Virus record (IMG/VR): IMGVR_UViG_3300037418_003103
Length of the DNA stretch: 64,000 bases
DNA from: a virus
Taxonomy: Duplodnaviria > Heunggongvirae > Uroviricota > Caudoviricetes
Reading direction: 5' to 3' (one strand)
Part shown: one piece after another, positions 1 to 64,000 of the stretch
Layout of the letters: every line of letters starts with the position of its first letter
Position numbering within the stretch: the first letter of the stretch is position 1
Notes under the pieces: generated by a model
Told to the model about the DNA's origin: nothing
The model's database searches: none
Seen by the model: only the letters and a program-made list of their open reading frames with translations
Made by a program: the position numbers and the translations under genes

Positions 1-474
1 TGATGAAATAGGCGTTGGGTTTGAAATTGCGGCTTGTATTGTAATATGTGAAGTTAATTCAGCATTAATATCAACTACATCCTCGTCCATGTCATACTCT
101 TCTCTTACCATTTTAATAGCCATCTCAACCAATTCTTTTCTATGTTTATGCTCAATCTCCATGGTAGAGTATACCAATGGAAATAAATTCTTTTTAATTT
201 CAGTCTCATCGATATCTTCAAGCTCGTTAACTCGTTTGTATCTATTAGCAACCTCAGCAAAACGTTCACCCATGATTTTTTCTTCGAATGAATATATATC
301 TCCTTCTGGAAAAATAGGGTGCTCACCAAGAGAGTGTTTATGAGTACTTATCTCTTTTTCTATTTGAGGATGCATTCTCTCTTTTAACCCGTCTGGATAT
401 TTAATACCTTCAGATACTAATTTTTTAGATGCTCTTTTTAAGGCTTGTTCAGCTATTTTTTTATAATCAGCCAT
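1..474 (-). CDS. Partial hypothetical protein (runs off left edge), probably late/virion-associated
   Basis: Manual translation from ATG 474: MADYKKIAEQALKRASKKLVSEGIKYPDGLKERMHPQIEKE..., open to position 1; not in ORF track. Confidence 0.8.
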   Translation of the reverse strand, partial: MADYKKIAEQALKRASKKLVSEGIKYPDGLKERMHPQIEKEISTHKHSLGEHPIFPEGDIYSFEEKIMGERFAEVANRYKRVNELEDIDETEIKKNLFPLVYSTMEIEHKHRKELVEMAIKMVREEYDMDEDVVDINAELTSHITIQAAISNPTPISS

Positions 475-520
475 TTATTTTATTTTTATATAAATTATTC
501 ATTAATTTTGGTCGGCAAAG

Positions 521-2005
521 TTAATTCTTTATTCCTTCGCCAAGATTTTTTTTATTATTTAATTTCAAGGCCAGATTTACAATATTCGAACCAACGATAT
601 TTTTAAACCTTTCACGGCTTTTTGGGTCAATAGACTGTTGATAAATAGTTCTAATAACTTCTTTATGCTCTTCTGGACTATCTGACATAGCAGATTTGTA
701 TAGTTGAGGAGTTAACAAATCCCTTTTTATAAATCCATTATTTTTTCTTATAATATTTAAAATTTTATTTTCTATTTTTGAATTTAAAACGGAAGAGGAA
801 TCTTCTGCATCTCCAAGCTCAATTGCACCCTTAGGTATTCCAACTTTATTTTCTTGTCCTTCGGATAAAGTTTCATTTTGTTGAACAGTTGAACCATCGA
901 TGTTTGCATGTTCTTTATCTTCTCTTCTTGTGTCATTTAAGATATCTTTTTTATTTTCCTCGATGTTGTAATTTTCTAAAATAAGTTTGCTTAACTCGCT
1001 CTTTTTAAAGACCTTTGATTCATTAAATAAGCCTACATCTTGTCCTGTCTGTGTTTTAGATGATTCAGGAGATATTAAATTTTTGAAGTCATTACAAATA
1101 AGCTTCATGAATTCTGGCACTGACAGCAATGGCACGCCCATAAAAGTGGAAAAAGCTATAACCATCTTTTTTTGAGCTATTTTATTCAGCTTAATTTTTT
1201 GATAAAACTGTTCAGGAATTTCTTTTATTTTATTAATAAAAGTTTTAACCTCTCCATCTAGAGAATTGGTACCGTCGCCTTCATTATCCACTTCGTTGCT
1301 CACTTTATTATCAACTGAGTTTATTTCATTATCTTCGATATTATCCTCTGTTATTGTTTCACTTTTTTTTCTGCCTCCAAAAATAGTCTCATTGACAAAT
1401 TTTTTAAGTTCTTTTTGACTCATAAAAACTTCATCAGGAGTCATGCTTGCTTTTGCAAGTGCTTCAGCAGTTTTAAATTTTCTAAATTTTTTGGTTTTTT
1501 TATTTACTAAGAAATATTTGTAGCCAGATAAGGTCTCTATTTCCTTTTTTTTATCTTCTTCTTTAGGCGCATCTTCCATAACAGGTTTTTTAATATCTGT
1601 AGTTTTCGGCTTAACTATATTCTTTTCGAAAAAATCCATTGGATGAATAATATTTTCACCGTCATCGTCACTCTCATCAAGAGAAAAAACTGCATTAACT
1701 TTTTCTTTAAGCGGACTAAGTGCTCTAACTATTTGATACCTCTTTCCGTTAATAGTAAATGGTTGGGATATATCCCCTGTTTTAGAATCCTTTACATTCG
1801 ATAAGTATTTATATTTTGAAGTAGTTTCTTCATCGACAACATTGATTGACTTCTTTCCTTGGATTTTATTAATACTTGAATGCACAGAAGTATCTGCTAA
1901 GTCTTTCTTATTAAGCGTTATATTTGTCGTATTTTTTTCTTGTGGATCAGTGACTGATGAAGTATTACTAGTTGGTGCAATATCTTCGTTTATTAATTTT
2001 TTCAT
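521..2005 (-). CDS. Hypothetical charged protein, putative internal head protein
   Basis: 494 aa ORF; multiple L/I-x-E motifs (LINED, ITED, LILEN, LSEG); GATATTTAATA upstream. Confidence 0.75.
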   Translation of the reverse strand: MKKLINEDIAPTSNTSSVTDPQEKNTTNITLNKKDLADTSVHSSINKIQGKKSINVVDEETTSKYKYLSNVKDSKTGDISQPFTINGKRYQIVRALSPLKEKVNAVFSLDESDDDGENIIHPMDFFEKNIVKPKTTDIKKPVMEDAPKEEDKKKEIETLSGYKYFLVNKKTKKFRKFKTAEALAKASMTPDEVFMSQKELKKFVNETIFGGRKKSETITEDNIEDNEINSVDNKVSNEVDNEGDGTNSLDGEVKTFINKIKEIPEQFYQKIKLNKIAQKKMVIAFSTFMGVPLLSVPEFMKLICNDFKNLISPESSKTQTGQDVGLFNESKVFKKSELSKLILENYNIEENKKDILNDTRREDKEHANIDGSTVQQNETLSEGQENKVGIPKGAIELGDAEDSSSVLNSKIENKILNIIRKNNGFIKRDLLTPQLYKSAMSDSPEEHKEVIRTIYQQSIDPKSRERFKNIVGSNIVNLALKLNNKKNLGEGIKN

Positions 2006-2406
2006 TTTTTTTCTTTATTAAATATCAAACTTAAATCCTTAGCATAAAGTTTATCTTTTACTTCTTTTTTACTGATTCCAAAATGAAAGTGAAGCCTAGA
2101 ATCAGGATACACCTCATAATCATCCATATTTTCAAACGCAAGAGGGATCACTCCATCAACTGCGTCCCATACTGCAAACGTATCACTATTTTGTATAACA
2201 TCTAATTTTAAATAAGATGTCAGGACGCCAACAGAGGTTATTAATTCTTCTGTTGGTGGCTCAGGTCTTCCAGAAGCAGGAAACTCATCCCATCCTTCTC
2301 CATCTATTTTCTTTATATCTTTTTCATCAGAAAACAGGAATTCGTATACATAATCCTTTTTATAATTTATGCCAACATTATTGACGTATATTAGATATTC
2401 TTCCAA
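2002..2406 (-). CDS. Hypothetical acidic protein
   Basis: 134 aa ORF, 4-nt overlap with downstream gene. Confidence 0.75.
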   Translation of the reverse strand: MEEYLIYVNNVGINYKKDYVYEFLFSDEKDIKKIDGEGWDEFPASGRPEPPTEELITSVGVLTSYLKLDVIQNSDTFAVWDAVDGVIPLAFENMDDYEVYPDSRLHFHFGISKKEVKDKLYAKDLSLIFNKEKK

Positions 2407-2423
2407 GTTTATAAAAGTTTATA

Positions 2424-3485
2424 TTAGTTAATATAGCAATTTAATTCATACATGTTTCCCATGTTATACACTTGAATTTCGAGAGCCTTCTTTTTAACAG
2501 GAAGGCCATCCTTAAACAAACCAATGCTGTATTTATTAGTCTCGCCATTCTTTGGCTTAGGATTACCCATAGTTATATCTCGGCTCCATTCATCCTCATC
2601 GATTGTGTATCCATTTTTAAGAGCAAAATTTTCAGCTTCTTGAACAGCAGAACTAAATGTATTATGATAAACTTTATAATCATTATTTTTCATTTTGAGT
2701 TCATCAACAATTTCTGCTTTTGGCCTAGGTTTAATACCAGGATGAATCTTGGGTTGAAACGGCCTATTTCTTCTAGTGGGCTTAACCTGGGGTTGAACTG
2801 ATGGTTTTATACTAGGTTTTATTTTAGGCTCTATAGTTGGAGTATCCATATTATCCATAAATGATTCTTGTAATTTAGTTTTGATGATATTTTTGAACTT
2901 TGATTCTTCTGAACCTTTAGGAGCAAAAATACTTAATTTTTTTGGTTTAACAAATAAACTATTAGATTCAGCTAGATTACTATCATCGTTAGTATTTACT
3001 GGCTCCATGTCATCAAGATTTGGTTCTGAATTATTTACAGGTTTATCTTCTGAGTTATGTGAATCTTCTGACTCAGAATCGCTACCAGATTTTTTAATTT
3101 TGTTGATTATATCATCTTGATCCTGCTGATCCATTTCAGAAGTATGGGATGCCGCAACTACTGAATTGATTGCAAATTTTTCTAATTTAAAGTCAGGCTG
3201 TGGCTGTCCATCATTATATTTACGTAATGATTGCCCTAATTTACCTGATAATTGCTGAATAAACTTTTTTGGATCAGTACTTTCATCAGCATCTACGCCA
3301 GCATCAAACGGAGCCTTTTCAAATGGTTTATCTGATTTAGGCTCTTCGGATGGAGTTGTGTTTATCTCTGGCCCAGCGTTTTGCTGAGGAGCGGCCTGCG
3401 GTTGAGTTGGAACTGGATTATTTGCAGGCAGCTTTAATTTATAAGTAGTCTCGTTTATTTTAGAGTGTAAACTTTTTTTTTTGGC
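2424..3485 (-). CDS. C-terminal part of a probable frameshift fusion protein (Pro/Gln-rich linker plus globular domains)
   Basis: Frame of the 2424..3134 ORF stays open for 117 more codons up to 3485 with no ATG/GTG/TTG (SLHSKINETTYKLKLPANNPVPTQPQ...DPKKFIQQLSGKLGQSLRKY...); it is the -1 frame of 3455..4105 across an A10 run. Confidence 0.75.
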   Translation of the reverse strand, partial: AKKKSLHSKINETTYKLKLPANNPVPTQPQAAPQQNAGPEINTTPSEEPKSDKPFEKAPFDAGVDADESTDPKKFIQQLSGKLGQSLRKYNDGQPQPDFKLEKFAINSVVAASHTSEMDQQDQDDIINKIKKSGSDSESEDSHNSEDKPVNNSEPNLDDMEPVNTNDDSNLAESNSLFVKPKKLSIFAPKGSEESKFKNIIKTKLQESFMDNMDTPTIEPKIKPSIKPSVQPQVKPTRRNRPFQPKIHPGIKPRPKAEIVDELKMKNNDYKVYHNTFSSAVQEAENFALKNGYTIDEDEWSRDITMGNPKPKNGETNKYSIGLFKDGLPVKKKALEIQVYNMGNMYELNCYIN

Positions 3486-4105
3486 TTAACTATACTTTCA
3501 ATGATACTATCTAAGTCATCAAGAGATCTTCCAATAGAGAGTTTATGCTCTTTGATAGCCTCAGGTACATCGTCTTCTTTTTCTTCTCCTGTGATCAGAT
3601 CTTCAACAGCCTGTTGTTCTTCTGACAATTCTTCGTCTTCTACTTCAGTAACTAACGGATCATTTCCTTCTAAATTACCTTCATTGCTAAACCCGTTCCC
3701 CTGATACTGCTGAAAAGAAGCAACATCCTCTCCAATTATATCGTTTTCAAAAACGTTTATATCTTTATATTCTCCCAGGGATTCAGAGATGCTATTAAAT
3801 TTAATATTAAGATGCCTTAATGCTTTTGCATAAGTAGGATAAGCTTCTTGCATTTTATTTTGCAATCCGCCAATATATTTAAAATCTTCAGCAATCAAAC
3901 TATTGTGCTTATCAGTAGTTTTAATGAAGTAAGTGTGATTTTCTCTTACAATGCCATAAACCAGCCCGTCAGGACCAATTTTAGTTAATTCAACAGATGA
4001 AGAATGATGTTCTTCATTTATTGGTTGTAATTTCATTAACTCCTTAATTCTATCATTGATTTCATTCCCCTTCAATCCAACTGGTTTAACTATAATACGT
4101 TTCAT
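3455..4105 (-). CDS. Hypothetical late protein (N-terminal part of putative -1 frameshift fusion)
   Basis: 216 aa ORF ending PKKKVYTLK*; GATATTTATA at 4124-4133 upstream. Confidence 0.8.
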   Translation of the reverse strand: MKRIIVKPVGLKGNEINDRIKELMKLQPINEEHHSSSVELTKIGPDGLVYGIVRENHTYFIKTTDKHNSLIAEDFKYIGGLQNKMQEAYPTYAKALRHLNIKFNSISESLGEYKDINVFENDIIGEDVASFQQYQGNGFSNEGNLEGNDPLVTEVEDEELSEEQQAVEDLITGEEKEDDVPEAIKEHKLSIGRSLDDLDSIIESIVKPKKKVYTLK

Positions 4106-4149
4106 GTTCTGTTTTATTTTTTATATAAATATCTAAGTTTTGTTTAAAA

Positions 4150-4392
4150 TTAACCAATAATTACACTTGGATAGGTTGGATCAATAGGGTCGCCTATTAA
4201 AAAGCAACCAGCGGTGGCGCTGATGCTAGTTACAACAATGTCTATCGTACCGCCAGCTACCATATTGATTGCAACCCCGTTGATTGTGGGTGTGCATGCT
4301 GTATCAGCATAAACCTGGCCGTATGTGTGGCCTGTTAAATTAGCATTGGCTGATGGGACAATAATGGAATACGTTTTGTTACTTAGTGGCAT
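4150..4392 (-). CDS. Small beta-rich hypothetical protein, possibly structural
   Basis: 80 aa, T/A/G/I/V-rich; ATATTTATA motif at 4407-4415. Confidence 0.65.
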   Translation of the reverse strand: MPLSNKTYSIIVPSANANLTGHTYGQVYADTACTPTINGVAINMVAGGTIDIVVTSISATAGCFLIGDPIDPTYPSVIIG

Positions 4393-4425
4393 GAGTTAAT
4401 TTATTATATAAATATTCATAAAAAT

Positions 4426-4450
4426 AAAAAAGCATCAAAAGATGCTTTTT
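4426..4450. terminator. Intrinsic terminator (bidirectional geometry)
   Basis: AAAAAGCATC-AAAA-GATGCTTTTT. Confidence 0.7.
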
Positions 4451-4476
4451 TATTTAAACAAGTATTTAATTAAATT

Positions 4477-5508
4477 CTAGTTGTTTAGAGTAGCTTTTAT
4501 TTTTTTACCATGTTTATAGTTTTTTAGATCAAAATCATCGAACGAATAGGAAAAAATATCCTTCACAGGGCGTAAATTCAGTCTAGGTAATTCAAAAATT
4601 TCAGAATTTATTTGTTCTTTAGCCGCTTCTAAGTGATTTAAATAAAGGTGGGTGTCACCTAAACAACCTATAAGTTCATCTGGTATCATATTCGTCTGCT
4701 GTGCTAACATTGTTAACAAGAAACCATAGGAAGCTATATTAAAAGGCAGGCCTAAAAATGTATCAACACTTCTCTGATTCCACATAAGTGATAACGCTCT
4801 TTTTGGAATGCCTATTTCATCAAAATATTCGTCGGTTTTTAAATCATCTGTGTCTATTCCTCCACGCTCGTGCACATAAGAACTATATAATTCAGTTCTT
4901 TCCCATGCGCTTAATTCCCTTGTATAACACTGAAAAGCAAAATGGCATGGTGGAAGTGTCATTTGGTCTATTTCTCCAACGTTCCAGGCGCTCACCATCA
5001 ATCTTCTTGAATCAGGATTATTTTTTAAATCGTTTATTAGGTTTTGTATTTGATCAATCCATAAGTTACCGATAACATCCCATCTTCTCCATTGTTTACC
5101 ATAGCCAGGTCCAATGTCACCATGTTTTTCCGCAAAACCTTTTTTGCCTGTAACAACATTCTTATCTTGTTTTATTGACTCAATAAATTGTTCTTTAGAC
5201 ATAGGCTGTAATTCACTTAAAGAATTTGTGCGATACTTTTTATAACAGTCACCAACCCATATATTTACTCCTCGATCAACAAGTGGTTTAATATTAGTTT
5301 CACCTTGTAAGAACCAAAGAAGCTCTTCAATAACACCCTTTAAATGAATCTTTTTAGTTGTTATAATTGGAAAACCGTCAGACATTTTATGTCGAATGGT
5401 ACGTGAGAATAGACTCAGGGTTCCTGTACCAGTTCTATCCGACTTTTTATTTCCATTTTCTAGGATATCCTTTAATATGTTTATATATTGTTTATCTAAA
5501 TTATTCAT
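4477..5508 (-). CDS. thyA: Thymidylate synthase
   Basis: DRTGTGT, catalytic LPPCH, NQRSVDTFLGLPFNIASY motifs. Confidence 0.97.
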   Translation of the reverse strand: MNNLDKQYINILKDILENGNKKSDRTGTGTLSLFSRTIRHKMSDGFPIITTKKIHLKGVIEELLWFLQGETNIKPLVDRGVNIWVGDCYKKYRTNSLSELQPMSKEQFIESIKQDKNVVTGKKGFAEKHGDIGPGYGKQWRRWDVIGNLWIDQIQNLINDLKNNPDSRRLMVSAWNVGEIDQMTLPPCHFAFQCYTRELSAWERTELYSSYVHERGGIDTDDLKTDEYFDEIGIPKRALSLMWNQRSVDTFLGLPFNIASYGFLLTMLAQQTNMIPDELIGCLGDTHLYLNHLEAAKEQINSEIFELPRLNLRPVKDIFSYSFDDFDLKNYKHGKKIKATLNN

Positions 5509-5942
5509 TTTATTTCAGTTAAGTAATCGTCAATATTTATTTTCAAATCCTCTAATTTTGAGGGAGTTAAGTACAGGGTTCTCTTTGCCTCAGTATCAAC
5601 AGCATCCATTGTATCCATCAACTTAATTATTTTTGCTCTGAGGATGTCTTCCTTTTCCTTTGTTTTCAAAGCTTCGATTTCTTCTGTGAGCAAGGTCGCA
5701 TCAATTTTTTCTAATTTTATAAAAGAATATGGTTTTATATGAGTATTAACCACGGCACCTTGGCTTTCAGCTATTTCAAATCTGGTATAATCTGTTTTTT
5801 TCACATCAAGATACTTATATCTGCCGCCGCCTTTAAAGGTAATAATTAAGTCTTCGTTAAGATAATACTCGGACGCAAGTATATTTGTTGAAGCATACTT
5901 GCAGTATATCACTCCAGCAATTACATTCTTTTCTAATAGCAT
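5505..5942 (-). CDS. KTSC-domain protein
   Basis: STNILASEY...LIITFKGGGRYKYLDV...AESQGAVVNTHIK matches the KTSC pattern; C-terminal helical extension. Confidence 0.75.
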   Translation of the reverse strand: MLLEKNVIAGVIYCKYASTNILASEYYLNEDLIITFKGGGRYKYLDVKKTDYTRFEIAESQGAVVNTHIKPYSFIKLEKIDATLLTEEIEALKTKEKEDILRAKIIKLMDTMDAVDTEAKRTLYLTPSKLEDLKINIDDYLTEIK

Positions 5943-6005
5943 AAGTTATTTATTTTAATTAAAAATACTAATATTTATTTTAAGAAGCAATTATTTTTAA
6001 AAATA

Positions 6006-6037
6006 GTTGATTCGTAGAGAAATAACGTGTATATTTG
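6006..6037 (+). promoter_or_regulatory. Bacteroidota sigma-A promoter for clpC
   Basis: GTTG-N20-TATATTTG. Confidence 0.7.
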
Positions 6038-6043
6038 ATGTAA

Positions 6044-8533
6044 ATGAAAACTATGAAAAATAACAGCGTATCCTCCTCACTTAAGCTGATAGTTAATAAC
6101 GCTAAAGAAGAGGCAGAATTATTTGGAGACTCTAAGGTTAGGCCAGAGCACTTGCTACTTTCTATCATACATGCAAATGATCCCAGGTGTGCTTCAATAT
6201 TTGAAGCATTAAAAGTAGATACCTCTTACTTATATGACAGAATTAGCGACGCTTTAATGAAGGCCGATTTAAATACTAGAGTGGGAAATAGAAAAGACAC
6301 TATGTTGTTTTCCTCAGAAACAAAATTAGTGTTTAAAGGAATAGATAAGGAATGTGAGTATTTGAAAGATAAATCAATAGAATCTACGCATTTGTTTTTA
6401 TCAATTTTAAGTATTAAATCTCCTTTAAGTATAATGCTATTTGAAATGGGCATTAGTTATATGATGGTAAAGAATTGCATTAAATCTATTAGGTCAGATG
6501 TAACTAACGGCGTAACTAATGAAGATTTTGATGATAACCAATTTAGTAAGCCCGCTAAAAGAACATCAAATAAAACGGTTGTGTTGGATAATTTTTGTAG
6601 AGATATTTCAGCCGCAGTAAAAAATGGTGAAGTAGACAAAGTAGTTGGAAGAAAAGCGGAGATTAAAAGAGTCGCTCAGATTTTATCAAGAAGACGCAAA
6701 AATTCCCCTGTTTTAATTGGCGTCGCAGGATCTGGTAAAACAGCTATTGTAGAGGGACTAGCTCAATTAATAAATAACGGAGAAACGCCAAGAACTCTAA
6801 TAGGAAAAAGAATTTTATCTCTGGATCTTGCAGCTATGGTAGCTGGTACTAAATATCGCGGTCAATTTGAAGAGAGAATGAAAGCCGTAATGGAAGAGTG
6901 TAAAGGTAATAAGGATGTCATTTTATTTATTGATGAATTGCATACTATGGTTGGGGCTGGAAACTCATCTGGTTCTATGGATGCTTCTAACATACTTAAA
7001 CCAGCTCTATCACGAGGTGAAATTCAAATTATCGGCGCAACTACCTTAGATGAATATCGTGAAAACATAGAAAAAGATGGGGCATTAACCAGAAGATTTC
7101 AGCAAGTTTTAATACAGGAGCCGTCACTTAAAGAAACTATTACTATTCTTTCACAAATTAAAGACAAGTATGAAAAACATCATAATGTTTTTTACACTGA
7201 TGAGGCTATTGAGGAATGTGTTAAACTAGCTGATAGATATATTATGGATAGAGCAATGCCAGACAAAGCAATTGACGTATTGGACGAGGCTGGCGCAGCA
7301 ACAAATATGAATATAGAGAAATCAGAAAAATTAAAAAATCTTGAAATAGAAAAAGAAAAAATTGCACAGAAAAAAGTTGAGGTGGTTGCAAAACAAAGGT
7401 ATGAAGATGCAGCTAAATTAAGAGATGAAGAGAAAAAAATTGAGGCTATTCTAATTGAGGCGACAAAGGAATGGAACACACTTCTAAGTAAAGAAGTAAA
7501 GATCGTAGATGCTACTCTAGTTTCAGAAGTTGTGTCTAATATGACAGGAATTCCCTTATCTAAAATTTCTGTACAAGAAACCAAAAAATTAGTAAACTTA
7601 GATAAGGAGCTTCAAGAGAAATTAATTGGCCAAGATGAAGCGGTGACCAAGGTTGTTAAAGCCATAAAAAGAAGCAGGGTTGGAATTAAAGATAAGAATA
7701 AACCAGTGGCTTCTTATATATTTCTAGGGCCAACAGGGGTTGGTAAAAGCATGCTTGCTAAATTAATTGCTGAATACGTTTATGGGGATGCGGATTCATT
7801 AGTAAGAATGGATATGAGCGAGTATATGGAAAAATTCTCAGTATCAAGACTCATAGGCCCACCTCCAGGGTATGTAGGATATGAACAGGGAGGACAGTTA
7901 ACTGAAAAAATTAGAAGAAAACCATATAGCGTAATACTATTTGATGAAATAGAAAAAGCCCATGAAGATGTTTTTAACCTTCTGCTTCAACTATTAGATG
8001 AAGGCCAGTTAACTGATGGGCTTGGAAGGAAAGTTAACTTTAAAAATTCTCTAATTATTCTCACATCAAATGTTGGTGTTTCCGAATTAAATAGTTTTGG
8101 AAAAACTATGGGATTTGAAACCCCTTACGAATCAGCTAATCAAGAAGAAAGAAATAAATCAATAATCGACAAAGCTTTAAAGAAAAAATTTAAACCTGAA
8201 TTCCTTAACAGGATTGATGAAGCAATAGTTTTCAATAGTTTATCTGAAGAAAATATTCACAAAATTATTTACTGTGAAGTTGCAAAGTTAGAAAAAAGGC
8301 TTAGTGAGATAGGATATAAAATCAAGCTGAGTGAAACAGCTTTGAATTACATAGCTAAGAATGGATACGATAAGAAATATGGCGCAAGGCCACTTAATAG
8401 AGCTATTCAACGTTATGTAGAAGATCCTATTGCCGATGAAATATTAAATGGTAAAATTAAAGAGGGAGAAACCATTAAAATAAATTACGATGAAAAAAAT
8501 GATATCATAAGTGTCACATCATCTAAAAAATAA
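6044..8533 (+). CDS. clpC: ClpC-type AAA+ chaperone / Clp protease ATPase subunit
   Basis: Clp N-domain; Walker A GVAGSGKT and GPTGVGKS; LFIDELH and LFDEIEKAH Walker B; short UVR-like M-domain ([12 protein letters not shown]). Confidence 0.93.
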
Positions 8534-8541
8534 CTAACCTT

Positions 8542-8568
8542 AAAACCGCAATTATTTTGCGGTTTTTT
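8542..8568 (+). terminator. Intrinsic terminator after clpC
   Basis: AAAACCGCAA-loop-TTGCGGTTTTTT. Confidence 0.8.
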
Positions 8569-8585
8569 AATATATTTATTGACAG

Positions 8586-8987
8586 GTGAAAACATATATT
8601 AAACAATTATTACGGGAAGAATTATTATCTCAAGATAAAACTGATGTGATAAAAATCACAGACTTTATTAATTTTACTAAAAAGTATCTTGATATAAAGG
8701 ATGATATTAAAGTTAAACTAGCTTATGAACGTACTCCTGACCTACAAACTACCGCATATTATGAAATGGGTAAGATGATAAAGGTTTATGTTAAAAACAG
8801 ATCATCCTGTGACTTTTTCCGTTCCATCGCTCACGAACTAGTTCATCATAAACAATTTATTGAAAACAGATTAACCAGTCCGTCTAAGGATGGAGAAGAT
8901 GGATCGCCAATAGAAAATGAAGCAAATGCTAAGGCAGGTGAAATTATTAGACAATACGGAAAGTTGCATCCCGAAATTTATACTTAA
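8586..8987 (+). CDS. Putative zinc metallopeptidase-like protein (HExxH)
   Basis: RSIAHELVHHKQ plus ENEANAKAG; N-terminal LLREE; ATATTTAT upstream. Confidence 0.65.
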   Translation: MKTYIKQLLREELLSQDKTDVIKITDFINFTKKYLDIKDDIKVKLAYERTPDLQTTAYYEMGKMIKVYVKNRSSCDFFRSIAHELVHHKQFIENRLTSPSKDGEDGSPIENEANAKAGEIIRQYGKLHPEIYT

Positions 8988-9014
8988 TTAAAATTATTTT
9001 TGTACATTTGTGGT

Positions 9015-10172
9015 ATGAAACGCTTAATGAAATATTTAGCCCATAAATTATGTATTAAAAATGATGTCCGTCAATTTTTAAAAATTTACGTTCCAGAAGA
9101 TATTTTGGACTTGAAAGAGATTTTTAAGCGAGGCGGGTATCAACTTTATATGGTTGGAGGTTGTGTTAGGGATTCTCTATTAGGTGACTTGATTAAAGAT
9201 TATGACCTGGCAACAGATGCACTTCCTGATGACGTTGAAACATTGCTTAATAGCAATGGTTTTAAGACCCTTGCTACGGGTAAATCATTCGGAGTTATTA
9301 ATGTTTTTACTAAAAATAACGAATATGAAATAGCTTCGTTCAGGTCAGATCTAACTAAGGGTAGGCACCCCGCAGTTAAATTCACTAATATAAACTCTGA
9401 TGCTAAAAGAAGGGACATTTCGATTAATGCTTTATACTATGATATAGACGCAGAATGCGTTATTGATCTTGTTGGTGGGATGCATGATTTAAAAAATAGC
9501 ATGGTTAGGACGGTAGGCCCAGCTCTAGATAGATTCAAAGAAGACCCTTTGAGAGTGCTTAGATGCATTAGGTTTGCGGCTAGATTTAATTCAATTATTG
9601 ATAAATCTGTAAATAAGGCATTGAAGACTCCGATTAATTTGAATGAAGTATCAGCTGAAAGAATTAAAGAAGAATTTATAAAAGGAATTGAGTCGGCTAA
9701 GGATGTCAGAAATTATCTAGGCCTTTTAAGCGAATATAATTTATTTAAATGGGTCTTTCCTGGTCTTAAAATTTACCATAATTTTTTTGATGATAAGGAT
9801 TACATTTTTATAGTAGCTTGTCTACTGAAGAATAATCATCATAGTATCCTTAAAAAATGGCTCATTGAACACAAGTATTCAAGATCAGAGAGTAAAGTAA
9901 TTACTTTTTTAGTATCTCTGCAAACTCTATCACCTGATACTGCATTTAAACTTAAGTCTAGTCAGAACGGTGTTAACGTTACCGATGAACAGATCATCAA
10001 GTTCTGTAACTTAGGATATGTGCAGCACAATATGGTTAAAGCGTTCACAAAATATGAACTAAGTGTGGACGGTGATGAAGTCAAAAATAATTTTAGCCTT
10101 AAAGAAGGTAGAGAGCTTGGATTAAAAATAGCTGAAATAGAAAAACAAGAATTTCTTTCTCTAATTCATTAA
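9015..10172 (+). CDS. Class II tRNA nucleotidyltransferase (CCA-adding enzyme/poly(A) polymerase family)
   Basis: VGGCVRD, DYDLATD, RRDISINAL, EDPLRVLRCIRF; start moved to ATG 9015 downstream of the TACATTTG box. Confidence 0.92.
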   Translation: MKRLMKYLAHKLCIKNDVRQFLKIYVPEDILDLKEIFKRGGYQLYMVGGCVRDSLLGDLIKDYDLATDALPDDVETLLNSNGFKTLATGKSFGVINVFTKNNEYEIASFRSDLTKGRHPAVKFTNINSDAKRRDISINALYYDIDAECVIDLVGGMHDLKNSMVRTVGPALDRFKEDPLRVLRCIRFAARFNSIIDKSVNKALKTPINLNEVSAERIKEEFIKGIESAKDVRNYLGLLSEYNLFKWVFPGLKIYHNFFDDKDYIFIVACLLKNNHHSILKKWLIEHKYSRSESKVITFLVSLQTLSPDTAFKLKSSQNGVNVTDEQIIKFCNLGYVQHNMVKAFTKYELSVDGDEVKNNFSLKEGRELGLKIAEIEKQEFLSLIH

Positions 10173-10236
10173 TACAAACGACAATAGGTAAGAGCGTTGT
10201 TATGTACTCTTACCCATAATTTTTTATTCGGTTAAT

Positions 10237-10431
10237 TTATTTTACTATAGATGCAAATTTAGCTTCTAAATCAGCTATTTTAGATTCCAAAAGAGCTGTT
10301 TTATCACCTTTTTTGGCTTGTTCACTAATCCATTCTTTCTTCTTAACAACAAGAGCTTCAGTTACGATATTATCGATTAGATCGACAAGGTCCTTTTCGT
10401 TAATTTTTACAGTTTTTTTTGTATTACCCAT
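10237..10431 (-). CDS. Small hypothetical protein, putative head-internal
   Basis: 64 aa with INE, VTE, ISE and LLE motifs; ATATTTAT at 10468-10475. Confidence 0.65.
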   Translation of the reverse strand: MGNTKKTVKINEKDLVDLIDNIVTEALVVKKKEWISEQAKKGDKTALLESKIADLEAKFASIVK

Positions 10432-10503
10432 TTTATTTATTTAGGTTAATTTTTATTATTATCTTAAATAAATATGCGGAAGAGGAATAAAAAAAATTTT
10501 TTT

Positions 10504-11889
10504 TTAATGAATCATTACATTAGGGAGTAGGGAGGTCAATTTGCAAGTGTCTTCAAAGCTTAGATTCGACCTATCGATAGAGAACGTAACCAATGAACCG
10601 CCATTTGAAGAATCTAAATATTTTAATTCGTCAGGAATTTTACTTATTTTATTACCCTTTAAATTTAAGAAAGCCAATTTTTTTAAATTACAAATTTCTT
10701 TAGGTATTTCTTTTATTTTATTATTAGGTAGAGATAACATTTCTAATTTATTTAAACTTCCAATAGAAGTATGAATATTTTTAAGGTCACAATTAGCCAT
10801 GGTAAGCATATCAACATTACTAAAGGAGGAAATATCTGGTATTTCCACTATGTGCTTATCCATTAATGTAATGACAGGAGTTCTTTTGTCCATTAATTCA
10901 AATATACAGTTATCAAAGCCAAGCATCAATAAAGCATCTACATACTTGTTATCAGTAGGATTAATTGACATTTTTGCCAAGGCTATTAATTCTGAATAGA
11001 AATATTTTTCTATCTCCTCATCAACATCAAATATTTTTTCTCTAATGTTTACATGCGAATTAGATTTATTCATATATTGACCAGTTTCTATATGAATTTG
11101 ATACAATTCGTCTGAATCTCCATTTAAAAATTTATTATTTATTATAATATATAAGTCTGATTTTTTACCGTTAGGCTTTTTATTATCGGTATAATGCTCA
11201 AACATTCCATTATCTTTGACAGAAGTACACCAGCTAACAAATTTTCCGAATATCACGCTAGCATCCCTTGTTTTAGGTATATAAACAGTAAAATATCTAT
11301 CCTTGAATGGTATGATAGCTTGTTTAGACGATACATATCTATTAATCAGATTAAGCATCGCTCCAGCCGATTTTTCTATGAAGGGATCAACAGCTTCAAA
11401 TAGTTGAGATAAACTTTTATACTGGTTTATATCGGTATAGTCAGTAATGCTTTTTAAAATAAAATTACCACTACACAAAGAAGCAAATTTATTTTTACGT
11501 TTGTTTTCCTCAAATACTAAAAATAGTTTACTTGCTTGGGGGAGATCTTCTGTTACAAATCGTAACGCTTCTTTTACATTCTCTTTAATTAATCTTACAA
11601 ATGCATTGAGCATCCATTGAACAAAAACGAAATTTTTGCTTGGATCAGCAGCTATCATATCAGAAAAAACAAGTTGCGAGATGCTTGCCCTCTTATTAAT
11701 TATCTCATCGCCTTTTTCTTCTCCTAAGATAATAGCCAAACATTTAGAGGTTTTGGGATCGGTTAGAAAATTACATACGCCTAATTTAGAAAATTCTTCA
11801 CACTTCTTTTTAATTTCTTCAGAATCTTCCTCAAATATGTCGAATTTTTTTGCAAGAAATATAAGTCTGTTTGACGCTGAAGTGGGCAT
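10504..11889 (-). CDS. Leucine-rich repeat protein
   Basis: C-terminal LxxLxLxxNxIxxIP repeats (LEMLSLPNNKIKEIPKEICNLKKLAFLNLKGNKISKIP); central SWCTS motif. Confidence 0.8.
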   Translation of the reverse strand: MPTSASNRLIFLAKKFDIFEEDSEEIKKKCEEFSKLGVCNFLTDPKTSKCLAIILGEEKGDEIINKRASISQLVFSDMIAADPSKNFVFVQWMLNAFVRLIKENVKEALRFVTEDLPQASKLFLVFEENKRKNKFASLCSGNFILKSITDYTDINQYKSLSQLFEAVDPFIEKSAGAMLNLINRYVSSKQAIIPFKDRYFTVYIPKTRDASVIFGKFVSWCTSVKDNGMFEHYTDNKKPNGKKSDLYIIINNKFLNGDSDELYQIHIETGQYMNKSNSHVNIREKIFDVDEEIEKYFYSELIALAKMSINPTDNKYVDALLMLGFDNCIFELMDKRTPVITLMDKHIVEIPDISSFSNVDMLTMANCDLKNIHTSIGSLNKLEMLSLPNNKIKEIPKEICNLKKLAFLNLKGNKISKIPDELKYLDSSNGGSLVTFSIDRSNLSFEDTCKLTSLLPNVMIH

Positions 11890-11928
11890 TTTTCACTTTT
11901 TTACAAAGTTACTAAATAAACTTTAAAA

Positions 11929-12267
11929 TTAGCAAAATCTTTTATAGAAATCCTCTTCAAGGTACTCTTCAATTCTTCTTTTCAAGAGCCAGGAAAGAGC
12001 ACTAAGGTTTTCGTTAGAGTATTTATCGAAAGTATTTAAAATAACCTCATTAGGATTATCGCCATCAGTTACACGATATTTAAATTCTTTAAGTATGTTT
12101 TCATCGATAGTTAAGAATTCTTTGAGGATTATATTATAAGTTTCCCATCGTTCGTTTTCTTGCTCATTTTGCTTACTAATAACATTATTTATAAACAATA
12201 GGTATTCTTTATCAAGTTTAGTATTCTTACCTGCGCCCGTTTTTAAAATAAAATTTGTGATTTCCAT
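11929..12267 (-). CDS. Hypothetical protein
   Basis: 112 aa ORF; weak similarity to next ORF (KEFKYRVTDGDNPNEV vs KELQYKLTDTVDPNDE). Confidence 0.7.
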   Translation of the reverse strand: MEITNFILKTGAGKNTKLDKEYLLFINNVISKQNEQENERWETYNIILKEFLTIDENILKEFKYRVTDGDNPNEVILNTFDKYSNENLSALSWLLKRRIEEYLEEDFYKRFC

Positions 12268-12293
12268 TTATTTTAAATTTTTTAATGGTTACA

Positions 12294-12620
12294 TCATTTT
12301 TTAAAACTAGTAACCTTATGGTAAAGTCTTTTAAGTTCTGTCGTGTTATCTTTAACACTTTCCATCATTTTTATACACTCATCATTAGGATCAACCGTAT
12401 CGGTTAATTTGTATTGAAGTTCCTTCACGCGTAACATATCTTTTAAAGTATGTTTTAATTCAAGAATAATTTGATTATAAGTAGACCACACTCTCTTTTT
12501 GCTAAAATTACCTTCAATAAGATTCTCTGTTAGTATTGTTTCATACTCACGTTCCAAATATGTTTCAAATTCTCCGTAATTATCTCTTAAAACTCTTTGT
12601 ATTTTATCTCTCAGTTCCAT
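12294..12620 (-). CDS. Hypothetical protein
   Basis: 108 aa ORF; ILTENLIE motif. Confidence 0.7.
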   Translation of the reverse strand: MELRDKIQRVLRDNYGEFETYLEREYETILTENLIEGNFSKKRVWSTYNQIILELKHTLKDMLRVKELQYKLTDTVDPNDECIKMMESVKDNTTELKRLYHKVTSFKK

Positions 12621-12957
12621 CGCTCAAGGCTACATTTTTTGATAAATTATTGTTTTTTATCCTCCCGTGAGACCAATCTGTGACAACTTGTTTTATAAAC
12701 TCGTCACCTAATTTGTATTTATATTTTAAATAATCAAACAAGGCTTTTGGAGTGATGCTTTCCCCATCTACTTTTATCTTAATCATTGGTTTCTCAACGT
12801 ACTCTCCACCTTTTCTTATAACGCCTACAATTGGCTCATAGTTCATATCCAAATCATTCTTGAGCTTCTCGACAACACTTGTGTATATTCTATTTTCTGA
12901 TAGTCTCTTTTCTAGAGACTTATACTGTTGTTCTGTTATGATAAGTCTTACGCTCAT
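12604..12957 (-). CDS. Hypothetical protein, putative head-internal
   Basis: 117 aa; LIITEQQ and LSEN motifs; ATATTTAT at 12962-12969. Confidence 0.7.
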   Translation of the reverse strand: MSVRLIITEQQYKSLEKRLSENRIYTSVVEKLKNDLDMNYEPIVGVIRKGGEYVEKPMIKIKVDGESITPKALFDYLKYKYKLGDEFIKQVVTDWSHGRIKNNNLSKNVALSDGTER

Positions 12958-12993
12958 ATAGATAAATATTTGAAACTGATTAGAAAGGATGGT

Positions 12994-13308
12994 TTAAAGA
13001 CTAAATGAAGCTATTTTTTCTTGAATTTTATGTTTTGGAATATTTCCTATGCTAGAATCTAATAAATTACCGTTTTTAAGGTATAAAACTGTAGGAACGC
13101 TCCTGATAGAATATTCTGTTGTAGCCCTGTCACACTCTTCAATGTTAACCTTACCAAAGGCAACTGAATGATTAATTTCAGATAAACTAGATAGTACAGG
13201 AGTGAGTATTTTACAAGGTTGGCACCATGGAGCTGAAAAAATTATAACCGCGTTTGTATTATTTGCAATAAAATCTTTTAATGTATCGTCTGTTAAATTT
13301 GTTATCAT
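12994..13308 (-). CDS. trxA: Thioredoxin
   Basis: APWCQPCK active site; IRSVPT cis-Pro motif. Confidence 0.93.
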   Translation of the reverse strand: MITNLTDDTLKDFIANNTNAVIIFSAPWCQPCKILTPVLSSLSEINHSVAFGKVNIEECDRATTEYSIRSVPTVLYLKNGNLLDSSIGNIPKHKIQEKIASFSL

Positions 13309-13355
13309 CTTTATTTTACTATAAATATATTCATAGTTAAATAAATCTAAAGGAA

Positions 13356-13622
13356 TTATTTTATTGATACATAAAAATCATTATATATATTAGCTATTAC
13401 GGAGTCGAATTGAGTAAACATTTCATCCATAAAGAAGTTAATAACATAGTTACAAGAATCTTCATCAGTTAAGCCAAACATAGTTCTGACTATATCAGTA
13501 AGATTTAATAAATAAGAATAGTACATGTCAGTATTTTCACTAATAATTGCATTTCTAATGAAAGAGCAAAAAAGTCTATAATTAGAAAAATTGGAGCCTT
13601 TAAATAATTTGAAGGACTCCAT
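13356..13622 (-). CDS. Hypothetical protein
   Basis: ORF with start trimmed to MESFKLF. Confidence 0.45.
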   Translation of the reverse strand: MESFKLFKGSNFSNYRLFCSFIRNAIISENTDMYYSYLLNLTDIVRTMFGLTDEDSCNYVINFFMDEMFTQFDSVIANIYNDFYVSIK

Positions 13623-13665
13623 ACAGATATTAAAATTTATATAGTATCTAATCTTATACATATTT

Positions 13666-13926
13666 ATGACTATGCCGCATAACAAATTAAATGAAATAAT
13701 ATTATTGTTCCTCAATAGAAATTATAAGGTAACAAGAATAAGATATAAAAATAAATTTAAACGAGTTATTCTTATTAACGGTATAATGCACGTATTGACT
13801 GATCAAGCCTCGATAAATGATGTCGAGAAAAAAATTGATAAAGTTCTGCGATTAGTTTTTAATTGTGACGGTGTTGTCTCAAAAAAAGCTTTGAGTAATT
13901 TTTTACCGCGGTTTTTATCCAAGTAA
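13666..13926 (+). CDS. Hypothetical basic protein
   Basis: 86 aa ORF. Confidence 0.5.
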   Translation: MTMPHNKLNEIILLFLNRNYKVTRIRYKNKFKRVILINGIMHVLTDQASINDVEKKIDKVLRLVFNCDGVVSKKALSNFLPRFLSK

Positions 13927-14082
13927 TAATTAATTTATAAATAATACTTATTTTATTTTTAATATAGGATATGAACGGCATGATACCTAATAAGTATAAT
14001 AGGCTTGGATGGCCTTCACCGCAAAAGCCAAATAAGTGAGCAATGTATTCCATGTTTTTGCTCAAAGTTACTACAATTTTTA

Positions 14083-14520
14083 TTAGATATCAATTTGTTT
14101 ATTAGGAAAATTTTTTATGATCTCATGTTCCAGGGCCTTTTCAGCCACTTCCTTTAACGGAAACAATACAAAATCAAGGGCGTTAATTTTATTAGTAACC
14201 GTTCTCTCAATTGAAGAAGCTTGGTCATACATATCTATATACACTTGATCATCAGGATCATGTGAATCTATCCATTGATAAACTAAACTGCATTTTTTGG
14301 AAAAAGAATGTTCTATTGCACTAACAGAGTGGCCAATATCTTCTAAAGGAATTTCATTATTAAAAATTTCGTTTAGCGTTACAAAACTTAACTTAGAATA
14401 TATTTGATCAAGGCTATGCGCTGCTTTTTCAGCAAACGTTCTAAGTTCAGAAAGCATGTCTGAATTTTCTGTAATCAATTTTAGCCTATGCACCTGGCTT
14501 TCAAGTAGCTTAATTCTCAT
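14083..14520 (-). CDS. Hypothetical protein, putative head-internal
   Basis: 145 aa; KLLESQ and LITEN motifs; ATATTTAT at 14534-14541. Confidence 0.7.
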   Translation of the reverse strand: MRIKLLESQVHRLKLITENSDMLSELRTFAEKAAHSLDQIYSKLSFVTLNEIFNNEIPLEDIGHSVSAIEHSFSKKCSLVYQWIDSHDPDDQVYIDMYDQASSIERTVTNKINALDFVLFPLKEVAEKALEHEIIKNFPNKQIDI

Positions 14521-14557
14521 TTTATTTTTTATTATAAATATCTGATATTTATCCTTA

Positions 14558-15085
14558 GTGAAATTAACAATAGAAATGATTCCTAATACTTGTGCTTTTA
14601 GTAATATTAGAACCTGTATTAAGCCAAGCCAGTGGGATAAAATAAGAAAACTATCTTACTCTATGGCCATGAATAGGTGTGAAATATGTGAAGGAAGAGG
14701 TAAGAGACAAGGATTTAAACATGATTTAGAGTGCCATGAAATATTTGAATATGATGATGTGAATAAGGTTCAAAAGTTAATCGGTCTTGTTTCGTTGTGT
14801 CCAATTTGTCACTTGGTTAAACACTTTGGTAGGGCAAGTGCCATCGGTAAACAAGCTATATGTATGAAGCAACTCCAGAAGTTAAATTCCTGGACACACA
14901 AGGATGTTGTCACCTACCTGAAGGAAGTATATGAATTACATAAAGAACGCTCTAAATATGAATGGAAGCTTGATTTAAGCATCCTAAACGAAGATCCATA
15001 CAATTTAAAATTAGACTTGAATAAAGAACGCGTTTTTAAAGTAAAGAAATACAGAAAAAGAAAGCACAAAAAAAAGAATAAATAA
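14558..15085 (+). CDS. HNH endonuclease-like protein
   Basis: CEIC...LECHEIFEY...LVSLCPICHLVKH zinc/HNH pattern; basic tail. Confidence 0.8.
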   Translation: MKLTIEMIPNTCAFSNIRTCIKPSQWDKIRKLSYSMAMNRCEICEGRGKRQGFKHDLECHEIFEYDDVNKVQKLIGLVSLCPICHLVKHFGRASAIGKQAICMKQLQKLNSWTHKDVVTYLKEVYELHKERSKYEWKLDLSILNEDPYNLKLDLNKERVFKVKKYRKRKHKKKNK

Positions 15086-15086
15086 A

Positions 15087-15497
15087 TTATTTGAGGAATA
15101 TATCAATCACACTTCCCTGGCCATCCATTCTTCTAAAGAAGTATCCGTCAATGTAATACATCATACTTGTAAACATGTTTCCATGTTCTATATATTCTTC
15201 ACTGGTTGCTTCTCTTCCATATTTTTCAGCATAATCAAATAAAAACCAAAATAAAGATTGCGGTGGTTCAATTCCCCGATCCAACCATCTGTAAATGTAT
15301 TTATTTGATTCGTATTTGATTCTTATTTTATAGAATATTTCTCCGATAGAATTAGCATATTTATCATGGAACCTATTAAGTTGAGACTGGCGCACAGCCT
15401 TCTCATTATTAATTTTAACGGCCCATTCTTCAAGTGCCTTTTGACCATCTTCCGAATCTAAGTAATCCAACATCTTAGAATATATATTTTTACTCAT
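15087..15497 (-). CDS. Hypothetical protein
   Basis: 136 aa ORF. Confidence 0.7.
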   Translation of the reverse strand: MSKNIYSKMLDYLDSEDGQKALEEWAVKINNEKAVRQSQLNRFHDKYANSIGEIFYKIRIKYESNKYIYRWLDRGIEPPQSLFWFLFDYAEKYGREATSEEYIEHGNMFTSMMYYIDGYFFRRMDGQGSVIDIFLK

Positions 15498-15961
15498 TTT
15501 TTACTCTTCTTTATTTCTAGCTCTTTATCAATAAATGGCTTTTGAATTGTTTTGATACAATCCAGAATAATTCCTTCAAACAGAACGTGAGTTTCGACAG
15601 GCATAACTGAAACAGCTGCCTTGGTTCTCAGTTCATAAAGTGGAACCATTGGATTATCCTTTGAAACTTCAGCCATTTTATTTTCATGACTTTTAGCTTG
15701 TTTTTTAGCAAATATGCTTTGCTCTTCAATCACAGCGTTTCCATCAGCAATCGCCTCAGATAGTAAGCCACCGCTGTTATTAGCTGTTTCTCCAATAAGT
15801 TGCTTATATACCTCATCAATACCTATACTAACAACGCCAGATTTCATTCCCTTTAATTTAAAGTGAAACTTTTGATCAGCGCCAATTGTAACAACTATTT
15901 CCCTTTCATTATGCTTTAGAGTTGTTTCACGGATTAAGTCTTTATCAAGTATTGTTGCCAT
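15494..15961 (-). CDS. Hypothetical protein
   Basis: 155 aa ORF with a sigma-A promoter upstream (TATATTTG at ~15977-15984). Confidence 0.7.
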   Translation of the reverse strand: MATILDKDLIRETTLKHNEREIVVTIGADQKFHFKLKGMKSGVVSIGIDEVYKQLIGETANNSGGLLSEAIADGNAVIEEQSIFAKKQAKSHENKMAEVSKDNPMVPLYELRTKAAVSVMPVETHVLFEGIILDCIKTIQKPFIDKELEIKKSKK

Positions 15962-16048
15962 TAGTTGTTTTTTTTACAAATATAGAGTAATATTTTCATT
16001 TCGCCAAAAAAATTTTGTCGATTCATTTTAATTTTGTATATTTGTATT

Positions 16049-17323
16049 ATGAAACAAAGCCTAATTTTACCCAATCAATTAGATTCATACTTAAATGTCA
16101 AATACGACCTTTACTCAATGAATGCCAGAGAATTAGCTACTTACTTGAAGAACAATCTTGGAGATGAGTACAAAAAACATAACCCCAGTAAGTATGAAGA
16201 GTCTCATGATATCCCAGAATTGTATGAATATCAGCCGTTTTTTTTATACAAAAAGGATGGTGAGTTTAAATTACTGGATGGCTTTAGAAGACTTCTATGG
16301 TACAATGTGCCTGACATTAATATCATAGTTAGAGTATATAAGGATTTATCTGATGTAGAATTACTTGAGTTAATGATTAATTTAAATCATTTTAAATTTT
16401 TCAGCAATCAAAATTATTATGACAGGGGTTTTTCCTTATTTATGAAGACATTTTTTGACTTGGATATTACAGAAAATAGAGAACTTTTCGATCTTTATTT
16501 ATCCACAAAAAGTTCTATTAGTGGTTTTAGAGGTACAGATAATCCAAAAAATTTAGATAAAAATATACTAGTTAAGAAACGAATTTTAACTCCATACTTT
16601 ATTTCTGACATTAGATTTTTATTTAAACTAAAAGAATCTGGATACTGTGTGGTATCTACATTATCAGCTATAATACATAATTTAAGGGCTGAGATAGGGA
16701 ACAAACTTAAATTAGACGTAGATTCGTTTATAGACAGACTGAATCAAAATGTTAAAATGGCAGAGTTGTCTATGAAACTTAAAAACACTCTTACAACAAG
16801 TACGTACTATGCTTCTAACGCTAAATACATTAACACACTAACTCAGTTCTATGAAAAAATTATAAGAGAAGAAAACGGTTATGAATCAAAAATAACTTAC
16901 ACTGAAGAAGTGGACCAAGTTAAAGAGCTAATTGCTAAATACAAGAAGGACAAAAAATGGCGTAAATTAACAAATATCCAGGGAGATAGAAAAAATACTG
17001 AATTAATTCTTGATAAGATTGGTATGGGTAAAAAGATTAATTTTACTGCTATTATCTATCCAAGTGATAAGGATGTCACAAGATGGGGTGATAGCGGATA
17101 CAAGAAAGTAATACCATCTGGTGAACATAAGGATTTAAAATATGAAATAAAAAGTATGATGGGTAGAACTACTTTTTCTCCTAGACGTGCATATTTAGAA
17201 ATTAGTAACGAATTGTTCCGACTTCACAGCCTAAGTGTAGATAAATATAATGAAGTAGAAACACTAGGAGAATATCCTCACGTAAGACAAAAATGTGAAA
17301 TTTTTTATCAAATAATAGATTAA
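16049..17323 (+). CDS. Protein with N-terminal ParB/Srx-like domain
   Basis: PFFLYKKDGEFKLLDGFRRL ParB-like motif; promoter TTTG-N19-TATATTTG at 16014-16044 places start at ATG 16049. Confidence 0.6.
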   Translation: MKQSLILPNQLDSYLNVKYDLYSMNARELATYLKNNLGDEYKKHNPSKYEESHDIPELYEYQPFFLYKKDGEFKLLDGFRRLLWYNVPDINIIVRVYKDLSDVELLELMINLNHFKFFSNQNYYDRGFSLFMKTFFDLDITENRELFDLYLSTKSSISGFRGTDNPKNLDKNILVKKRILTPYFISDIRFLFKLKESGYCVVSTLSAIIHNLRAEIGNKLKLDVDSFIDRLNQNVKMAELSMKLKNTLTTSTYYASNAKYINTLTQFYEKIIREENGYESKITYTEEVDQVKELIAKYKKDKKWRKLTNIQGDRKNTELILDKIGMGKKINFTAIIYPSDKDVTRWGDSGYKKVIPSGEHKDLKYEIKSMMGRTTFSPRRAYLEISNELFRLHSLSVDKYNEVETLGEYPHVRQKCEIFYQIID

Positions 17324-17370
17324 ATGTAAAACCAGGCAATAAATACGCCTGATCTATCCACCACCAATTA

Positions 17371-18600
17371 TCACAAATAATTAAAATTCAATCGGAGATC
17401 ATTAAACCAGGTGTATTTTTTACCAGTAATTCTAACGTAGTCGTTAAACTTATGAATCATATTATTTACTTCCTCAGTAATTTCAGCCGTTGGAGTGGTG
17501 TTAGCAAAGCTTTTTATCTGAGATAACGAAATTATATCATCATCTGTTTCTGGATTCAATAATTTAATAATAGAAAAGTTGTACTCATCAATTTCTGATT
17601 TGTCTGGGTAATGCAAGCCAATCTCAATTGTACAACCTCTATAGTGATAAATTCCACAAGCACCATCCTCAATTTTACTTATGTAAGTTGCAACGCAATT
17701 TTTATTATTTAATCCTTCCATGTAAAGCAACTTATTTGTGGTAGGCATAAAATAGTCTGAATACTCAGCAAAGTCAATAAAGACTTGATTTATTTTTAAG
17801 TCCATATCTGATTCATAGGATAATATTATTCTAGTATACTCTTTGGTCCATTTATCATGCTCTTCCTTTAATCTTCTTTCGCTCCATTTACAATTTATCT
17901 TTTTATTAAGTGCCGACGCCAGTCTAATTGAATCTATAAAATAACTTGATTCTAAAAAATCCAACCTCAGTAATTGAGTGTTGATGAGCGATTTTCTATA
18001 TTCTTTCCATGTATTTAGAAATTCTACATAACCACCTATTTTTTTAGTGTGTTCAAGTAAAACCTTACACGTGATTTTATTTTCTTTAAATATATAACTA
18101 AGCAGCTTAGTAAGACTAAATAATTTATTTTTAATGATGGTGTTTATATTTGTACCGTGAGCAATGCTGGTTTCGAGTAATATTTGAAGCCAAGGAAATT
18201 TTTTTACTAATAATGTAATCAATTTTTCTTTTGTTTTTGATGGAATAATATTAAAAAATTGGTACAGCCTATTTATGGTTAAATCATAGATACAATGCTT
18301 ACTTCCTTGCTTATTTCTAAAGTATAATTTTTTGTTTTTATAAATTATAGACATAAGCTGTTCTTGATTGGAAAACATCTTGCACGTGGTACTTATTCCA
18401 TAATTTTTTTTAAAAATAATTACTGAAAAATCATCGCTATTCTCTTCATAACAGTACAGAACTTTTTTTATAAAGATGTTTTTATAACCAATGGATTTAT
18501 ATATTACTAATGCGTGTTGTTTGTTATTAGCATAAACTTCTTTTAATCGATTGACGTCTTCAGAAGTTCCCTCGTAGATAATTTTAAATGGCCTAGTCAT
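17371..18600 (-). CDS. PcfJ-like domain protein
   Basis: EGLNNKNCVATY...GIYHY...TIEI...QIKSFAN matches the PcfJ C-terminal pattern. Confidence 0.7.
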   Translation of the reverse strand: MTRPFKIIYEGTSEDVNRLKEVYANNKQHALVIYKSIGYKNIFIKKVLYCYEENSDDFSVIIFKKNYGISTTCKMFSNQEQLMSIIYKNKKLYFRNKQGSKHCIYDLTINRLYQFFNIIPSKTKEKLITLLVKKFPWLQILLETSIAHGTNINTIIKNKLFSLTKLLSYIFKENKITCKVLLEHTKKIGGYVEFLNTWKEYRKSLINTQLLRLDFLESSYFIDSIRLASALNKKINCKWSERRLKEEHDKWTKEYTRIILSYESDMDLKINQVFIDFAEYSDYFMPTTNKLLYMEGLNNKNCVATYISKIEDGACGIYHYRGCTIEIGLHYPDKSEIDEYNFSIIKLLNPETDDDIISLSQIKSFANTTPTAEITEEVNNMIHKFNDYVRITGKKYTWFNDLRLNFNYL

Positions 18601-18645
18601 AAAGTTTTATAAAAGTACTAAAAATAAATTAAGTAAGCAATAAAT

Positions 18646-19119
18646 TTACACTTTGTTTGCGTAATATTTCATATAGGATATAAGACATTTTGACTTCAGC
18701 TTATTAAATTTGTTAATGTTTACAGGAATAGATAATTTTTGTGCTAGAATAAGCGCCTCTTCCCATGCGCGATACTCTTCATGAAAGCATTCAATATAAT
18801 ATTGAGTGCATCTTGTATTTCGTTTCTTATTCTTGCCTAGTCGCAATTCTTCTTCTAGAGAAATAATAGGAAAATTATTCTTAAATATAGACCATTTCTT
18901 TCTTAATTCGTGATGGCCTAGTTCATGCAGAAATAAATAGATACTTGTCTCAATATTAGTTTTCCGTTCAACTAATATTTTGTTAGGCACGTTAAGTGAG
19001 GTGTCTTTCCATAAAACCTGAGAATCAATTCCGTACTCAAAAATCACCTCTTTAAAGCCCTCATCATTTGCATACTGAGTTAAAGTCTTAATACATTTAG
19101 TTAAAGATATCCTTGCCAT
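18646..19119 (-). CDS. Putative metallopeptidase (ImmA/IrrE-like HExxH)
   Basis: FLHELGHH...EEYRAWEEA. Confidence 0.6.
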   Translation of the reverse strand: MARISLTKCIKTLTQYANDEGFKEVIFEYGIDSQVLWKDTSLNVPNKILVERKTNIETSIYLFLHELGHHELRKKWSIFKNNFPIISLEEELRLGKNKKRNTRCTQYYIECFHEEYRAWEEALILAQKLSIPVNINKFNKLKSKCLISYMKYYANKV

Positions 19120-19396
19120 TAACTATAAATAGTTAAATGGACTATTTTATAGCTCTATGACGATAAATTACTTAAAAAATTATAAACGAAATAGTAATTA
19201 AAACTATTAATATTACGCTTAAGACACTAATAGATAAAATCTCTCCGTAATTGGTTTTTTTAATAAATTTGTCTTCAATGATCGGTAATTTATCTGTTAA
19301 AACGTTGATTCCTTCTAAAATTTCTGCTATTCTCTTGGTCATTGTATAAGGTGTGGGTTAAGAAATAACAACTCTAAACACTAATATCTTAAATAC

Positions 19397-20170
19397 TTAA
19401 TTATTAACAGGGATAAGACCTATTAAAAAACTTCTATCCTGAGTAAAAATGGGTATTTCATCCATTCGTTTCCATTCGCTTCTGACTACTCCTGGCGATT
19501 TTTCATACACATGTTTAGTAATTATTCTACCTCTCTTATATTTAGATTCATAATCGTTCCAATTTATACCTGATTTTTGAAAAATCATATCTTGTTGTTT
19601 ATTTGTTGTTTTACCATGAAGTTCCTTACTTGAAAACATACTCTGAGCAACGGAAGAAATTGAATTTCTAGTGGTATCCTGTTGCCTCCATATAAAGTAG
19701 TTTTCAACTTCTGCACGTTGAGGTATTTGAAAAACACGAGAATCAAATTCAGCCATTTTTAAAAAATCTTTAATATTAATAGTCTCTTCTTTTGAACCTG
19801 TAATTAACCTATTAAATCTGGCTTCGTTAAATGCTTTAGTAGCCATAGAAGCCGATACACTACACATTTTCTGTAAGTTGTTATCAAACCAAGCCTGTGT
19901 TGTTATATCATTGAAATCGGTAAGAAGAATGCTTATTTCATCTGATTGTGTAAAGGCAAATTGAGCACCCATTATGTTCTTACATAGATACGCTGCGGTT
20001 GTGTCTATATCATCTATAAGAGTGTCATCAAATGGACGCTGTAGTTTTCTGGTATAAGTATGAAAAGCTTTCCCGTCAATTCTAATAATTGTATAAGCTC
20101 TCCGTGGCAATGAGAAACGAGTTCTGTCTTCATATGCGGTTTTAATTCTGTCGCCAAGTTGATCTATCAT
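19397..20170 (-). CDS. thg1: tRNA(His) guanylyltransferase Thg1-like protein
   Basis: IRIDGKAFHTYT, FTQSDEISILL, FDSRVF, YFIWRQQD. Confidence 0.93.
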   Translation of the reverse strand: MIDQLGDRIKTAYEDRTRFSLPRRAYTIIRIDGKAFHTYTRKLQRPFDDTLIDDIDTTAAYLCKNIMGAQFAFTQSDEISILLTDFNDITTQAWFDNNLQKMCSVSASMATKAFNEARFNRLITGSKEETINIKDFLKMAEFDSRVFQIPQRAEVENYFIWRQQDTTRNSISSVAQSMFSSKELHGKTTNKQQDMIFQKSGINWNDYESKYKRGRIITKHVYEKSPGVVRSEWKRMDEIPIFTQDRSFLIGLIPVNN

Positions 20171-20338
20171 GTTATTTATTTTTTTTGCAAATGTATCGTT
20201 TAGACTGATAAAAACAAAAATTCTTTTAAAGAAAATCCAACTTTTTTTGCACTTCTTATTAACAATCTAAATTCTTATTAAAAGTTGTGTTTAACAAAAG
20301 AAGGTAGTAGGTTTGTTTAAACCAATAAAAACAATCCC

Positions 20339-20806
20339 ATGTCAAACCAAGACTATGAGTTTATAAAAGGCTTTACTGGCTTTGCGAGATCTAAATGTAA
20401 GTGTTTAGAGGACGCAGAAGATATTATTCATGATACTGTTCTTAAAATTCTTAAAAATCCGTCAACATTCGATACTATTGTTAGTATTAACGAAAAAAAG
20501 AATTTCGTCATGAGGGTAATAAAAAATACGTATGCAGATAATATTAAAAAAGCCTCTGCAAGTAAACGTGACAATAAATCATGGCTTAATAAATCTGTAG
20601 ACGTTAATCCAAGTATATATAGCATTATTGAATTAAAAGAAATTAAACAAGCTGCATTGACAAATAAAGAGCTGAACAGCTTATTCATGAGTGCAGAGGG
20701 ATATTTAACTTCTGATATATCAAAAATTATAAAGAAGAAAAATAATGCTGTTCTTGCTCAAATATTCAGAGCTAGAAAATCTTTAAGAGAAAAATATGCT
20801 CATTAA
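20339..20806 (+). CDS. ECF-type RNA polymerase sigma factor
   Basis: Region 2 DAEDIIHDTVLKIL; region 4 SDISKII...VLAQIFRARKSLR; 155 aa. Confidence 0.8.
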   Translation: MSNQDYEFIKGFTGFARSKCKCLEDAEDIIHDTVLKILKNPSTFDTIVSINEKKNFVMRVIKNTYADNIKKASASKRDNKSWLNKSVDVNPSIYSIIELKEIKQAALTNKELNSLFMSAEGYLTSDISKIIKKKNNAVLAQIFRARKSLREKYAH

Positions 20807-22197
20807 GAGGTTAGTCCTTTAGCCATATTTTGAATTTTAATAATAGCATTTAAATCATCAGAAACGTTTTTATCTGTCCTAAACGACTTATAGCAAGGAT
20901 GTAAAAGTGAATAACTACCATTTGAATCTTGTGATAACCCACAACACTTAACCTCCACAATACTTCCTAGAAGGGATTCTTGGTTCTCGGTAATATACTT
21001 CATTGTTTTTTCATTTATTCCAGTCGGGCTTGTCTTAACAATTCCATCAAATGATTCAGCATTAAGGGACGAAATTAATTTTGAATTTTTACCTGTTCCA
21101 TAATTAAAACCTGTAACTTTCAAATCAATATCGATTTCCAGCTTCAGTTTAATTTGGTGTTTATGCTTTCCATCTCTCCACTCACCATTTAAAGACTTAA
21201 GGATTGTTCCTTCTTCGCCTCGATTGAGCATTTGTTGAAAATGGTCCATTGCTTCTTCATATGTTTTGACTTCCTTGTTTTCTATAACTTCAACCATCTT
21301 AATTTCTGGATGTATTGCCAATAAGTTATTAAGTGATTCTAGTCTTTTTCCGTACGAAATACTTGATTTTTTATCAATATATTCAGTAAAATTAATTTTA
21401 TCCCATACAGTAAATGTAATAGAATTCATTGCCTGCTCAAACGGCATGTGGGTTTCCTCAAATTCTTTCAATTCCTTAGTGGTATTCTTACCATCTTTTT
21501 GTTTAATTCCAATGCTTATAAGGGAAGCAATGATTCCGTTGCTCTCGTAACGCGAGCGCTGTTTTATTGTCAACTCTCCATTTAATACACAATCATCTAA
21601 TTTAGATAACTCTGTCAGAAAAAGAGCACCGTCAAGAATAGTTGGTTCACCAGCTCTACTCTCTAGGTCCACTTCGCCTGAACGAATAATAGCATTACAA
21701 TACCTTCCATCCATTTTAACTTGACTACTAACAGGAGACTTCAGTAGACTTCTAACCAATTCTTCGTTAAATGGCATCGCGCCCTGGTAAGGAGTCTTTT
21801 CAATGAGGTCAGGAAATACCTTATTGATGTTAGAAGATGCCATTCCTATTCTTAAATCCTTGCTTATGATTCGTTCAATAACAACAGCATCGTCTTTTTG
21901 CACACCTTGTAATATCCACGCTAAATGATTAATTGCAGCTTGACCAGTATGGACCCTATTACTAAGTTTACTGAGTTCATACAGTGCTTGCTCTAGGCTT
22001 AATATAATAAAATCTGATTTATATTCAGGAATCTGTTTAATGAAAAATTTAATCCTCTTAGAATATGTCCTGTACAGAACTTGCTCCAACACACTATGAT
22101 TAGTGTACTTACGAAGGATATCCATTTTTTTATTTGTGCTAGATTCGTTAGATATTTCGTCAAGAATCTCTAATACACTAATTTCTTTTGTTTGCAT
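20803..22197 (-). CDS. lig: ATP-dependent DNA ligase
   Basis: Motif I QVKMDGRY, LNGEL, EEGTILK, IKLK; C-terminal OB fold (LLHPCYKSFRTDK); start trimmed to MQTKE. Confidence 0.92.
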   Translation of the reverse strand: MQTKEISVLEILDEISNESSTNKKMDILRKYTNHSVLEQVLYRTYSKRIKFFIKQIPEYKSDFIILSLEQALYELSKLSNRVHTGQAAINHLAWILQGVQKDDAVVIERIISKDLRIGMASSNINKVFPDLIEKTPYQGAMPFNEELVRSLLKSPVSSQVKMDGRYCNAIIRSGEVDLESRAGEPTILDGALFLTELSKLDDCVLNGELTIKQRSRYESNGIIASLISIGIKQKDGKNTTKELKEFEETHMPFEQAMNSITFTVWDKINFTEYIDKKSSISYGKRLESLNNLLAIHPEIKMVEVIENKEVKTYEEAMDHFQQMLNRGEEGTILKSLNGEWRDGKHKHQIKLKLEIDIDLKVTGFNYGTGKNSKLISSLNAESFDGIVKTSPTGINEKTMKYITENQESLLGSIVEVKCCGLSQDSNGSYSLLHPCYKSFRTDKNVSDDLNAIIKIQNMAKGLTS

Positions 22198-22208
22198 GTT
22201 TTTATATT

Positions 22209-22727
22209 TTAAGGAAATGTTGGTAAACCAAAAAATCTCTTGATCTTGTAACAAGTATTGGGTGTTAATCCAGAGTAGTTATCTGTTAAAAATAGATTAT
22301 TTCTTTGAGAATAAAGCATATCAGAGTCGTCATCTATAATTGCATAATCAGTGTAATCAAAGTATTGTTTACCTGTTAAATCTTCGTGTTCCTTTATCCA
22401 TTTATCAATTTCATTACCTCTCACGCTATCACTGTTTAAAGAAGGAGTAGAGCCCACAATTTCAAATGTACAACCGTTCTCAGAGAGTATTTTTGTAAGC
22501 TTAGTCAACCCCATGTGCCGCCAAGTGGAAGAGATCACAACCTTAGCGTCAATGGTCTTACATAACTCATTGAACATTTCGATTCTAAAAGGGCATAGTT
22601 GGGACTTATAGTAAGCCTTGTAAGCTAATTCCTTATCAGATTCGTCATAGTCAATTGACGGGGGAGTTCTTTCGTAAAAAATCTGACAATTGAAAACACC
22701 ATCTATGTCTAAGAATATTAGTCTCAT
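22209..22727 (-). CDS. HAD-superfamily phosphatase (Swiss Army Knife RNA-repair-like HAD)
   Basis: IFLDIDGVFN, VVISSTWRH, RGNEI, AIIDDDSDM. Confidence 0.85.
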   Translation of the reverse strand: MRLIFLDIDGVFNCQIFYERTPPSIDYDESDKELAYKAYYKSQLCPFRIEMFNELCKTIDAKVVISSTWRHMGLTKLTKILSENGCTFEIVGSTPSLNSDSVRGNEIDKWIKEHEDLTGKQYFDYTDYAIIDDDSDMLYSQRNNLFLTDNYSGLTPNTCYKIKRFFGLPTFP

Positions 22728-23039
22728 TTATTTATTTTTTAATTGTTCTCTTTCCGCTGCCTGATGCTTATAAACATACTGCTCAAGATCAGATATAGAT
22801 CTTATATATCGCTTCTTCTCTTCTTCCAATCGGCGTCTTTCGTCATTAAGTTTACTATCATACTCCGCTCTCACACTATTAATTCCAACAAATCCCATTA
22901 TGATGAGAAGTAATGAAAAGGCAACAATTATAATTGAAAGGATCGGTTTTTTATTGAAGTCAGCCCAAAATTTTACTAGAATAAGCGGCAGCCAACCAAA
23001 GACTACCATCCAATAACAAATTGTAAATAATTTTTTCAT
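22728..23039 (-). CDS. Membrane protein with two TM segments and a coiled-coil tail
   Basis: Two hydrophobic stretches then ERRRLEEEKK. Confidence 0.65.
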   Translation of the reverse strand: MKKLFTICYWMVVFGWLPLILVKFWADFNKKPILSIIIVAFSLLLIIMGFVGINSVRAEYDSKLNDERRRLEEEKKRYIRSISDLEQYVYKHQAAEREQLKNK

Positions 23040-23051
23040 AATATTATATAT

Positions 23052-23405
23052 TTATAGGTCACCCGTATCAAGCAGTTTTTTACCTTTTGGCGTTAATTTT
23101 AATAGGTGTTCGTCGTCAGTCCATTCGTTGACAAATTTTAGAGTGTTTGAACAACAGCTATCGTAGCTTGAAATAACGTCGTCGTCTATTTCATTGTATT
23201 TAGACTTATCAGAATAACCCTCAATTACACTGCTATTATAAGCTTCTAAAGTGCCATACGAATTTACGAAAAATATGCCAGCTTTCTTACAAGCCTTATA
23301 TGTGGCCTTAAGTTTATTAAATAGTTTCTTTTGCTCAGGAGTTAAATCAAAATATACCATCGGTTGATTTTTTAAATGTTTTTTTAAGTATATCCTCCAA
23401 GACAT
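23052..23405 (-). CDS. Hypothetical protein
   Basis: 117 aa ORF. Confidence 0.6.
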   Translation of the reverse strand: MSWRIYLKKHLKNQPMVYFDLTPEQKKLFNKLKATYKACKKAGIFFVNSYGTLEAYNSSVIEGYSDKSKYNEIDDDVISSYDSCCSNTLKFVNEWTDDEHLLKLTPKGKKLLDTGDL

Positions 23406-23862
23406 TATCTTTATCTAAACGAATTATTGAGTAAAGAATGCTGTCCAAACGTCCATTACTGGGCTCTTTAAGAACCTCTCTTTTATTTCTCTCATACAAG
23501 CCCAGGTAGCGTCTGTATCTATAGGTAAAACGACCATCTGAGCCGTATTTGTTTTCTTTATCCTCTCCTCTGAAACAATGTAGTAAGTACATGTATTCAT
23601 CGTTTTCTTCTTTAGACAATAAATCATATTTAACCTTTCTATAATTTCCATCAAAAAAGCCTATTTGTCTTATTGACTTATGAAAAGAGTAAAACCAGTT
23701 TTCAATGCCCCACTCCTTAAAGTAAGTGTTCTTACCGCTTGCAAGTTCCATTAGATATTCTAAATCTTTGTCCAAGTCTGCTTGTAAGCTAAAAAGCGAA
23801 TAATAGATGTCTGCGATCTCGGTTGAATCCTTTCTCAAATAATTTAAAAAAATATCTTTCAT
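23347..23862 (-). CDS. Hypothetical protein
   Basis: 171 aa ORF. Confidence 0.65.
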   Translation of the reverse strand: MKDIFLNYLRKDSTEIADIYYSLFSLQADLDKDLEYLMELASGKNTYFKEWGIENWFYSFHKSIRQIGFFDGNYRKVKYDLLSKEENDEYMYLLHCFRGEDKENKYGSDGRFTYRYRRYLGLYERNKREVLKEPSNGRLDSILYSIIRLDKDNVLEDILKKTFKKSTDGIF

Positions 23863-23874
23863 ACCATTTTATTT

Positions 23875-24066
23875 TTAACTTACTCTTAATAATTCACGCT
23901 TCCATATATATTTAAAATCACTGCCCCATCCACTTAATGGAAGCACAAAATACATTATAGAGTACCATGAGTTAATTTTACCTTCATCATTTTGTACTGT
24001 GCATTTGGTGAGTCTTATAAAGAACCACTGCAAAATAAAATAATTTAACATTTTTAAAGGAGTCAT
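23875..24066 (-). CDS. Small hypothetical protein
   Basis: Start trimmed to MTPLKM; the ORF-track TTG lies in the promoter box. Confidence 0.55.
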   Translation of the reverse strand: MTPLKMLNYFILQWFFIRLTKCTVQNDEGKINSWYSIMYFVLPLSGWGSDFKYIWKRELLRVS

Positions 24067-24078
24067 ACTATTTTTATG

Positions 24079-24148
24079 CAAATATACGTCATTTATAAAT
24101 TATTTCCAAAAAATATTTGGTTATAAATAAAAAATAATAGTAAGTTTG
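24079..24148. promoter_or_regulatory. Back-to-back divergent sigma-A promoters
   Basis: Minus: TTTG(24110-24107)-N20-TATATTTG(24086-24079); plus: TTTG(24116-24119)-N21-TAAGTTTG(24141-24148). Confidence 0.8.
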
Positions 24149-24152
24149 TATT

Positions 24153-24722
24153 ATGAAAAGCAAAATAAGTTCATTATTAAGTGGTGCAGAACATGAAAAA
24201 TGGGTAAAAAAAAATCTTAATACACCAATAAAAGTAGCTAATAACGATTTTGTCTTGGGACTTCTTTGGGGCGAAATTATATGGAGATCCTTGCTATCAA
24301 AACATACATCTGGTTACAATTTAATAAATCTTCCTCTTACTGAAGAGGAAAGAGAAAAAGAAAATATACTTAATAAAACGTGGCTTGATGGTTACTTCGC
24401 CTTAAAGGCAAATATGACCGCCGAAGAAAATGATTTATATAATAAATCAAAAGCTTTATTTAAAGATTATAGGAGTTATGCAAAATCTATTAGTATTAAG
24501 TATCTGCCTCATGCTTTAACTTATACAGATAGGGTTATATGGAGGCCTAATGATATTAAAGAATTCTTTAATGGCATTGAAACATTTTTATGGAATACAG
24601 ATATGTGCGAGTATTCATTTACTGAAAAAGACATTGTCATTACTGAGGAAAGATTATTTAGAGTTTATGAGCTAACAATTGCGTTTACACTTTCAGATTT
24701 AAAAGAATCAAATGGAGACTAG
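24153..24722 (+). CDS. Hypothetical protein
   Basis: 189 aa ORF, first of the + strand block. Confidence 0.7.
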   Translation: MKSKISSLLSGAEHEKWVKKNLNTPIKVANNDFVLGLLWGEIIWRSLLSKHTSGYNLINLPLTEEEREKENILNKTWLDGYFALKANMTAEENDLYNKSKALFKDYRSYAKSISIKYLPHALTYTDRVIWRPNDIKEFFNGIETFLWNTDMCEYSFTEKDIVITEERLFRVYELTIAFTLSDLKESNGD

Positions 24723-24741
24723 AAATATAACTATAAAAAAC

Positions 24742-25443
24742 ATGAGTAAATTTCACCAGATTTTATTTACCTCAGACATGGTAGAGGGAATACTGAAAGG
24801 AATAAAAACGCAAACAAGACGTAAGGCTAATTTTGATACGGATTGTACCAGAATTGAAAAATATATGGACAAGTGGCAAGAGGTGTACAACGCTAGTGGA
24901 GATCCTAAAAAAGCTTGGATATCTTTTTGTAACCAACACTCTCCGTTTGGAGATGTTGGTGATATTCTTTGGGTTCGAGAAACCTGGCAGGCTCTTAGAT
25001 TTTTTTATGATTGGGAAACAGGCTACTGCGAAGAATACGAAGTAGTGGATGATAAAGTGGTTGCTAAGTATAACATTAATAATTGGTGGTCGTTTCAACC
25101 CAGATATGGATTTGTCTATAGGGCGGAAAGTGGCTGGGATGATAATATAGAGGATAGAGGATTTAAATGGCGGCCATCTATTCATATGCCTAAGGCGGCA
25201 TGCAGACTATTCTTAGAAATAACTGACGTAAGGGTTGAACGTTTAAACGACATAAGTGAAGAAGATGCCAGGTCTGAGGGTGTTCTTCATTATGAAGATG
25301 AGCATGATGACTTCAAGAGTTATGTAGAGTCGTTTGAAACGCTTTGGCAGCAATTATACGGATCTGAATCTTGGAATAAAAATCCCTGGGTTTGGGTGTT
25401 GGGCTTCAAAAAGATAGATACGCCAAAAAATTTTTTAAATTAA
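24742..25443 (+). CDS. ASCH/PUA-like phage protein
   Basis: GILKGIKTQTRR, GDILWVRETW, WRPSIHMPK, ITDVRVERLNDISEEDARSEG, NPWVWV. Confidence 0.85.
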   Translation: MSKFHQILFTSDMVEGILKGIKTQTRRKANFDTDCTRIEKYMDKWQEVYNASGDPKKAWISFCNQHSPFGDVGDILWVRETWQALRFFYDWETGYCEEYEVVDDKVVAKYNINNWWSFQPRYGFVYRAESGWDDNIEDRGFKWRPSIHMPKAACRLFLEITDVRVERLNDISEEDARSEGVLHYEDEHDDFKSYVESFETLWQQLYGSESWNKNPWVWVLGFKKIDTPKNFLN

Positions 25444-25548
25444 AATGTTTATAGACTACGTAGCTAATAAATTTGAAGAAAATGAAATAAAAAAGTATGG
25501 AAATCAGCTTGTAAAAAAGACCTTGATTAGGTTATAATCACAGTAATA

Positions 25549-26085
25549 ATGACAGAATTAAAACCAACAAACCTTATAGCATTTGAAGTGCCACAGGATG
25601 CCAACTATTTCTATTTAGACAAAATAGAAGAAGATAATTACGAGTTGCAATTTATTAGCGGCGGAGCAGAGCATGGCAGGGGTTTAGAATTTGAGTCTAT
25701 AATTCTTGGCGAAGTGACAAAGGATGAAATAGGATTTGATGTTGAACCTTACATAGTATTAGATGAAATTAATGCAGGAAGGAAACTGTACTTAATATTT
25801 GGCAAATATTACAATGAACCGCGGCATGAAAGAGTCCTTTCAACAACTGATAAAAAAGAAGTATTTAAAAGTCTTTTAGTAGCTAATGGACTTTATTTTG
25901 AAAACCCTTTGAGCGAGCCAAATTTGAGTAGCTATGAATTTAAAGGAACAAGTGTTGGTTTTACGGGAACAATATTTCCAAATAACGGATATGATATTGA
26001 GGGTTTTAATGCTGAATATAAGAAATGGCAATCATTTGAAGATAAACGAATTAAAGGAAAATTATTAATTCTTGAAAAATTATAA
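25549..26085 (+). CDS. Hypothetical protein, paralog family A
   Basis: Shares PTNLIA.EVP, GEVTKD..GFDVEPY, NGLYF.NP and WQSFEDK.IKGKLLIL with 28348..28833. Confidence 0.75.
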   Translation: MTELKPTNLIAFEVPQDANYFYLDKIEEDNYELQFISGGAEHGRGLEFESIILGEVTKDEIGFDVEPYIVLDEINAGRKLYLIFGKYYNEPRHERVLSTTDKKEVFKSLLVANGLYFENPLSEPNLSSYEFKGTSVGFTGTIFPNNGYDIEGFNAEYKKWQSFEDKRIKGKLLILEKL

Positions 26086-26362
26086 AAATGATGGATAATA
26101 TATTAAAATCAATTTTAAAATTTATTATAAAATGGTTTTCCGATCAAAGAAGTTGTTCTAATTGCAAAAAGGTTATGAAGTGTGAATATCCACATTATCC
26201 ATTATCATATAGAGAATACTCATGTGAATGTGGAATGAAAAAGGTTGAGGATGATACAAGACCATAAAAAGAAAAAATAAGTGACGAAAATACTCATATA
26301 GTAATTTTTCTAAAATAATCAATAAATGATAACAGAATTATGTCTGATAAAAATACAACAAT

Positions 26363-26929
26363 ATGATTGCAAAAACAGAGAATAAAGTTATAATGTATGA
26401 TAGTCCTGAAGCTGCTACTTATCGAAAGGATATTGAAGGTTGGATAAGCATTGACAATATTTATTGTGGTAAGGGTAAAACTGGTGAAGATTTAGCTCGT
26501 TACCGAAGTGCTACTCATACAAAATGTGAATGTGGCGCTGTAATTAAGATGCGAACTTATACCACCTGTGATGAGTGTCGTCATAAAAAAGCCATTGAAA
26601 ATTACAACAAACTCACATTTAAAGAATACGACGAAAGCCCTGTTGTTACTTGGGATAATGATATTTATTTTTTTAGTGAGGTAGACATTCAAGATTATTT
26701 AGAAGAGAATGAATTGGAAAGTATTGATCTGCTTTTCTGTGAAGAAAATAGCTGGAATCCAGTTGAACCTGATTATTGGAGTGATATCATGCCTGAAAAC
26801 AGCGATGGTTATTTACCTAAAAAACTTCAAGAAGCATTAGACGCGTTTAACAAAGTCATTTCGGAAATGCCGACATGCAGTTATTCACCAAGTAAAATAA
26901 GAACTACTTATAAAAACATTGTCGTATAA
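26363..26929 (+). CDS. Hypothetical phage protein with Cys motifs
   Basis: ATH.KCECG...CDECRH. Confidence 0.7.
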   Translation: MIAKTENKVIMYDSPEAATYRKDIEGWISIDNIYCGKGKTGEDLARYRSATHTKCECGAVIKMRTYTTCDECRHKKAIENYNKLTFKEYDESPVVTWDNDIYFFSEVDIQDYLEENELESIDLLFCEENSWNPVEPDYWSDIMPENSDGYLPKKLQEALDAFNKVISEMPTCSYSPSKIRTTYKNIVV

Positions 26930-26939
26930 ATAAAGAAAA

Positions 26940-27341
26940 ATGAAATTACTATCTCTAAGTGAAGAGCCTGTTGTAACTGTTGGTCAAATAATTACAGAGG
27001 CTATTCGACTTCATGAACTAAATCCAGGAAGCGTTGAAAAAGAATTGGATCTTCCTAAGGATACTATTTGTAAGTTGATGTATGATGAAGAATATATTAA
27101 TAATATTCCACTCCTGTTGTTCAAGAATCTTATCCTATCGCTGCATATACCTTTTGTAAAAATTGAAAAAGCAATGCTTCCTACTTTTCAATTAATAAAA
27201 TCAAAAGAAGCACAGGAAAGTTTGAAGAAAAAACCGCAAGGCCACCTTCTTTGGGAAAATGAAGAAGCTGTTATCAAATATACTGACCGATTGAAAGAAT
27301 TAATGAAGGGCACAAAAAGTAAAGAATCTGTTCCTAAATAA
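26940..27341 (+). CDS. Putative XRE-like HTH DNA-binding protein
   Basis: GQIITEAIRLHELNPGSVEKELDLPKDTICKLM resembles an XRE HTH. Confidence 0.45.
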   Translation: MKLLSLSEEPVVTVGQIITEAIRLHELNPGSVEKELDLPKDTICKLMYDEEYINNIPLLLFKNLILSLHIPFVKIEKAMLPTFQLIKSKEAQESLKKKPQGHLLWENEEAVIKYTDRLKELMKGTKSKESVPK

Positions 27342-27597
27342 ATAATGGATAACTTAGATTGTGAATCCCTTTATCAAAGATTAAGACTTAATGATATTTT
27401 GCCACCATTGGATGCAGATAAAAAGCGTCTTTTATTACAAGAAATTCACAGTTTTAAATTAAAACAATACGCCAATAGTAAATTGGAATAAATTAAAAAT
27501 CCATTATCCGATGCTGGATTCTTACTTCAAGAAAGAGAAAAGTCTAATCTCAGTGATGAATTGACAAAAATTATTGGAAATATTAAACTAAATATTA

Positions 27598-28122
27598 ATG
27601 AAAAAATATAAATTTTCTCTTAAGGATGAATGTATGCAGGAATACACTGGCTATCATCCATTTCTTGTTGTTGCCAAAAAAGAAATACCTGTTCCCAAAA
27701 AATTTCTCAGTGAATTTGAGAATGATAAGGTTTATGATGAAAGTGAATTTGAAATTAAGCAAGAACAAAAATTAAACCATGGAGAAAATATTAAATCAGG
27801 CGGCTTTGAAAACGGTTCGCAAATTTATTTTGAAATGGTAGCTGTTCCAAAACAAAAAGTAGCTGATACTGAACCATGGAATGACTTTTTTAATAAGTGT
27901 TATAAGAAATTTCAAGCAACTAATGATTCAGAAGCCTTTTATAATGACATTAAATCATTTCATAAGATAGTAACATCCAAACAAGAAACGGAAGATACTG
28001 AATTATGGAAAGATATTTTTCTTTTCATTGAGGCCCACATAAAGGATATGACTTATGGTGAGCTAATGAAGTACTTCCAAAAGTATTACCACATAACTAA
28101 AAAATATGACCAGACCATTTGA
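27598..28122 (+). CDS. Hypothetical protein
   Basis: 174 aa ORF. Confidence 0.65.
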   Translation: MKKYKFSLKDECMQEYTGYHPFLVVAKKEIPVPKKFLSEFENDKVYDESEFEIKQEQKLNHGENIKSGGFENGSQIYFEMVAVPKQKVADTEPWNDFFNKCYKKFQATNDSEAFYNDIKSFHKIVTSKQETEDTELWKDIFLFIEAHIKDMTYGELMKYFQKYYHITKKYDQTI

Positions 28123-28336
28123 AAACGCGGTAGTTGGTGACATGGTTTACCACCTGGCCTACGGTCAAGGTAAAGTTATTCATGTGGATAGAGACACGTT
28201 AATATATAGGCCAATAACAGCTAAAGATAGCTCAAATGATTCCTGGATAAATAAAGATGGCTATACCTCAGCATGGAATAGTAATGTTATTAATCGTGTA
28301 CTATACTTGAATAAGCCAAAAATAATTGAACAATAA
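28106..28336 (+). CDS. Small SH3-like hypothetical protein
   Basis: VGDMVYHLAYGQGKVIHV. Confidence 0.6.
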   Translation: MTRPFENAVVGDMVYHLAYGQGKVIHVDRDTLIYRPITAKDSSNDSWINKDGYTSAWNSNVINRVLYLNKPKIIEQ

Positions 28337-28347
28337 AAAGATTAAAT

Positions 28348-28833
28348 ATGATTCAGCATTTAGAACCAACAAATCTTATTGCAGTTGAAGTACCCGCTTT
28401 GTCATGCAACCATAAATCATACTCTTCGCATCCAAATGTCAATTTGCTTTTTGATTTACCTGACGATGGTGGGTGTAAGGTTTGTGGCAGTTTATCCTGG
28501 ATATACGATACTGGTGAAGATAATCACGTACCTATTTTTACAATTCTTGGTGAAGTAACAAAGGATAAAGTAGGCTTTGATGTTGAACCTTATGTGAACG
28601 TATTGGCTACACATTTAAGTTCAGAAGAAAAAGCACAAGTGCGAGGGAATCCATTCTATTATCTATTAGCAGAGAATGGACTTTATTTTAAAAACCCTAA
28701 GCCAGTTCCAGAAAAAATACCTGGAGGAATTATTTCTTTTCCATCGCGAGCTTACGATAGATTGGAAGAATGGCAATCTTTTGAGGATAAACTAATTAAG
28801 GGAAAACTCTTAATACTTAAGATAGCAAAATGA
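28348..28833 (+). CDS. Hypothetical protein, paralog family A
   Basis: See 25549..26085; carries a CKVC insertion. Confidence 0.75.
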   Translation: MIQHLEPTNLIAVEVPALSCNHKSYSSHPNVNLLFDLPDDGGCKVCGSLSWIYDTGEDNHVPIFTILGEVTKDKVGFDVEPYVNVLATHLSSEEKAQVRGNPFYYLLAENGLYFKNPKPVPEKIPGGIISFPSRAYDRLEEWQSFEDKLIKGKLLILKIAK

Positions 28834-29231
28834 AAAAGCAAAAAATTTTTATACCTATAAGTGCTGAAGACGAGAAGCCAGTTATAGACCAGTGGTATTT
28901 TACTTATACTGAGGATATGGGAGCTTGCCAGTCACTAGGCTCTGAAAGGTTCAATAAAGAAACAAATGAGTTTGAGCAAGAAGAGGCCTATTACGCACAG
29001 CCCTCTCACTGGTTAAAAGAGACCGAGGGTTATTTCTTTACCTCAGAAGAATTTAATAAAATACTTGGTCTGAATGAACCATGGCCTCTAATCGACACTT
29101 TAAAAAAACTGATAGAAGCAAGCGGCATACTGCTCTATAAAAAAGATTATGATGGCCCAGATTGGGAAGAAATAGAACAGGCAAGCAGTAGGGGGTTGAA
29201 ATATATAAAATTACTTAAAAGAGACCAATGA
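28830..29231 (+). CDS. Hypothetical protein
   Basis: 133 aa ORF. Confidence 0.65.
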   Translation: MKKQKIFIPISAEDEKPVIDQWYFTYTEDMGACQSLGSERFNKETNEFEQEEAYYAQPSHWLKETEGYFFTSEEFNKILGLNEPWPLIDTLKKLIEASGILLYKKDYDGPDWEEIEQASSRGLKYIKLLKRDQ

Positions 29232-29275
29232 TATTTCATGTATTAAGGATATTTTAAACGAATAAAGCCAGGGGT

Positions 29276-29512
29276 ATGAAAAAAATAGATGAAAATACAA
29301 GAGTAAAACTAAAGTTCAAATTGTCAGTGGGTAACACGGTATTTTGCCTACAAAGAAAGAGACAGTGGGGATGGAAAACGGTTTCATGGACTTATCCTAG
29401 TATATTCAGACATAGGGGTTTTGACGAAATTCTTAAGCATCTTCTTAGACAGGAAGAAATGAAATTATCGGAGAAAAAAATTGGGGATATTATTTTAAAA
29501 AGATTAGCATGA
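29276..29512 (+). CDS. Hypothetical basic protein
   Basis: 78 aa ORF. Confidence 0.55.
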   Translation: MKKIDENTRVKLKFKLSVGNTVFCLQRKRQWGWKTVSWTYPSIFRHRGFDEILKHLLRQEEMKLSEKKIGDIILKRLA

Positions 29513-29790
29513 GTACCTGTTCCAAACATAAAAAAGAATTACTTGGAGTCTCCGATATGAAGGCCCTTGCTCAGATGGTAGGTGACTTACATTATGAGAC
29601 ACTTAAGGATTTCATTCATGAATTATCCAAGAAGCTAAATGATGACGCAATGCAGGATTTTCAGAATGGAAGAACCAGGTTATCCTCAAGGCTGCTTGGA
29701 GCCAGCGTAACGCTAAGAGCAGTCTACCAGTGGCTGAAAGAAGCCTGGAGTATTAGTGAGCCCTACATGGATTCAGATAAAAATACTTAA
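29509..29790 (+). CDS. Hypothetical protein
   Basis: 93 aa ORF, ATGA overlap. Confidence 0.65.
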   Translation: MSTCSKHKKELLGVSDMKALAQMVGDLHYETLKDFIHELSKKLNDDAMQDFQNGRTRLSSRLLGASVTLRAVYQWLKEAWSISEPYMDSDKNT

Positions 29791-29843
29791 GAATTAGTTG
29801 GCAATTTAAAAATACAGTAGTATATTTGCTTTAAATAAATGAA

Positions 29844-30083
29844 ATGAAAAAAATACTTGTAATGCTCGTAGCTCTTATATTCTCAGCAAGTATCACTGGA
29901 TGTGAATATTTTGATGGGGCCAAGTGTATGGCGACGGTTCAAAGGGCTTATCCAAATGGTATCGTATGGAGGCTGCCTGATATAGACTACAGATTTGTGG
30001 TACTGGATAGCGGAAGAGTTATTTACGTAAGAACGGTGGATACCTGGGATAAGATTTCTAGCATAAATATAATTAAACAATAA
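29844..30083 (+). CDS. Putative lipoprotein
   Basis: MKKILVMLVALIFSASITG-C lipobox; GTTG-N20-TATATTTG promoter at ~29797-29828. Confidence 0.65.
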   Translation: MKKILVMLVALIFSASITGCEYFDGAKCMATVQRAYPNGIVWRLPDIDYRFVVLDSGRVIYVRTVDTWDKISSINIIKQ

Positions 30084-30350
30084 GTATCCGCAAGGTAACA
30101 GAACGTCTAGTGCGTCTGAAGTTGGGCATCAGAGAGGATGTAGCAACGATCCCTGTTACACTGGCTAAGCGTAAGACCTGACTAAGTATCGGGAACAGTT
30201 TGCAGCATTGTTCATAATGTTGACTTATAAAAGCCTCCTGCAAGAACGGAGGTAAGCTTGGTCTGGTTGTGTTGTAGTGTTTTGGTCTCTGCTTCTATAC
30301 TGAGACCGCCAAAATAAGTCCGAGCATAAATAAGGCACACTATAACCTAT
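30084..30350 (+). ncRNA. Candidate structured ncRNA (~270 nt)
   Basis: ORF-free and GC-enriched; at least 8 helices including the crossing pair 30222-28/30314-20 and 30271-80/30337-46. Confidence 0.5.
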
Positions 30351-30373
30351 ATTTTAAAGTAAAGCTAATTTAT

Positions 30374-30565
30374 ATGAAAATGGAGAGATTTATAGAAGTG
30401 GATGGCTTAAGAGTCTTTAAGGAGGATATAGAGGGAATGGATAAGGACCAAATAATAACACTATGTTCCTTTGTAGACAATGAGAGGGATCTACGTTTTA
30501 TTCAGGACTTCTGTCAAGAGGAATACAGGTATATCATTGATAACCTAATCTTTAAAGTATTTTAA
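30374..30565 (+). CDS. Small hypothetical protein
   Basis: 63 aa ORF. Confidence 0.55.
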   Translation: MKMERFIEVDGLRVFKEDIEGMDKDQIITLCSFVDNERDLRFIQDFCQEEYRYIIDNLIFKVF

Positions 30566-30605
30566 TGCATGTAATAAGAGTAATTTAAACAAAATAAGAT
30601 AAAGT

Positions 30606-30812
30606 ATGAATAAGACAATCGGTGGCCCTTCGTATAGAAGGGATGGAGCCAGAGAGAGACTAGAGGCACAATTAGCCTCAGGAAACAAACCTGACAGGAG
30701 TAGCCAATCAGCAATTACCAGATATACCACTGGCCAGGCTTATATTCCTCTTAGCCTTAAGGATAAGGAGAGAATAAAAAAAGAGATGGATATCTTAAAA
30801 TCAAGGATTTAA
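30606..30812 (+). CDS. Small hypothetical protein
   Basis: 68 aa ORF. Confidence 0.6.
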   Translation: MNKTIGGPSYRRDGARERLEAQLASGNKPDRSSQSAITRYTTGQAYIPLSLKDKERIKKEMDILKSRI

Positions 30813-30940
30813 GAGCAGGACTGGGATACTTGTAAGTGTGAAGGAAGATAGTTTGCAAACAGATCAAGACAAATGCAGCCTTACAAGAATCTTAGACCCC
30901 TGTTAAAAGAGACGTATTTTTAATCAAAAACTTAAACCAA

Positions 30941-31345
30941 ATGTGCTTAATAACAAGTCAAAGAGAGCCTCTCATAGCTCAGGAGGATATGAGAGTTTAC
31001 AAGTTGCTGGAGCCTGACTACAAGGCCCTGTACAGACCATTTTTTTATGAATTAAATACGCTTAACAAGACTGAAATAAAAGAGGATTCTGATTGGTGCG
31101 CATTTGATAGTATTGACAGGGATTATCTGGATGAGAATTATCCTGGATGGGATGTAGAAAAGCAGTATAATTTAAAGTGCCTTGGAGAGGGTTTCCATTC
31201 CCTAACCACAACTGAAGGACGAGATCCTAAAACGTATTCTTTTAACAACCCTAAGTATTACGTCTGCAGCATTCCTAAGGGGAGTGAGTATTATCTGAAT
31301 TCTACTGGTCTATGCATTTCCAATCAAATCATTATCAAAGAATAA
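30941..31345 (+). CDS. Hypothetical phage protein
   Basis: MCL...VYK...GFHS...CSIPKGSEYY...SNQII pattern. Confidence 0.7.
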   Translation: MCLITSQREPLIAQEDMRVYKLLEPDYKALYRPFFYELNTLNKTEIKEDSDWCAFDSIDRDYLDENYPGWDVEKQYNLKCLGEGFHSLTTTEGRDPKTYSFNNPKYYVCSIPKGSEYYLNSTGLCISNQIIIKE

Positions 31346-31471
31346 TTATGGGACTGGTTTTTTCCAGATGCTGATGTAGCTTGTGATGAAGGAGTAATAG
31401 CCGATGATTCTCAAGCAAACAATACATTCTAAGTATTTTGACTTAATACTCAGTCAATTTAAAATAAAAAT

Positions 31472-31741
31472 ATGAAAGTAAGAGTAGATGTTATAATTCA
31501 GAATAGAAATATAACAACGAATACCGAAAACGATTTTGAAGCAACCTATAAAGGGAAGCGAATTTATATATCAACTAATCACGTCTTTGGTAAGCCAAAA
31601 TACGCTCATTTGAAACGATTTAACATTGATGTTATTGATATTAAAACGAGTATGTACGATGTTCAATCGTATGGGGATTTTCATACAATAAATGATGCAA
31701 TAATTTATGCGGTAAAGGGTGCATGTTTAATATCTGATTAA
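31472..31741 (+). CDS. Hypothetical protein
   Basis: 89 aa ORF. Confidence 0.6.
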   Translation: MKVRVDVIIQNRNITTNTENDFEATYKGKRIYISTNHVFGKPKYAHLKRFNIDVIDIKTSMYDVQSYGDFHTINDAIIYAVKGACLISD

Positions 31742-31764
31742 TTAAACCAAAAAACTTTACATAA

Positions 31765-31989
31765 ATGAGATCAGAATTCGCCGAATGGCTTGACCAAATG
31801 CAACACGTTGCTGACGCCGAAAATATTATCGTTCAGGCAAGGCATGTTGATTTGTTAGACTTCTTTTTTAGAAGCAAAAAATCACCAACGCAGGCTTTTG
31901 AAGAGTACAATAAATTCCTCGTTAGGTGGAATTCGATTACAGATAACGGACGTAATACAGAACCGATTATTAATCCTTCAAAACCTTAA
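31765..31989 (+). CDS. Hypothetical protein
   Basis: 74 aa ORF. Confidence 0.55.
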   Translation: MRSEFAEWLDQMQHVADAENIIVQARHVDLLDFFFRSKKSPTQAFEEYNKFLVRWNSITDNGRNTEPIINPSKP

Positions 31990-31993
31990 AGAA

Positions 31994-32218
31994 ATGAAAC
32001 AAATAATAGAATCCCAGAAGAAAGTGATGAATGCTAATACTAAAAATTTTACAGAATCATTTACATTTTTGTTCTTTTTAGTATGGCCATTTGTTCCAGA
32101 ATTAGTAAGTGTATTTTTAAGGAATAAAATGATTCTTTCACTTAACGAATGGTATGTAGTAGTTATCTTGCCTGAGCTCATATTATTGATTTGGTATTTT
32201 TTAAAACATAAACTCTAA
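31994..32218 (+). CDS. Small membrane protein
   Basis: Two hydrophobic segments; start trimmed to MKQIIES. Confidence 0.5.
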   Translation: MKQIIESQKKVMNANTKNFTESFTFLFFLVWPFVPELVSVFLRNKMILSLNEWYVVVILPELILLIWYFLKHKL

Positions 32219-32229
32219 AAAACAAAAAT

Positions 32230-32490
32230 ATGCAAACAAAAACGATAGGTGACTTTGACTTTTTTAGAAAAGTAATGCCAAATTATTTTGTCGTAAATAA
32301 AGTATCCTTTATAGGTAAACCAGAGACTTTCAGATGTCGGTCTAATGTCGGCATTGACGATAATGATGAACAATGGGAATTTTTAATGAAAGCCTTTAGG
32401 CAAAGATGGGGAGAAAGATTTATTGAAGTTAATCATACTGTTTGCAATAACCATACTGATTTTACCATATATCTAAAAGACGAAAATTAA
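32230..32490 (+). CDS. Hypothetical protein
   Basis: 86 aa ORF. Confidence 0.6.
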   Translation: MQTKTIGDFDFFRKVMPNYFVVNKVSFIGKPETFRCRSNVGIDDNDEQWEFLMKAFRQRWGERFIEVNHTVCNNHTDFTIYLKDEN

Positions 32491-32497
32491 TCGTTTT

Positions 32498-32779
32498 ATG
32501 AAACAAGCAATACTTAATCTTAAAAAGAAGCTACTAATAGTAGAATTGCCGAAAAATATTACGCAGCTTGGTTATTCAATGTTTGATAATAATGGCAATT
32601 GTTATTTAGAATATTATACAAAAGATAAAAAATGTGTAAAAACTGATATTATAATAAATATTGGTTCAAAAGCACTGGCTACCTCTTGTGTGGATGAAAT
32701 CTTAAATGAACTTACTAAAATGGATGCAAGATGCAAATATTGGTATCTGGTAAAAAATAAAATAAAAAATTATGCTTAG
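32498..32779 (+). CDS. Hypothetical protein, paralog of 35019..35711 N-terminus
   Basis: MKQAILNLKKKLLIVEL vs MKQAILSLKKKLLMVEL. Confidence 0.65.
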   Translation: MKQAILNLKKKLLIVELPKNITQLGYSMFDNNGNCYLEYYTKDKKCVKTDIIINIGSKALATSCVDEILNELTKMDARCKYWYLVKNKIKNYA

Positions 32780-33164
32780 TAAAGAAGAGCTTTTGCAGCC
32801 GCGTTACAAAGTAATTGCTGATTATCCTTCGCAGGCATTTGAAATGGGTAATATTATAATCGGAACGTCAGCATATTTGGTAAAAGGAGAAGGCTTTTGT
32901 AATAGCGGCTATATGCAAGAATACCCGAATCTTTTTAAAAAACTTGAATGGAGCGAAGGAAGGGGAATCGAGGACTTGCCTGAATACGTTAGAATGAGGC
33001 GGGTTAAAGGTGTGTTTAAGGTAAAACGGTATGTGGCGGGTAGATATTTATACGCAAGACTTTATGGATATCCTGCGAATGTCCCTGTAAAAACCTTAAC
33101 TCCAGCTACCCGTGAAGAGTACGAACAATATCAAGAATCAAAATCACAATTAACAAATAGATGA
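32772..33164 (+). CDS. Hypothetical protein
   Basis: 130 aa ORF; YKVIADYP...EYPNLFKKLEW. Confidence 0.65.
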   Translation: MLSKEELLQPRYKVIADYPSQAFEMGNIIIGTSAYLVKGEGFCNSGYMQEYPNLFKKLEWSEGRGIEDLPEYVRMRRVKGVFKVKRYVAGRYLYARLYGYPANVPVKTLTPATREEYEQYQESKSQLTNR

Positions 33165-33313
33165 ACCAAGAATGGATTGACTTAAAAACAACTACCAGAA
33201 GAGGATGTTCTGGTTGCTTTAAAAGTTATCAAGTGGGAAAGAGGTTACTGGAAAAAGGATATTGTGGCCAATTCAATGGAAACCTATATTAAGTCAGAAT
33301 TAAACCAATTAAA

Positions 33314-33614
33314 ATGAAGGATTTAGACTGTCCCTATTGTGGCGAGGGGCTAAATGTCTGCCATGATGATGGCTGGGGCTACCAGGAGGGCATCAAGCAC
33401 CACATGGACTGCTATAAGTGTGGGAAGACCTTTGTGTTCCAGACAGAAATTTACTTTGACTACTATCCTGAGAAGGCGGAGTGCCTGAATGGCGAGGAGC
33501 ATGTCTGGAAGCCCACTCCATTCCTATCCGAGACAATTCATAAGAATGGAGTGCAGTACTTGTGGCTTGAGAAGAGATCTTACGCCTGAGGAGAGGCTGC
33601 AACTGAACATATGA
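33314..33614 (+). pseudogene. Zinc-finger protein with an apparent 1-nt frameshift near 33518
   Basis: CPYC...CYKC...CLNGEEHVWKPT, then the alternative frame HSYPRQFIRMECSTCGLRR..* ends at 33614 with an ATGA overlap. Confidence 0.55.
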
Positions 33615-33707
33615 GAAACAATATCCTGCCAGTACTGGCTATCATTTATATTCTTTGCCTGGCAACTTACAAGAATTGGAGGAGGGAACATAAAGAGCAT
33701 AAAAAAC

Positions 33708-33992
33708 ATGAGAAAATTATCAGGTGAGGTGTTTGAGAGCTACGGCTTTGAACTAATAAGCAAGGATGCAAGTCCCTTTACCCCTCAGATGCCCTACTAT
33801 GCAAAGAATCGGGTTCTATTCTTCTTTAATGAGGGAGAGCATAACAAGGGAGCTTACTACTTCGGTCTGGGCGCCCAGACCTGGGGCAAATACCAGGTTG
33901 TCACCATGCGCTGGATTTATGATGAGGAGGATTTATTGCTGATTTATAAGGCGGTAACTGGTCTGGGATTAAATAAAACAATAAACTTATGA
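33708..33992 (+). CDS. Hypothetical protein
   Basis: 94 aa ORF, GC-rich codon style. Confidence 0.6.
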   Translation: MRKLSGEVFESYGFELISKDASPFTPQMPYYAKNRVLFFFNEGEHNKGAYYFGLGAQTWGKYQVVTMRWIYDEEDLLLIYKAVTGLGLNKTINL

Positions 33993-34675
33993 GAGTATTC
34001 CATATACCGATGTCAACGGAACACGACTCTTGGGTCCGCCTGGATAAGTATGAGAAGGAGTACTTTATCCTAACTACTAATAGCAAGAGACATAACAAGG
34101 CGCTGTCCTTTAGAGTTCCCAGAGCCCAGCAGGAGAGCGTAATAGCCGACTTGCGGTCTAATTATATCCTGGCATATGGCTTTGACGGCTTTGCTGGTAG
34201 CCTGGAGTACTTTGATAAGAGCAGAGACAAGAGAGCGCAGATACTAAGGGAACTTAGGGGATGTAGCAGGAGTGAACTGATGGAGTATATCCTGGCAGGC
34301 AGAGAGTACTATAAGACACCTGATGACTGCGTTAAGTACGCTCGCCTGGAGTCCTTTGGTCTGAGGATTGCACCCAGTCCTGTCTTCATGCACCTGCAGC
34401 AGACGAGGGAGCATCTCTGCCAGATAAAGAAGGAGTGTCAGGCCCTGAGGACTGATGGGTATAGCATTTTTGATGTGGATCTGGATAACAGCAGGATCTA
34501 CGACAAGTGCAGGAGAAGACTGGGTAGTATTTTAATCAACGAGGCTCCAGAGTACCTGTATAAGGTAGTCTTGGTGGTGTATCAAATATCTCCCAGGTAT
34601 AAGGCGGTGGAATTACTTCCCTGGGTGGCCAGGGAAGCAGGCGGTAGTAAAAAAACCAAAACACCAGACTTATGA
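33989..34675 (+). CDS. Hypothetical protein flanked by 14-bp direct repeats
   Basis: 228 aa; ACTTATGAGAGTAT at 33985-33998 and 34668-34681. Confidence 0.7.
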   Translation: MRVFHIPMSTEHDSWVRLDKYEKEYFILTTNSKRHNKALSFRVPRAQQESVIADLRSNYILAYGFDGFAGSLEYFDKSRDKRAQILRELRGCSRSELMEYILAGREYYKTPDDCVKYARLESFGLRIAPSPVFMHLQQTREHLCQIKKECQALRTDGYSIFDVDLDNSRIYDKCRRRLGSILINEAPEYLYKVVLVVYQISPRYKAVELLPWVAREAGGSKKTKTPDL

Positions 34676-34776
34676 GAGTATCTCTGTATACAGCAGTAAA
34701 CAAGCCTCATAAGTGAACATAACCCTATTGATGAAATTGAATATCTTGATGAAAGTGATGAACAAAATAGCAATCA

Positions 34777-35019
34777 ATGAAAAAAAAAATAGCCATGAAA
34801 TGTAAAAAGTTAACGGATTGGGATAAGGCTTGGATGCAAGGTTTTGCTGCCGCCTGCGCAATTACATTACAGAATCACGGGTGCGATACAATTGTTGAAG
34901 ATACTTTCAAGTGCAATTTTATGTCTGTAGCAAAAATGAAGCGAGTGGGTGTTGATAATATGGATATTGAAGTCCTAAAGCCTATTGTAAAAGAAATAAA
35001 TCGTAAAAAAACTTTTTAA
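34777..35019 (+). CDS. Hypothetical protein
   Basis: 80 aa ORF. Confidence 0.55.
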   Translation: MKKKIAMKCKKLTDWDKAWMQGFAAACAITLQNHGCDTIVEDTFKCNFMSVAKMKRVGVDNMDIEVLKPIVKEINRKKTF

Positions 35020-35711
35020 TGAAACAAGCAATACTTAGTCTAAAAAAGAAACTGCTGATGGTGGAACTATTGGAGGGTGCAACTGATATAGAAATATGTC
35101 CTGATTGTTCAGGTGATGGAATTGAAACTTGTCACAATCCAGATCACGGTTTTTTAAGCGGTGTGCTTGGCGGCGTTTGTGGTGCAAATACATCCGCCTG
35201 CCCTTGTTGCGGACATAGTCAAGATCATAAAATGAGGGGTAAGTGTTATACGTGTAAAGGTACTGGACAAGTTTCAAAAGATGAATTTGGCGCTTATTTA
35301 GATGAATTCAGTCCTGAAAACTATCATCAAATAAAGTTAAAGGGCAAGCTAACTGATATAACAGAAGAACAGTTTGCTTTAATAAATCCAAAAACCTTAA
35401 ATAGTCATGGCGAGTTGGTATATCCATCTTATTATGATTCTGTTGGCTCCTGCATCGGACTTGATTCCGCCGAAGAGTCTTTCTTCTCTTATTTGGAAGC
35501 GCAGGGGATTTATTTTGAGAATAAATTAGAAAAACCAATCATGGAAGAATATGGTTATTGTGAAGATAGGGATGCAGAAGGACATTTTTATAAAAGTTAT
35601 TGGGAACCACAAGACGGCGAAGAAAAGTGGCAGGAATCTATAAATGAATGGCAAGAAGCAGAACAGAAAGTATGGAACAAGGATTTGATTTACGTTTTCG
35701 AAATTATCTAA
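35019..35711 (+). CDS. Family-A-related protein with DnaJ-type zinc-finger insertion
   Basis: CPDCSGDG, CPCCG, CYTCKGTG; C-terminal GIYFENK...EWQEAE resembles family A. Confidence 0.7.
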   Translation: MKQAILSLKKKLLMVELLEGATDIEICPDCSGDGIETCHNPDHGFLSGVLGGVCGANTSACPCCGHSQDHKMRGKCYTCKGTGQVSKDEFGAYLDEFSPENYHQIKLKGKLTDITEEQFALINPKTLNSHGELVYPSYYDSVGSCIGLDSAEESFFSYLEAQGIYFENKLEKPIMEEYGYCEDRDAEGHFYKSYWEPQDGEEKWQESINEWQEAEQKVWNKDLIYVFEII

Positions 35712-35722
35712 AATAAAAAATT

Positions 35723-35935
35723 ATGGCAACTGTATTTGTTTATTACAAGAATGATGAAATAAGGGTATTAGATGCAGAAGAAGCAGGCACGCAGCATAAC
35801 CAATTGATTAAAGAAAACTGGAAGCATACTGCAACTTTAGATGTATGCAGGTGGATAGAATACTTGTTTAATAAAGCTGAAGATGTTGATGTGTTTGCTG
35901 AAATAAGAGAACTAAATGACATTAATCACAATTAA
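35723..35935 (+). CDS. Hypothetical protein
   Basis: 70 aa ORF. Confidence 0.6.
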   Translation: MATVFVYYKNDEIRVLDAEEAGTQHNQLIKENWKHTATLDVCRWIEYLFNKAEDVDVFAEIRELNDINHN

Positions 35936-35946
35936 AATAAACACAG

Positions 35947-36249
35947 ATGATAACAAAATTTAGAAAAAAACCAGTAGTTATTGAAGCGGTACAATGGAAT
36001 GGAAATTCTAATAGAAAAGATATTGAAAACTTTATCGGCAAAGAATTAAAACTAGAATTAGAAAGTGAAACAGCCTATGTTGCTGGTGTTGCTGCACCAA
36101 TTTTCAGTCTATTGATTGAAACAAAAGAGGGTATTATGAAAGCCTTTAAAAATGATTGGATAATTAAAGAACCATTTCCTATAGGCGATAGAGATTTCTA
36201 TCCATGCAAGCCTGATATTTTTGAAAAGACTTATGAACCTGTTCTTTGA
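35947..36249 (+). CDS. Widespread small phage protein (KKPVVIEAVQW...YPCKPDIFEKTYE family)
   Basis: FRKKPVVIEAVQWNG, TKEG.M, DWIIK, FYPCKPDIFEKTYE. Confidence 0.8.
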   Translation: MITKFRKKPVVIEAVQWNGNSNRKDIENFIGKELKLELESETAYVAGVAAPIFSLLIETKEGIMKAFKNDWIIKEPFPIGDRDFYPCKPDIFEKTYEPVL

Positions 36250-36520
36250 GCCATTACCCTACCATACCAGATATCTCCCAGGTATAAGGCGGGGGTTCCC
36301 TTAAAAAACTACCCAAAATTCTCCCAGAAATTTTTTTTAAGAAGAGAGGGCCTAATAAATTTAGAAATTTTTTTCCCAGAAATTTTTTAGGGGGGGTCTA
36401 GATATCGCCTAAAAAACTCCAGAAATTTTCTGAACGTAATCATGCGCCCTATGCGGCAGGGGGTGGGGTAGGGGGTAGCGTAAGGGGGGTAACAGGGGGG
36501 AGGGGGTCTGCTTAAGATAA
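36250..36520. other. Convergence junction with A-tract repeats and a G-tract cluster (candidate origin/terminus/packaging element)
   Basis: CCAGAAATTTT x3 (~36324, 36376, 36419); G7 at 36390-96; six G4-G6 runs at 36459-36506; no ORF. Confidence 0.6.
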
Positions 36521-36865
36521 TGCAAATATAAGACTATTAATTCACTTAACCAAATTAATAGTCTTATATTTTCTAACTAATTAGATAAGGCTGAATCTAT
36601 CAGATCCAAAGTTGCTAACTGCATAGAAGCTCCAAAAAGAACCTGAGAAGAATGACTTAATTTTTTTCATAACGAATGATTTAATGATTAATAATGAAGT
36701 GCAAATATAAGACTAATTATTTACTTCACCAAATTTATTTTTATCTCATTTTAAAGCCCGTTAAGAAGATAAAGTGCCCAGCCTTACAAACATACTACCT
36801 GGCATTTATCCTGTCTCTATTGGCTTTATTCAGGGCTTTATTCTCATTCTAATCCATTTCATACA

Positions 36866-36904
36866 GGGCATAAAAAAACCTGCTAAGTTTAGCAGGTTTT
36901 AAAG
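36866..36904 (-). terminator. Terminator cassette copy 1
   Basis: GCATAAAAAAACCTGCTAAGTTTAGCAGGTTTT. Confidence 0.85.
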
Positions 36905-36918
36905 TGTAATCCTAAATA

Positions 36919-37857
36919 TTAATTCATGTAGGTAAGAATTTGCTCAAAGGCAAGGTTATCGATTGAAAATCCCGTGCCAACATATTTGGATTCCAAACGA
37001 GCATTTTCTCTAACGGGAACGGGCAATACATGTGAAGTGTAATGGGTTACGCCGTTAAGCAAACCGAATAGTGTTTCTCCCTGCCTTCCTGTTTCAAGTG
37101 CAATGCTTTCAAGCAATTCCTTTGTTCTGTTAAGAGCATACGCGCTATCTTCTTTGTTATCCTTTTTAAGGATGTCAACCTTTGTAATCCCCTTTACAAT
37201 TTGCGCAATGTGTTCCTGTTTAACGGGAATTTGTGAAAGTTTGATGAATTGGTCAAAGAGACTTTTTTCCTGCTCAATTACGCCATTAATTTGCCGTATT
37301 GCAGCCTCTACTTTATCGTGGATTGAAATGGTATGCCTTGCGCTGTTTTTCAGTTCCTTTTTAGCAGCATTAAAGGTATTCATGCAAACGATGTTAGTAG
37401 TAGTATTGCCCCATTTTAAAGAGGTGCTACCATCGTGAGAATTAATTGCAGTAACATAGCCATTTACGGTTGCACCAGCCTTACCAAGCCCAATGATTTT
37501 TGTATCAGTGTCCAATTGCAAATAAATTTTTGCACCCAAATTAAAGTCTCCGCCGCCTTTAATCTTATAGCCTGTTTTATCCACGATGCGAAGCAATAAT
37601 TCAGCAAGTTCTGAATTTTGAAACGGAGTATAGCCATCTTTGCAAGTTGCGAACGGATGCCTTATATCCTGTCTTACAACGGCATAAAAACCGCTATCCT
37701 TACCGTCGGGAAGAATCAATTTTTCCTTCTCTACATTCCATCTTAAACCGTACTTATCAAGCATTTCAGCAACTGCTTCCGTGTTGCTTTCGTTCTTTAC
37801 TGTCAAGCCTTCAATTGTTGAATTTAAGAGGCTGTTGATTTCATTAAAATTTTCCAT
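36919..37857 (-). CDS. DUF932/DUF945-family phage/plasmid protein (TIGR03299-like)
   Basis: GLRWNVEKE, YTPFQNSE, GAKIYLQL, NSHDGSTS, IVCMNT, GLLNGVTHY. Confidence 0.85.
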   Translation of the reverse strand: MENFNEINSLLNSTIEGLTVKNESNTEAVAEMLDKYGLRWNVEKEKLILPDGKDSGFYAVVRQDIRHPFATCKDGYTPFQNSELAELLLRIVDKTGYKIKGGGDFNLGAKIYLQLDTDTKIIGLGKAGATVNGYVTAINSHDGSTSLKWGNTTTNIVCMNTFNAAKKELKNSARHTISIHDKVEAAIRQINGVIEQEKSLFDQFIKLSQIPVKQEHIAQIVKGITKVDILKKDNKEDSAYALNRTKELLESIALETGRQGETLFGLLNGVTHYTSHVLPVPVRENARLESKYVGTGFSIDNLAFEQILTYMN

Positions 37858-37975
37858 GATGTGTTTTTTTTAAAGTGTGATTAAATAATGAGATGCAAAT
37901 ATAAGACTATTTTTTTAACCCACCAAATTTATTATAGCCTTCTAATAGATTTTTTTTTAAGTGAAAAGACAGGAG

Positions 37976-38010
37976 CATAAAAAAACCTGCTAAACTTAGC
38001 AGGTTTTAAA
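37976..38010 (-). terminator. Terminator cassette copy 2
   Basis: GCATAAAAAAACCTGCTAAACTTAGCAGGTTTT. Confidence 0.85.
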
Positions 38011-38026
38011 GGTTTAAATATTATTC

Positions 38027-38203
38027 TTAATTAGAACTTTGAGCGAATAGCTTTCTGCCATAATCAGTCTTCACAACGCCGTTTACAAGATACTTAATAT
38101 CTTGCCTGTGTTCAGAACCTAATACTTGCTCAACAGTAATTTTCTTGCCATTTACAATGAAGGTGCGGGTTTTCAAGATTGTTTGGTTTAATACGTTTGT
38201 CAT
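38027..38203 (-). CDS. Small cassette protein (58 aa)
   Basis: MTNVLNQTILKTRTFIVNGKKITVEQVLG...; sits between the 38234 promoter and terminator 2; below ORF-track cutoff. Confidence 0.7.
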   Translation of the reverse strand: MTNVLNQTILKTRTFIVNGKKITVEQVLGSEHRQDIKYLVNGVVKTDYGRKLFAQSSN

Positions 38204-38290
38204 TTTTTTAAAATTTTAGAGTGATTAACGAGATGCAAATATAAGACTATTTTTTGAACTACCAAAAATAAGATTAGGTTTTAAGACAAG

Positions 38291-38323
38291 GCATAAAAAA
38301 ACCTGCTAAATAGCAGGTTTAAA
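38291..38323 (-). terminator. Terminator cassette copy 3
   Basis: GCATAAAAAAACCTGCTAAATAGCAGGTTT. Confidence 0.85.
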
Positions 38324-38339
38324 TACGTCTTATTTATCT

Positions 38340-38915
38340 TTAATCATCACTTTCAACAAGGTCACCAGCGTCATAGATTACTTCGCAGGTATCGAGAATG
38401 AACATTCTCATTTTACTTGTTCTCATTCCCTTTCTTAACTCATCCTTTGCAATGGTTAGTGCCCTTTTATTAGTCTTTGGATAGTTGCCTTCAATCAAAA
38501 TTGTTTTATTGATCTTTGAGCCAAAGGCATATATCTTATCGAGCGTTAAATGATACTTAACATTTTCACATATATGTTCGTATGCTTCCGTTTGCGCAAT
38601 ACTCATGTTTGTGTTGGGCGCTATGAGTGAATTTAATAATTCAGTACGCGCCTTTTCCAAGTCAACTAATGAACTAACATAAGTACCTTTTAAAAGGTCT
38701 AAATTGGTCAGGTAATCAATATCCTTTGCCTTCTCTCTTTCGTAATTCAAACCGATATTAATGATGTAGTTTGAAGTTTCACCATGCTTATTGGTGTAGT
38801 TGCTAATAGACAAGAAACTAACACCTGTTGGGCTATTAGCAATTTTTGCCTTCATGTCCTCAATTTTCTCAATTGTTTCTTTTCCTGTTTCAATGAGTGT
38901 AACTAAATTTTCCAT
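38340..38915 (-). CDS. Hypothetical cassette protein
   Basis: 191 aa; own promoter at 38945. Confidence 0.75.
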   Translation of the reverse strand: MENLVTLIETGKETIEKIEDMKAKIANSPTGVSFLSISNYTNKHGETSNYIINIGLNYEREKAKDIDYLTNLDLLKGTYVSSLVDLEKARTELLNSLIAPNTNMSIAQTEAYEHICENVKYHLTLDKIYAFGSKINKTILIEGNYPKTNKRALTIAKDELRKGMRTSKMRMFILDTCEVIYDAGDLVESDD

Positions 38916-39118
38916 AATGCTTTTTGTTTAGATTAATAATGAAGTGCAAAAGTAAGACTAATTTTTCATTAATCCAAATCCATGTTAAATTTATTTTTTT
39001 GTAATATATTACAGCTGGTTTAAATACGAAGGTACGAAATAAAGTTCAAACAAAAAATAATTTTTTAAATTATTTTTTATAGCTTTGCAGTTAAGCGACT
39101 TAATGAGATAGACTATAT

Positions 39119-39325
39119 TCAAACCTCATATATCCAGGCATCCTTTGCTTCGCATTTTTCTGTTCTAAGATCTGAGGCAAGATCATGTGCCCATTCAGAA
39201 AGTTGCTCATCTGTTTCATCACCCTGAAAATTCCAGTCTACCAATTCCCCTTCAGCTAGTGGTTCGACGCCAAACTTTTGTAAAAAACGATTAAACGTGT
39301 TGTAGGATTCTTGTTTTGTTGTCAT
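39119..39325 (-). CDS. Hypothetical cassette protein
   Basis: 68 aa; promoter at 39344. Confidence 0.7.
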   Translation of the reverse strand: MTTKQESYNTFNRFLQKFGVEPLAEGELVDWNFQGDETDEQLSEWAHDLASDLRTEKCEAKDAWIYEV

Positions 39326-39407
39326 GCTGGAAATGATTTAGACCGCAAAGATAAGATTAATAATTGGACTTACCAAAAACTATTTTACGCCTACACAAAT
39401 GTGTACA

Positions 39408-39686
39408 TTAATAAGTATATGTCTTATCTATAGCGCCAAGAGCCGCAGCAAACTGATGATAAAAAAAATGGTGACCCATAAAACGAAGTGAGGATTGCAT
39501 GGTTATAAGCCTGAGAATACTCAGCTTGCTCATTGCTTCAATCGCTCCATCGGTCTCTGTGATTTCCCTCAGCTCCTTCGTTAGGTCTGTAAACTCTTTA
39601 TAAACCACATGTTGAGGCGCTGAATAATGCTGTATGTAGTGTTTAAAGCATTTCGCCACGATCTTGTTCGGGTGATTCTTATCCAT
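39408..39686 (-). CDS. Hypothetical cassette protein
   Basis: Start trimmed to MDKNHP; promoter at 39706. Confidence 0.65.
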   Translation of the reverse strand: MDKNHPNKIVAKCFKHYIQHYSAPQHVVYKEFTDLTKELREITETDGAIEAMSKLSILRLITMQSSLRFMGHHFFYHQFAAALGAIDKTYTY

Positions 39687-39797
39687 TGTTACTATCGGTT
39701 TAAGGTGCAAATATAAGATTAATAATTTAACCAGCCAAAATTATTTACGCGGACACAAATGTGTACATTAAGCGTCCTCTGGCTATCAACGCCAAAA

Positions 39798-40181
39798 TTA
39801 TTTGTAATAACAAACGAAGTCATCCTGTAACCTCTCGCCATCCTCTCCATTATGCTGCCACATGATTGGCTGTGATAATTTTACCCTGTAGCATCCATTT
39901 ATAATCAATTCTTCACCCTTCTTTATCTCATAAGATAAACTAATGGGATGCACTTCAATAATTTCAGCTGTCAAGTCTTCTATGTGATAATTGTTCTCTT
40001 TGAGCGGCAGTAGTATTTTCTTCCCTATCCTGTATTGTAATTGTTTTATCCTTGCATGCTTAAAGTGATTAGATTCTATTAACTTACTGTTAACGCCTTC
40101 CAAGTATTCCTCAGCGGTTTTTATTTCCCATTCGTGGCAACCCACAAGGTCTGAATATTCTACAAGATACATTGCCTTCAT
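39798..40181 (-). CDS. Hypothetical cassette protein
   Basis: Start trimmed to MKAMY; promoter at 40198. Confidence 0.7.
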   Translation of the reverse strand: MKAMYLVEYSDLVGCHEWEIKTAEEYLEGVNSKLIESNHFKHARIKQLQYRIGKKILLPLKENNYHIEDLTAEIIEVHPISLSYEIKKGEELIINGCYRVKLSQPIMWQHNGEDGERLQDDFVCYYK

Positions 40182-40237
40182 TCTTATTGATTTAGACTGC
40201 AAAGATAAGACTAATTTTGTAAGGCGCCAAATTTATT

Positions 40238-40510
40238 TTAACTCCATACGCCCGCACCCTCTAAATACCAGACAAGACAGGTATTAAAAGACAGGCCAAG
40301 TTTATGAGCAACTTCTTTAACTCCGTTAATTATTTCGCCCGCGTCTTCACCCTGTGAAAAGAATTCACAGCCATTCATACCTACTGAAATATAAGGTAGC
40401 CCATAATTGACTTCGATATCGACGTACCCGAAGCCTCTTTTTTTCATCACTTTTTTACAAGTGGTAGAAATTATTTTCTTTAATTCTTTTGCTGTCATAT
40501 CTTTGTCCAT
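40238..40510 (-). CDS. Hypothetical protein
   Basis: 90 aa ORF. Confidence 0.65.
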   Translation of the reverse strand: MDKDMTAKELKKIISTTCKKVMKKRGFGYVDIEVNYGLPYISVGMNGCEFFSQGEDAGEIINGVKEVAHKLGLSFNTCLVWYLEGAGVWS

Positions 40511-40516
40511 AGTGTT

Positions 40517-40873
40517 TTATAATGGAATTATTATACCCATCTTTAATATCATTTGTCTAAGAATCCAGTTCTTTATTAATTGCTGTGTTTCTTTACAGAA
40601 TATTCCATGCTGTCCCTGAACGGAATTATACGTTGTAATGTTAACCACTACAAAGGTTTGTTTCATTGCGTATTCAATGCTAAAGTCTGGACGAAACAAA
40701 TACTTACAAAATATACTTCCTTTTGGCTTAAGGCTTCTAGAATTATCGTTCAGATACTCATCCACTTCTGAGATATATTCAGTATGCCGATGCACCGCAT
40801 CTTTAAAGTGGTACATCTCCACGGCTGTGGTTAAGACAACACTAAGTCCTGCTTCTGTTTCTGTTATTTCCAT
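40517..40873 (-). CDS. Hypothetical protein
   Basis: 118 aa ORF. Confidence 0.6.
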   Translation of the reverse strand: MEITETEAGLSVVLTTAVEMYHFKDAVHRHTEYISEVDEYLNDNSRSLKPKGSIFCKYLFRPDFSIEYAMKQTFVVVNITTYNSVQGQHGIFCKETQQLIKNWILRQMILKMGIIIPL

Positions 40874-40887
40874 GATACAAATTTATG

Positions 40888-41136
40888 CTATTTTTGATAC
40901 TCATATTCAGGGTCGTTTCTGTACCCATCAAAAGAAACGTTGTAATCGTTGAAGTCTTTCTCACTTGCAAGCCTTACAGCTCTATGAGAAGTAAAGATCC
41001 ATCCCTCCAATCTGCCACAAGTTGAGCCTCTGAGAATTGAGGCATGAAGAATTCCTGCAGTTTCTGGCCATGTTCTATTGGGCTGAATGTATCCGAGAAT
41101 GCACTCGTCAATTACCACCAATTTAATCTTGTCCAT
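40888..41136 (-). CDS. Hypothetical cassette protein
   Basis: 82 aa; LGYI...GILHASILRG...RLASEKDF; promoter at 41154. Confidence 0.7.
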   Translation of the reverse strand: MDKIKLVVIDECILGYIQPNRTWPETAGILHASILRGSTCGRLEGWIFTSHRAVRLASEKDFNDYNVSFDGYRNDPEYEYQK

Positions 41137-41248
41137 GATTGATTGATTTAGACTGCAAATATAGGATTAATTATTGACTTCACCAAATAAAAAAGCCACA
41201 AATTCATGTGGCCTTCATCATTAATCAATCCGACAAAAACAAAAAAAA

Positions 41249-41692
41249 CTATTTTAATAACGTATCGTAATCGACAAGTTCCTGATACTCCAATACTGGT
41301 CTGTGTTTTCTAAGAAGTTCCTTGTAATTGATACAAAACTTCTCTATTGCTTTCAATACAGCTGCTTCGTTCTTCTGTGGCGTCCTAAATGGAATATTTT
41401 CACCCTTCATGGCCAAATACTTTTCAGCAGGATCATTTAGATTAGGCTGTCTATATATTCTTCTTCCGCCATTTCCGCCAAACACTTGTGGATGCAATTC
41501 AAGCGTCCACAAGTCAAACAAAAGGCTCACAGCCTGTGGTTTTTGATCTCTCACATCATTAATATTGTAATCAGATGCAGCAATTTTAATGGCCAAGTAT
41601 TTACCCTCACCTAAAAAATGCTTACCGAATGATACTTCACTCCAAAATCCTGGGAGTTGCTTTGCAATGATCGCTTCAATTTTTTCTTTCAT
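41249..41692 (-). CDS. Hypothetical cassette protein
   Basis: 147 aa; promoter at 41710. Confidence 0.75.
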   Translation of the reverse strand: MKEKIEAIIAKQLPGFWSEVSFGKHFLGEGKYLAIKIAASDYNINDVRDQKPQAVSLLFDLWTLELHPQVFGGNGGRRIYRQPNLNDPAEKYLAMKGENIPFRTPQKNEAAVLKAIEKFCINYKELLRKHRPVLEYQELVDYDTLLK

Positions 41693-41744
41693 TACGTATT
41701 GATTTAGGTCACAAAGATAAGACTAATTATTGACCCAGCCAAAT

Positions 41745-41945
41745 TTATTTTTGAATACCTTTTTCGCTCAGATCCTTTATTATAAGATCGTCAGCCTCTT
41801 TTAATCGCTTCCTGAGAACGATAATAGAACTTTCTCTCTGGACAATAATGTCTGTTAATTGTTCTGGCGTATAAGTTTTCCAAGGACCGTCAGGAGTAAT
41901 TCTATAATGAAGAACCCCATCAATTATTTTTTCTGCATAATACAT
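41745..41945 (-). CDS. Hypothetical cassette protein
   Basis: 66 aa; promoter at 41963. Confidence 0.65.
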   Translation of the reverse strand: MYYAEKIIDGVLHYRITPDGPWKTYTPEQLTDIIVQRESSIIVLRKRLKEADDLIIKDLSEKGIQK

Positions 41946-41975
41946 GATCGAATGATTTAGGCTGCAAATATAAGA

Positions 41976-42248
41976 CTATTTTTTTAAACTAACAACTTTA
42001 TTTTCTGTTTCGCACCAACTTGAATTAATCTTATATTTCTTGTCGTGCTGTTCTGAAATTAATATTGGTGCAACCGTCACGCCATTTGGATAAGTTATAA
42101 CAGCCCCTATATAAACAGTATCGACCTCTGAACCCACATATAATGAATCAAAGGCTGTGATAACCCCACATTTACTTGTGTCTGTATTTTCTTTTTTACA
42201 AGATGCCAGTAATGCCAGCACTGAGAATAAGAGTATAATTTTTTTCAT
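41976..42248 (-). CDS. Putative lipoprotein
   Basis: MKKIILLFSVLALLAS-CKKEN lipobox; promoter at 42265. Confidence 0.75.
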   Translation of the reverse strand: MKKIILLFSVLALLASCKKENTDTSKCGVITAFDSLYVGSEVDTVYIGAVITYPNGVTVAPILISEQHDKKYKINSSWCETENKVVSLKK

Positions 42249-42309
42249 TTTATTAATTTGATACTGCAAATATAAGACTAATTATTTAAAGTACCAAATT
42301 TATTTATAA

Positions 42310-42684
42310 TTAAAAATTTGACCTTAATCCATGTTGTTTCCTTTTTGCATCTTCCAGTAGAATGTCTATGTATGCGCTTATTGTTTCCCATGTTATACCA
42401 AAGTTGCAATCGTGGTTGTCTTTCATCATTTGTAAAATTTCTCTTGCTTGATCTTCGGTTATCTCTTTTCCGTCCTTCCTTGCTTGCTCTGTCACATCCT
42501 CAATACTCCAAACTATTGAAATGGTGTTATCTTTTGCATCTTCCAGTAGAATGTCAATAAATTGTTCTATATCGTCCTCTATTGCTGTTACTGCAATTCT
42601 TTCTGAATTTGCGCTCATTGCAAATACCACTTTTGTTTTATCCTCAATTTTATTTAATTCGGCAATCAATTCGTTTACTGTCAT
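42310..42684 (-). CDS. Hypothetical protein with internal IDILLEDAK duplication
   Basis: 24-bp DNA repeat at 42343-42366 and 42532-42555. Confidence 0.7.
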   Translation of the reverse strand: MTVNELIAELNKIEDKTKVVFAMSANSERIAVTAIEDDIEQFIDILLEDAKDNTISIVWSIEDVTEQARKDGKEITEDQAREILQMMKDNHDCNFGITWETISAYIDILLEDAKRKQHGLRSNF

Positions 42685-42964
42685 GATTTTAGTTTTTTAT
42701 TTACTGTAATTCCTTACTGCGAGCGTAAGCATATTATTTAAATTTTATTACTCGATTCTTTTTGAACTCGAAGCCAAAGGCGTTATCGATAAAGACTTCA
42801 GTGATCGTGCCTTGTGCGGCTAATTTTTCCATATCTGAATTAGCAGCTTCTTTTGTCACGTAAACATAGAGGTAAGTGTCCAATCCAATTATTTCTTTTG
42901 ATATCATTATTTAAGTTTTAGATCGCAAATATAACAGTAATTATTGAAAGTACCAAATTTATTT

Positions 42965-43432
42965 TCACCAAGCTGCTAGGTCTCTTTCTGGCATCTGAAT
43001 AGTAGTATTAAGAATCTCATGCAGGTTATTAATGGATGACTTAAAGCCAAATTTGATAAGATCCTTCACAGGAGTGTCTTGGTTATTAAGATAAGCGTGT
43101 GACTCTTCACTCAAAGTAGCGGAATAATTATCGGCTTTGTCAAGTCTCATAAAGACCGTATCTGCATCCTTTGGATTGTGCTTGCCCGCTTCATCACTTC
43201 CAATCCATATTCGCAAATTAGTATCTCTGTCTTCAATGGCAAGGCAAAGTTCATTACCCGCAAATAATTTATCCAGCCGTTCTTGAAGCGTGGTATTAAA
43301 TGATATATCAGTTATTTTAATGTCATCCTGAAAAGCCTGATATAATCCAGCGGTTAATCCCGCTTTGATTTCATCAAATGTTACGTTCTCACCCGTGAGG
43401 ACTTCAAGACAAAGATTTATTTTCTGTTTCAT
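42965..43432 (-). CDS. Hypothetical cassette protein
   Basis: 155 aa; promoter at 43448. Confidence 0.7.
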   Translation of the reverse strand: MKQKINLCLEVLTGENVTFDEIKAGLTAGLYQAFQDDIKITDISFNTTLQERLDKLFAGNELCLAIEDRDTNLRIWIGSDEAGKHNPKDADTVFMRLDKADNYSATLSEESHAYLNNQDTPVKDLIKFGFKSSINNLHEILNTTIQMPERDLAAW

Positions 43433-43460
43433 GTTATTGATTTAGACTACAAATATAAGA

Positions 43461-43757
43461 TTAATTATTGGTATCATCAAATTTATTTTTAAAATACTGA
43501 ACAAATATGCAGTACCTGAAAATAAACCGTCCCAATGCCTGTAGTTCTTCAATGGTAGATCTTTTGAATGATTCATAAAAAGGAGATTCTTTGCTACATG
43601 GGCTACCAAATACTGGCGGTTTATACTCCCATAAAATAGGTAGTTTAACGCCGTTCTTATACAACCTGCCAGCGCATTCAAACCAAGCATCTATAGCATC
43701 GTCACTGGTATCAGTACAAATTGTTCTGAACTCATCCTTAAATTGTTTGATTGACAT
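43461..43757 (-). CDS. Hypothetical cassette protein
   Basis: 98 aa; truncated promoter copy at 43775. Confidence 0.65.
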   Translation of the reverse strand: MSIKQFKDEFRTICTDTSDDAIDAWFECAGRLYKNGVKLPILWEYKPPVFGSPCSKESPFYESFKRSTIEELQALGRFIFRYCIFVQYFKNKFDDTNN

Positions 43758-43787
43758 AATTTATAGATTTAGACTGCAAATATAAGA

Positions 43788-43976
43788 CTATTTATCCGAA
43801 TGATCAAAAATATATTTCCTTCTCGAATAAAGGAAGAGTATTATAATCACATCTTCATAACTTGCCTTATCATTAAGGAATTTATCTAAGCCCTGTATTA
43901 GGTGCAGAAATCCAATAATTACACTAAATATTATGGCAGGTATTAGCAGTTGAAATAAAAATTTTTTTAATTCCAT
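43788..43976 (-). CDS. Small membrane protein
   Basis: Two hydrophobic segments. Confidence 0.55.
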   Translation of the reverse strand: MELKKFLFQLLIPAIIFSVIIGFLHLIQGLDKFLNDKASYEDVIIILFLYSRRKYIFDHSDK

Positions 43977-43988
43977 TGTGTCTGGTTT

Positions 43989-44327
43989 TTATATTATATA
44001 AGGAAGTTCTTTTAATTTAAGTCCTTCATTCTCGCTCTCAATTTCATCCCCGCATTCTTCACAGTAACCACCCTCTAGCCACTTTTCACCCTCATATATT
44101 ATCCTGTTACAACCATTGCAGGAACAGATTAAATTAACGCTCTTGCACATCCAATTCTCATATACAACATTTTTCTTCTCAGGACTGCGTAGCAGCCAAA
44201 TATTCTTTATTTCCCTGTCAGTTAGGGCTATGTAATTTTTATTGAAGCCACAATCTCTTTGTAGTTCGTCTTTTTCTTTGTTGCCAAGTGTTCTCCACCA
44301 AGCAAGAGCCTTTTCTATATTTGTCAT
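43989..44327 (-). CDS. Hypothetical protein with C-terminal zinc ribbon
   Basis: CSCNGC...YCEEC; start trimmed to MTNIEK. Confidence 0.65.
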   Translation of the reverse strand: MTNIEKALAWWRTLGNKEKDELQRDCGFNKNYIALTDREIKNIWLLRSPEKKNVVYENWMCKSVNLICSCNGCNRIIYEGEKWLEGGYCEECGDEIESENEGLKLKELPYII

Positions 44328-44389
44328 GATGATTGATTTAGACTGCAAATATAAGACTATTAATTGAAACTACCAAATTTATTTGTTTA

Positions 44390-44620
44390 TTAACGGTTGT
44401 TACATATAGATTGCCCTATTTCAAAATGAATAAAGTGCGCACTATCAACTCCAACCTTAATTTTTGTTAGTGTATCATTCAATGATGGAACAAAATATTT
44501 TATTACCTGATCACCGCCAGGTATTTCAATTATTTCTGTAATAGTGCCACAAGCGGGCGTTTCTTTTTTACAACTCATAAATAAAGAGGCTAAAAGAACT
44601 AAAGTAATTATTATTTTCAT
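44390..44620 (-). CDS. Putative lipoprotein, paralog of 41976..42248
   Basis: MKIIITLVLLASLFMS-CKKETPACGTIT. Confidence 0.7.
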   Translation of the reverse strand: MKIIITLVLLASLFMSCKKETPACGTITEIIEIPGGDQVIKYFVPSLNDTLTKIKVGVDSAHFIHFEIGQSICNNR

Positions 44621-45020
44621 GATGTTTGTTTTTGCAATGATTGCCTTTTGTTTAATTAATATATGTTGTTTCCTTGCTACCAATCTTCTTTAAATCATTG
44701 TGAGGAAAATCCTTCAGATATGAAGATGGAACACAGGATCTAATAACACCCTTTGGAGTTAGGTCTGATTTCTTCTCAATCTTCTTTTTGGGTAAAAGGA
44801 ATTTAAACATTGTTATTGATTTAATAAGATGCAAAAATAAGACTAATTATTTTAAGTACCAAATTTATTTTGAATCGGTAGTATGTTACTGAATTAGCCA
44901 GAACATGCGAACCTTGTATGTTTATTTGTTATAAAACGGTAATTTATTACCGTTTCACAACTACTTTTGATACAGTACCAAAAGCCAGATTTGGAATAAG
45001 CATAATAAATTTATTTAATT

Positions 45021-45257
45021 TTAATATTTTGTAAGGGTCTCATTTATCTTCTTAATAGAAGTGTCCGCCCATTCCTGAATTCCCATTTCATCAAATGATT
45101 TATCGAACGGATATTTTTCAGTAATGAAGTCATTTACATCTATTTCACCCTCTGAATGTAATCCAGTTAATATTCTTGCACTCTCTGTAAAAAGGACTAA
45201 GCTGTGAGTAAGATTCTGTAAAAATTCTCGTTCTGCTGGTGTTAGTAATCGTGTCAT
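45021..45257 (-). CDS. Hypothetical cassette protein
   Basis: YPFDKSFDEM; promoter at 45274. Confidence 0.7.
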   Translation of the reverse strand: MTRLLTPAEREFLQNLTHSLVLFTESARILTGLHSEGEIDVNDFITEKYPFDKSFDEMGIQEWADTSIKKINETLTKY

Positions 45258-45294
45258 TTGATTGATTTTGATTTGCAAATATAAGACTAATTAT

Positions 45295-46086
45295 TTACTT
45301 CACCAAATTTATTTGATGTTTAATTGAAACGTCACGATACAATCTGTGTTCCCTTAACATTTCGTATTCATCCATCGGCATCTTCAAATAGACATTCTTA
45401 CCCTTTATATGAGTAAACAGCTCCATGAATTTATCTAGTTGATCCATGTTAATTAATTGCGTCTCAATCCATACATTGCTTGCTTCTTGTAAACTTTTAA
45501 GAATGTAATCAGTGGACACTGATCTAAGAGAAGTAATGGCCTGTATATCACCCGCATCACTACCCAATAAATCACGTATTTCTTTAAACGTCTCAGGACT
45601 GCACTCGTTTGAATTTTCAAGTATTAGAGTATCTGCCGACACATGGCTTTCATCCTTTGGAAAGCCCTCACCCTTTGTTATGAGCGTCTCTACAATTTCG
45701 CCATGCCATATTTTTAAAAACACATCCAAACCACAGTAACCACCACCTTCTCTAACAAGAATATTTCCACAGGCTCTGAATGTTTTAATCATTCCTATTA
45801 ACCTTCCATCCAATACTTCAGCTAACAAAAATATTGGATACGTTTTTTCACCCTGTTTAGATGACTTACGCCTTGCGTTCATGTAGTCAATAATTCTTGT
45901 GTCACGCGGATTAGTTGAGGTAGTTGAAAACTTATCACCCTTTATACTCGAATGATGTAAAAAGTTTACTGAATCTGTATATACCATAACATCGTTATGT
46001 GGTAAAATATCCTCTTCATTCTCTATTAATTTTTGCCAGGATAAGATTTCACCCTCACCTGTTTTAATTTTTACAAATTTTGCCAT
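45295..46086 (-). CDS. Hypothetical cassette protein
   Basis: ~263 aa; promoter at 46103. Confidence 0.75.
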   Translation of the reverse strand: MAKFVKIKTGEGEILSWQKLIENEEDILPHNDVMVYTDSVNFLHHSSIKGDKFSTTSTNPRDTRIIDYMNARRKSSKQGEKTYPIFLLAEVLDGRLIGMIKTFRACGNILVREGGGYCGLDVFLKIWHGEIVETLITKGEGFPKDESHVSADTLILENSNECSPETFKEIRDLLGSDAGDIQAITSLRSVSTDYILKSLQEASNVWIETQLINMDQLDKFMELFTHIKGKNVYLKMPMDEYEMLREHRLYRDVSIKHQINLVK

Positions 46087-46240
46087 GATTAATGATTTAG
46101 ACTGCAAATATAAGACTAATTATTTAAAGTACCAAATTTATTTCATAGAAAAGCCCCATATTTCTATGAGGCAATTCATTAGCTTTATCCGCGCGTAAGA
46201 TATATCTTTTTTATTTACCAACCAAATTTATTTTTTAGTC

Positions 46241-46402
46241 CTATTCACCCTCATCGATGCTTATGATATATAAGCAATTATCCTTGCAATACGTCACAAG
46301 CTCATCCCAAGAAGTAAAGGTTTTTATAATCGTAAACTCATCATCAGCATTTTCTCTGATATCCCATATTTCAGCATTAAAAATAGCGGCAACATCTTTC
46401 AT
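46241..46402 (-). CDS. Small hypothetical cassette protein
   Basis: Promoter at 46419. Confidence 0.6.
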   Translation of the reverse strand: MKDVAAIFNAEIWDIRENADDEFTIIKTFTSWDELVTYCKDNCLYIISIDEGE

Positions 46403-46431
46403 TGTAATTGATTTAGACCACAAATATAAGA

Positions 46432-46914
46432 CTAATTATTTACTTCACCAAATTTATTTTCTTTAATCATATATCTTAGCCATCTTTTTTTAGCTCTTAA
46501 TCTTTCTATTTCTTTAACAATTGTTTTATCCTTTGGTAGGGATAGAATAACTTCCCATGTACCCTTCAACATTATTTTTGGATTTAAGAGTTCTTTATTA
46601 AATCTGCATAGAGTAAAATGAGTATAATTAAATACATAAATGTTGGTCAGTTTTCTATATCCTTTATCAGTAATATAGTTCCAATGATCAGAAATTCTTA
46701 GCCTCTCATCATTATTATAGAAACTTTTACTCATGGGAGATTTTTCAATAATCTCCCATGTTTTTAATTCTTCCAGTAATTCTTTTGGCATTTGATGTAA
46801 GCTGGTTTGTTCCAGTCTACTTAATTTAATACAAGGGTCGTACAGGCTGCGAATAAATATTTTAATTTCGCTCGCACATCTTGAATACTCTGCCATTGCC
46901 TTCCTTCTATCCAT
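46432..46914 (-). CDS. Hypothetical cassette protein
   Basis: 160 aa; SKSFY...RLRISDHWNY. Confidence 0.7.
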   Translation of the reverse strand: MDRRKAMAEYSRCASEIKIFIRSLYDPCIKLSRLEQTSLHQMPKELLEELKTWEIIEKSPMSKSFYNNDERLRISDHWNYITDKGYRKLTNIYVFNYTHFTLCRFNKELLNPKIMLKGTWEVILSLPKDKTIVKEIERLRAKKRWLRYMIKENKFGEVNN

Positions 46915-46959
46915 TATGCCACAAATATATGTTTACTTGTTGTAATTACCAAATTTATT

Positions 46960-47214
46960 TTATACACTTAGTGGTCTATAAAAAGTATGATAACCGCGTG
47001 TAATAACCTTACAAGGCTCTGAGGTTTTAGGATTCACTTCATAAAAGGAAATTATTTGGTCAAAGCTCCTATTATTCATTACCTTATACCATGTTAGGGT
47101 ATCTGTCGGACGTGCCTTTAATTCATCCTTAATAACCTGCAACGCCTCTTCTTTATTGAAGACCTTAGGTTCGTAGATCCTTGCCTCTAATTCATCCGAG
47201 TATAAATAATTCAT
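46960..47214 (-). CDS. Hypothetical cassette protein
   Basis: 84 aa; promoter at 47232. Confidence 0.65.
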   Translation of the reverse strand: MNYLYSDELEARIYEPKVFNKEEALQVIKDELKARPTDTLTWYKVMNNRSFDQIISFYEVNPKTSEPCKVITRGYHTFYRPLSV

Positions 47215-47439
47215 GATTGATTGATTTAGATCACAAATATAAGACTAATTATTCACTTCACCAAATTTTATTTTTGTTAAGGATTATTAACAATACAGCC
47301 TTGTATTGTTAATAATATTTAACGTTATAAGTTGTTTCTTTAAGGCAAGCGCACAATTGTGTACATACCCCTGAAGCTAAAAGATCCCTACACTGAGGGA
47401 TCTCTTGCCTAAATCTAAACAATCAATAATAAACCGAAC

Positions 47440-47634
47440 TTATTTTATAAACGTTGCTCCCCAAATAATGATATATTTGAACCCCAGTAGCAATACTATT
47501 AAATACAGACAAGTTGCTATAATACCTGCGCCCCCAAAATCATCTGCCTTACCTATTCCTCGCCACATCCAATTGATTAGGTTCGTAAGAACCAATATTA
47601 CAATCGCAAGAACAATAACAGCAAAAAGCGCCAT
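47440..47634 (-). CDS. Small membrane protein
   Basis: Strongly hydrophobic, 2 TM segments. Confidence 0.55.
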   Translation of the reverse strand: MALFAVIVLAIVILVLTNLINWMWRGIGKADDFGGAGIIATCLYLIVLLLGFKYIIIWGATFIK

Positions 47635-47762
47635 GATATAATTTTTAAAAGTAGGGGTTCGGTCACAGTCCGACTTGAGTGTCACAAGTTTTCTTAATCT
47701 TAGAGTAGTTCCTTACCCCCTTAGGACTACAAAGATAAGACAAATTATTTAAACTACCAACT

Positions 47763-48635
47763 TTATTTTTTTAATTCATGCGAAGCCTCAGCAATAGACT
47801 TTATTGTCTCTGTCATTTCAATCTCATACTTCATTCTTGGTGAATTATGAATAATCGCATCCTTCCACTGCTTATTGTACTCTTCCAAAGCCTCTTCCAT
47901 ATTCACTGTGAAGTACATCTGTTTAAGGGAAGCCATAACCTCAGCAACCTTCTTTGGAATTCCCCTTGATTGCAGATAAAATACGGCATCCTTATTTTGT
48001 GAGGTATATAAGCCTTTAGTCCTGACACCAGTTATTGAATTCATATAAGCCTCTGCAAATTGGTCGATGTCGTCAACCAGCTCATACTCATCTGGCATGA
48101 GATAGGCCTTCTGAGACTTTGTTTTGTAAATATAGACCTCATAAGGCTGTAGGCTTATTCGATTTCTTATCATTAATTCAGGTGTGCTGTCGTTAAGAAA
48201 TTTAGAAGCGTTTTCAAGGTTCTTAGTTTTAAGATTTCTTTTCGTGCTTCTTAACTCACGCTCTATTAATTCAGTCCACCTTCTTAACCTTACCGCTTTT
48301 CTTGCAAAGTGCACCTCGAACCCAGTCTCCGTCCTGATCTTTATCCAACCTCCACCCTCAGGAAGGAGCTTGTTTTCATTTGGAAAATATATCTCGCAAT
48401 CGAACTTTTGGATATTGTTATCAAAGTACTCTGCATGAATTTCCTCCATGCCATCAAGAACTTCATCCAGATACCCGCCCCAAATGTCTTCTTCAAAAGA
48501 AAATTCCTCTCTTTCCACCGCATAAATTAACTGTTCAGCATTAACTAATTTTTCGCTAAATTTTAGGTAATACATAAACTTGAAACTACTCAAGTTATCT
48601 TCAATAAATTGTTTATGCCGTTCTGTTAGTGTCAT
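47763..48635 (-). CDS. Hypothetical protein with SufB/SufD-like C-terminal motif
   Basis: AVFYLQSRGIPKKVAEVM resembles the SufBD LFYL.SRGI...A motif; the remainder is unrecognised. Confidence 0.55.
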   Translation of the reverse strand: MTLTERHKQFIEDNLSSFKFMYYLKFSEKLVNAEQLIYAVEREEFSFEEDIWGGYLDEVLDGMEEIHAEYFDNNIQKFDCEIYFPNENKLLPEGGGWIKIRTETGFEVHFARKAVRLRRWTELIERELRSTKRNLKTKNLENASKFLNDSTPELMIRNRISLQPYEVYIYKTKSQKAYLMPDEYELVDDIDQFAEAYMNSITGVRTKGLYTSQNKDAVFYLQSRGIPKKVAEVMASLKQMYFTVNMEEALEEYNKQWKDAIIHNSPRMKYEIEMTETIKSIAEASHELKK

Positions 48636-48645
48636 ATTATTTATT

Positions 48646-48882
48646 TTAAGACCAAATTAAATATGCTTCGTATGTGTCGGAATTGTTTGACCAAAAGCCA
48701 TCTTCAATTGCTGCATCAATTTCATCTGCGTTTACATTGTTATCTCTCAATACGTTTGCAAATATATTCTCCACAGCTTTCACTTGCTTATCCTCATTTT
48801 CTCTGTTTTCTACATCAATGGTGAAGGAACGAACCTGCATGTGGCCCTTGCCCATGCGTTCAATAAGACTAAGAATTTTCAT
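48646..48882 (-). CDS. Hypothetical cassette protein
   Basis: Promoter at 48899. Confidence 0.7.
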   Translation of the reverse strand: MKILSLIERMGKGHMQVRSFTIDVENRENEDKQVKAVENIFANVLRDNNVNADEIDAAIEDGFWSNNSDTYEAYLIWS

Positions 48883-48952
48883 GTTGTTTGATTTAGAATG
48901 CAAATATAAGACTAATTATTTACATTGTCAAATTTATTTTATTCCATCCATT

Positions 48953-49156
48953 TTAATTTCCCTGACCAAAAGAAAAGGGGTAGAAATTTTTACCTTTAAG
49001 GCACTGTACACGAATAAATGATTTAACCTTTGCGTCATCGCCAGATACAAGCATCTTTTTTACATTACCTGAATAACCTGCTTTAACGCCGTATTGTTGA
49101 GCTGCAGCTTGAAAGGATTGTTTTGTTCCTGATTGAACAGTTGATTGTGTTGCCAT
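48953..49156 (-). CDS. Small hypothetical cassette protein
   Basis: 67 aa; promoter at 49187. Confidence 0.7.
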   Translation of the reverse strand: MATQSTVQSGTKQSFQAAAQQYGVKAGYSGNVKKMLVSGDDAKVKSFIRVQCLKGKNFYPFSFGQGN

Positions 49157-49234
49157 GATAAATTTTTTAAATGATTAATATTATGCTGCAAATATAAGAC
49201 TAATTATTTACTTCACCAAATTTATTTTAAAAGT

Positions 49235-49260
49235 AATGCCCGATAGAATTATCGGGCATT
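49235..49260 (-). terminator. Hairpin terminator
   Basis: AATGCCCGATA-GAAT-TATCGGGCATT. Confidence 0.75.
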
Positions 49261-49420
49261 TGTTGTTGAAGGCAACTATTGATAGAACCGAGAGAAGGCA
49301 AAAGACTAAAATACCTCCTGTAACTAAACCAAATCACAAGAGGTATTAACGTTTATAAAAAATCAAGTCTGTATAAAGATATGTAAATGTTTTGAAACTA
49401 CCAAATTTATTTTTATTTAC

Positions 49421-49498
49421 CTCTTAGTCTCTTGCTATTCAGCATTGTAGGCGTGTATCGGCGCCTCGTTGTTCGGTCATTTAGACCTACACTAAGAG
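49421..49498 (-). ncRNA. Candidate multi-stem RNA immediately 3' of the tRNA-like element
   Basis: 8-bp closing stem 49421-28/49491-98 plus internal hairpins. Confidence 0.4.
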
Positions 49499-49500
49499 CG

Positions 49501-49632
49501 TGGGATGAATGGGGAGTTGAACCCCATAAGTCTCTAAGTATGGGAAGTTATTTTTACAAACGTATCTATGCGGTTGCAACCGCACATCAACTTTAACCAT
49601 ACTAAGTGTTCTTACATTTGAACTATTCTCCC
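49501..49632 (-). ncRNA. tRNA-like RNA with extended anticodon arm and 53-nt insert
   Basis: GGGAGAA acceptor, UA, D-arm GUUC/GAAC, 10-bp anticodon stem, T-arm UGGGG-UUCAACU-CCCCA, 3' UUCAUCCC-A; no encoded CCA. Confidence 0.7.
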
Positions 49633-49638
49633 GTGTAT

Positions 49639-49863
49639 TTATTCTACTTCTCTTCCAAGAATTTCTTCCAGCTTTGCTTTCAATTCGTGTTTAGCTGCTA
49701 TACCGTAATAATATTGATACAGAAGCAATTGTATTCCTTTATCGGTAGTATCTTTAGGCTGTTCATCTGAATACTTTAGCTTTAAGTAATTCGCTCCCAG
49801 GTCATAAGCGTCCATTTCAAGATAGGGAGTCTCATTTAATTTTTGTATTAGATCTTTCTTCAT
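49639..49863 (-). CDS. Hypothetical protein
   Basis: 74 aa ORF. Confidence 0.6.
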   Translation of the reverse strand: MKKDLIQKLNETPYLEMDAYDLGANYLKLKYSDEQPKDTTDKGIQLLLYQYYYGIAAKHELKAKLEEILGREVE

Positions 49864-50117
49864 ACTTTTTCATTTAGAAGTTCAATAAGTTTTTCAAGAA
49901 CGTATTGAGCCTTGTACGGCATTTCAGATTGAACATCCCTTGTTATGCCGTTGATCGCTGTGATAGCAATATCCCCAACCGTTCTGGCAATCCAATCCAA
50001 TTCAGGATAGGTACGAATAACATCTTCAGTCTTTTTTGGCTCGAAGGTCGTATTTTCAGATAGTGTATTCAACAAGTGAGACATATTAAAATCCTTCTTA
50101 GCGTTTTTCCCTTTCAT
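49860..50117 (-). CDS. Hypothetical cassette protein
   Basis: 85 aa; PYKAQYVLEKLI; promoter at 50133. Confidence 0.7.
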   Translation of the reverse strand: MKGKNAKKDFNMSHLLNTLSENTTFEPKKTEDVIRTYPELDWIARTVGDIAITAINGITRDVQSEMPYKAQYVLEKLIELLNEKV

Positions 50118-50173
50118 GCTATTGATTTAGAATGCAAATATAAGACTAATTATTGAAACGATCAAATTTATTT

Positions 50174-50410
50174 TCAAATATCATCAATAAATTTAGAGGC
50201 CGCTTCATCCTGATATTTAGAGGATCTGTGGGTAATTTTAAAAGATACTACCTTCTCAGATTTATGAACATTTATAAAATCTTCCAGAAAAAACAAACTG
50301 GGCGAATTGGAATAAATATTCAGGGTAAATGAACCGTCTTCGGTTTTAAATTCTATGATGAATCTATCGGTGTACCCATCAAATACTTCTCTTGAATATT
50401 TTGCTTCCAT
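50174..50410 (-). CDS. Hypothetical cassette protein
   Basis: 78 aa ORF. Confidence 0.6.
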   Translation of the reverse strand: MEAKYSREVFDGYTDRFIIEFKTEDGSFTLNIYSNSPSLFFLEDFINVHKSEKVVSFKITHRSSKYQDEAASKFIDDI

Positions 50411-50553
50411 ACCACAAATTTAATATTATCTTTCCAAACTACCAAATAATTTTTCTTGTTGTATTAGAGCTGACAGCACAGCCTTCATGATCTGATTCCA
50501 TGCTCTATTCAGATGCTTCTTGCTTATATAATGCTCCGCTTCTCTTTGTCATC

Positions 50554-50811
50554 TTAATTTTTATTAATAATTTCAACATCATATCCAATGCCCTTTAATT
50601 CCCTTAACAGGCCATCATATTCTTTAGGTTGGGCTGGTCTGGTTTTCTCTGTTTCATACTCAGGCGCATAAGAAGAATGCTGACCAATATGTGAGTAGCA
50701 TGTTTTTAAATCATCTCTGTAGCCATTGAATCCATAATCTTCGTTAGGAAATAAGGCAACTACTTCACCTGTTATCTTATCAACAACAAATCTTACTTTT
50801 ACTTTTTCCAT
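50554..50811 (-). CDS. Hypothetical cassette protein
   Basis: VVALFP...CYSHIGQHS...EY..LLRELKGIGY. Confidence 0.75.
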   Translation of the reverse strand: MEKVKVRFVVDKITGEVVALFPNEDYGFNGYRDDLKTCYSHIGQHSSYAPEYETEKTRPAQPKEYDGLLRELKGIGYDVEIINKN

Positions 50812-50886
50812 GATTGATTGATTTAGGCTGCAAATATAAGACTAATAATTGAAACTGCCAAATTTATTTAGGAAAAATTTCGTAAG

Positions 50887-51177
50887 TTATAATTTTTTAT
50901 GTTCAAGAATTACAACAGACACAACGTCTCCATTAGATTCCAGAAGCAGAAGTTGATTATTGTTAACCTCAATTTCATCATCACCCCATATCTTGAAGCT
51001 GTACTCGTATTCCAGCCCCTCTTCGTCCGTGTAGTTGGCATCCACGTTCCAAAATTCATCATTATCTGGCTGTTCTATTAATGGATAGGTTACTGCCGAA
51101 TTATTATCCATAATGATAATTGCTGAAGCATTTTCAAGCAGTTCGATTGCTTCCTTTCCTGTAATTGTTTTATTCAT
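50887..51177 (-). CDS. Acidic hypothetical cassette protein
   Basis: N-terminus duplicated with 52285..52920. Confidence 0.7.
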   Translation of the reverse strand: MNKTITGKEAIELLENASAIIIMDNNSAVTYPLIEQPDNDEFWNVDANYTDEEGLEYEYSFKIWGDDEIEVNNNQLLLLESNGDVVSVVILEHKKL

Positions 51178-51233
51178 TTAATTTGATTTAGAATGCAAAT
51201 ATAAGACTAATAATTGAAACTGCCAAATTTATT

Positions 51234-51491
51234 TTATCCCCATTGAGTAACCTTCCCACAAGTTTGACAGCACCAACCATGCGAGCCTGTTTCGGTTTCC
51301 CAATACACAGAATCATAATCATGGTCGCAATCGGACAGGGCTTCTATTTGCTCTGTTTGTGTAACATTCGGTAATGGGATTACTTCATCAAGATAATTTG
51401 AATTTATTGCATTAGAAAGATGCAACATTTCTTCTCTTGTCGTTTTTATTCCTTCCATTCCGCCTCTTGGCCTAAATTCGAAAGTACTCAT
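51234..51491 (-). CDS. Hypothetical protein with zinc ribbon
   Basis: HGWCCQTCGKVTQWG. Confidence 0.65.
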   Translation of the reverse strand: MSTFEFRPRGGMEGIKTTREEMLHLSNAINSNYLDEVIPLPNVTQTEQIEALSDCDHDYDSVYWETETGSHGWCCQTCGKVTQWG

Positions 51492-51500
51492 AATTTTTTA

Positions 51501-51770
51501 TTAAAGAGATGTATTAATATTGATCCTGTTAAATTCGTCAATAGGAAAATTCTCCCAATAGCTTACAAGTTTCTCAGCAAGTTTTTTACCACCTAACTTG
51601 GAATAAGCCTTCAAAAAGAAAAGAATGTGATCAACTCTTGCATCATGTGAATAATGAGCATTTCGTGATAGCATGAAGATATCTGAATTAAAACAGAACT
51701 TTGTGTTATTAAATCTTCCTTTTCTAAAGCTATGATATTTGTTATATCTTTCTGTCGGTTCAAGTAGCAT
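51501..51770 (-). CDS. Hypothetical cassette protein
   Basis: 89 aa; promoter at 51789. Confidence 0.6.
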   Translation of the reverse strand: MLLEPTERYNKYHSFRKGRFNNTKFCFNSDIFMLSRNAHYSHDARVDHILFFLKAYSKLGGKKLAEKLVSYWENFPIDEFNRININTSL

Positions 51771-52015
51771 GGTTATTTTGTTTTAGAATGCAAATATAAG
51801 ACTAATTATTGAATGTACAAAATTTATTTCTTTTCACCAGTGAACTCCACACTCCAACGATCATCAAAATCGAACCAAGCGCCACCCACTCTGACCTGAG
51901 AAGTCGTGAGGTCAAGTGTAGCTGAAGCACCAACTGAACAATATCTATCTGATATAGGATAGCATAGAACCTTAACTTGAATTCTTTTCATAATTTTATT
52001 TTAGGCTGATCAATT

Positions 52016-52216
52016 TCAGTAAAAGAAGGACATTCCATTCTCTATGTACCAGTCTTCCAAATCTATGACGTTATCATAGCCGCAGACCTCACCATCGGAT
52101 ACCTCATGGATTTCAAGGTATAATATGGATTCATTTTCTTTAATCCAGTTTTTACAAGAGTCAAGAGTATTGAAGCCTCTTATCGTATTGGTATCACGTT
52201 GAATTGCTATAATCAT
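52016..52216 (-). CDS. Hypothetical cassette protein
   Basis: 66 aa; promoter at 52250. Confidence 0.6.
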   Translation of the reverse strand: MIIAIQRDTNTIRGFNTLDSCKNWIKENESILYLEIHEVSDGEVCGYDNVIDLEDWYIENGMSFFY

Positions 52217-52284
52217 ATTTTTTCCTCCAGTATTTGAGTTATTGATTTATGCAAATATAAGATTAATAATTAGAACAACCAAAT

Positions 52285-52920
52285 TTATATTGGGAATAGT
52301 TCAAAAGTTCCAGTCTTCTTATTAATTTTCATTACACCAACACGTGACTTATCCTTATCGTAATCATTTTGAAGGAATAGAAAATCCTTTGATTCTACCG
52401 CATTGCTTGCATTGCAATACAACTCACCTGTTTCAATATTATAGTAGTTTCTACCCATTGAATAGATACAACTATCCTTTGTAAGATAAGCATGTTTGAA
52501 TCCGTCAAACACAACCTTTTCATTTCCTTCAGCATCAATGATACACCAATGGCCTGCCAAGTGCCTTGGATCTTTTGAACCTGACATTTTAAGAATATCC
52601 TTTGAGTAGAATTCCTCTACATGCTTAATCAGCATGAAGTACCTGTCTTTGGTTAAATCTGGATAGTTTAAACCTCCTACCCTGTATAGAGTATCATTGA
52701 TTCTTTTGCCATCTTTAAACAAGCCAACAAAATCGGTAAGGTCTTCATTCCACTTCTTTCTATAATCTGCATCCACTCCAACAGGTAGTATTTGTAGATT
52801 GTCACCGTTTTTATATGGCGTGCGGGGTGCTGACTTGAACTCATTTGAAAACAGGAGCTTAATTGCTAAGGCATTTTCAAGCAGTTCGATTGGTTCCTTT
52901 CTTGTAATTGTTTTATTCAT
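52285..52920 (-). CDS. Hypothetical, probably chimeric cassette protein
   Basis: First ~17 aa shared with 50887..51177. Confidence 0.7.
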   Translation of the reverse strand: MNKTITRKEPIELLENALAIKLLFSNEFKSAPRTPYKNGDNLQILPVGVDADYRKKWNEDLTDFVGLFKDGKRINDTLYRVGGLNYPDLTKDRYFMLIKHVEEFYSKDILKMSGSKDPRHLAGHWCIIDAEGNEKVVFDGFKHAYLTKDSCIYSMGRNYYNIETGELYCNASNAVESKDFLFLQNDYDKDKSRVGVMKINKKTGTFELFPI

Positions 52921-53016
52921 TTAATTTGATTTAGACTGCAAATATAGGTTTAATTATTGAAAGTACCAAATATATTTGCTCAATAACATATCACATGTTA
53001 TTGAGCAAATAAGTTG

Positions 53017-53907
53017 TTAGAACTGTTCGCTTGCTGCGAATATAGGCCTTTTAACATGCCTGATCTCAAAACCGTGATTGACGGCATTTATTCGTCTGAG
53101 CGTTTTTTCAGCAGCTTTTTCAGTTTCAAATTTCTTAGCACCGTTTTCTGAATAAGAGTACTTGTAACCAAACTTTGTATTCTTATTAAAATAAAATCCC
53201 TTGTCGCTTTGCAGTACATAGAAGTCATTTGGATTAATTTCTTTCTTTATCGTTGTCGCAACAGGAAAGAATTTTTGTCTTAATTTCTTTATTGACAACT
53301 CACTCGCATCCATACCAATCCTAAAATCAGCCTTAGCATCTTTTTCTGCAAACAAGGCTGCCTTTTCATTGATCAGTTGCTGTAATTCAGCTGATGTATT
53401 AACATACGTCTTAAATGGCTCGATTCCCTTGCTTGCAAGCTCTTCAATTTCATATCTGGATGTGTAGGCATATACATAAATTCCTACCCCCCTTAATTGT
53501 TCAACATCCAGTGCTTTCTTAACACCAGTTTTGAAGATCCCTTCATACATAGCATAAGTTGTTTCGCTTGTGTGTTTACTACCAACCGCGATAGCTGTGT
53601 ACCATCCATATTTTTCATTAAATTCTTTTTCGGAAATTTCAGGTTCATTACCTTTTTCACGATATGCTTTTTCACTTTCATAGCTGCTCTTTCTATCATA
53701 CTCAGCCTTGTCAAGCATATCTTTGAGACTACCGTATTTCCTACCCCTTAATATATGGGTGTAATTTTGCCAGTCTCTTGATCTTCGCATCTTAACACCT
53801 CTATAAGGCCTTTCGTATACATTGCTGTCGCCAGAAAGGATCATCGGCACATAACTACCATTCGGTAGACTAATAAATTGTTTGTCGTAAATGATTGAAT
53901 AACTCAT
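53017..53907 (-). CDS. Hypothetical cassette protein
   Basis: 296 aa; promoter at 53925. Confidence 0.75.
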   Translation of the reverse strand: MSYSIIYDKQFISLPNGSYVPMILSGDSNVYERPYRGVKMRRSRDWQNYTHILRGRKYGSLKDMLDKAEYDRKSSYESEKAYREKGNEPEISEKEFNEKYGWYTAIAVGSKHTSETTYAMYEGIFKTGVKKALDVEQLRGVGIYVYAYTSRYEIEELASKGIEPFKTYVNTSAELQQLINEKAALFAEKDAKADFRIGMDASELSIKKLRQKFFPVATTIKKEINPNDFYVLQSDKGFYFNKNTKFGYKYSYSENGAKKFETEKAAEKTLRRINAVNHGFEIRHVKRPIFAASEQF

Positions 53908-53959
53908 GATTGATTGATTTAAGACACAAATATAAGACTAATTATTTACTTCGACAAAT

Positions 53960-54169
53960 TTATTTATATGGATCGTCCCATTTTTCATCTGGATAATTGT
54001 CATTAAGAATATGGTCAATAAAATAAGAATCATCTATGTAATTTCCGTCCTGACAGGGTTCTTGTAAAAAAGTATTTACTGCGTTATTAACCGCATCCTG
54101 TAAATTTTCTCCCTGTATTTTATAAACCTTAACCACTTCAAATACAATAGGAATATCATATGTTTTCAT
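53960..54169 (-). CDS. Hypothetical protein
   Basis: 69 aa ORF. Confidence 0.65.
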   Translation of the reverse strand: MKTYDIPIVFEVVKVYKIQGENLQDAVNNAVNTFLQEPCQDGNYIDDSYFIDHILNDNYPDEKWDDPYK

Positions 54170-54178
54170 AATTATATA

Positions 54179-54616
54179 TTATTTAATATCTAATTTAAAA
54201 GACTCAGAATAAAACTCTTCACCCGTATGCTTTCCTAACCCATTAAAACACATATATCCATCTGCGGTAATGCGCATCTGTTGCCCATCAATACTCTGTT
54301 CAGGATAGGAAAGATTATTAATCTCTTCCTCACTTATGTCTATGTAGCTCCACCCTGTTTCCATTTGAGCTAACAAGTTAGTTAGTTCTTCATTCTCACC
54401 ATCATCTTTAAACCAGCCAAACGGACTATCCCATACGGATATTTGATAGAAACCCTTTAAATCCTCCAGTTGCTTAGCTGCTTCAATACATTCGCGTAAT
54501 GAATGGTTATACCTCATATCATCTATTCGTAACAGTATAAAATCACATGAATCCCATTCTGAATTAACGCTAGCCTTTACAATAATCATGCCTGTAGGCT
54601 CTTTTGAAAGTTTCAT
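54179..54616 (-). CDS. Hypothetical cassette protein
   Basis: 145 aa; promoter at 54634. Confidence 0.7.
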   Translation of the reverse strand: MKLSKEPTGMIIVKASVNSEWDSCDFILLRIDDMRYNHSLRECIEAAKQLEDLKGFYQISVWDSPFGWFKDDGENEELTNLLAQMETGWSYIDISEEEINNLSYPEQSIDGQQMRITADGYMCFNGLGKHTGEEFYSESFKLDIK

Positions 54617-54673
54617 TTGTTTTGTGTTTAGATTGCAAATATAAGACTAATAATTGAAACTGCCAAATTTATT

Positions 54674-54961
54674 TTAATCTTCGTATGAAAGAAAAGCGTC
54701 GGTAGACCCCTCTGAAAACATATCGTGTCCGTAATTGTCTATCAGATCAAATAGTCTTTTAACATCTGCAGGTTTTATCTTATACTTAGATTTAATACTC
54801 TGAATAAACGTATTTAAATCGTACTCAGGCCTTTTTATCTCCCCCTGGCATATTACTTCGCCCTTAGCATCAAGCAGATCACACCTTACCATTTCTATAC
54901 TACGAGGCCAATCAGTATTATAAGTGGAGTTTATCCGTCCGAAGGTGCTATTTTTGTACAT
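54674..54961 (-). CDS. Hypothetical protein
   Basis: 95 aa ORF. Confidence 0.6.
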   Translation of the reverse strand: MYKNSTFGRINSTYNTDWPRSIEMVRCDLLDAKGEVICQGEIKRPEYDLNTFIQSIKSKYKIKPADVKRLFDLIDNYGHDMFSEGSTDAFLSYED

Positions 54962-55015
54962 TTATCATATTTTAAAAGAGCCTTGTATTCCTTGATACAA
55001 GGCTCTAATGAATTT

Positions 55016-55417
55016 CTATCCGAAAATAACTTCGTTGTAAGCAACGTATTGAAGAATAGAGTAGGCTGTGCAGGCATCATCCTCTTCGTTTAGGGTTTCA
55101 ATAACGTCCTTAGCAGCCTCTTTTTTACTAAGGTTTGTGATTGCCTGTTCAAGATTAAATCTTCTTGTGTATTCACCGCTGCCTTCTTCATCCACTAGCC
55201 TCAATTCCTTACCCTCTTCTAGTATTTGAATCAGAACATCTTCATAAGAAATTTGTTCGCTCGGTTTTTGTTTAAGCAGGGTATCCTTTGCGTGGTGATA
55301 GTCTCTTATTGAGTAGCCAAGTTCTACACCAGCCCCTCTTAATAATTGGATACCGCCATTGCAAAGTGCTGAGAAGAGTATTTCTTTAACTTCGTCTCTT
55401 GTTAATTTTATTTCCAT
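55016..55417 (-). CDS. Hypothetical cassette protein
   Basis: Ends DDACTAYSILQYVAYNEVIFG; promoter at 55434. Confidence 0.7.
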   Translation of the reverse strand: MEIKLTRDEVKEILFSALCNGGIQLLRGAGVELGYSIRDYHHAKDTLLKQKPSEQISYEDVLIQILEEGKELRLVDEEGSGEYTRRFNLEQAITNLSKKEAAKDVIETLNEEDDACTAYSILQYVAYNEVIFG

Positions 55418-55471
55418 GTTTAATGATTTAGACTGCAAATATAAGACTAATTATTTAAAGTACCAAAAGTA

Positions 55472-55690
55472 TTAGTCGGTTTCAATAAGTTTTTTGACTT
55501 CATCATAGTTATCATCAAAAGTTTTTTCGCCTGTTGCTTCAAGTATTCTAACGCCTAATATTACGTTATACTCTTTTTCGTACCAAGTCAATAAATCATT
55601 TGCAGCCCATACAGCCTCTGACGGAGTATCACCACCCCAGGAATAAAGAAGTGTACTTAAAACTGCTATGAATTCTTTTTTATTCTTCAT
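55472..55690 (-). CDS. Hypothetical protein
   Basis: 72 aa ORF. Confidence 0.6.
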   Translation of the reverse strand: MKNKKEFIAVLSTLLYSWGGDTPSEAVWAANDLLTWYEKEYNVILGVRILEATGEKTFDDNYDEVKKLIETD

Positions 55691-55707
55691 AATTGTTAGC
55701 TTTCATT

Positions 55708-55953
55708 TTATTTTATTATGTATTTCTTTAATATTACTCTTCCGTCACCCCTCTGACAATTGTGGTATTTTTTTCCTTTGTAATAGTCATCGAAGAAAAT
55801 CTCTCTATGAGTTTTACCACTATCTATAACGACTGAACGATAACGCACTTCAAAAACATTCCAGACTACATTGCTTCCTAAGAAACTAAAGTTATCTCCA
55901 TCATTTAATTGTCTCAGGTTACATTCAGAAATGTCAATATATTCGTCTTTCAT
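55708..55953 (-). CDS. Hypothetical cassette protein
   Basis: 81 aa; promoter at 55969. Confidence 0.6.
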   Translation of the reverse strand: MKDEYIDISECNLRQLNDGDNFSFLGSNVVWNVFEVRYRSVVIDSGKTHREIFFDDYYKGKKYHNCQRGDGRVILKKYIIK

Positions 55954-56278
55954 GATGTATTAATTTAACGCAAATATAAGACTAATTATTGAACGCACCA
56001 AATTTATTTTTAAGATAGTTTATTTCTAGGTATAATGGGATGACCTCTTTTCTTTTGAAACTTATGTTCTCTTTTAAATCTGCGGTTATGCTTATAGACT
56101 TCTATCTTATAAGCCGCATAAAATGATGCAATAAAAACAATTGTGCATAACATATTGATGCTTACTTTATTTAAGGACTGTATTAGTTTAAAATACCAAA
56201 TAAAAAATCTTCCCTTTTAGAGGAAGATTTCTTATGACCGATTTACAATTCACATGCAATTACAAAACAAATATACTA

Positions 56279-56614
56279 CTATTTTACTACACTTCCAAGA
56301 TTTTTTTTGTTTATTACAAGACTTCTCCATAACTTTGCAACTTCATCCTTAGATGTCTTGGTTTCAAGTTCCTTCTTTAGGTTGTTCCTGAGCACTACAA
56401 GTTCATCCTCTGTATTTGCTCCAAAGTCTCTCTTATCGAATGACTTGCTATACAGCTTGGTTTGTAGATCTCGAATCTCGTCAATCAGTACAGCCATATT
56501 ATATTCATAATAGATACCATCATAGCCGCAGCCACATGATTCACAGTAACCTAGATTATTGACTCTTTTCATATGCGTCTGAGTAAACAGACAAGTCTCA
56601 TAGTCTAATTTCAT
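56279..56614 (-). CDS. Hypothetical protein with CxxC
   Basis: YCESCGC; coiled-coil. Confidence 0.6.
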   Translation of the reverse strand: MKLDYETCLFTQTHMKRVNNLGYCESCGCGYDGIYYEYNMAVLIDEIRDLQTKLYSKSFDKRDFGANTEDELVVLRNNLKKELETKTSKDEVAKLWRSLVINKKNLGSVVK

Positions 56615-56697
56615 GTTTGTAAGGTTTTAAATGGTTCAAGTTACTAATATAAGATTAAATCGACGTGACCAGGCATAGAGGTCACAAATGTGTACAT

Positions 56698-56952
56698 TTA
56701 GCTTATTGGGCTGAGCCTTGATGTTAATACGGTGTAGCTGTCGCTGGGTGATTCGTTGATTCCATGCACCTGCGCGTATAAGCCAACAATAGTATTCTCT
56801 TTGATCATTACCATCTTTGAATTGTTGCCTTGATCGTCCAGAATTACTGTATCGCCCTCTCTGAAGCCATACTTGTTATACTTACTCTTTACGCCAATCA
56901 AATTTACATTAACAGGCATGCTTCTTGTTCTTGTGATATTCGTATTCATCAT
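56698..56952 (-). CDS. Hypothetical cassette protein
   Basis: 84 aa; promoter at 56979. Confidence 0.6.
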   Translation of the reverse strand: MMNTNITRTRSMPVNVNLIGVKSKYNKYGFREGDTVILDDQGNNSKMVMIKENTIVGLYAQVHGINESPSDSYTVLTSRLSPIS

Positions 56953-57029
56953 ATTCTTTTTTTCAATTTTTAGATTAATGCAAATATAGGATTAATTTTT
57001 GTATGCACCAAATTTATTATTCAATTTCT

Positions 57030-57587
57030 TCAACTGGTTAAAATAGATTTTTTACTTCTTTCAATCTTATAATCTATTTCATCTTTCGCTTGCTTAATCA
57101 TATCCTGCTTGCCTTCCTCACCATAAAAGTCCCAGCAACTACCGCAATCAGAAGTATAGCCGTAAACATCTCCACTCAAATACTGATTCCATTCCTCGAT
57201 AAGGCTCTTAACAATTTCATAGGCTTTCTTCCTTCTATAACTCAATCCCTTCTGCCTCTTGATAAGTGCAAACCCCCTGAATGAAACGTCCCATCCATCG
57301 TTAAACGGATATTCACTCCTTCCAAGTGATAATGCAACTCCTGAATGTATATACGCATACACAGGAAAGTAGAAGTAACCCTTATATAGCGGTTTGTTTT
57401 CTCCCATTGCATAGAATATATCCTGTGGATCAAACCCATCTCTTTCTATTGCGAAATCCCTATGGTCATAGACTAAAAACATATCATCATTACCCCATTC
57501 ATCGGGACTGGAGGCATTTGTATCATAACATACTTTAATTTCATGCCCCTTGTATTGAATAGTTTCTATCAAATTATTATCATTCAT
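57030..57587 (-). CDS. Hypothetical cassette protein (phage/ICE-type early gene)
   Basis: PVYAYIHSGVAL...EWNQYLSGDVYGY...SCWDFYG; promoter at 57604. Confidence 0.75.
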   Translation of the reverse strand: MNDNNLIETIQYKGHEIKVCYDTNASSPDEWGNDDMFLVYDHRDFAIERDGFDPQDIFYAMGENKPLYKGYFYFPVYAYIHSGVALSLGRSEYPFNDGWDVSFRGFALIKRQKGLSYRRKKAYEIVKSLIEEWNQYLSGDVYGYTSDCGSCWDFYGEEGKQDMIKQAKDEIDYKIERSKKSILTS

Positions 57588-57638
57588 GTTGTTTTATTTA
57601 GGCTGCAAATATAAGACTAATAATTGATTCTGCCAAAT

Positions 57639-57935
57639 TTATTTTTTTCTTCTTCTTCGTGGTAATTTCTTCTTGCCATTGATATAGTTGTCCTTCTCTT
57701 CAAATAAATAAGGCTCTTCTATTACAGGCGGTATAAGAAGGGGAAGTGGCGGAACAAGAGGTACAACCTCTGAAAGAGGCCTTTTACTAAGATCCACGAA
57801 CTCACAGTCAGGGTGTTCTATTTGAACAGCACTCAGAAGTTCAGGACTAGGTTCGCCGACAACGAGTATAGTTTTATCTTGAATGTGATTAAAGTATTTA
57901 ATCGCTGGATTATTTCCTATTACAATAATTTTCAT
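57639..57935 (-). CDS. Hypothetical Pro-rich protein with basic tail
   Basis: VPLVPPLPLLIPP...KKKLPRRRRKK. Confidence 0.55.
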   Translation of the reverse strand: MKIIVIGNNPAIKYFNHIQDKTILVVGEPSPELLSAVQIEHPDCEFVDLSKRPLSEVVPLVPPLPLLIPPVIEEPYLFEEKDNYINGKKKLPRRRRKK

Positions 57936-57963
57936 ATCTAGAATAACAAGTTTGTTTACGAAT

Positions 57964-58329
57964 TTAGTATCCAAAAAGAATGCAGACTAAATTCTCTCCT
58001 TTAAAGCCCTTTATAAGGCTTCTGAGCATTGGAATTGCCGCTTTGAACCTTCTATAAGGCGATACCTTATTTGCGGCCACCATGAGCCTTAAAACGTCCT
58101 TTGGAGGAACAGCAAGAAGTGGCGAACCATACTGGTCTTCAGTTATGCGCTTATCTCCATCATCTGCGTATATATAAACCCTTTGAGTATCTCGCTCCTT
58201 ATCAATATAGGTGTCAACAAAGATTCCTGTTTTGCAAAGATTAATTCTTGCTATTTCCATAACGCCAGCAGGATCTTCATTAATATATTCATCCAAAATG
58301 CCCACGATCATTCTTGTTTCGTATCCCAT
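57964..58329 (-). CDS. Hypothetical cassette protein
   Basis: Start trimmed to MGYETR; promoter at 58343. Confidence 0.7.
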   Translation of the reverse strand: MGYETRMIVGILDEYINEDPAGVMEIARINLCKTGIFVDTYIDKERDTQRVYIYADDGDKRITEDQYGSPLLAVPPKDVLRLMVAANKVSPYRRFKAAIPMLRSLIKGFKGENLVCILFGY

Positions 58330-58377
58330 GATTTTTATTTTATGCAAATATAAGATTAATAATTGGAAGTTCCAAAT

Positions 58378-58731
58378 TTATTCTCCAATTTGATTTTGAA
58401 AATATATTTGATCGTATATGTTTTGAGTCAGTATAAAGAAAGTGTCTCTGCCAACCAAATCGGCGTGTGGCTCGCCCCAATTCATATAAGGCTCAGCACG
58501 TACTTCGTCATCAAATGACTTTTTAAGTCTATCCATAAAGAGATAATACTTGAATAGAGCCAAATCAGCCTTTCGTTTCTTCTTGCTTTCATAAGTAAAA
58601 TAATGAAGCGTTCCCGAAGCAAATATATCTAAGGTGTAATGGTCTAATACTTTCCCCTTTGAGATAAAAATACTCTTACTACCGATTAGAGACATATAGG
58701 TTTGTTCTAATTCTGAATCATTGAATGGCAT
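58378..58731 (-). CDS. Hypothetical cassette protein
   Basis: 117 aa; promoter at 58749. Confidence 0.6.
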   Translation of the reverse strand: MPFNDSELEQTYMSLIGSKSIFISKGKVLDHYTLDIFASGTLHYFTYESKKKRKADLALFKYYLFMDRLKKSFDDEVRAEPYMNWGEPHADLVGRDTFFILTQNIYDQIYFQNQIGE

Positions 58732-58789
58732 TGTTTAAAATTTTATACTTCAAAGATAAGACTATTTATTGAAACAGCCAAATTTATTA

Positions 58790-58896
58790 AAAAAATAACC
58801 ACATATTTCTATGTGGCTAAATGGTGACAGCAATCTTTCGTCAAGATTCGCGGGTCAGACACCCCATCTTCTCCCATATTTCTATGATAAGAGAAG
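58790..58896 (-). ncRNA. Candidate ~100-nt sRNA with own promoter and terminator
   Basis: CTTG-N20-TAGGTTTG (58909-58902) upstream; two CAUA-GAAA-UAUG hairpins; U-tract. Confidence 0.55.
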
Positions 58897-58940
58897 CAAT
58901 ACAAACCTACTAAATTTATTTGATAACACCAAGTAAAAAA

Positions 58941-59180
58941 TTAAACCTGTCCCGTACCATTGGGAATAATATCAGCAACTTTGTTGTAGCTTTTAACTGC
59001 CAGCTCCTGCGGACAGGATTGCTTTTGTATTATATTATCTCTCCATCAAACAACGCTACTGGTAATAGCTGTGGTTAAGTGATCTTTTATCCGTTAGCCT
59101 TCCAATGTTTGACTTCAAACAGGTTTAATAAAATATGGACACGCCACTTGTCTGTTTTTACAGTTTGATATTGTGTCCAT
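58941..59180 (-). ncRNA. Candidate structured ncRNA (~240 nt)
   Basis: 10-bp long-range stem 58941-50/59119-28; 8-bp stem 59135-42/59173-80; UCCUG-UCCG-CAGGA hairpin. Confidence 0.5.
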
Positions 59181-59359
59181 CAATTAAGTTCGTAAGACTC
59201 TAAAAAACTAACTGTACTTCTAGCACCCACAATTAATTCTAGTCCAGCTTCTTCAGCAAATTGAGCATCCTCAATTGCTGTTTTTAAATTATTTGCTATT
59301 ACACAGAAAACATTCCCAGAAGGAAGTGTAATAATATATGATTCTATGCTTAGTGTCAT
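59180..59359 (-). CDS. Small cassette protein (59 aa)
   Basis: MTLSIESYIITLPSGNVFCVIANNLKTAIEDAQF...; promoter copy at 59379. Confidence 0.6.
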   Translation of the reverse strand: MTLSIESYIITLPSGNVFCVIANNLKTAIEDAQFAEEAGLELIVGARSTVSFLESYELN

Positions 59360-59390
59360 TTTTAATAAATTAGCGATTCACAAATATAGC

Positions 59391-60146
59391 TTACTTTTCC
59401 GATACTTCCAAATTCTTCAAATTCATCTTTGGGAACATAAGCGCAATTTCTTCGAGCGTCAGTACAGGAAATTTTTTAAATCTCTTATACAGCCCTCTAT
59501 TAATTCTAATATTATCCTTTAAATATTTTACAATTTGTTCAGGCGTATGGTTCTCTAAATAATAATTACTAAGAGCTTCTTCTGTTTCGCCATAATAAGC
59601 CTTCACATACGTCTCTGCACTTACAGGTATTTGATAGGGTAAAGAATTAATTCCTGTGCGTTCAATTTCATAATCATTGATATTCATAAAACAATACTTG
59701 TTTTCAAGTGTATCAATGATAGTAATGCCATCATTATTATCACCCATTTCAAAATTCTCTCTCATGATTGGTTCATCCTTTAAGAAGAAAGAAGTATTGA
59801 AGCCCTGGTTCAACCAATCGGTATCCTTTGGGATATAATTCAGTATGAATTCAATCTTGCTTATCCTAGATTCTATGCTCATGGGTGAATAATCGACCCT
59901 CGCCAGCGGATTGCCGTATAAGTCATGTGATAGCTTTCCCTTTAAGGTTGTTCCAGAAGAAAATTCCAATAGGCCAAGAGCACTTCCAAGAGCACTTCTT
60001 CCGAATAGCCATTGGTTATGAAAGGGAAGAATTGTCGTTTCCTCCGTTCCAAGAATTGGAGCCCATTCTCTCTTATCTTTATCATTTAAACGTTTGTTGT
60101 TTAAAGGATTAATAATTCTAATAAATTGTTGATGTCTTTGACCCAT
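59391..60146 (-). CDS. Hypothetical cassette protein
   Basis: MGQRHQ.F...DNNDGITIID; promoter at 60164. Confidence 0.75.
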   Translation of the reverse strand: MGQRHQQFIRIINPLNNKRLNDKDKREWAPILGTEETTILPFHNQWLFGRSALGSALGLLEFSSGTTLKGKLSHDLYGNPLARVDYSPMSIESRISKIEFILNYIPKDTDWLNQGFNTSFFLKDEPIMRENFEMGDNNDGITIIDTLENKYCFMNINDYEIERTGINSLPYQIPVSAETYVKAYYGETEEALSNYYLENHTPEQIVKYLKDNIRINRGLYKRFKKFPVLTLEEIALMFPKMNLKNLEVSEK

Positions 60147-60198
60147 GATTAAATATTTTAGGCTGCAAATATAAGACTAATTTTTGACTTGGCCAAAT

Positions 60199-60678
60199 TT
60201 ATTTTTCTCTTTCTTCCTTAAGGATTTCATCAATAATTTCTTTTGATATACGATTACATTCAGCAGTATGTTTTTTTAATTGCGCTGGTGTCATAAGAAC
60301 GGTACGATCAATTTGCTCTATTAGATCCTTATAGGCAGCCTTTCCAAGATCCTCATTAAACTTAATCTCATGCACATAGTCTCCATACACCACATAGCTT
60401 ATCTGATTTATTTGCATCCTGATATATACAAGTGTTTCAGGACTATGAAAGTATCCGAAGCCATGTTCCTTTAACGTTGATTTATAAGCGCCAACAGCCT
60501 TCTTGAACGCATTATTAAATTCTACCTCCAAGCGCTGTCTGGCTTCATTGAGATGGTTTGCCAAGAAGATATGCTCTTCTTTGAACGGCTTAGGGTACAA
60601 CGAGTACTCCAACGGATTCTTAGCTATTTCAAGTAGCCTACTTAGTATCTTTAAATTTTCTGTTGATCTCATATCCAT
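60199..60678 (-). CDS. Hypothetical cassette protein
   Basis: 159 aa; promoter at 60694. Confidence 0.7.
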   Translation of the reverse strand: MDMRSTENLKILSRLLEIAKNPLEYSLYPKPFKEEHIFLANHLNEARQRLEVEFNNAFKKAVGAYKSTLKEHGFGYFHSPETLVYIRMQINQISYVVYGDYVHEIKFNEDLGKAAYKDLIEQIDRTVLMTPAQLKKHTAECNRISKEIIDEILKEEREK

Positions 60679-60772
60679 GTGGTTAAAGTGTCCTGCAAAT
60701 ATAAGATTAATTATTTAAACTGCCAAATTTATTTTTAAGTAAAAAGCCTCACTTTAAATGAGGCTTAATTTG

Positions 60773-61462
60773 TTACAGAGTAGGGTAGTGATCCAACCCC
60801 TCTCGAAGTTGTTTTTTAACTCCTAAGAACTTGTCAGTATTTTCTCTCAGCTTCTTATAAATGTAACCTCTCTTATTATACTTTGAAGTGCCTGTCCGCT
60901 TATCATCAATAAGTTCATCAACTCTTATTTCCTGTATTAACTTAGGAGTATCTTTAAACTCAGAGGTCTCAAATATATTATTTTCATCAACCACGTTCTC
61001 GGCATCAAAGAAGGGTAGTAAGAATTTCCTTCCCTTGAACTCAGAGTAGTAATTATCCTGTCCATTTTCGATATGCTTCCATATCTTACAAGTGCCAATA
61101 TCCTCACCGCTTGCACAAGCAACCAATTCAAAGAGTGTATTATCCTTTTCCATGCTACCGAAAATAATTGACTCTTGGCTTCCTTCCCTACCCAAATCCA
61201 GAACTTCTCTTCGACTTATATTATTAATAAAGAACGGATTTTCTAAAGAATCATACTTGCCTTTAATTTGACGATATGAGTAGTGGCCATTCTTTAGTCT
61301 CTTTTTAAGACGTTCATTAAGCGCATTATTCTCCTGTGCCAATACTTCTATTGCGTTGGGATTTTCCCATGTTACAATACCCAGTGTGCGGATTGATGGA
61401 ACCAACCCCTTCATAATTTGCATCAGTCTCGAATACCCGTCCTCGTTTAATTTTTCCTTCAT
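60773..61462 (-). CDS. Late-type gene, weakly DUF3293-like
   Basis: IVTWENP...GKY..LENPFF...LGRE.SQESIIF; LNE and LRE motifs; GATATTTATA at 61477-61486. Confidence 0.6.
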   Translation of the reverse strand: MKEKLNEDGYSRLMQIMKGLVPSIRTLGIVTWENPNAIEVLAQENNALNERLKKRLKNGHYSYRQIKGKYDSLENPFFINNISRREVLDLGREGSQESIIFGSMEKDNTLFELVACASGEDIGTCKIWKHIENGQDNYYSEFKGRKFLLPFFDAENVVDENNIFETSEFKDTPKLIQEIRVDELIDDKRTGTSKYNKRGYIYKKLRENTDKFLGVKKQLREGLDHYPTL

Positions 61463-61521
61463 TCCTATAATTTAATTATAAATATCGATAACTGCTGCAA
61501 ATATACTTAATTTTAGGTCTC

Positions 61522-62157
61522 TTAGTCACCAATTTTCTCGTCCAATCCCCAACCGAATAGCTGTTGGCAAACAAATCTCCCATCAAGCCAATTCTGTGCT
61601 TCACCGTCGCTTGATACCTCACTTTCAGGAAAGTGATGTTTTAATGCAATGAGTACTGCGGTAACTGTTAGATCGTACGGTCTGTATGCTGTCTTACAGA
61701 AATTAAATATCAATTTATCGTCCTTTCTCCATTCCTCTTGTTTCTCAACGCGATAAATAGAACAAGTTTCATAGCTTCCGCTTCCAACTTGCGTCAGATT
61801 ATTAAGTGGTGCACAGCGCTGAGAAATAAGATGTCCAGCAAACCAATTTCCATCAGTTTTTGAAGAAAGGGAAGTTTCGTCAGGTTCAACCAAATCAGCA
61901 TTATTCGATGGCCAAGGAATACTTAATTCTTCATTGGTAGTCCACTTACCCTTTGGTTGTGCTTCTGAGCCATTAAATTGAATTGTTTCTTCAGTTGCCT
62001 CTGGCTGGGTGTTAGGGTCTCCAAGCCCATTAGCCAATGCTATCCCTAAAACGTTTTGCGAGTAGTCAAATATTTTTTGACAATCATCAGCAAATGCCTT
62101 GAACTCTTCTTTAGTTCCAAGTGTTTCTGGCCTGCGCCAGTAATGCGTGTATCCGAT
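61522..62157 (-). CDS. Hypothetical cassette protein with non-canonical (ATC) or mutated start
   Basis: Frame extends 40 codons above TTG 62037 to ATC-GGA-TAC-ACG-CAT-TAC-TGG (xGYTHYW); FCKTAYRPYD motif. Confidence 0.65.
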   Translation of the reverse strand: MGYTHYWRRPETLGTKEEFKAFADDCQKIFDYSQNVLGIALANGLGDPNTQPEATEETIQFNGSEAQPKGKWTTNEELSIPWPSNNADLVEPDETSLSSKTDGNWFAGHLISQRCAPLNNLTQVGSGSYETCSIYRVEKQEEWRKDDKLIFNFCKTAYRPYDLTVTAVLIALKHHFPESEVSSDGEAQNWLDGRFVCQQLFGWGLDEKIGD

Positions 62158-62249
62158 AGTTGTAACGCCCTTTTGGATGCGCCCTCTTGTTTAGGTTAAT
62201 AATTAATTTGATGCTGCAAATATAAGACTAAGTTTTGAAACTACCAAAT

Positions 62250-62630
62250 TTATTTTTGCTTGTTGAAAATATAATCAATAAGATCAATTATAATCTCTAC
62301 GGTTCCCCATCCCGCATAATCACGTTCTACATAAATACGAGAAGACTTTTTCTCATAAAGAGATGGAACACCCTTATAAAAAACTAGTAAGTACTTTTTA
62401 TCAGTATTTTCTTCTGTACTGATAGGCAGTTCAAATAGGTCAAGTATTTTTTGATTCTCTACGAAACCATAATTTCCTGACATATCAAATCTTTTATGCT
62501 CACTTCTTACGCTTTTATCTCTGTGTAGGAAGTCAAGAAAATTCCTAAAACTCTGACCAAGTATTTGTCTAACCATATACTCTAACTCCAGAGCCTGCTT
62601 CATTTTAAGTTCTTGTATTTTTTGTAACAT
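62250..62630 (-). CDS. Hypothetical protein
   Basis: 126 aa ORF. Confidence 0.65.
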   Translation of the reverse strand: MLQKIQELKMKQALELEYMVRQILGQSFRNFLDFLHRDKSVRSEHKRFDMSGNYGFVENQKILDLFELPISTEENTDKKYLLVFYKGVPSLYEKKSSRIYVERDYAGWGTVEIIIDLIDYIFNKQK

Positions 62631-62677
62631 GCTTTTTAAATTGATGATGCAAGTGTTAGATTAAATTTTGTAAAAAT

Positions 62678-63058
62678 TTATTTTATTTTCATTTTTGATA
62701 AACCCTTTAATTCTTCAAAACTAAAATCAGTTTCTTTATGAATAAAATTATACTGATTGCATAGCTCTTCAATGTCTATAAGCATTTCAGCGTGTTGCTG
62801 CTCATTCAAATCTTTAATATGTATATAATCCCATTTTTTATAGAATTGCATGGCTTTTTTTGCTTCCTTTAATAGGCTTTTTTGAGCTTGTCCACATTCA
62901 ATATAATCCGTCTTTGGCCGATTAAACATAGCAGCTTGGGTAGCAAAATACTTACTTTTGTTATTACTTAGACGATAATATTGTACTTCAAATACTATCA
63001 ACTTGCTAATCTGAAAGGCATAATGGAAGGAAGTTAATTCTTTTATTTTTGTATTCAT
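62678..63058 (-). CDS. Hypothetical cassette protein
   Basis: Start trimmed to MNTKIK; promoter at 63075. Confidence 0.7.
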   Translation of the reverse strand: MNTKIKELTSFHYAFQISKLIVFEVQYYRLSNNKSKYFATQAAMFNRPKTDYIECGQAQKSLLKEAKKAMQFYKKWDYIHIKDLNEQQHAEMLIDIEELCNQYNFIHKETDFSFEELKGLSKMKIK

Positions 63059-63109
63059 TGTAAATATTTTATACTGCAAATATAAGACTAATTTTTGGCT
63101 CTACCAAAT

Positions 63110-63898
63110 TTATTTTTCTTGTAGCGGTATAAAGATATCATTTAAATACCATCGGGTAAGAGAATACACGTCTTTCCAAGATACATCGTCAACACCATTG
63201 GTTCCCTTTAGCATTAAACCTATGTCGTGAAAATATCCATCTTTTACAGCGGTTGAAACATCGAGTACTTCGTATTTGTTGTTTAATTTATCTCCGACCC
63301 TTATACTCTTGATCTTTTCAAACATATCTGTCTTTGCAAACAATTCCAAATACTTATTAAACAGTTCTTCGCAACAAAATATGAAATCGTCTATGGAACT
63401 AAGATCATCAGCTCCGTTCCAAATATTTTTAATAACTACATGCTTCGGCCTTGGAAAACAATATTCATTCCAAAGTGTATGAATTTCATCCTTAGAAATA
63501 ATTTTAATTAAGTCCTCCATCGAATTATCTAAATCGGTAAAGTTGCTTTCAACATACTTGTCGTTATCCTCATCGCTCATCTTCTCTAAATCGGAATGAA
63601 ATGTAAAACAGCCATACTTATTGAACCAGCTGATTTCTTTATTTACATTCTTAAAGAAGATAGTAAAGTGCGTTTGATATTTTCGAATGATGAGGGTTAC
63701 TTCTTTCTTTTTAATTATAGCCCAGTCATAATTTTTACCCTCATCCCATTTAAGTTTTTCCAGCTTTTTTAATCTCTGATTGGGAAGACTGCTTGAAATA
63801 TAATTAAAGGCTTCCTTAAATTTACCACCAAGTTTCAACTCATACATAATATAAGAAGTCACAACATTTTTATCGAAATTAAATATTTCCTTTAGCAT
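63110..63898 (-). CDS. Hypothetical protein
   Basis: 262 aa ORF. Confidence 0.7.
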   Translation of the reverse strand: MLKEIFNFDKNVVTSYIMYELKLGGKFKEAFNYISSSLPNQRLKKLEKLKWDEGKNYDWAIIKKKEVTLIIRKYQTHFTIFFKNVNKEISWFNKYGCFTFHSDLEKMSDEDNDKYVESNFTDLDNSMEDLIKIISKDEIHTLWNEYCFPRPKHVVIKNIWNGADDLSSIDDFIFCCEELFNKYLELFAKTDMFEKIKSIRVGDKLNNKYEVLDVSTAVKDGYFHDIGLMLKGTNGVDDVSWKDVYSLTRWYLNDIFIPLQEK

Positions 63899-64000
63899 TT
63901 TATAATTTTAGGTGAATTTAGTCTTGTTCATTTAATTTTTTATTTAAAGCTATTGAGAAGGCCTTGTAAAACATCTCACCCGCTTCTTCAAGACTGGCCG

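Follow-up and report, generated by a model that had tools for sequence, protein, structure and literature searches.

A conserved A-run that very probably acts as a programmed slip site joins two overlapping frames of a head-region gene in T4-like giant phages

The kind of mechanism considered here, in which slippage on an A-rich site of a gene yields a short and a long protein sharing their N-terminus, is already well known. The dnaX products tau and gamma, for instance, arise through RNA-polymerase slippage on an A9 run in T. thermophilus and through a ribosomal -1 frameshift on A_AAA_AAG in E. coli (Atkins et al. 2016, PMC5009743). Poly-A tract slippage has also been described for tssM1 of Citrobacter rodentium (A11), of which both length variants are needed, and for tssM3 of Yersinia pseudotuberculosis (PMC4256274), while orfA and orfB of IS elements are fused via slippage on A9 runs (Baranov et al. 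2005, PMC1088944). In phages, a comparison is offered by gpG/gpGT of lambda and the -1 frameshifts of other tail-assembly chaperones (reviewed in PMC5009743). Here, we present a gene of an uncultivated T4-like phage with a 345-kb genome, in which an A10 run located in the head-gene region connects two overlapping frames. A full-text literature search found no paper on the slip site of this gene family.

The window analysed is a stretch of 64,000 nucleotides (IMG/VR record IMGVR_UViG_3300037418_003103), and all features described below lie on its minus strand. The frame-A ORF (P0001, 3455..4105) encodes the 216-aa short product and terminates as CCA AAA AAA AAA GTT TAC ACT CTA AAA TAA. The A10 run (3473..3482) is located in the overlap between this ORF and an open frame in -1 (frame B, P0002, 2424..3485; 353 codons and a stop), and is phased as CCA AAA AAA AAA GTT in frame A and GCC AAA AAA AAA AGT in frame B. 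The -1 frame is blocked by a TAA 3 nt upstream of the run (3486..3488) and the frame-A stop, also TAA, is found 15 nt past it (3455..3457), over the conserved I-N-E codons of frame B, so that any frame change is confined to 3455-3485. The first-pass annotation had reported the A10 run, a -1 frame opening after a TAA and no ATG, GTG or TTG in the first 117 codons of this frame; all three were confirmed on the sequence, the earliest start codon being the ATG at 3134 (codon 117, counted from 0). The predicted products are 216 and 560 aa long, the latter combining 211 residues of frame A with the C-terminal 349 residues from frame B across the junction …SIVKPKKK-SLHSKINETTYKLKL…. Among the 27 A/T runs of at least 9 in the 345-kb genome, the A10 run alone connects two long open frames.

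Homologs of frame B were found in 602 database proteins and 250 IMG/VR loci, and homologs of frame A in 43 loci (37-58% identity). We compared the layout of 78 non-redundant loci holding both halves, with 31-76% identity to residues 1-135 of the window's frame B. The second half lies in the -1 frame in 74 of them, in the +1 frame in none, and in one frame with the first half in 4. An A9-A12 run occupies the overlap in 73 of the 74 split loci (A9 in 9, A10 in 59, A11 in 4 and A12 in 1), the -1 layout and the run being combined in 73 of the 78 loci, over the whole family tree. The stop-to-stop overlap of the two frames in these relatives is only 16-55 nt, with the frame-A stop placed 3 nt past the run in 33 loci and 15 nt past it in 24. 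The first-pass annotation had asked whether homologs keep the same split with an A-run, and they overwhelmingly do. Of the single-frame homologs, L027 and L038 have no run and read through the same motifs uninterrupted, and L026 and L031 combine an A10 run with an in-frame second half; relatives close to either of the latter two were searched for and none was found, leaving both as singletons. In L032, a single contig nested within an A-run clade of the tree, the run is lost and the -1 layout is kept, G_GGT_TTT standing in phase immediately ahead of the stop TAA. Furthermore, selection acts on the A run itself, and such runs are avoided elsewhere in the same genes: Lys codons are AAA in 80% of cases, KKK tripeptides away from the junction are all-AAA in only 2 of 38 (about 19 expected), and the run at the junction is uninterrupted in 73 of 73 loci.

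Compared with described systems, the gene resembles dnaX in that slippage on an A-rich site would give short and long proteins with a common N-terminus, and in that members of one family may have either an extended run of A's or a heptamer at the site: in the present family, 73 lineages have A9-A12 and L032 has G_GGT_TTT. The proteins are unrelated to dnaX, however, and slippage leads to the short form in dnaX, whereas it would lead to the long form here, except in L026 and L031. The E. coli dnaX heptamer is accompanied by a stem-loop spaced as a stimulator and by a Shine-Dalgarno (SD) element upstream, neither of which the window contains. As in tssM, the poly-A tract precedes the stop of a truncated ORF; in tssM, mRNAs carrying additional A's give back the long form at a level of ~20%, and a tssM relative with an in-frame tract slips to the short form (PMC4256274), mirroring L026 and L031. 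By contrast, tssM is a bacterial secretion-system gene with slippage in only two species, and the present site belongs to a phage head-region gene of more than 70 divergent lineages. The IS orfA-orfB fusions share the overlapping-ORF layout and a conserved A run of at least 9 in non-identical homologs, a combination taken as the criterion for functional use in PMC1088944 and found here in a gene that is neither a transposase nor a mobile element. As in lambda gpG/gpGT, a gene of morphogenesis type holds overlapping frames with a short and a C-terminally extended product, whose ratio is fixed in lambda; a G_GGA_AAG-type heptamer is used there instead of an A10 run. The gene's position does not fit a tail-assembly chaperone of the G/GT type: lambda gpG/gpGT lies between tail tube and tape measure, whereas the A10 gene lies upstream of terminase and portal. 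At the thresholds used, neither half showed sequence or profile similarity to tail-assembly chaperones in Pfam or PHROG.

Protein conservation in the -1 frame begins immediately past the run (alignment A1). The conserved motif I-N-E-T-T-Y-K-L-K-L (3429..3458; [LIVM]-x-E followed by YKLK[LV]) precedes any start codon of frame B; E12, L17 and K18 are invariant in the 20 aligned sequences of A1, 19 of the 20 have [LIVM]xE past the junction, and codon variation at YKLK falls on synonymous positions. The -1 frame is under purifying selection at the coding level from the run onwards and, judging by these patterns, frame B is translated from there. The split could alternatively represent two separate genes, the second translated from a non-canonical start or by re-initiation past the frame-A stop, and public MAG gene callers do annotate two genes, with the second starting at the TTG of the K-L-K motif or at other internal codons. 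However, start codons of frame B are not conserved, the first one ranging by locus from codon 4 to codon 117, whereas homology already begins at codon 0-3 and coding selection extends to the residues ahead of these starts. The window's first start falls inside the most conserved domain. An independent start of the downstream part, listed in the first-pass annotation as a contrary result, did not turn up as a conserved feature of these loci. Single-frame homologs also speak against two genes, an arrangement that we regard as highly improbable. A scan for sigma-70-type promoters and intrinsic terminators between the two frames revealed nothing above chance.

An assembly or sequencing error, with a true run of A11 and one ordinary ORF, has to be weighed as well, some sequencing platforms being prone to errors at homopolymers. 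The run length, which the first-pass annotation had proposed to check, is A10 and never A11 in contigs of four sequencing runs (four studies; three may correspond to the source sample) and likewise in a separate contig from IMG/VR, the material from all four runs consisting of contigs, in which minor length variants are invisible. Besides contradicting these five concordant assemblies, an error would require a miscall of exactly one base in 73 divergent lineages with runs of 9, 10, 11 and 12; since runs of all these lengths occur in the -1 configuration, the flanks make up for the differences in length, which do not represent indel errors. L032, split without any run, and L026 and L031, in frame with A10, also argue against an error, which we consider extremely improbable. 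DNA-level phase variation, in which replication slippage would alter the run length and individual genomes would encode either the short or the long form, has in its favour that homopolymer tracts are classic phase-variation switches and that, in the singletons L026 and L031, the two halves share a frame across an A10 run. Yet the consensus state is -1 in 74 of 78 lineages and never +1, the -1 relation is held at all run lengths from 9 to 12, and the same A10 is present in the contigs of four runs (contigs being blind to minor variants), making such a switch very unlikely.

The A10 run is thus very probably a programmed slip site. The original proposal of programmed -1 frameshifting or slippage, giving isoforms of 216 and ~560 aa, is supported, and none of the contrary results looked for occurred. 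One gene of the head-morphogenesis region would be held in two overlapping frames and expressed through a slip at A10: standard decoding would produce the 216-aa protein, terminating five codons past the run, and a fraction of expression would shift to the -1 frame within the run to produce the 560-aa fusion. The slipping machine, the ratio of the products and the need for both of them are inferred. As main route, we lean towards RNA-polymerase slippage, which appears more likely than ribosomal -1 frameshifting. The host RNA polymerase would slip on the ten-T template tract and add one untemplated A, and the A11 mRNAs, translated ordinarily, would give the fusion, possibly with a contribution from ribosomal -1 slipping on A_AAA_AAA. 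The polymerase route is favoured by a run that is never shorter than 9 A's among run-bearing lineages, although a ribosomal heptamer requires only 7 nt, by the absence of a stable structure at stimulator distance and by the absence of an SD-like element from the window. In bacterial genomes, selection against slippage-prone runs is seen at a length of nine (PMC1088944). The rarity of A_AAA_AAG, the shiftiest in-phase heptamer (PMC4066793) and in phase in only 5 of 73 loci, points in the same direction, and so does the universal -1 layout, which agrees with the predominance of base additions in bacterial slippage on runs of this kind (PMC5009743; PMC4256274).

The same site and products could also result, on a uniform A10 mRNA, from ribosomal -1 frameshifting or sliding on A_AAA_AAA as the main route, which we hold to be possible but rather unlikely. 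In-phase X_XXY_YYZ heptamers are present in 73 of 73 run-bearing lineages, A_AAA_AAA being in phase in the window and in all of these loci, and the frame-A stop lies 1-5 codons past the run. In addition, L036 has tandem in-phase heptamers ending A_AAA_AAG TAA, and the phage has no tRNA-Lys gene, its decoding relying on that of the host. In L032, nested among run-bearing relatives, a ribosomal slip is the better reading because its five T's are too few for the polymerase to slip on, with the reservation that this locus is a single contig. SD-like 4-mers, absent from the window, are about twofold enriched 6-10 nt upstream of the run (27 of 70 loci, mostly related lineages, against a background of 19%) and might act as weak stimulators of ribosomal slipping in certain lineages. 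Against ribosomal frameshifting stands the lack of structure 5-9 nt downstream: the 33 nt past the window's run (through 3440) gave no stable fold, and the hairpin of relatives starts 22-102 nt past it.

The small GUUUA/UAAAC hairpin that the first-pass annotation had placed after the run proved unstable, window positions 3440-3490 folding at -1.5 kcal/mol with a z of +0.22 relative to shuffles. A distinct palindrome, the window's form of one shared by the family (AGC.GCCUGC / GCAGGC.GCU with a 24-nt loop, 3390..3433; -13.6 kcal/mol, z -2.96), begins 39 nt past the A10 run, and this selected palindrome is present in most relatives, 22-48 nt past the run, with five cases at 91-102 nt. This family-wide hairpin was assessed through per-sequence folds and recoding controls; RNAalifold yielded no consensus for it because stems occur at differing registers in an ungapped alignment.

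The AlphaFold2 model of P0001 shows a folded domain at the N-terminus (residues ~13-110), followed by a linker that is acidic and disordered and by a helix at 191-206, directly ahead of the run. In frame B, the most conserved part (3084..3326, residues ~54-134; KPF..PFDAGV..DPKKFIQQL.GKLGQSLR..LEKFAINS) contains three predicted helices (72-89, 99-112 and 120-133; A1, A3) of modest pLDDT, and a C-terminal alpha/beta domain (2427..2678, P0002 residues 270-353) is modelled with a pLDDT of 92-97. Searches by blastn and tblastn against 50,697 phage records recovered cultured relatives of this C-terminal domain only, as a hypothetical protein of Methylophilales phage Melnitz isolates. Neither half matched Pfam or PHROG at the thresholds used, longer relatives matched only PHROGs of unknown function, and profiles of both halves against PDB sequences gave nothing. 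The Atlas look-up returned only unnamed viral clusters and BFVD only uncharacterised phage proteins. Fold searches with the N-terminal model gave a best PDB Foldseek E of 0.18 and nothing usable among AFDB clusters; for the C-terminal domain the best Z was 5.1, with no convincing match, and cystatin/PAS-like hits and phiKZ gp131 (Z 4.6) were rejected because scores of this size indicate no more than a common arrangement.

The gene lies in a conserved order of ClpB-like, KTSC, thymidylate synthase, an 81-aa gene, the A10 gene, three unknowns, TerL and T4-type portal, upstream of terminase, portal, a gp21-type protease and a gp23-type capsid gene (in G000, Peptidase_S77 at 172.6 kb with 82.9 bits and Gp23 at 174.8-176.4 kb with 206 bits). 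The first-pass label of a late virion protein is a reading from position only and is not supported. A tentative and rather doubtful extension would be a packaging device resembling Gag/Gag-Pol, in which the abundant 216-aa form would be a prohead core or scaffold protein, and the rarer 560-aa fusion, sharing its N-terminal domain, would bring the frame-B part into the prohead in a fixed proportion. Cleavage by the gp21-type protease at the conserved [LIV]-x-E right after the junction would then free the frame-B part inside the capsid, and the selected palindrome at YKLK might be a further element of this cassette, for example as a control on the fate of message or ribosomes once the frame-A stop is passed. 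Cleavage-type (L/I)-x-E motifs do occur, with I-N-E31 in 38 of 43 loci, but eight are conserved in the Glu-rich frame A, some of them inside the folded domain.

With 73 divergent lineages, 250 IMG/VR loci and 602 proteins, this site is among the most widely conserved A-run recoding sites that we could document. Public annotations present the gene as two 'hypothetical proteins', the second with a misplaced start, and recognition of the site corrects the gene annotation in hundreds of giant-phage genomes. Its runs of 9-12, in-frame variant, heptamer replacement and co-occurring palindrome provide a natural series for tests of what determines slippage efficiency. Finally, the site points to a fixed-ratio protein pair with which the head module of T4-like giant phages would begin.

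The window occupies bases 100,530-164,529, on the reverse strand, of a 345,454-bp IMG/VR virus record with direct terminal repeats, a completeness rating of complete and a G+C content of 33%. On its minus strand, frame A (P0001, 216 aa) extends from an ATG at 4105 to a TAA at 3457-3455 and ends CCA AAA AAA AAA GTT TAC ACT CTA AAA TAA, with an A10 run at 3482-3473. Frame B (P0002, 353 sense codons), in the -1 frame, opens after a TAA at 3488-3486, continues to a stop at 2426-2424 and has its first ATG, GTG or TTG at codon 117. A change of frame within the run would join 211 and 349 residues into a predicted product of 560. The first-pass annotation had described these sequence facts correctly, including the lack of an early start in frame B, and its interpretation as a programmed slip is supported here, with the exception of a small hairpin discussed below. 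Of the A or T runs of at least nine bases in the whole genome, 27 in all, only this A10 links two long open frames, one of 212 codons upstream and one of 352 downstream; the others are located at gene ends or starts. An A9 run at 24206-24214 (+) lies ~18 codons into a 189-aa ORF (24153..24722), such runs being otherwise rare within genes of this genome; the -1 frame ends two codons past it, so that a slip would truncate the product. Outside the window, an A10 at genome positions 174601-174610 lies three codons inside a 618-codon frame with a gp23-type match, near the 5' end of this capsid frame, and is either coding or leader. ARAGORN predicted 15 tRNA genes in the genome, mostly in one cluster (332.8-337.5 kb, outside the window), two of them with odd anticodon loops and none for Lys.

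Protein-guided searches of IMG/VR retrieved 36 loci, then 80 of 250 matching loci, and a look-up of identical proteins contributed a further two metagenome-assembled genomes from NCBI. After removal of duplicates, 84 loci were left, 78 of which carried both halves. The second half was in the -1 frame relative to the first in 74 of these 78 loci, in the +1 frame in none and in the same frame in 4, confirming that most homologs keep the split. Only 16-55 nt separate the upstream stop of frame B from the frame-A stop, and all but one of the 74 split loci have an A run within this interval, 73 in number (A9 in nine, A10 in 59, A11 in four and A12 in one). In a maximum-likelihood tree of two conserved domains, the split-with-run state spans the whole family, with identities to frame-B residues 1-135 of the window ranging from 31 to 76% across loci.

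The A10 run is not an error. An A11 misread as A10, one of the refuting outcomes named in the first-pass annotation, was dismissed by an identical A10 in a separate IMG/VR contig from a different metagenome (L002) and by Logan contigs from four sequencing runs and four studies, which span the site without indel at word depths of 8-19, minority variants being invisible in contigs; three of these samples are possibly the window's own source and one bears no such flag. Moreover, runs of A9 to A12 all occur in the -1 layout, so that the flanks make up for the differences in length, which are not miscalls of a single base.

Frame B itself bears the marks of a protein read from the run. Across 20 diverse frame-B N-termini, conservation begins directly after the Lys codons (…KKKSL..[LIV]NE.TKYKLK[LV]…), with E12, L17 and K18 invariant. 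The Y-K-L-K codons of 63 distinct sequences differ synonymously (TAT/TAC, AAA/AAG, TTG/TTA/CTG/CTA/CTT), with second positions that are nearly fixed, and invariant in the Leu and second Lys codons. The earliest possible start varies by locus from codon 4 to codon 117, and gene callers of public assemblies place it at a TTG or GTG within the frame, the Leu codon of K-L-K among them. This codon-level conservation indicates that frame B is translated from the run onwards. The run itself is also under selection: AAA accounts for 80% of 5,584 Lys codons in the family genes, and KKK tripeptides away from the junction are written AAA AAA AAA in 2 of 38 cases (~19 expected), against 73 uninterrupted runs out of 73 at the junction. 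Long A runs are thus avoided except at this place, the signature from which Baranov et al. argued that runs prone to slippage carry a cost when they serve no use (PMC1088944).

The small GUUUA/UAAAC hairpin proposed to follow the run is not stable when folded (-1.5 kcal/mol, z +0.22). Strong inverted repeats, noticed on aligning the junctions, lie slightly further downstream. In 36-nt windows anchored on YKLK[LV] in 73 loci, mean folding energy reached -11.6 kcal/mol at that one position, over a background of -1 to -7 kcal/mol within the 540 nt to each side; an equally G+C-rich stretch just downstream of the palindrome gave only -5 to -7 kcal/mol. Stems differ wholly in sequence between lineages and keep their pairing (GCTGGTTCA/TGAACCAGC, GCTGGTACA/TGTACCAGC, GGGGCT/AGCCCC, GCCTGCA/TGCAGGC, GGGTAG/CTACCC), including through paired substitutions that replace the amino acid at both positions. 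Native folds averaged -14.4 kcal/mol versus -7.0 kcal/mol when the peptides were recoded synonymously (median z -2.9; 63% of sequences below -2), which marks a selected palindrome at the YKLK[LV] codons. In the window, it spans 3433-3390 (minus strand), where an interrupted stem of 9 bp closes a 24-nt loop (-13.6 kcal/mol, z -2.96), and relatives carry it at L050:3040-3084, L071:1146-1190 and L042:5995-6039. Its stability is equal on the antisense strand, so it may act as RNA or as DNA. A start 22-48 nt past the run, or 91-102 nt past it in an insertion-bearing subfamily, excludes the palindrome as a standard frameshift stimulator. The palindrome is weak in all four single-frame lineages (best 36-nt window -3 to -7 kcal/mol), a suggestive pattern, one of them sharing this weakness with a split sister clade.

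Regarding the machine that slips, the balance of indirect sequence arguments tilts towards the polymerase as the dominant actor. The run is never shorter than nine A's in any run-bearing lineage, whereas a ribosomal heptamer needs seven, and selection against slippage-prone runs appears at length nine in many bacteria (PMC1088944). Run starts fall on each of the three codon positions (57, 14 and 2 loci), no stimulator lies at the usual distance, and bacterial slippage on such runs mainly adds bases (PMC5009743; PMC4256274), matching the universal -1 layout; these three points were counted for the polymerase. A slip dominated by the ribosome, a distinctly less probable account, would use A_AAA_AAA, which is in phase at every run-bearing locus, but A_AAA_AAG, the heptamer tied to high frameshifting in E. 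coli (PMC4066793), is in phase at no more than 5 of the 73 loci. The frame-A stop one to five codons past the run also agrees with ribosomal slipping, as may SD-like 4-mers found 6-10 nt upstream of the run in 27 of 70 loci (19% background), mostly as codons GAA GGN in related lineages and with none in the window.

A candidate ribosomal case is L032:3902-3929, where the A run is lost, the -1 layout is kept and an in-phase G_GGT_TTT directly precedes the TAA, frame B continuing with the family motif LSERKVLKV ahead of any start codon. This locus is placed inside a clade of A9-A10 loci (SH-aLRT 96-99), and its relative L036 reads TTG GGT TTA AAA AAA AAG TAA, with tandem in-phase heptamers. This suggests, with the moderate weight of a single contig, that the site in L032 has become one used by the ribosome alone. 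Polymerase and ribosome routes may act together.

Neither half matched Pfam or PHROG. AlphaFold2 models built with family alignments predicted that residues 13-110 fold into an N-terminal domain (pLDDT about 75-92), that a helix lies immediately ahead of the run, that the conserved DPKKFIQQL region holds three helices and that P0002 270-353 form a confident C-terminal alpha/beta domain (pLDDT 92-97), all connected by long acidic or Pro-rich disordered linkers; fold searches with these models gave no convincing match. Gene order is kept in two NCBI assemblies (372 kb and 238 kb): ClpB-like ATPase, KTSC protein, thymidylate synthase, an 81-aa gene and the slip-site gene, followed by three unknown genes, the large terminase and a T4-type portal. 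The ATPase of the window (6044-8533, +) is a full-length ClpB/ClpC-type double-AAA+ protein of 829 aa adjoining the KTSC-domain protein and a long thymidylate synthase (343 aa), a neighbourhood also found in the related giant phages L041 and L042. In the window's genome, genes for a gp21-type prohead protease and a gp23-type capsid protein lie 10-14 kb further on. The T4 prohead protease cleaves at [LIVM]-x-E sites. Of 20 sequences, 19 carry such a motif after the junction, and a second one (I-N-E31) occurs in 38 of 43 frame-A sequences; these motifs being frequent in Glu-rich proteins such as these, putative processing by the prohead protease is only a lead. Position and composition are consistent with a head-core or internal-protein role.

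The slip device is of a known kind, its closest cases being dnaX of Thermus and E. coli, tssM of Citrobacter and Yersinia, and orfA-orfB fusions of IS elements; the nearest phage case is the tail-chaperone G/GT frameshift, whose site type, gene family and position are different. A full-text literature search found no paper on this gene family. The present analysis adds a test of run avoidance, the heptamer of L032, the A10 lineages with both halves in frame, a check at read level and the downstream palindrome. In two singleton lineages (L026:4004-4013 and L031:3999-4008), an A10 run accompanies halves lying in one frame, and a slip would yield the short form, not the long, in parallel with Yersinia tssM3 relative to Citrobacter tssM1 (PMC4256274). 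Two divergent run-less lineages (L027/L028 and L038/L039) encode the whole protein in one frame, with the same motifs read through. Together with the conservation of frame B from the run onwards, these two run-less lineages make the long protein the ancestral reading of the gene.

Follow-up and report, generated by a model that had tools for sequence, protein, structure and literature searches.

The window analysed here, 64,000 nucleotides in length, is the reverse strand of positions 100530–164529 in a virus record of 345,454 bp, which has a G+C content of 33% and was assembled as a circle. The 127-bp 'terminal repeat' of this record has the length of a common assembler k-mer and is probably merely the circular overlap. 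The phage encodes a Gp23-type capsid protein and a large terminase that matches Terminase_6N and whose nearest cultured relatives are T4-type gp17 proteins with 25–28% identity; no match to Terminase_6C was obtained, and no T4 gp16-type small terminase was detected. There is no close cultured phage, the capsid identity being at most 43%. The non-coding locus described below, which we call the module, occupies 36264–36520 of the window and lies at 128.0–128.3 kb of the genome.

On its left side, the last gene of the plus-strand block (35947–36249, + strand), which encodes a 100-aa phrog_419-type protein, reads into the module, and our consensus scan listed no terminator-like site on either strand in 36250–36520, in agreement with an earlier note on this DNA, which had remarked that the block enters the region with no clear terminator. 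The 100-aa gene is widespread in phages and its flanks are not conserved across 80 loci; five jumbo contigs that carry it, whose kinship to this phage is not established, are without run clusters. In 36247–36390, the TGA of this gene is followed by 47 in-frame sense codons that extend across the A/T repeats, probably a product of chance and of A/T-tract bias. Farther to the left, the segment 33314–34700 contains three ORFs of 91, 94 and 228 aa whose codon use is distinct by eye, and the sliding-window G+C reaches 42–44% over 33–35 kb versus 33% in the genome, so that this island looks like a recent acquisition. Its 228-aa gene has no match in Pfam or PHROG. The left edge of the module (36264–36292) is a copy of 22–31 nt from the 3' end of this GC-rich gene, 1.7 kb away (the 22-mer 36271–36292 is exactly that of 34586–34607), and is probably a recombination scar; it runs into a G5 run at 36291–36295.

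The body of the module is tripartite and is closed by a boundary. The first part is an A/T-tract repeat domain (36313–36432) with three CCAGAAATTTT units starting at 36324, 36376 and 36419, together with G-run boxes that include a G7 at 36390–36396; the spacings of 52 and 43 bp correspond to about five and four helical turns, and the best self-match period of the domain is 52 bp. The second is a conserved core or spacer (36433–36458), which on the minus strand reads as a run, GCATAGGG, CATGAT and TTCAG. The third is an array of six G-runs on the plus strand (36459–36506), namely G5 at 36459–36463, G4 at 36465–36468, G5 at 36471–36475, G6 at 36484–36489, G6 at 36495–36500 and G5 at 36502–36506, and the strand of the neighbouring early genes thus carries the corresponding C-runs. 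A right boundary (36507–36520; TCTGCTTAAG...) follows. Direct reading bore out in full what the earlier note had reported of these elements, i.e., six G-runs in 48 bp, the last two of which form G6AG5, preceded by the three CCAGAAATTTT repeats and the G7.

Immediately to the right lies the last of 28 early promoter cassettes (36521–36571, minus strand), with a −33 TTTG and a −7 TATATTTG contained in a perfect 19-bp inverted repeat (36524–36542 and 36553–36571). The 28 copies of this Bacteroidota-type promoter, predicted from sequence, are spread over 37 kb; 26 are on the minus strand of the window (genome 91.9–128.0 kb) and the other two (91.4–91.5 kb) have the opposite orientation. An ATG-started ORF begins within 45 nt downstream in 24 of the 28 copies. 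Only two copies have no ATG-ORF of at least 25 codons starting within 150 nt behind them, and one of these is the cassette at 36521–36571, which is directed into the C-rich strand of the module. The earlier note had likewise remarked that this promoter fires into the G-run region with no ORF. The second such cassette, at about 62140–62230 on the minus strand, has behind it a stretch of higher G+C (AAGAGGGCGCATCC...GGGCG...), possibly a small RNA. Promoter-early stem-loop (PeSL) cassettes are known from T4-type phages (Arbiol et al., 2010; PMC2839356), and the 28-copy array, whose last cassette is fused to the 19-bp stem-loop, is of the same kind (PMC2839356). This assignment, which rests on a predicted host-type early promoter with a stem-loop, present in multiple copies in a hyperplastic region, concerns only the flank at 36521–36571; PeSLs are multi-copy and gene-linked, unlike the single-copy G-run module, which is unrelated to them in sequence. 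Beyond the last cassette we find a putative 29-codon ORF (36581–36670, minus strand) behind the preceding cassette promoter (36700–36738), a perfect 12-bp hairpin with flanking A/T runs (36875–36900) that forms the terminator-like end of a DUF932-family cassette gene (36919–37857, minus strand; 312 aa), and a gene for a 191-aa protein (38340–38915, minus strand), to which we return below.

Within the 345-kb genome the module stands alone. Three of the four genomic copies of CCAGAAATTTT are located in it, and its 270 bp contain 7 of the 21 C-runs of at least 5 nt and all three C-runs of at least 6 nt counted in genome orientation. Its G4Hunter score of 2.68, versus 1.8 for the next best locus, makes it the single outlier of the genome. 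The earlier note had called the G-run cluster quadruplex-capable. The strict quadruplex motif (four runs of at least three G with loops of 1–7 nt) is not present at the module, where one loop has 8 nt, whereas the pattern with loops up to 12 nt has one match in the whole genome, which is the module; the array is accordingly quadruplex-prone as judged from its sequence pattern, under the relaxed definition and not under the strict one.

For the study of conservation we collected 64 IMG/VR contigs that encode a Gp23 capsid protein with 54–79% identity. The three-run pattern was found in 11 of them, once in each; one occurrence is coding and the other 10 are non-coding module instances, all located about 29–68 kb upstream of the capsid gene and all with the G strand antisense to that gene. 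The set was then extended by a DNA pattern scan and by contigs encoding the partner protein described below to 26 instances, i.e., this phage and 25 others, every one of which has at least four G-runs of at least 4 nt on one strand. In the three complete genomes examined (345, 296 and 363 kb), there is exactly one run-cluster locus each (0–0.04 in 100 shuffles), and the module is the top G4Hunter locus in all three, with absolute scores of 2.64–2.84 versus at most 1.88 for the next. Of the ORFs of 80 aa or more located up to about 30 kb from the module, a single one has relatives in each of the other two complete genomes, and three more match one of these genomes (G010) alone; the non-coding module is far better preserved than the genes that surround it. 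Conservation in relatives, which the earlier note had proposed as a check, is thus evident from 25 further instances with one locus per complete genome (n = 3). Three other searches added no instance: an exact search with the G-core in IMG/VR gave zero matches, the promoter −7 box used as a tag for close relatives gave only single, chance-like matches per contig, and an alignment-based locus search returned known loci only. The existence of the module, its uniqueness, conservation and synteny, the phasing of its repeats and its linkage to a gene are direct observations, and it is an apparently undescribed, single-copy, non-coding element of a clade of uncultivated giant T4-like phages of Bacteroidota, with promoters of the Bacteroidota type.

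These observations also bear on the view that the locus has no function and is either a decayed remnant of horizontally acquired GC-rich DNA or a poly-G assembly artefact. The left edge does copy the end of a GC-rich gene close by, the C-rich end of one relative contig is garbled, and two-colour Illumina chemistry can produce G-rich errors. The same order of parts, however, recurs in more than 20 independent assemblies, once per genome and in syntenic position, and we consider it very improbable that the module is without function. The artefact, which the earlier note had named as one outcome that would overturn its reading, is unlikely in view of these homologous modules.

Other features that first drew attention to this locus are not shared. 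The earlier note had placed it at the point where two transcription blocks converge, and had proposed a GC-skew switch as a check. In this phage both are seen, i.e., the strands converge at the module and the local GC skew switches there. In one complete relative (G011), however, the genes on either side have the same direction and the cumulative skew goes on rising across the module, and in the other (G010) the skew minimum is about 30 kb away. The convergence, the skew switch and the dense array of near-identical cassettes are thus peculiar to this phage. Because skew in these genomes follows gene strand, as it does here over a 218-kb co-directional block, the skew at the module is weak evidence either way. 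In three relatives (L192, L196 and L199), homing-endonuclease-like ORFs of HNH or HTH type (478, 446 and 166 aa) lie beside the A/T repeats, and such neighbours are expected next to a conserved sequence.

When the instances are read on the strand of the neighbouring gene, their parts follow in a common order: a hairpin terminator, a boundary of GCCGTTCTAAGC-like sequence, the C-run array, the core and the A/T-tract repeats. The array consists of 4–9 runs of 4–9 nt, often 13–15 nt apart, with TATA-like spacers, and its C-runs are sense with respect to the neighbouring gene in 25 of the 26 instances. The core comprises a C-run, GTAC, about 10 nt, a GC-clamped TATATA, a G-run, CATGATG and TTCACGA, and in this phage it is 36433–36458 that aligns with these elements; the right boundary at 36507–36520 resembles the GCTTAGAACG boundary of the relatives. 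The A/T-tract part has 2–4 repeat units, each with a GGGGT-type box, and their most frequent period by best self-match, 52–54 bp (about five helical turns) or the double of this, is found in 12 of 24 instances; the domain at 36313–36432 is the counterpart of these 52–54-bp repeats. The repeats are near-identical inside one phage and divergent among phages. The run boxes are found in both orientations in three instances (L247, L274 and L335), and the whole array is flipped in another (L249). Because the boxes occur in either orientation, recognition of duplex DNA fits better than an RNA signal. A small ORF starting from the conserved ATGATG was considered and rejected, for the ATG is absent in several instances, and the 'KFF' peptides of this putative ORF are a by-product of A/T tracts on both strands. 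DnaA-box-like motifs were also judged unconvincing as a feature of the module; they show a local enrichment of only about 2.3-fold, are mostly AT-rich TGTTAATAA sequences in terminator stems, and are absent in this phage. In one instance (L287, about 3835–3860), two perfect DnaA-box sequences (TTATCCACA) facing in opposite directions form the terminator hairpin that follows the partner gene, an arrangement that is not general across the instances.

The gene that accompanies the module encodes a protein of about 190 aa. In 19 of the 26 instances the module is preceded, in the sense direction, by a gene of this family, which ends 108–250 nt before the array in 14 of them, and in relatives the module follows the last gene of an array of co-directional small genes. 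In this phage the member is the 191-aa gene at 38340–38915, which is separated from the module by three inserted cassettes because of cassette shuffling; the DUF932-family gene mentioned above is located in this interval. Because the 191-aa gene is situated among the host-type promoter cassettes, it may be expressed early, as an initiator would be. The family is large, with 762 cluster representatives at E ≤ 1e-3. It matches nothing in Pfam or PHROG, no initiator, helicase or DNA-binding domain can be recognised in it, and searches of deposited phage genomes gave no hit. An AlphaFold model built from 133 sequences is confident (pLDDT 89.8), whereas one built from 9 sequences is unusable (pLDDT 43). 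With the former model, Foldseek found nothing in PDB at E ≤ 0.001 and one clear match in AFDB, a 189-aa protein of 35% identity that looks like a member of the same family; a wider structural search gave only weak Sm/Hfq/WYL-like barrels (Z 4.4–6.0), echoes that may merely reflect a common structural arrangement.

We have compared the module with several known systems, and began with those that would act through RNA. The earlier note had likened the G-run array to mitochondrial CSB II and proposed a transcription-primed origin. In such an origin a G-rich transcript would engage the non-template G strand in an R-loop or a hybrid quadruplex, and DNA synthesis would be primed from the 3' end of that transcript. 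The resemblance to CSB II (G6AG7–8) is real in part, because the module likewise has close, long G-runs including a G6-A-G5 unit, a nearby promoter and quadruplex capacity; at least four G-runs of at least 4 nt are kept on one strand in every instance, and in this phage the plus-strand block enters the array with no terminator found. CSB II-type priming, as well as the hybrid quadruplexes of CSB II, needs G-runs on the non-template strand, i.e., a G-rich RNA (PMC3488243; PMC4176368). The analogy misfits at this very point, because the conserved direction of transcription yields C-rich RNA: transcripts from the abutting cassette promoter, like sense transcripts of the neighbouring gene (in 25 of 26 instances), would have the G-rich strand as template. 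G-rich RNA would be produced only by read-through from the plus-strand block of this phage, which the relatives do not have, and no promoter of the Bacteroidota type was noticed upstream of the array on the G strand in a non-exhaustive inspection by eye. CSB II furthermore lacks the palindromic core and the phased A/T repeats of the module. Priming of the CSB II type is thus improbable, and the earlier note, whose observation is confirmed and is stronger than its author could know, was right in the kind of its interpretation and wrong in the mechanism that it stated.

A non-coding RNA gene is about as improbable. The abutting promoter would in this case produce a C-rich or quadruplex-forming RNA serving as a decoy or a ligand of the neighbour protein, and the presence of a complete promoter with no ORF within 150 nt, the strong strand asymmetry and the weak Sm-like matches of the neighbour are compatible with it. 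On the other hand, no fold signal was obtained for ten instances on both strands (MFE z from −1.9 to +1.7), no relevant Rfam family was found at E ≤ 1 in the window segment 34000–39000, and the relatives have no canonical promoter at this position; the mixed polarity of the runs and the helically phased repeats point to duplex DNA.

More credit is due to a boundary of early-region transcription, which is possible, though we would not expect it to be the answer. According to this explanation, the C-run array would be an unstructured, G-poor site for Rho loading (rut), a quadruplex in the G-rich template might serve as a roadblock, release would take place over the U-rich A/T repeats, and the 190-aa protein, possibly an Sm-like barrel, might modulate termination. 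A rut site is about 60–80 nt of C-rich, G-poor, unstructured and untranslated RNA, and just such RNA is encoded on the sense strand of 36520–36440, which has no ORF. The array, C-rich, G-poor, untranslated and with no fold signal as it is, ends an early transcription unit as rut sites can, with its C-runs sense to the upstream early gene in 25 of 26 instances and, in relatives, behind the last gene of the co-directional small genes. In this phage a promoter fires into it, and the convergent block needs shielding from antisense read-through. The weak Sm/Hfq-like matches of the partner protein also suit this explanation, and the Sm-like proteins Rof and Hfq are Rho antagonists in Escherichia coli. 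Rut sites, however, need neither runs of 4–9 C nor a palindromic core nor concerted, phased repeats of 52–54 bp; the C-runs of the module are far longer than rut sites require, its core is conserved, and its polarity is not universal, being flipped in L249 and mixed in L247, L274 and L335. The relatives already carry an intrinsic hairpin terminator between the gene and the array, and an element present once per genome is unexpected where several other strand switches exist.

A packaging signal or genome end, one of the two kinds of site that the earlier note had suggested, deserves a comparable, limited credence. The two box arrays would here flank a terminase cut at the TATATA/CATGATG core, as in SPP1 pacL-pacC-pacR and herpesvirus pac1, and the site might border a long terminal repeat full of early genes. 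The layout is indeed pac-like, with a core between bent A/T repeats on one side and a G/C-run array on the other: SPP1 pacL-pacC-pacR, P1 pac and herpesvirus Pac1 share with the module two arrays of short boxes around an AT-rich core and bent A/T tracts, and in herpesvirus Pac1 G/C runs likewise flank an A/T element. Herpesvirus Pac1 moreover holds a quadruplex-prone motif that forms a quadruplex in vitro (PMC13386867), and its quadruplex-prone nature (PMC13386867) can be counted in favour of a packaging site. The module adjoins the early-gene array, and three assemblies of one relative (L250, L251 and L258) end in the array or just past it.

Several findings weigh against packaging. The large terminase is gp17-like, albeit with only 25–28% identity to its nearest cultured relatives of T4 type, and T4 packages DNA by the headful, without fixed ends. 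Pac sites are in or beside the terminase genes, whereas terL (166.5–168.3 kb of the genome) is 38 kb away from the module, and the partner gene lies among early-type promoters, unlike the terminase genes of T4, which are late. About 28 other contigs run straight through the module, and on the early side the contigs end anywhere from 1 to 95 kb away from it, with no common repeat length. The three assemblies that end at the array do so at differing positions, one of them with a garbled C-rich end, which fits trouble in sequencing at G-runs; run arrays like that of the module apparently disrupt short-read assembly. The three complete assemblies show no long terminal repeat, although one that the assembler had collapsed would escape notice: their head-tail overlaps are 127 bp in G000 and 174 bp in G011, and in G010 the last 218 bp correspond to positions 1017–1234 of the head at 96% identity. 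No long internal repeats were found in these complete genomes (G000, G011 and G010) either. The far end of an 18.97-kb contig (L259) that carries the module lies inside a gene and is uninformative on genome ends.

The class of site that the earlier note had in mind, an origin or a packaging-type site, still leads, on the ground that the module is single-copy, conserved, syntenic, phased and linked to an early gene, although the specific arguments given for it have failed. Our preferred reading, which we hold tentatively, is that the module is a cis-acting DNA site bound by protein, most likely a replication origin of the iteron type, with the neighbour as candidate initiator. We take it to be a protein-bound duplex site because its phased repeats are locus-specific and evolve in concert, its boxes occur in either orientation, its GC-clamped AT core appears meltable, it is single-copy and syntenic, and a gene of the early region is linked to it. 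That a protein binds here, which protein it is, and that the site has origin activity are what we infer from these features. The module would act as duplex DNA and serve as the binding site of a protein, for which the early neighbour of about 190 aa is the best candidate; this protein would occupy the run boxes as well as the phased, intrinsically bent A/T repeats. The complex so formed would then unwind the AT-rich core and initiate DNA replication in the manner of an iteron-type origin, and the G/C-run array would provide a stiff, structure-prone flank.

Comparison with iteron origins, such as lambda ori, plasmid oriV/oriR and T4 oriE with repEA/repEB, brings out many likenesses: locus-specific direct repeats that evolve in concert and are helically phased, an AT-rich core likely to melt, a flank rich in GC, presence in single copy, and an adjoining small early gene. 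Direct repeats at one locus are present, as seen from the three of four genomic CCAGAAATTTT copies in this phage and the 2–4 units in relatives, and an adjacent AT-rich unwinding region is present by anatomy alone, in the form of the TATATA core and the A/T-tract domain. The differences are that iteron origins have no sequence similarity to the module and no dense G/C-run array, and that the partner of the module is no known initiator. T4 oriE, moreover, is inside gene 5 and has tiny antisense ORFs of 45–50 aa; the T4 origins oriE, oriF and oriG are idiosyncratic and are built differently from the module. The repEA and repEB of T4 proved to be unrelated tiny ORFs.

Some of the results given above weigh against an origin. 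The skew or strand switch is not conserved at the module, and the DnaA-box-like enrichment is slight and missing in this phage. No domain typical of an initiator, a helicase or a DNA-binding protein can be recognised in the partner protein, and the barrels that its structure weakly echoes (Sm/Hfq/WYL-like) are of a kind that binds single strands. The strand bias of the C-runs, sense in 25 of 26 instances, would also suit a role at the level of RNA or of single strands. A further reading, which we regard as conceivable rather than likely, is that the module and the ~190-aa protein form an unrecognised two-part system, in which an oligomeric protein of Sm-like-barrel type would read G/C-run arrays and phased A/T repeats, be it as duplex, as extruded quadruplex or as single strand, and thereby license one essential event of the genome, either the initiation of replication or a sequence-specific packaging cut. 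The latter version, if true, would mean a sequence-specific cut in a phage group assumed to be headful-only.

To our knowledge, neither the replication origins nor the packaging signals of uncultivated jumbo phages are known, and the module may therefore be a handle on how giant phages start replication or cut their DNA. It is a non-coding element kept once per genome over a broad clade whose surrounding genes turn over almost completely, and it is tied to a large unannotated protein family (762 cluster representatives) with no clear solved relative. It offers a natural case for asking whether a four-tetrad quadruplex-prone array matters in a bacterial virus. Because it marks the border of a hypervariable early-gene region, it also aids in orienting and comparing metagenomic contigs of jumbo phages.

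Three contigs deserve mention in their own right. The 18.97-kb contig (L259) carries about 47 small genes, all of them oriented towards the module; the phage to which it belongs is represented by an ENA and a JGI contig, of 18,969 and 18,956 nt, which may stem from the same reads. A 38-kb contig (L262, G083) of an apparently unrelated, much smaller phage, whose head-tail overlap is just 127 bp, has at 36400–36520 a similar array, in which TATAAT spacers separate the C4–C7 runs and behind which an A/T tract lies. A further AT-rich viral contig (L308, 672–760) contains a unit of C5–8 and GTATGTAAA repeated in tandem in six or more copies, and this repeat may be a simpler relative of the run array.

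Follow-up and report, generated by a model that had tools for sequence, protein, structure and literature searches.

The early promoters of T4, the SPO1 host-takeover module and the early promoters of phiKZ comprise dozens of near-consensus promoters that are conserved beyond the sigma boxes and control a single co-oriented block of small host-takeover genes. The hyperplastic regions of T4-type phages contain promoter-early stem-loop (PeSL) cassettes, whose mechanism was established by breakpoint mapping and mini-circles (Arbiol et al. 2010, PMC2839356; Comeau et al. 2014, PMC4122927). The sigma-ABfr consensus is -33 TTTG / -7 TAnnTTTG, and the Bacteroidota translation signal is an A-rich leader without a Shine-Dalgarno sequence (PMC7366714). 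The array analyzed here appears to be the Bacteroidota counterpart of the known T4-like early-promoter regions, not a new kind of element.

Extent of the array

The window is the whole 64,000-nt stretch that was analyzed. Its source genome is a complete 345-kb phage, best explained as a jumbo phage of a Bacteroidota bacterium. Repeat copies were modeled with a 64-nt PWM and counted above 20 bits in 36521-63115; shuffled genomes never exceeded 7 bits under the same PWM. The scan located 44 promoter-headed units between 63115 and 36523, all on the minus strand, which confirms the array described in an earlier sequence-only reading. A repeat-core 20-mer matched 30 times at ≤3 mismatches, always on the minus strand from 36518 to 63091, compared to 0.02 matches expected in shuffled sequence. 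The strict pattern TTTG-N17-23-TAnnTTTG occurred 55 times in the window versus 5.5 expected, and 43 of the 55 matches were on the minus strand between 36523 and 63108. The end first assigned at 63115 proved too early. The three ORFs at 64000-63110 form a unit whose promoter lies outside the window, and further copies extend the array as far as genome position 91384, ~9 kb outside the window. The genome-wide count was 53 co-oriented and 2 divergent copies clustered in 36.6 kb, with repeats making up ~9% of the array sequence. Coordinates of the copies below run from the A-tract to the -7 G.

36523..64000, minus strand, portion of the promoter array within the window (from PWM hits and mapped ORFs)
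63077..63115, minus, copy before 63058-62678 and 62630-62250, 64 bits
62217..62255, minus, copy before a long untranslated/short-ORF stretch, then 61462-60773, 59 bits
60696..60734, minus, copy before 60678-60199, 58 bits
60166..60204, minus, copy before 60146-59391 and 59359-59180, 64 bits
58751..58789, minus, copy before 58731-58378, 53 bits
58345..58383, minus, copy before 58329-57964 and 57935-57639, 51 bits
57606..57644, minus, copy before 57587-57030, 68 bits
56981..57019, minus, copy before three-gene unit 56952-56010, 45 bits
55971..56009, minus, copy before 55953-55708 and 55690-55472, 59 bits
55436..55474, minus, copy before 55417-55016 and 54961-54674, 57 bits
54636..54674, minus, copy before 54616-54179 and 54169-53960, 66 bits
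53927..53965, minus, copy before 53907-53017, 52 bits
52939..52977, minus, copy before 52920-52285, 57 bits; 18-bp terminator-like hairpin upstream, 53011-52973
52252..52290, minus, copy before 52216-52016 and 51991-51824, 43 bits
51791..51829, minus, copy before 51770-51501 and 51491-51234, 63 bits
51196..51234, minus, copy before 51177-50887, 68 bits
50831..50869, minus, copy before 50811-50554, 67 bits
50415..50453, minus, weak copy before 50410-50174, leaderless-type (-7 G to ATG, 4 nt), 29 bits
50135..50173, minus, copy before 50117-49860 and 49863-49639, then a structured non-coding stretch, 65 bits
49189..49227, minus, copy before 49156-48953, 63 bits
48901..48939, minus, copy before 48882-48646 and 48635-47763, 63 bits
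47730..47768, minus, copy before a ~95-nt leader, then 47634-47440, 44 bits
47234..47272, minus, copy before 47214-46960, 54 bits
46922..46960, minus, weak copy before 46914-46432, 36 bits
46421..46459, minus, copy before 46402-46241, 63 bits
46105..46143, minus, copy before 46086-45295, 66 bits; terminator-like hairpin upstream, 46172-46153
45276..45314, minus, copy before 45257-45021, 55 bits
44832..44870, minus, copy before 44810-44652 and 44620-44390, 51 bits
44346..44384, minus, copy before 44327-43989 and 43976-43788, 67 bits
43777..43815, minus, copy before 43757-43461, 47 bits
43450..43488, minus, copy before 43432-42965, 57 bits
42926..42964, minus, copy before 42907-42734 and 42684-42310, 59 bits
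42267..42305, minus, copy before 42248-41976, 66 bits
41965..42003, minus, copy before 41945-41745, 59 bits
41712..41750, minus, copy before 41692-41249, 57 bits
41156..41194, minus, copy before three-gene unit 41136-40238, 49 bits; terminator-like hairpin upstream, 41216-41191
40200..40238, minus, copy before 40181-39798, 58 bits
39708..39746, minus, copy before 39686-39408, 48 bits
39346..39384, minus, copy before 39325-39119, 44 bits
38947..38985, minus, weak copy before the 191-aa gene 38915-38340, 31 bits
38236..38274, minus, weak copy before 38203-38027, 31 bits; terminator hairpin upstream, 38320-38299
37896..37934, minus, copy before the 312-aa gene 37857-36919, 53 bits; hairpin upstream, 38007-37982
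36702..36740, minus, copy before only a 29-codon ORF, 57 bits; third copy of the terminator hairpin upstream, ~36900-36872
36523..36561, minus, last copy, before a C-rich non-coding stretch at the convergence point of two transcription blocks, 41 bits

Anatomy of the repeat unit

The conserved unit spans ~60 nt, longer than the ~40 bp proposed from the sequence alone. It consists of an A-tract, the -33 TTTGG, a 20-nt A-rich spacer ending in TTAGTC, the -7 TTATATTTGCA and a short, G-poor, A-rich leader that lacks a Shine-Dalgarno sequence. All copies in the array are co-oriented with their genes, and the modal distance from the -7 box to the ATG is 18-19 nt (17-21 nt in 31 of 53 copies). The upstream TAA stop often falls within the A-tract and is the exact TAA of AAATAAATTTGG in 12 copies. 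Repeats had been described as usually starting right at the preceding stop; in about half of the copies, that stop lies inside the repeat or ≤8 nt from it. All units are connected by homology blocks of 40-70 nt that are 75-90% identical, and the variants of the spacer fall into linked subtypes, which reappear in copies that are not adjacent. The unit shows neither dyad symmetry nor a conserved secondary structure (mean MFE -4.7 kcal/mol), and no attC-type hairpins were found. A terminator-like hairpin lies just upstream of only ~7-10 of 53 copies. The copy at 38236..38274 is a terminator-promoter composite, a PeSL-like subtype, and hairpin 38007-37982 is the same terminator type as 38320-38299.

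Gene content

One ORF is present in 26 of the 44 units, which does not bear out a description as single-gene cassettes; 12 units hold two ORFs, three hold three, one holds four, and two lack any ORF of 30 aa or more. The three 35-aa ORFs of the four-ORF unit are probably not genes. About two thirds of the ORFs are directly headed by a promoter. The cargo does consist almost entirely of small unknown proteins, as had been claimed: only 2 of 60 array proteins matched a Pfam family (DUF932 and DUF3293), and 8 of 60 matched a PHROG, each of unknown function. The DUF932 match might be the 312-aa gene 37857-36919, but this assignment is a guess. Gene 38915-38340 is among the few array genes conserved elsewhere, with 38% amino acid identity to its counterpart in the relative G3 and 46% to that in the metagenomic contig L200; in all three, a promoter precedes it.

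Transcription signals

The boxes and spacing of the repeat match the published sigma-ABfr consensus. The array has 13-16 sigma-A-like sites per 10 kb, versus about chance level in the rest of the genome. Neither multisubunit RNAP domains nor phage RNA polymerase genes were found in the whole genome. The right-arm genes carry a different box, AGATATTTAT. In this putative second promoter class, ATATTTAT lies upstream of 40 of 228 right-arm genes compared to 3 expected, and the longer form GATATTTAT is located 5-25 nt before the ATG of the right-arm genes examined. The array contains a single copy of the longer form.

61478..61486, minus strand, second promoter-like motif GATATTTAT, 18 nt upstream of the ATG of 61462-60773

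Because the sigma grammar, the near-exclusive signal, the absence of phage RNAP genes and the different right-arm box coincide, the best reading of the repeats is as host-RNAP early promoters. Assignment to the Bacteroidota primary sigma, an earlier proposal, gains support from the co-orientation and the modal spacing to the ATG, and use of the host RNAP would likewise fit. If this reading is true, 5' ends should map ~5-9 nt downstream of the TTATATTTG boxes.

Interpretation of the array

With a probability of about 0.68, the array is a hyperplastic early-gene region of the jumbo phage in which a host-type sigma promoter serves each small gene or group of two to three genes, and recombination is a by-product. 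Nearly every such gene or group would have its own copy of one strong sigma-ABfr-type promoter with a putative UP-like element in the A-rich tract at the unit start. At infection, the unmodified host RNA polymerase holoenzyme would fire ~55 units simultaneously and independently, and many small, fast-evolving accessory proteins are predicted to be expressed at high levels regardless of their position. The AGATATTTAT-type promoter would serve the later genes, presumably with the help of sigma-like factors encoded by the phage. The repeat blocks would be adequate substrates for homologous recombination and would probably aid gene gain, loss and fusion here, like PeSLs in T4-type phages. A weak RecA-like ORF is present in the genome. 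The left genome end is 91-128 kb away from the array, and this position away from the terminus counts against the early-region interpretation.

The genome encodes four sigma-70-family ORFs. Those of 291 aa (genome 16673-17548) and 273 aa (314137-314958) are RpoD/RpoS-like, contain regions 1.2, 2 and 4, and have the same compact size as sigma-ABfr. Both are conserved in the relative G3 and in G2, and in G3 the 291-aa sigma has its orthologue immediately upstream of the array. It could be these two proteins that actually read the extended motif, a further point against host sigma use. The repeats would then be phage-specific promoters of a delayed-early or middle class, with the TTAGTC block and spacer as a discriminator. 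The extended motif is common in phage arrays and rare in bacteria; among 185,579 genomes of bacteria and archaea, the exact 19-mer was present at only 13 isolated sites, of which 10 are in Bacteroidota. However, phage early promoters are as a rule consensus "super-promoters" with few counterparts in the host genome (T4, T5, T7). The copies match both host elements almost perfectly, so the host holoenzyme should recognize them, and they are almost the sole host-type sites for starting the infection program. Dependence on a phage sigma is unlikely, though not far-fetched.

Conservation beyond the sigma boxes on both sides would also be expected if the spacer, the leader or both were the target of a phage regulator that shuts off the early class jointly, either a repressor that binds DNA or a RegA/RegB-like factor whose target is the 5' leader common to the units. 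In that case, the repeat would combine promoter and control site. Large lytic phages generally shut off their early genes in concert, as established for T4, and the leader consensus is uniform within each phage lineage and differs between lineages, as expected for a co-evolving regulator. The spacer consensus, unlike the leader, is shared across lineages, the unit lacks the symmetry or structure of such a target, and no candidate regulator was identified. A joint control site is a distinctly unlikely explanation of the extended conservation.

The spacer and leader may instead have been kept as PeSL-like or integron-like homology blocks that allow cassette gain, loss and reordering, as proposed earlier; promoter function would then need only the two sigma boxes. 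Conserved blocks do link all units. Syntenic relatives share almost none of the gene content, which corroborates the cassette turnover proposed earlier: in G3 and G009 the array has the same location and orientation but other genes, and only 2 homologues of ~230 genes (genome 30-140 kb) were found in G3. Cassette genes are common mosaically to other array-bearing contigs. Two units share one chimeric segment.

52860..52977, minus strand, chimeric segment covering the promoter and start of gene 52920-52285 (aligned to 51117-51234)
51117..51234, minus strand, chimeric segment covering the promoter and start of gene 51177-50887 (aligned to 52860-52977)

The two agree at 24/30 positions across A-tract plus spacer, at 25/27 from the -7 box to the ATG and at 57/62 over the first 62 nt of coding sequence, followed by a random 20/60. 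One junction starts inside the promoter, but the right-hand junction is inside the coding sequence and not in the repeat. There is no local similarity gradient among neighboring copies (16.3 mismatches for adjacent versus 17.2 for distant copies), no compositional distinctness of units was found, and the array has only three paralogue pairs, all of which count against the recombination component.

The same spacer consensus, TTTGGT...AAAATTAGTC-TTAT[A/C]TTTGCA, also stands before the genes of arrays in other metagenomic phage contigs, which come from marine and further JGI metagenome samples (TARA scaffold 6250, L199, L176/L200, L177/L188/L192 and G2). These contigs share only a few genes with this phage, at ≤53% amino acid identity, and within-genome homogenization cannot explain a common spacer. 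Because arrays in other phages use the same extended consensus, its conservation would mainly reflect selection for promoter and translation-start performance, not recombination scars. The leader fits the A-rich, Shine-Dalgarno-less translation signal (PMC7366714). The conservation of spacer and leader noted earlier is therefore real, and its value as a mark of homology blocks is weakened. Gene shuffling at the repeats is plausible from these comparisons; retention of the sequences for that role is a slim prospect. An integron-like, site-specific cassette system was rejected as having a negligible chance, since many small co-oriented ORFs separated by a repeat are only a superficial likeness, the complete genome has no integrase or tyrosine recombinase, and the repeats lack attC-like hairpins, lie 5' of genes with promoter grammar and give each unit its own promoter in place of one Pc for promoterless cassettes.

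Comparison with known systems

Integron arrays are likewise rows of small co-oriented genes separated by a repeat, but here the repeat is a promoter 5' of the gene, integrase and attC are absent, and any recombination would be homologous, not site-specific. The sigma-ABfr host promoters (PMC7366714) share both boxes, the spacing and the A-rich mRNA leader with the repeats. They are individually degenerate in the host, whereas the phage keeps a long consensus (A-tract, TTTGG, A-rich spacer, TTAGTC, TTATATTTGCA) in ~55 copies. The early classes of T4, SPO1 and phiKZ differ in host phylum and promoter grammar, and promoters are packed unusually densely here, with one every ~0.7 kb over 37 kb. PeSLs differ in using -35/-10 rather than the Bacteroidota -33/-7 grammar, in having a Shine-Dalgarno sequence and in their defining stem-loop, which is absent from the unit here; they are known from breakpoint mapping and mini-circles, and this array from assembled sequence. 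Like PeSLs, the repeat is a putative host-primary-sigma early promoter that occurs ~50 times per genome, concentrated in hyperplastic regions and placed immediately before ORFans, with an upstream stop codon in the AT-rich tract before the upstream box, a downstream start codon within the unit, and fast turnover of gene content in the array regions.

Copy number, extent and cargo of the repeat array

The window corresponds, in reverse complement, to positions 100530-164529 of a virus record that comprises one contig of 345,454 bp and is rated complete, with direct terminal repeats; genome positions (g) convert to window positions as 164529 - g + 1. GC content is ~33%. The phage DNA is present at ~100% identity in rhizosphere and soil metagenome runs, Megablast of cultured phages gave no match, and Rfam and ARAGORN called nothing on the window.

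A repeat-core 20-mer searched with up to 3 mismatches gave 30 matches, all on the - strand at 36518-63091, with 0.02 expected from shuffles. The generic Bacteroidota pattern TTTG-N17-23-TAnnTTTG matched the window 55 times (5.5 expected), and 43 of these matches, with the strict TAnnTTTG -7 box, lie on the - strand at 36523-63108. For the genome-wide count that the sequence-only reading had proposed, a weight matrix of 64 nt was trained on the array copies; above 20 bits it returned 67 copies in forward and 2 in reverse orientation. No score above 7 bits arose in five shuffled genomes. These results confirm the array of repeats noticed from the sequence, with corrections. The range 36521-63115 assigned to it holds 44 copies with Bacteroidota promoter grammar on the - strand, but 63115 is not its end: the array continues past the window edge as far as genome position 91384. 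The whole array has 53 + 2 copies over 36.6 kb, ~one per 0.7 kb, and ~55 units in 37 kb would place it among the largest and cleanest one-promoter-per-gene early regions. Its left boundary is a divergent promoter region:

L018 10300-10560 (genome 91300-91560), both strands, divergent promoter region at the left array boundary

Here two leftward copies (63 and 48 bits) stand back to back with the first rightward copy and head a 40-aa ORF followed by a 97-aa ORF. Weaker copies outside the array, all on the same strand, number fourteen across genome 6-89 kb plus one at 332 kb.

The units had been described as single-gene cassettes, which fits 26 of the 44 window units; 12 carry two ORFs, 3 carry three, and 2 have no ORF of at least 30 aa. 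Across genome 0-128 kb, from its left end up to the end of the array, ~260 small ORFs run on one strand throughout, followed at 128-140 kb by 26 small ORFs on the opposite strand. Dense promoters are confined to the last 37 kb of the 0-128 kb block; over the first 90 kb they number one to three per 10 kb.

The cargo is, as proposed, almost entirely small unknown proteins. Two of 60 window array proteins belong to a Pfam family (DUF932/TIGR03299 and DUF3293), 58 have none, and 8/60 match a PHROG, in every case one without function. Searches for function in Pfam, PHROGs and NCBIfam returned only DUFs, and ESM Atlas look-ups of two large array proteins gave nothing above chance level. A weak SAM-lyase match (E 0.016) was assignable to none of ten mid-sized proteins and was dropped. 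By analogy with other large phages, it would be a reasonable guess that the cassettes serve host takeover or anti-defence.

Anatomy of the repeat unit

The conserved repeat heading the units is longer than the ~40 bp originally given. It spans ~60 nt in the order AAATAAA, TTTGG, variable hexamer, CAATAAT, TAGTC, TTATATTTGCA, and then a G-poor, A-rich leader that often has the form GTCTAAATCAATCAATC-ATG. Its -7 box, TAnnTTTG, is invariant at ~90-99% across the 53 array copies. The A-tract AAATAAA precedes the -33 element, and the spacing from the -33 TTTG to the -7 box is 20 nt in nearly all copies, within the 19-21 nt range. The distance from the -7 G to the ATG is 17-21 nt in 31/53 copies and most often 18-19. 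Four copies have the ATG only 4 nt past the -7 G, which implies leaderless or near-leaderless mRNAs.

Units had been described as usually starting right at the previous stop codon. About half of the copies do have a stop inside the unit or within 8 nt of it, and the other half do not: the upstream ORF stop is exactly the TAA of AAATAAATTTGG in 12 copies, the upstream ORF ends ≤8 nt from the -33 box in ~22, and it overlaps the promoter in 5.

No conserved secondary structure was found in the repeat (mean MFE -4.7 kcal/mol), and the 60 nt upstream of the copies fold no better than random array 60-mers (-8.0 vs -8.2). A clear terminator-like hairpin lies just upstream of only about 7-10 of the 53 copies. 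One terminator-promoter composite among these recurs three times at the right array end, with these hairpins:

38320-38299, - strand, hairpin of the terminator-promoter composite
38007-37982, - strand, hairpin of the terminator-promoter composite
~36900-36872, - strand, hairpin of the terminator-promoter composite

Two non-coding stretches of the window were also recorded. An odd C-rich stretch (G-rich on the + strand) at 36250-36520 contains repeated AAATTTCTGG-type units and directly follows the last promoter copy, at the junction of the two converging gene blocks. Within the array, the - strand at 49495-49640, directly after the ORF at 49863-49639, adopts a cloverleaf-like fold whose extra arm is long (MFE -39.1 kcal/mol, z -3.2), on which neither ARAGORN nor Rfam made a call.

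Probable promoter identity and proposed transcription programme

Both boxes and their spacing match the promoter of the Bacteroidota primary sigma factor (sigma-ABfr). Host-type sites number 13-16 per 10-kb bin in the array and 0-3, the chance level, in the rest of the genome. Bacteroidota translation operates without Shine-Dalgarno sequences and with A enriched upstream of the ATG (PMC7366714), and the array leaders likewise lack a Shine-Dalgarno sequence and are A-enriched upstream of the ATG. That the repeats function as promoters is well supported by inference from these sequence features. Their proposed role as early promoters for host RNA polymerase draws on box grammar, spacing and near-exclusivity to the array.

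Multisubunit RNA polymerase domains were not detectable in the genome, so transcription of the phage must rely on the core enzyme of the host. The genome carries four sigma-70-family ORFs:

window 20339-20806, + strand, sigma-70-family ORF
genome 16673-17548, sigma-70-family ORF
genome 314137-314958, sigma-70-family ORF
genome 185207-185932, sigma-70-family ORF

Two of them (291 and 273 aa) are RpoD/RpoS-like with regions 1.2, 2 and 4, and the other two (155 and 241 aa) have region 2 only. The two compact phage sigmas are about the same size as the Bacteroidota primary sigma. One of these phage-encoded, primary-like factors may read the extended motif, a less probable alternative to host sigma-A.

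A different box marks the right arm. A second, promoter-like motif, (T/A)AGATATTTAT(A/T), is found at genome 141-345 kb, mostly outside the window, with one copy at window 61478-61486. Its core, ATATTTAT, occurs in 40/228 upstream regions of right-arm genes (3 expected), and the ORFs of this arm are on average much larger. Many right-arm genes carry the motif 5-25 nt ahead of the ATG; in the cases examined, the longer form GATATTTAT keeps this placement and has no -33 element. The AGATATTTAT motif is likely a late promoter class. Given the lack of detected phage RNA polymerase domains, the host-type sites of the array and the distinct right-arm box, the simplest programme would have host sigma-A act on the array early and phage sigma factors act on the AGATATTTAT class late. 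The array consensus and the AGATATTTAT class together offer a way to sort the genes of uncultured Bacteroidota phages into predicted early and late ones. The ~60-nt promoter-leader consensus and its natural variants could also be a strong portable expression part for Bacteroidota.

The extended consensus recurs across phage lineages

The exact 19-mer AATTAGTCTTATATTTGCA was found in 26 JGI/TARA metagenome contigs, many of which carry arrays of the promoter unit ahead of small ORFs:

TARA scaffold 6250, 24 copies in four pieces
L199, 13 copies in 12 kb
L176 and L200, 19 copies
L177, L188 and L192, arrays of the promoter unit

Promoters were also collected blind to the spacer, with two boxes at 20-nt spacing as the sole criterion, from sets that include the 356-kb phage G2. 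The resulting consensus (ATTTGGT, G/T-rich, AA(A/T)AAT(T)AGTC, TTAT(A/C)TTTGCA) is nearly identical across contig sets. This phage and the array contigs have only a handful of genes in common, at 27-53% aa identity. Among 185,579 bacterial and archaeal genomes the 19-mer occurs at only 13 sites, each single; 10 are in Bacteroidota, and several of these have a plausible -33 box. A spacer consensus that is the same in contigs sharing few genes and rare in bacteria indicates that the extended consensus is a property of a phage promoter class, apparently kept by selection across lineages, and not the trace of recent copying within this genome. The leader alone is lineage-specific and partly fits the A-rich translation rule, with consensus A at -3, -4, -7, -8 and -11 to -13.

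Spacer conservation had been read as marking homology blocks. That argument is weakened by finding the same consensus in arrays of gene-dissimilar phage contigs, and the shared spacer suggests unrecognized promoter determinants beyond -33/-7. A more elaborate and improbable reading starts from the sharing of the extended ~40-nt consensus by promoter arrays in Bacteroidota phages of soil, freshwater, wastewater and ocean origin that are otherwise unlike one another: the consensus would be a phage-specific promoter class tuned to phage sigma-A-like factors and also a homology adaptor for cassette exchange. If so, co-infecting unrelated phages would swap promoter-equipped cassettes, amounting to a pan-phage exchange of accessory genes across a phylum.

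Relatives and gene turnover

Two syntenic relatives, G3 (353 kb) and G009 (a 233-kb fragment), each carry an array that agrees in position and orientation; its box is the variant TTATTCTTATATTTGTA, and its spacer is far less conserved. They are the nearest relatives found, at ~65-70% nt identity in core genes. Core genes of the present genome and G3 are collinear with 40-60% aa identity, and at genome 30-140 kb only 2 of ~230 ORFs have a G3 homologue. G2 shares 80/535 proteins. The exact promoter 19-mer was found in IMG/VR in only one distant 221-kb fragment, and a search for close relatives with a 20-mer of the -7 box plus leader gave no match. Two cassette proteins used as probes retrieved no relative for one and 31% identity for the other, and an exact-protein look-up returned the source contig alone.

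An 828-aa protein (window 6047-8533, + strand) used as a probe had a best aa identity of 74%. It also matched records labelled as Staphylococcus, Listeria and Enterococcus phages and 630-640-kb uncultured phages at 42-55% aa identity. Its high conservation in many unrelated phages indicates that the gene is, on this distribution, widely transferred and a poor lineage marker. Some of its IMG/VR homologues are ~500-1100 nt longer, suggesting that they hold inserted elements.

In favor of cassette shuffling, the array region is hyperplastic, as judged from its gene content. Individual array genes recur in other array-bearing contigs with differing neighborhoods. A promoter copy precedes a 191-aa gene in this phage, G3 and L200 alike, and a 262-aa gene that is third in its unit here is promoter-headed in L176, in a different neighborhood. 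Blocks of 40-70 nt at 75-90% identity link all units, and linked spacer-variant subtypes recur at non-adjacent copies. Paralogue pairs number only 3. One chimeric pair on the - strand (52860-52977 and 51117-51234) matches at 24/30 positions in the A-tract and spacer, a level that any two copies typically show; identity then climbs to 25/27 between the -7 box and the ATG and to 57/62 in the first 62 coding nt, with an abrupt drop to 20/60 beyond. Its left junction lies in the promoter and its right junction inside the gene. Adjacent copies resemble each other no more than an average pair does, with only a weak regional trend (Spearman 0.2), so local homogenization was not found, and between-unit GC variance does not exceed that of shuffled boundaries. 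These results, like the few paralogue pairs and the lack of an integrase, are neutral towards cassette shuffling or speak against it. Logan contigs of runs with the phage DNA end at repeats, and each apparent joint consists of a short repeat contig that maps to several copies, so these joints tell nothing for or against rearrangement. Recombination at the repeats as a by-product is plausible.

Comparison with known systems

The region had been called integron-like. In the complete genome the tyrosine recombinase family PF00589 gave no match (the control matched in 14/14 genomes), neither an IntI-type recombinase nor attC hairpins were found, and the repeat has no conserved structure. Each unit has its own promoter, whereas the cassettes of an integron lack promoters, carry attC at their 3' side and are served by one Pc promoter. 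Integron identity was thus rejected.

The closest described system is the promoter-early stem-loop (PeSL) of T4-type phages, which occupies hyperplastic regions at ~50 copies per genome and precedes ORFans (PMC2839356; PMC4122927). A PeSL unit begins at the upstream stop, which lies in an AT-rich tract, takes in an early promoter of host type and ends with the downstream start (PMC2839356). In PeSL-bearing phages, insertion, deletion and replacement breakpoints that separate close relatives lie in the motifs, and mini-circles form. The array shares the PeSL layout: an AT-rich tract precedes the -33 element, the upstream stop lies inside the unit or ≤8 nt from it for about half the copies, the start follows the -7 box at the 17-21 nt found in most, and the units lie in a hyperplastic region upstream of ORFans, as the near absence of G3 homologues and of Pfam families attests. 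Unlike a PeSL, the array repeat has no integral stem-loop, the hairpins being confined to the neighborhood of a minority of copies, and it uses Bacteroidota promoter grammar. With most copies lacking the defining stem-loop and with this different grammar, the array is a variant of the PeSL system and not a member of it. The T4-type picture, in which strong host-type promoters mark the plastic, ORFan-rich part of the genome, is thereby extended to Bacteroidota, a phylum whose promoters and translation follow a different grammar.

What the first reader, a model, noticed from the sequence alone, without database searches (positions are those of the whole stretch)
49501..49632. tRNA-like RNA whose anticodon loop is replaced by a 53-nt insert
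Seen (- strand, starting 6 nt after the stop of 49639..49863): acceptor GGGAGAA/UUC(A)UCCC with discriminator A; U8A9; D-arm GUUC-AAAUGUAA-GAAC; 10-bp anticodon stem CUUAGUAUGG/CCAUACUUAG (one mismatch); 53-nt loop (49596-49544) containing the perfect 16-nt palindrome UGCGGUUGCAACCGCA; 5-6-nt variable region; T-arm UGGGG-UUCAACU-CCCCA. No CCA is encoded, while the genome carries a CCA-type nucleotidyltransferase. Inference: a tRNA mimic or decoy (e.g. against anticodon nucleases or tRNA-sensing defences), a mini-tmRNA-like molecule, or an intron-containing or decayed tRNA.
Basis: partly seen in the sequence, partly recalled or inferred. Interest (0 to 1): 0.8.

Follow-up and report, generated by a model that had tools for sequence, protein, structure and literature searches.

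The report
Orphan insert-bearing tRNA-like phage gene
A giant soil phage carries a real tRNA-shaped gene whose anticodon loop is buried by a 54-base structured insert. It is one more case of the poorly understood "interrupted tRNA genes" of large phages, but it has no relatives anywhere, so its function cannot be settled from sequence.

Summary
The element lies at w49632-49501 on the - strand. It has a tRNA acceptor stem, D arm and T arm, and a 10-bp helix capped by a 53-nt structured loop where the anticodon loop should be.

It sits in a 345-kb Bacteroidota-type jumbo phage, 6 nt after a small gene, inside an array of 31 near-identical promoters. Standard finders (ARAGORN, Rfam, a lineage tRNA model) do not call it.

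Removing 54 nt (w49600-49547) gives an ARAGORN tRNA-Gly(CCC). My control shows that such a call arises by chance for most random middles, so the anticodon assignment carries no weight.

The insert is fitted to its flanks and masks the would-be anticodon loop. The same genome and a 363-kb relative carry other tRNA frames with 34-56-nt inserts at the same 5' edge of the loop. Lak megaphages have published "enigmatic" tRNA introns, and this scan noted similar genes on other DNA.

The phage encodes T4-type PNKP, an Rnl1 ligase and a CCA-adding enzyme, but no EndA, RtcB or SmpB.

No homolog was found in relatives, IMG/VR, metagenomes or GTDB, and no RNA data were listed. Insert-bearing tRNA gene (0.4), non-decoding tRNA-like RNA (0.3) and decaying relic (0.22) all remain open.

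The parts
50135..50169 (-). Bacteroidota-type promoter (AAATTTG-N-TAtaTTTG) that heads the transcription unit
   Evidence: One of 31 copies on the - strand of w36.7-63.1 kb, against 0.23 expected by chance. Sequence read.
49860..50117 (-). 85-aa ORF, first gene of the unit
   Evidence: ORF list. No PHROG family.
49639..49863 (-). 74-aa ORF that ends 6 nt before the element
   Evidence: No PHROG family. No homolog among 5.8 billion proteins.
49501..49632 (-). 132-nt tRNA-shaped element (whole)
   Evidence: Cloverleaf fold with z -4.1. ARAGORN calls it only with introns allowed and a lowered threshold. Single copy in the genome.
49601..49632 (-). 5' part of the frame (el1-32): acceptor 5' strand, U8A9, D arm GUUC-AAAUGUAA-GAAC, 5' strand of the anticodon stem
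   Evidence: Sequence. ARAGORN drawing.
49547..49600 (-). 54-nt insert (el33-86). Its first 4 nt, AUGG, pair with C35C36A37U38 of the would-be loop. Its AAGUUG pairs with UAAC+U32U33. A UUA bulge faces a single bulged C34.
   Evidence: Fold. Fitted to its flanks: z -3.0, 7 of 1000 shuffled inserts fold as well. The insert alone gives z -1.5.
49567..49586 (-). Hairpin built on the 16-nt palindrome UGCGGUUGCAACCGCA (stem of 6-8 bp, loop UGCA/UUGCAA)
   Evidence: No other copy in the genome. No meaningful match in IMG/VR or metagenomes.
49501..49546 (-). 3' part of the frame (el87-132): would-be anticodon loop UUCCCAU (CCC = w49544-49542), 3' strand of the stem, 7-nt variable region, T arm UGGGG-UUCAACU-CCCCA, acceptor 3' strand with bulged A, discriminator
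49421..49498 (-). Second structured RNA, 2 nt downstream: an 8-bp closing stem plus three hairpins. It has a cloverleaf topology but not tRNA geometry.
   Evidence: Fold -25.8 kcal/mol, z -4.2, 0 of 200 shuffles. No ARAGORN or Rfam call.
49370..49410 (-). Degenerate copy of the array promoter: the first half matches the consensus, while the -7 box reads TAtcTTTA
   Evidence: Sequence compared with the 31 copies.
49310..49347 (-). 16-bp hairpin followed by a U-rich tail, terminator-like
49189..49223 (-). Next promoter copy, which starts the following unit
9000..10172 (+). CCA-adding-type nucleotidyltransferase, the putative 3'-end maturation enzyme for CCA-less phage tRNAs
   Evidence: Pfam PolyA_pol 3.4e-34 and PolyA_pol_RNAbd. 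13 of the phage's 14 canonical tRNAs encode no CCA.
19397..20170 (-). Thg1-like tRNA 5'-end nucleotidyltransferase (context: tRNA repair toolkit)
   Evidence: Pfam Thg1 6.6e-26.

Best explanation
The locus is a genuine tRNA-derived gene of the 'interrupted phage tRNA' kind. It has a tRNA frame (acceptor stem, D arm, T arm) and a 54-nt structured insert at the 5' edge of the anticodon loop.

Shown here:
- The frame and the fold.
- The position directly behind two small ORFs in a promoter-headed unit.
- An insert that is complementary to the would-be loop. U32U33 and C35-U38 are paired and C34 is bulged, so the primary transcript cannot decode.
- Other tRNA frames of this phage and of a relative carry 34-56-nt inserts at the same edge of the loop.
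- The phage encodes a CCA-adding enzyme, T4-type PNKP and an Rnl1-family RNA ligase.

Inferred:
- The RNA is cut out of the operon transcript by RNase P at G1 and by a 3' endonuclease after the discriminator, and then receives CCA from the phage enzyme.
- An unidentified endonuclease removes the insert.
- The halves are healed and sealed by PNKP and Rnl1, the pair T4 uses on anticodon-loop breaks.
- The product is a 77-nt, non-canonical tRNA whose best reading is Gly(CCC).

The frame's defects are: no G18G19, a bulged acceptor, a U.U mismatch in the anticodon stem and a 7-nt variable loop. They suggest a poor or specialised adaptor at best.
For: - Cloverleaf and z-score.
The deleted form passes the default threshold.
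- The insert is fitted to its flanks: z -3.0 in context against -1.5 alone. A contiguous 4-bp extension of the stem has about 1% chance.
- The same masking of the anticodon appears in elements A and B of this genome.
- Insert-bearing tRNA frames lie at g48420, g98365, g99175 and g251434. In relative G001 there are tRNA-Pro(UGG)+56 nt and tRNA-Lys(UUU)+41 nt. All sit at positions 31/32-33/34.
- ARAGORN recovers true insert positions in spiked tRNAs, so the shared position is not a program artefact.
- Rnl1 with an intein lies at g28710-30827 and PNKP at g34848-35690.
- 13 of 14 canonical phage tRNAs lack an encoded CCA.
- Published precedent: Lak megaphage tRNAs with 'enigmatic introns' (PMC6784885).
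Against: - Control: with the frame kept, shuffled middles yield an ARAGORN default call after some deletion in 66% of replicates. Random 10-bp helices do so in 93%. The Gly(CCC) reading therefore has no statistical weight.
- The D loop lacks G18G19, the acceptor has a bulge or mismatch, and the variable loop and the 26/27 region are over-long. The phage's other tRNAs are canonical.
- The lineage tRNA model gives 10.1 bits (E 1.2) and Rfam tRNA gives nothing.
- GGG is the rarest Gly codon (4.9 per 1000), and a tRNA-Gly(UCC) already exists.
- There is no BHB motif, no EndA and no RtcB.
- No homolog exists anywhere, so there is no covariation.
Confidence: 0.4

Rival explanations
1. It is a stable, non-decoding tRNA-like small RNA that works unspliced. 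The acceptor/T-arm half serves only as a handle for RNase P, 3' trimming and CCA addition, and as protection from exonucleases. The extended arm (10-bp helix, bulges, 3-way junction with the palindromic hairpin) is the functional part. It could be a protein-binding module, a decoy for nucleases or sensors that act on tRNA, or a 3' 'punctuation'/stabiliser of the upstream mRNA.
For: - The parts needed for processing are intact: 7 Watson-Crick acceptor pairs, a canonical T arm and G53-C61.
- The parts needed on the ribosome are degenerate or absent: no G18G19 and no anticodon loop.
- Only two blemishes occur in 39 pairs.
- It lies in an array of 31 strong promoters driving tiny orphan genes, the kind of early accessory region where counter-defence functions sit.
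- A second structured RNA follows 2 nt later (z -4.2). This resembles the T4 rnaD-rnaC tandem next to tRNA-Arg.
- T4 rnaC (139 nt) also folds into a closing stem, a canonical T arm and long arms. Its function is still unknown (PMC9697503).
- The phage carries anticodon-break repair enzymes, so tRNA-targeting defence is a live issue for it.
Against: - No homolog and no covariation were found. No second gene shares this frame with another insert.
- The insert alone is not unusually structured (z -1.5).
- No partner protein is identifiable, because the neighbours are orphans.
Confidence: 0.3
2. It is a decaying relic of an interrupted tRNA gene. It is no longer selected and is carried along in a fast-turnover accessory region.
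For: - It is an orphan in every collection searched.
- It has several departures from tRNA rules: a lost GG, a bulged A in the acceptor, a U.U mismatch in the anticodon stem and an over-long variable region.
- It lies outside the phage's tRNA cluster.
- A degenerate promoter copy and about 180 nt without an ORF follow it.
- Relative G001 holds several degenerate tRNA-like hits of 18-28 bits in its tRNA cluster, so tRNA decay is common in this lineage.
Against: - 37 of 39 designed pairs are intact, and the insert-exon complementarity is preserved (z -3.0).
- Phage genomes shed useless DNA quickly.
- The sequence is identical in contigs of independent soil and rhizosphere runs. That shows only recent identity, not selection.
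Confidence: 0.22
3. It is a miniature tmRNA. The tRNA-like ends would be charged with alanine, and the loop would supply a short tag frame (GCG GUU GCA ACC GCA UAG = AVATA-stop).
For: - In ARAGORN's acceptor alignment there is a G3.U70 pair.
- The T loop UUCAACU gives a weak partial Rfam tmRNA match (12.5 bits).
- A 5-codon alanine-rich frame ending in UAG lies in the palindrome (read).
Against: - ARAGORN -m finds nothing, and Rfam tmRNA is far below its 47-bit gathering score.
- There is a real 4-bp D stem and no pseudoknot.
- The G.U alignment needs an adjacent A.A mismatch and discriminator C. The more stable alignment has G3-C.
- The frame lies entirely inside a perfect palindrome, where Ala codons arise trivially.
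- The phage has no SmpB.
Confidence: 0.02

Closest known systems
'Enigmatic' introns in tRNA genes of Lak megaphages (Devoto et al. 2019, PMC6784885)
   Same: Both are huge phages of Bacteroidota. Both have tRNA genes missed under bacterial settings because a short, non-group-I insert interrupts the anticodon region. The mechanism of removal is unknown in both.
   Different: Lak introns are conserved (often identical) across cohorts, and some look like tRNAs themselves. This insert is an orphan and is not tRNA-shaped. It sits in a frame that is itself non-canonical.
Protein-spliced tRNA introns of archaea and eukaryotes (BHB motif, EndA/TSEN, RtcB or Trl1)
   Same: The insert is short. Its sequence pairs with the anticodon and extends the anticodon stem. 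A healing-and-sealing ligase pathway (PNKP + Rnl1, analogous to Trl1 chemistry) is encoded by the phage.
   Different: There is no bulge-helix-bulge. The insert lies at 31/32, not 37/38. The phage has no EndA or RtcB. The cutting enzyme is unknown.
Bacteriophage T4 RNA C / RNA D (species 1 and 2 stable RNAs)
   Same: Both are ~120-140-nt stable-RNA-sized genes lying next to each other and to tRNA-type genes. rnaC folds with a closing stem, a canonical T arm (CCGGG-UUCGAAU-CCCGG) and long extra arms. Its function is unknown (PMC9697503).
   Different: There is no detectable sequence similarity. T4 rnaC has no D arm, and its long arms are arranged differently. Expression of the present RNA has not been shown.
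Group I introns in bacterial and phage tRNA anticodon loops
   Same: Both interrupt the anticodon loop of a tRNA gene.
   Different: 54 nt is several-fold too short for a group I core. No Rfam intron or ribozyme family matches even at E 10.

Membership tests
Canonical tRNA (Rfam RF00005 / ARAGORN default) | Scores above threshold with tRNA detectors | tested here: not met
   ARAGORN default finds 0 genes in the window. Rfam gives no hit at gathering threshold and no tRNA hit at E<=10. The lineage tRNA model R2 gives 10.1 bits, E 1.2, against 40-80 bits for canonical tRNAs.
Canonical tRNA (Rfam RF00005 / ARAGORN default) | 7-bp acceptor, 4-bp D stem, 5-bp T stem with T54-Psi55-C56-R57-A58 loop, U8 | tested here: met
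   Read from the sequence and the fold. The acceptor has 7 Watson-Crick pairs only if A127 is bulged.
Canonical tRNA (Rfam RF00005 / ARAGORN default) | G18G19 in the D loop (elbow) and a free 7-nt anticodon loop | tested here: not met
   The D loop is AAAUGUAA. The would-be loop UUCCCAU is paired with the insert.
Interrupted phage tRNA genes (Lak-type 'enigmatic introns') | tRNA frame plus a short non-ribozyme insert in the anticodon loop, whose removal restores a tRNA call | tested here: inconclusive
   Exactly one of 1242 deletions (el33-86) gives a default ARAGORN call, Gly(CCC). But 66-93% of randomised middles also give a call.
Interrupted phage tRNA genes (Lak-type 'enigmatic introns') | Recurrence of the design in the same lineage, at the same loop position | tested here: met
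   Elements A, B, D and F of this genome, and tRNA-Pro+56 nt and tRNA-Lys+41 nt of relative G001, have inserts at 31/32-33/34. Positions are recovered correctly in spiked controls.
Interrupted phage tRNA genes (Lak-type 'enigmatic introns') | The same insert or gene conserved in related phages, or an uninterrupted allele | tested here: not met
   Model R1 finds nothing in 30 related records. nhmmer and blastn with the exons, the spliced form and the insert find nothing in 5 fetched relatives.
BHB (protein-spliced) tRNA intron | Bulge-helix-bulge: two 3-nt bulges 4 bp apart that carry the splice sites | tested here: not met
   The fold has a UUA bulge opposite a 1-nt bulge. The predicted junctions lie inside helices.
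BHB (protein-spliced) tRNA intron | Splicing endonuclease (EndA) and RtcB available | tested here: not met
   PF01974 and PF01139 are absent from the complete phage genome, and the control genomes ring. The host was not testable.
Group I intron / small self-cleaving ribozymes | Match to a ribozyme family | tested here: not met
   No such Rfam match at E<=10 in w49300-49800. The insert is only 54 nt.
tmRNA | tmRNA detectors, pseudoknots, G3.U70 with A73, tag frame, SmpB partner | tested here: not met
   ARAGORN -m finds nothing. Rfam tmRNA matches the T arm only, at 12.5 of 47 bits. The phage has no SmpB. G3.U70 appears only in the less stable alignment.
T4 RNA C-type stable tRNA-like RNA | Stable, end-processed RNA in infected cells | not testable with these tools
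   No RNA run was listed for this DNA. The architecture comparison comes only from folds.

The most novel reading that the evidence does not exclude
The unspliced 132-nt RNA is the product. It would be an early-expressed, tRNA-processed but non-decoding RNA. The tRNA 'top half' would give it maturation and stability. Its long arm, possibly together with the cloverleaf-like RNA 2 nt downstream, would titrate or misdirect a host factor that inspects tRNA anticodon arms, such as an anticodon nuclease or a tRNA-sensing defence. This would be a phage counter-defence by tRNA mimicry, not by tRNA repair or replacement.
Probability: 0.15. Interest if true: 0.75.

Novelty: new member of a known kind. 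Interest (0 to 1): 0.42.

Why it matters
Short, non-self-splicing inserts in phage tRNA genes have been reported (Lak megaphages) but never explained. If such RNAs are spliced in bacteria, an undescribed tRNA-splicing route exists, perhaps built on phage PNKP/Rnl1 repair enzymes. If they are not spliced, phages make tRNA-framed small RNAs of unknown use.

This locus adds a soil jumbo phage example with a clear architecture: the anticodon loop is fully masked and the insert sits at 31/32. The genome carries both the repair enzymes and several sister genes.

As a single orphan with a defective frame, it is a weak test case on its own. The canonical-framed sister genes of the same phage are better targets.

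Tried and rejected
**Homolog searches (all empty or chance)**
- blastn against 50,697 phage records, at E 1e-5 and at E 10.
- Exact-pattern scans of IMG/VR for the 5' half, the 3' half and the palindrome.
- Neighbour proteins of 290, 494 and 74 aa found only the phage itself.
- Model R1 on 30 MCP-related records, including two complete genomes.
- nhmmer and blastn on 5 fetched relatives.
- Two metagenome pattern scans. One found nothing. The other gave a single chance hit inside a GC-rich coding region.
- A GTDB scan for the D arm gave 120 or more random matches, none with tRNA context.

**Sequencing runs**
- No RNA holder was listed.
- The DNA contigs laid on the locus were identical to it, so they offer no variants for covariation.

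**Other checks**
- The deletion scan, used as evidence for Gly(CCC), was rejected after the randomisation control.
- The lineage tRNA model cannot bridge 53-54-nt inserts. Element B also scores only about 9 bits, so the low score for this element is uninformative about the frame.
- Codon-usage support: GGG is the rarest Gly codon, so there is none.
- A MITE-like reading (6-nt direct repeat ACTTAG flanking el32-93) was considered and dropped. The repeat follows from a near-palindromic stem.
- Antisense targets of the insert in the genome: only chance-level 13-mers.

Full report
**Context**

The window is the reverse strand of g100530-164529 of a 345,454-bp IMG/VR virus record with direct terminal repeats. 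The record encodes a large terminase, a portal, an HK97-type major head protein and T4-like baseplate wedge proteins. It is therefore a tailed jumbo phage.

In the window, 31 near-identical promoters of the Bacteroidota type (AAATTTG-N-TAnnTTTG) lie on the - strand between w36.7 and w63.1 kb, against 0.23 expected by chance. Each heads a unit of one to three tiny genes that match no PHROG family. DNA of this phage occurs in rhizosphere and soil runs.

**The observation**

I number the element el1-132, with w = 49633 - el.

- It starts 6 nt after the TAA of the 74-aa ORF.
- Acceptor: GGGAGAA pairs with UUC(A)UCCC.
- U8A9, then D arm GUUC-AAAUGUAA-GAAC.
- A 10-bp helix with one U.U mismatch.
- A 53-nt loop that contains a perfect 16-nt palindrome.
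- T arm UGGGG-UUCAACU-CCCCA, with no encoded CCA.

The only correction is that the variable region is 7 nt. The minimum-energy fold is this cloverleaf (z -4.1). Inside the loop the fold adds three features:

- a 3-nt bulge (UUA);
- a second 6-bp helix, AAGUUG/UAACUU;
- a three-way junction that bears the palindromic hairpin.

**Detectors**

- ARAGORN at default settings and Rfam at gathering threshold find nothing in the window.
- At E<=10, Rfam gives only a 12.5-bit match of the T arm to tmRNA.
- ARAGORN with introns allowed and a threshold lowered by 10% calls tRNA-Gly(CCC) with a 54-nt insert.
- A covariance model built from 22 canonical tRNAs of this phage and of a relative gives the element 10.1 bits (E 1.2). 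Canonical tRNAs score 40-80 bits. The model equally fails on sister element B, so it cannot bridge such inserts.

**What the deletion scan is worth**

Of 1242 internal deletions, exactly one (el33-86) gives a default ARAGORN call. It is a 77-nt tRNA-Gly(CCC) with loop UUCCCAU.

I then kept the frame and randomised the middle. 66% of fully shuffled middles and 93% of random 10-bp helices also gave at least one default call. The anticodon assignment therefore carries no statistical weight. What is real is the frame, not the identity.

**What is non-random about the insert**

Alone, the insert is not unusually structured (z -1.5). In the context of its flanks it is (z -3.0; 7 of 1000 shuffled inserts fold as well).

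- Its first four bases extend the anticodon stem by pairing with positions 35-38. This has about 1% chance.
- A second segment pairs with the insert's own 3' end plus positions 32-33.
- Only position 34 is left bulged.

The would-be anticodon loop is thus completely masked. Sister elements A and B mask their anticodons in the same way.

**The lineage habit**

ARAGORN with introns finds further tRNA frames with inserts of 34-56 nt in this genome, at g48420, g98365, g99175 and g251434. A 363-kb relative (MCP 57% identical) has tRNA-Pro(UGG)+56 nt and tRNA-Lys(UUU)+41 nt inside or near its tRNA cluster.

In all of them the insert lies at the 5' edge of the loop (31/32 to 33/34), not at the archaeal/eukaryal 37/38. 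Spiking random 54-mers into canonical tRNAs shows that ARAGORN reports true positions, so this is not a program bias.

Devoto et al. 2019 reported 'enigmatic introns' in the tRNAs of Lak megaphages, which infect Prevotella, and called them the first introns reported in phage tRNAs (PMC6784885). Earlier notes of this scan describe the sister cluster of this genome and many similar genes in other phages. I used them as leads only.

**Enzymes**

The complete genome has no RtcB, no EndA-type splicing endonuclease and no SmpB, and the control genomes ring for each. It does encode:

- an Rnl1-family RNA ligase interrupted by a LAGLIDADG intein (g28710-30827);
- a T4-type PNKP (g34848-35690);
- a weak Rnl2-like ORF;
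- a CCA-adding enzyme and a Thg1-like protein.

13 of the 14 canonical phage tRNAs lack an encoded CCA, so the missing CCA here is normal for this phage. By established knowledge, PNKP plus Rnl1 is the pair that T4 uses to reseal anticodon-loop breaks made by PrrC. It could seal exon halves, but nothing here identifies the nuclease that would cut.

**Points against a working adaptor**

- The D loop has no G18G19, unlike almost all other tRNAs of the phage.
- The acceptor needs a bulged A, or else a G.U plus an A.A.
- The anticodon stem has a U.U mismatch.
- The variable region and the 26/27 junction are over-long.
- GGG is the rarest glycine codon (4.9 per 1000), and a tRNA-Gly(UCC) already exists.

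These features fit either a non-decoding tRNA-like RNA or a decaying gene.

**The non-decoding reading**

The features kept are the ones that RNase P, 3' processing and CCA addition need. A second, strongly structured 78-nt RNA follows 2 nt downstream (z -4.2).

This pairing recalls T4 rnaD-rnaC, which sit side by side next to tRNA-Arg. rnaC folds into a closing stem, a canonical T arm and long arms. Both T4 RNAs are still of unknown function (PMC9697503).

**Orphan status**

Every search for a relative failed:

- phage records;
- IMG/VR patterns;
- neighbour proteins;
- the element's covariance model on 30 related records (it scores 169.5 bits on itself);
- profile and BLAST searches on five fetched relatives;
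- metagenome scans and GTDB scans.

There is therefore no covariation evidence for or against any structure.

**Verdict**

How it works remains open. My odds are:

- 0.40 for an insert-bearing tRNA gene of the Lak type that needs excision to decode;
- 0.30 for a stable non-decoding tRNA-like RNA;
- 0.22 for a decaying relic;
- 0.02 for a mini-tmRNA.

It is a new member of a known but unexplained kind. Its value is mainly as one more data point, and as a pointer to the better-formed sister genes of the same phage.

Noticed in passing
window 36702-63111, - strand: There are 31 copies of a highly conserved Bacteroidota-type promoter (AAATTTGG..AATAATTAGTCTTATATTTG), about one every 860 bp. Each heads 1-3 tiny orphan genes. 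0.23 copies are expected by chance. It looks like an early, hypervariable accessory-gene array.
   Followed up: partly
window 49421-49498, - strand: A second structured RNA lies 2 nt after the tRNA-like element. It has an 8-bp closing stem and three hairpins (z -4.2). The topology is cloverleaf-like but the geometry is not that of a tRNA, and no detector calls it.
   Followed up: partly
window 49230-49410, - strand: A degenerate copy of the array promoter is followed by about 180 nt without an ORF. This stretch holds two long perfect hairpins: 16 bp at 49310-49347 with a U-rich tail, and 11 bp at 49235-49260.
   Followed up: no
G000 g28710-30827 and g34848-35690 (L007:4711-6828 and 10849-11691): An Rnl1-family RNA ligase is split by an intein with a LAGLIDADG endonuclease. 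A T4-type PNKP (kinase plus HAD phosphatase) lies about 4 kb downstream. Together they form a complete anticodon-break repair pair.
   Followed up: partly
window 49569-49584 vs G000 g337388-337459: The palindromic hairpin of the insert (UGCGG-UUGCAA-CCGCA) resembles the anticodon arm of the phage's own tRNA-Cys(GCA) (UGUGG-UUGCAAC-CCACA). 14 of 16 positions match, with one compensatory pair change and one loop base missing. By my estimate this is within chance for a genome of this size.
   Followed up: partly
L117 (relative G001, 1-20000), - strand 7240-17582: The relative's tRNA cluster holds 16 canonical tRNAs and a tRNA-Pro(UGG) with a 56-nt insert (13400-13527). That tRNA-Pro has an odd D loop (AACAGUA) and T loop (UGCAAAU). 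At least seven further degenerate tRNA-like hits score 18-28 bits with the lineage model.
   Followed up: partly
window 48941 / 50131: One soil-run contig joins these two points and skips 1189 bp. Both points lie next to promoter copies, so recombination between promoter repeats might delete whole cassettes, including this one. The evidence is weak: a single contig, a 42-nt side and the 80% likeness setting.
   Followed up: no
L153:2209-2282 and 2509-2583 (G000 g335008-335081, g335308-335382): Two members of the canonical tRNA cluster have odd anticodon loops by ARAGORN: an undetermined 'aa' loop and tRNA-Tyr(AUA).
   Followed up: no
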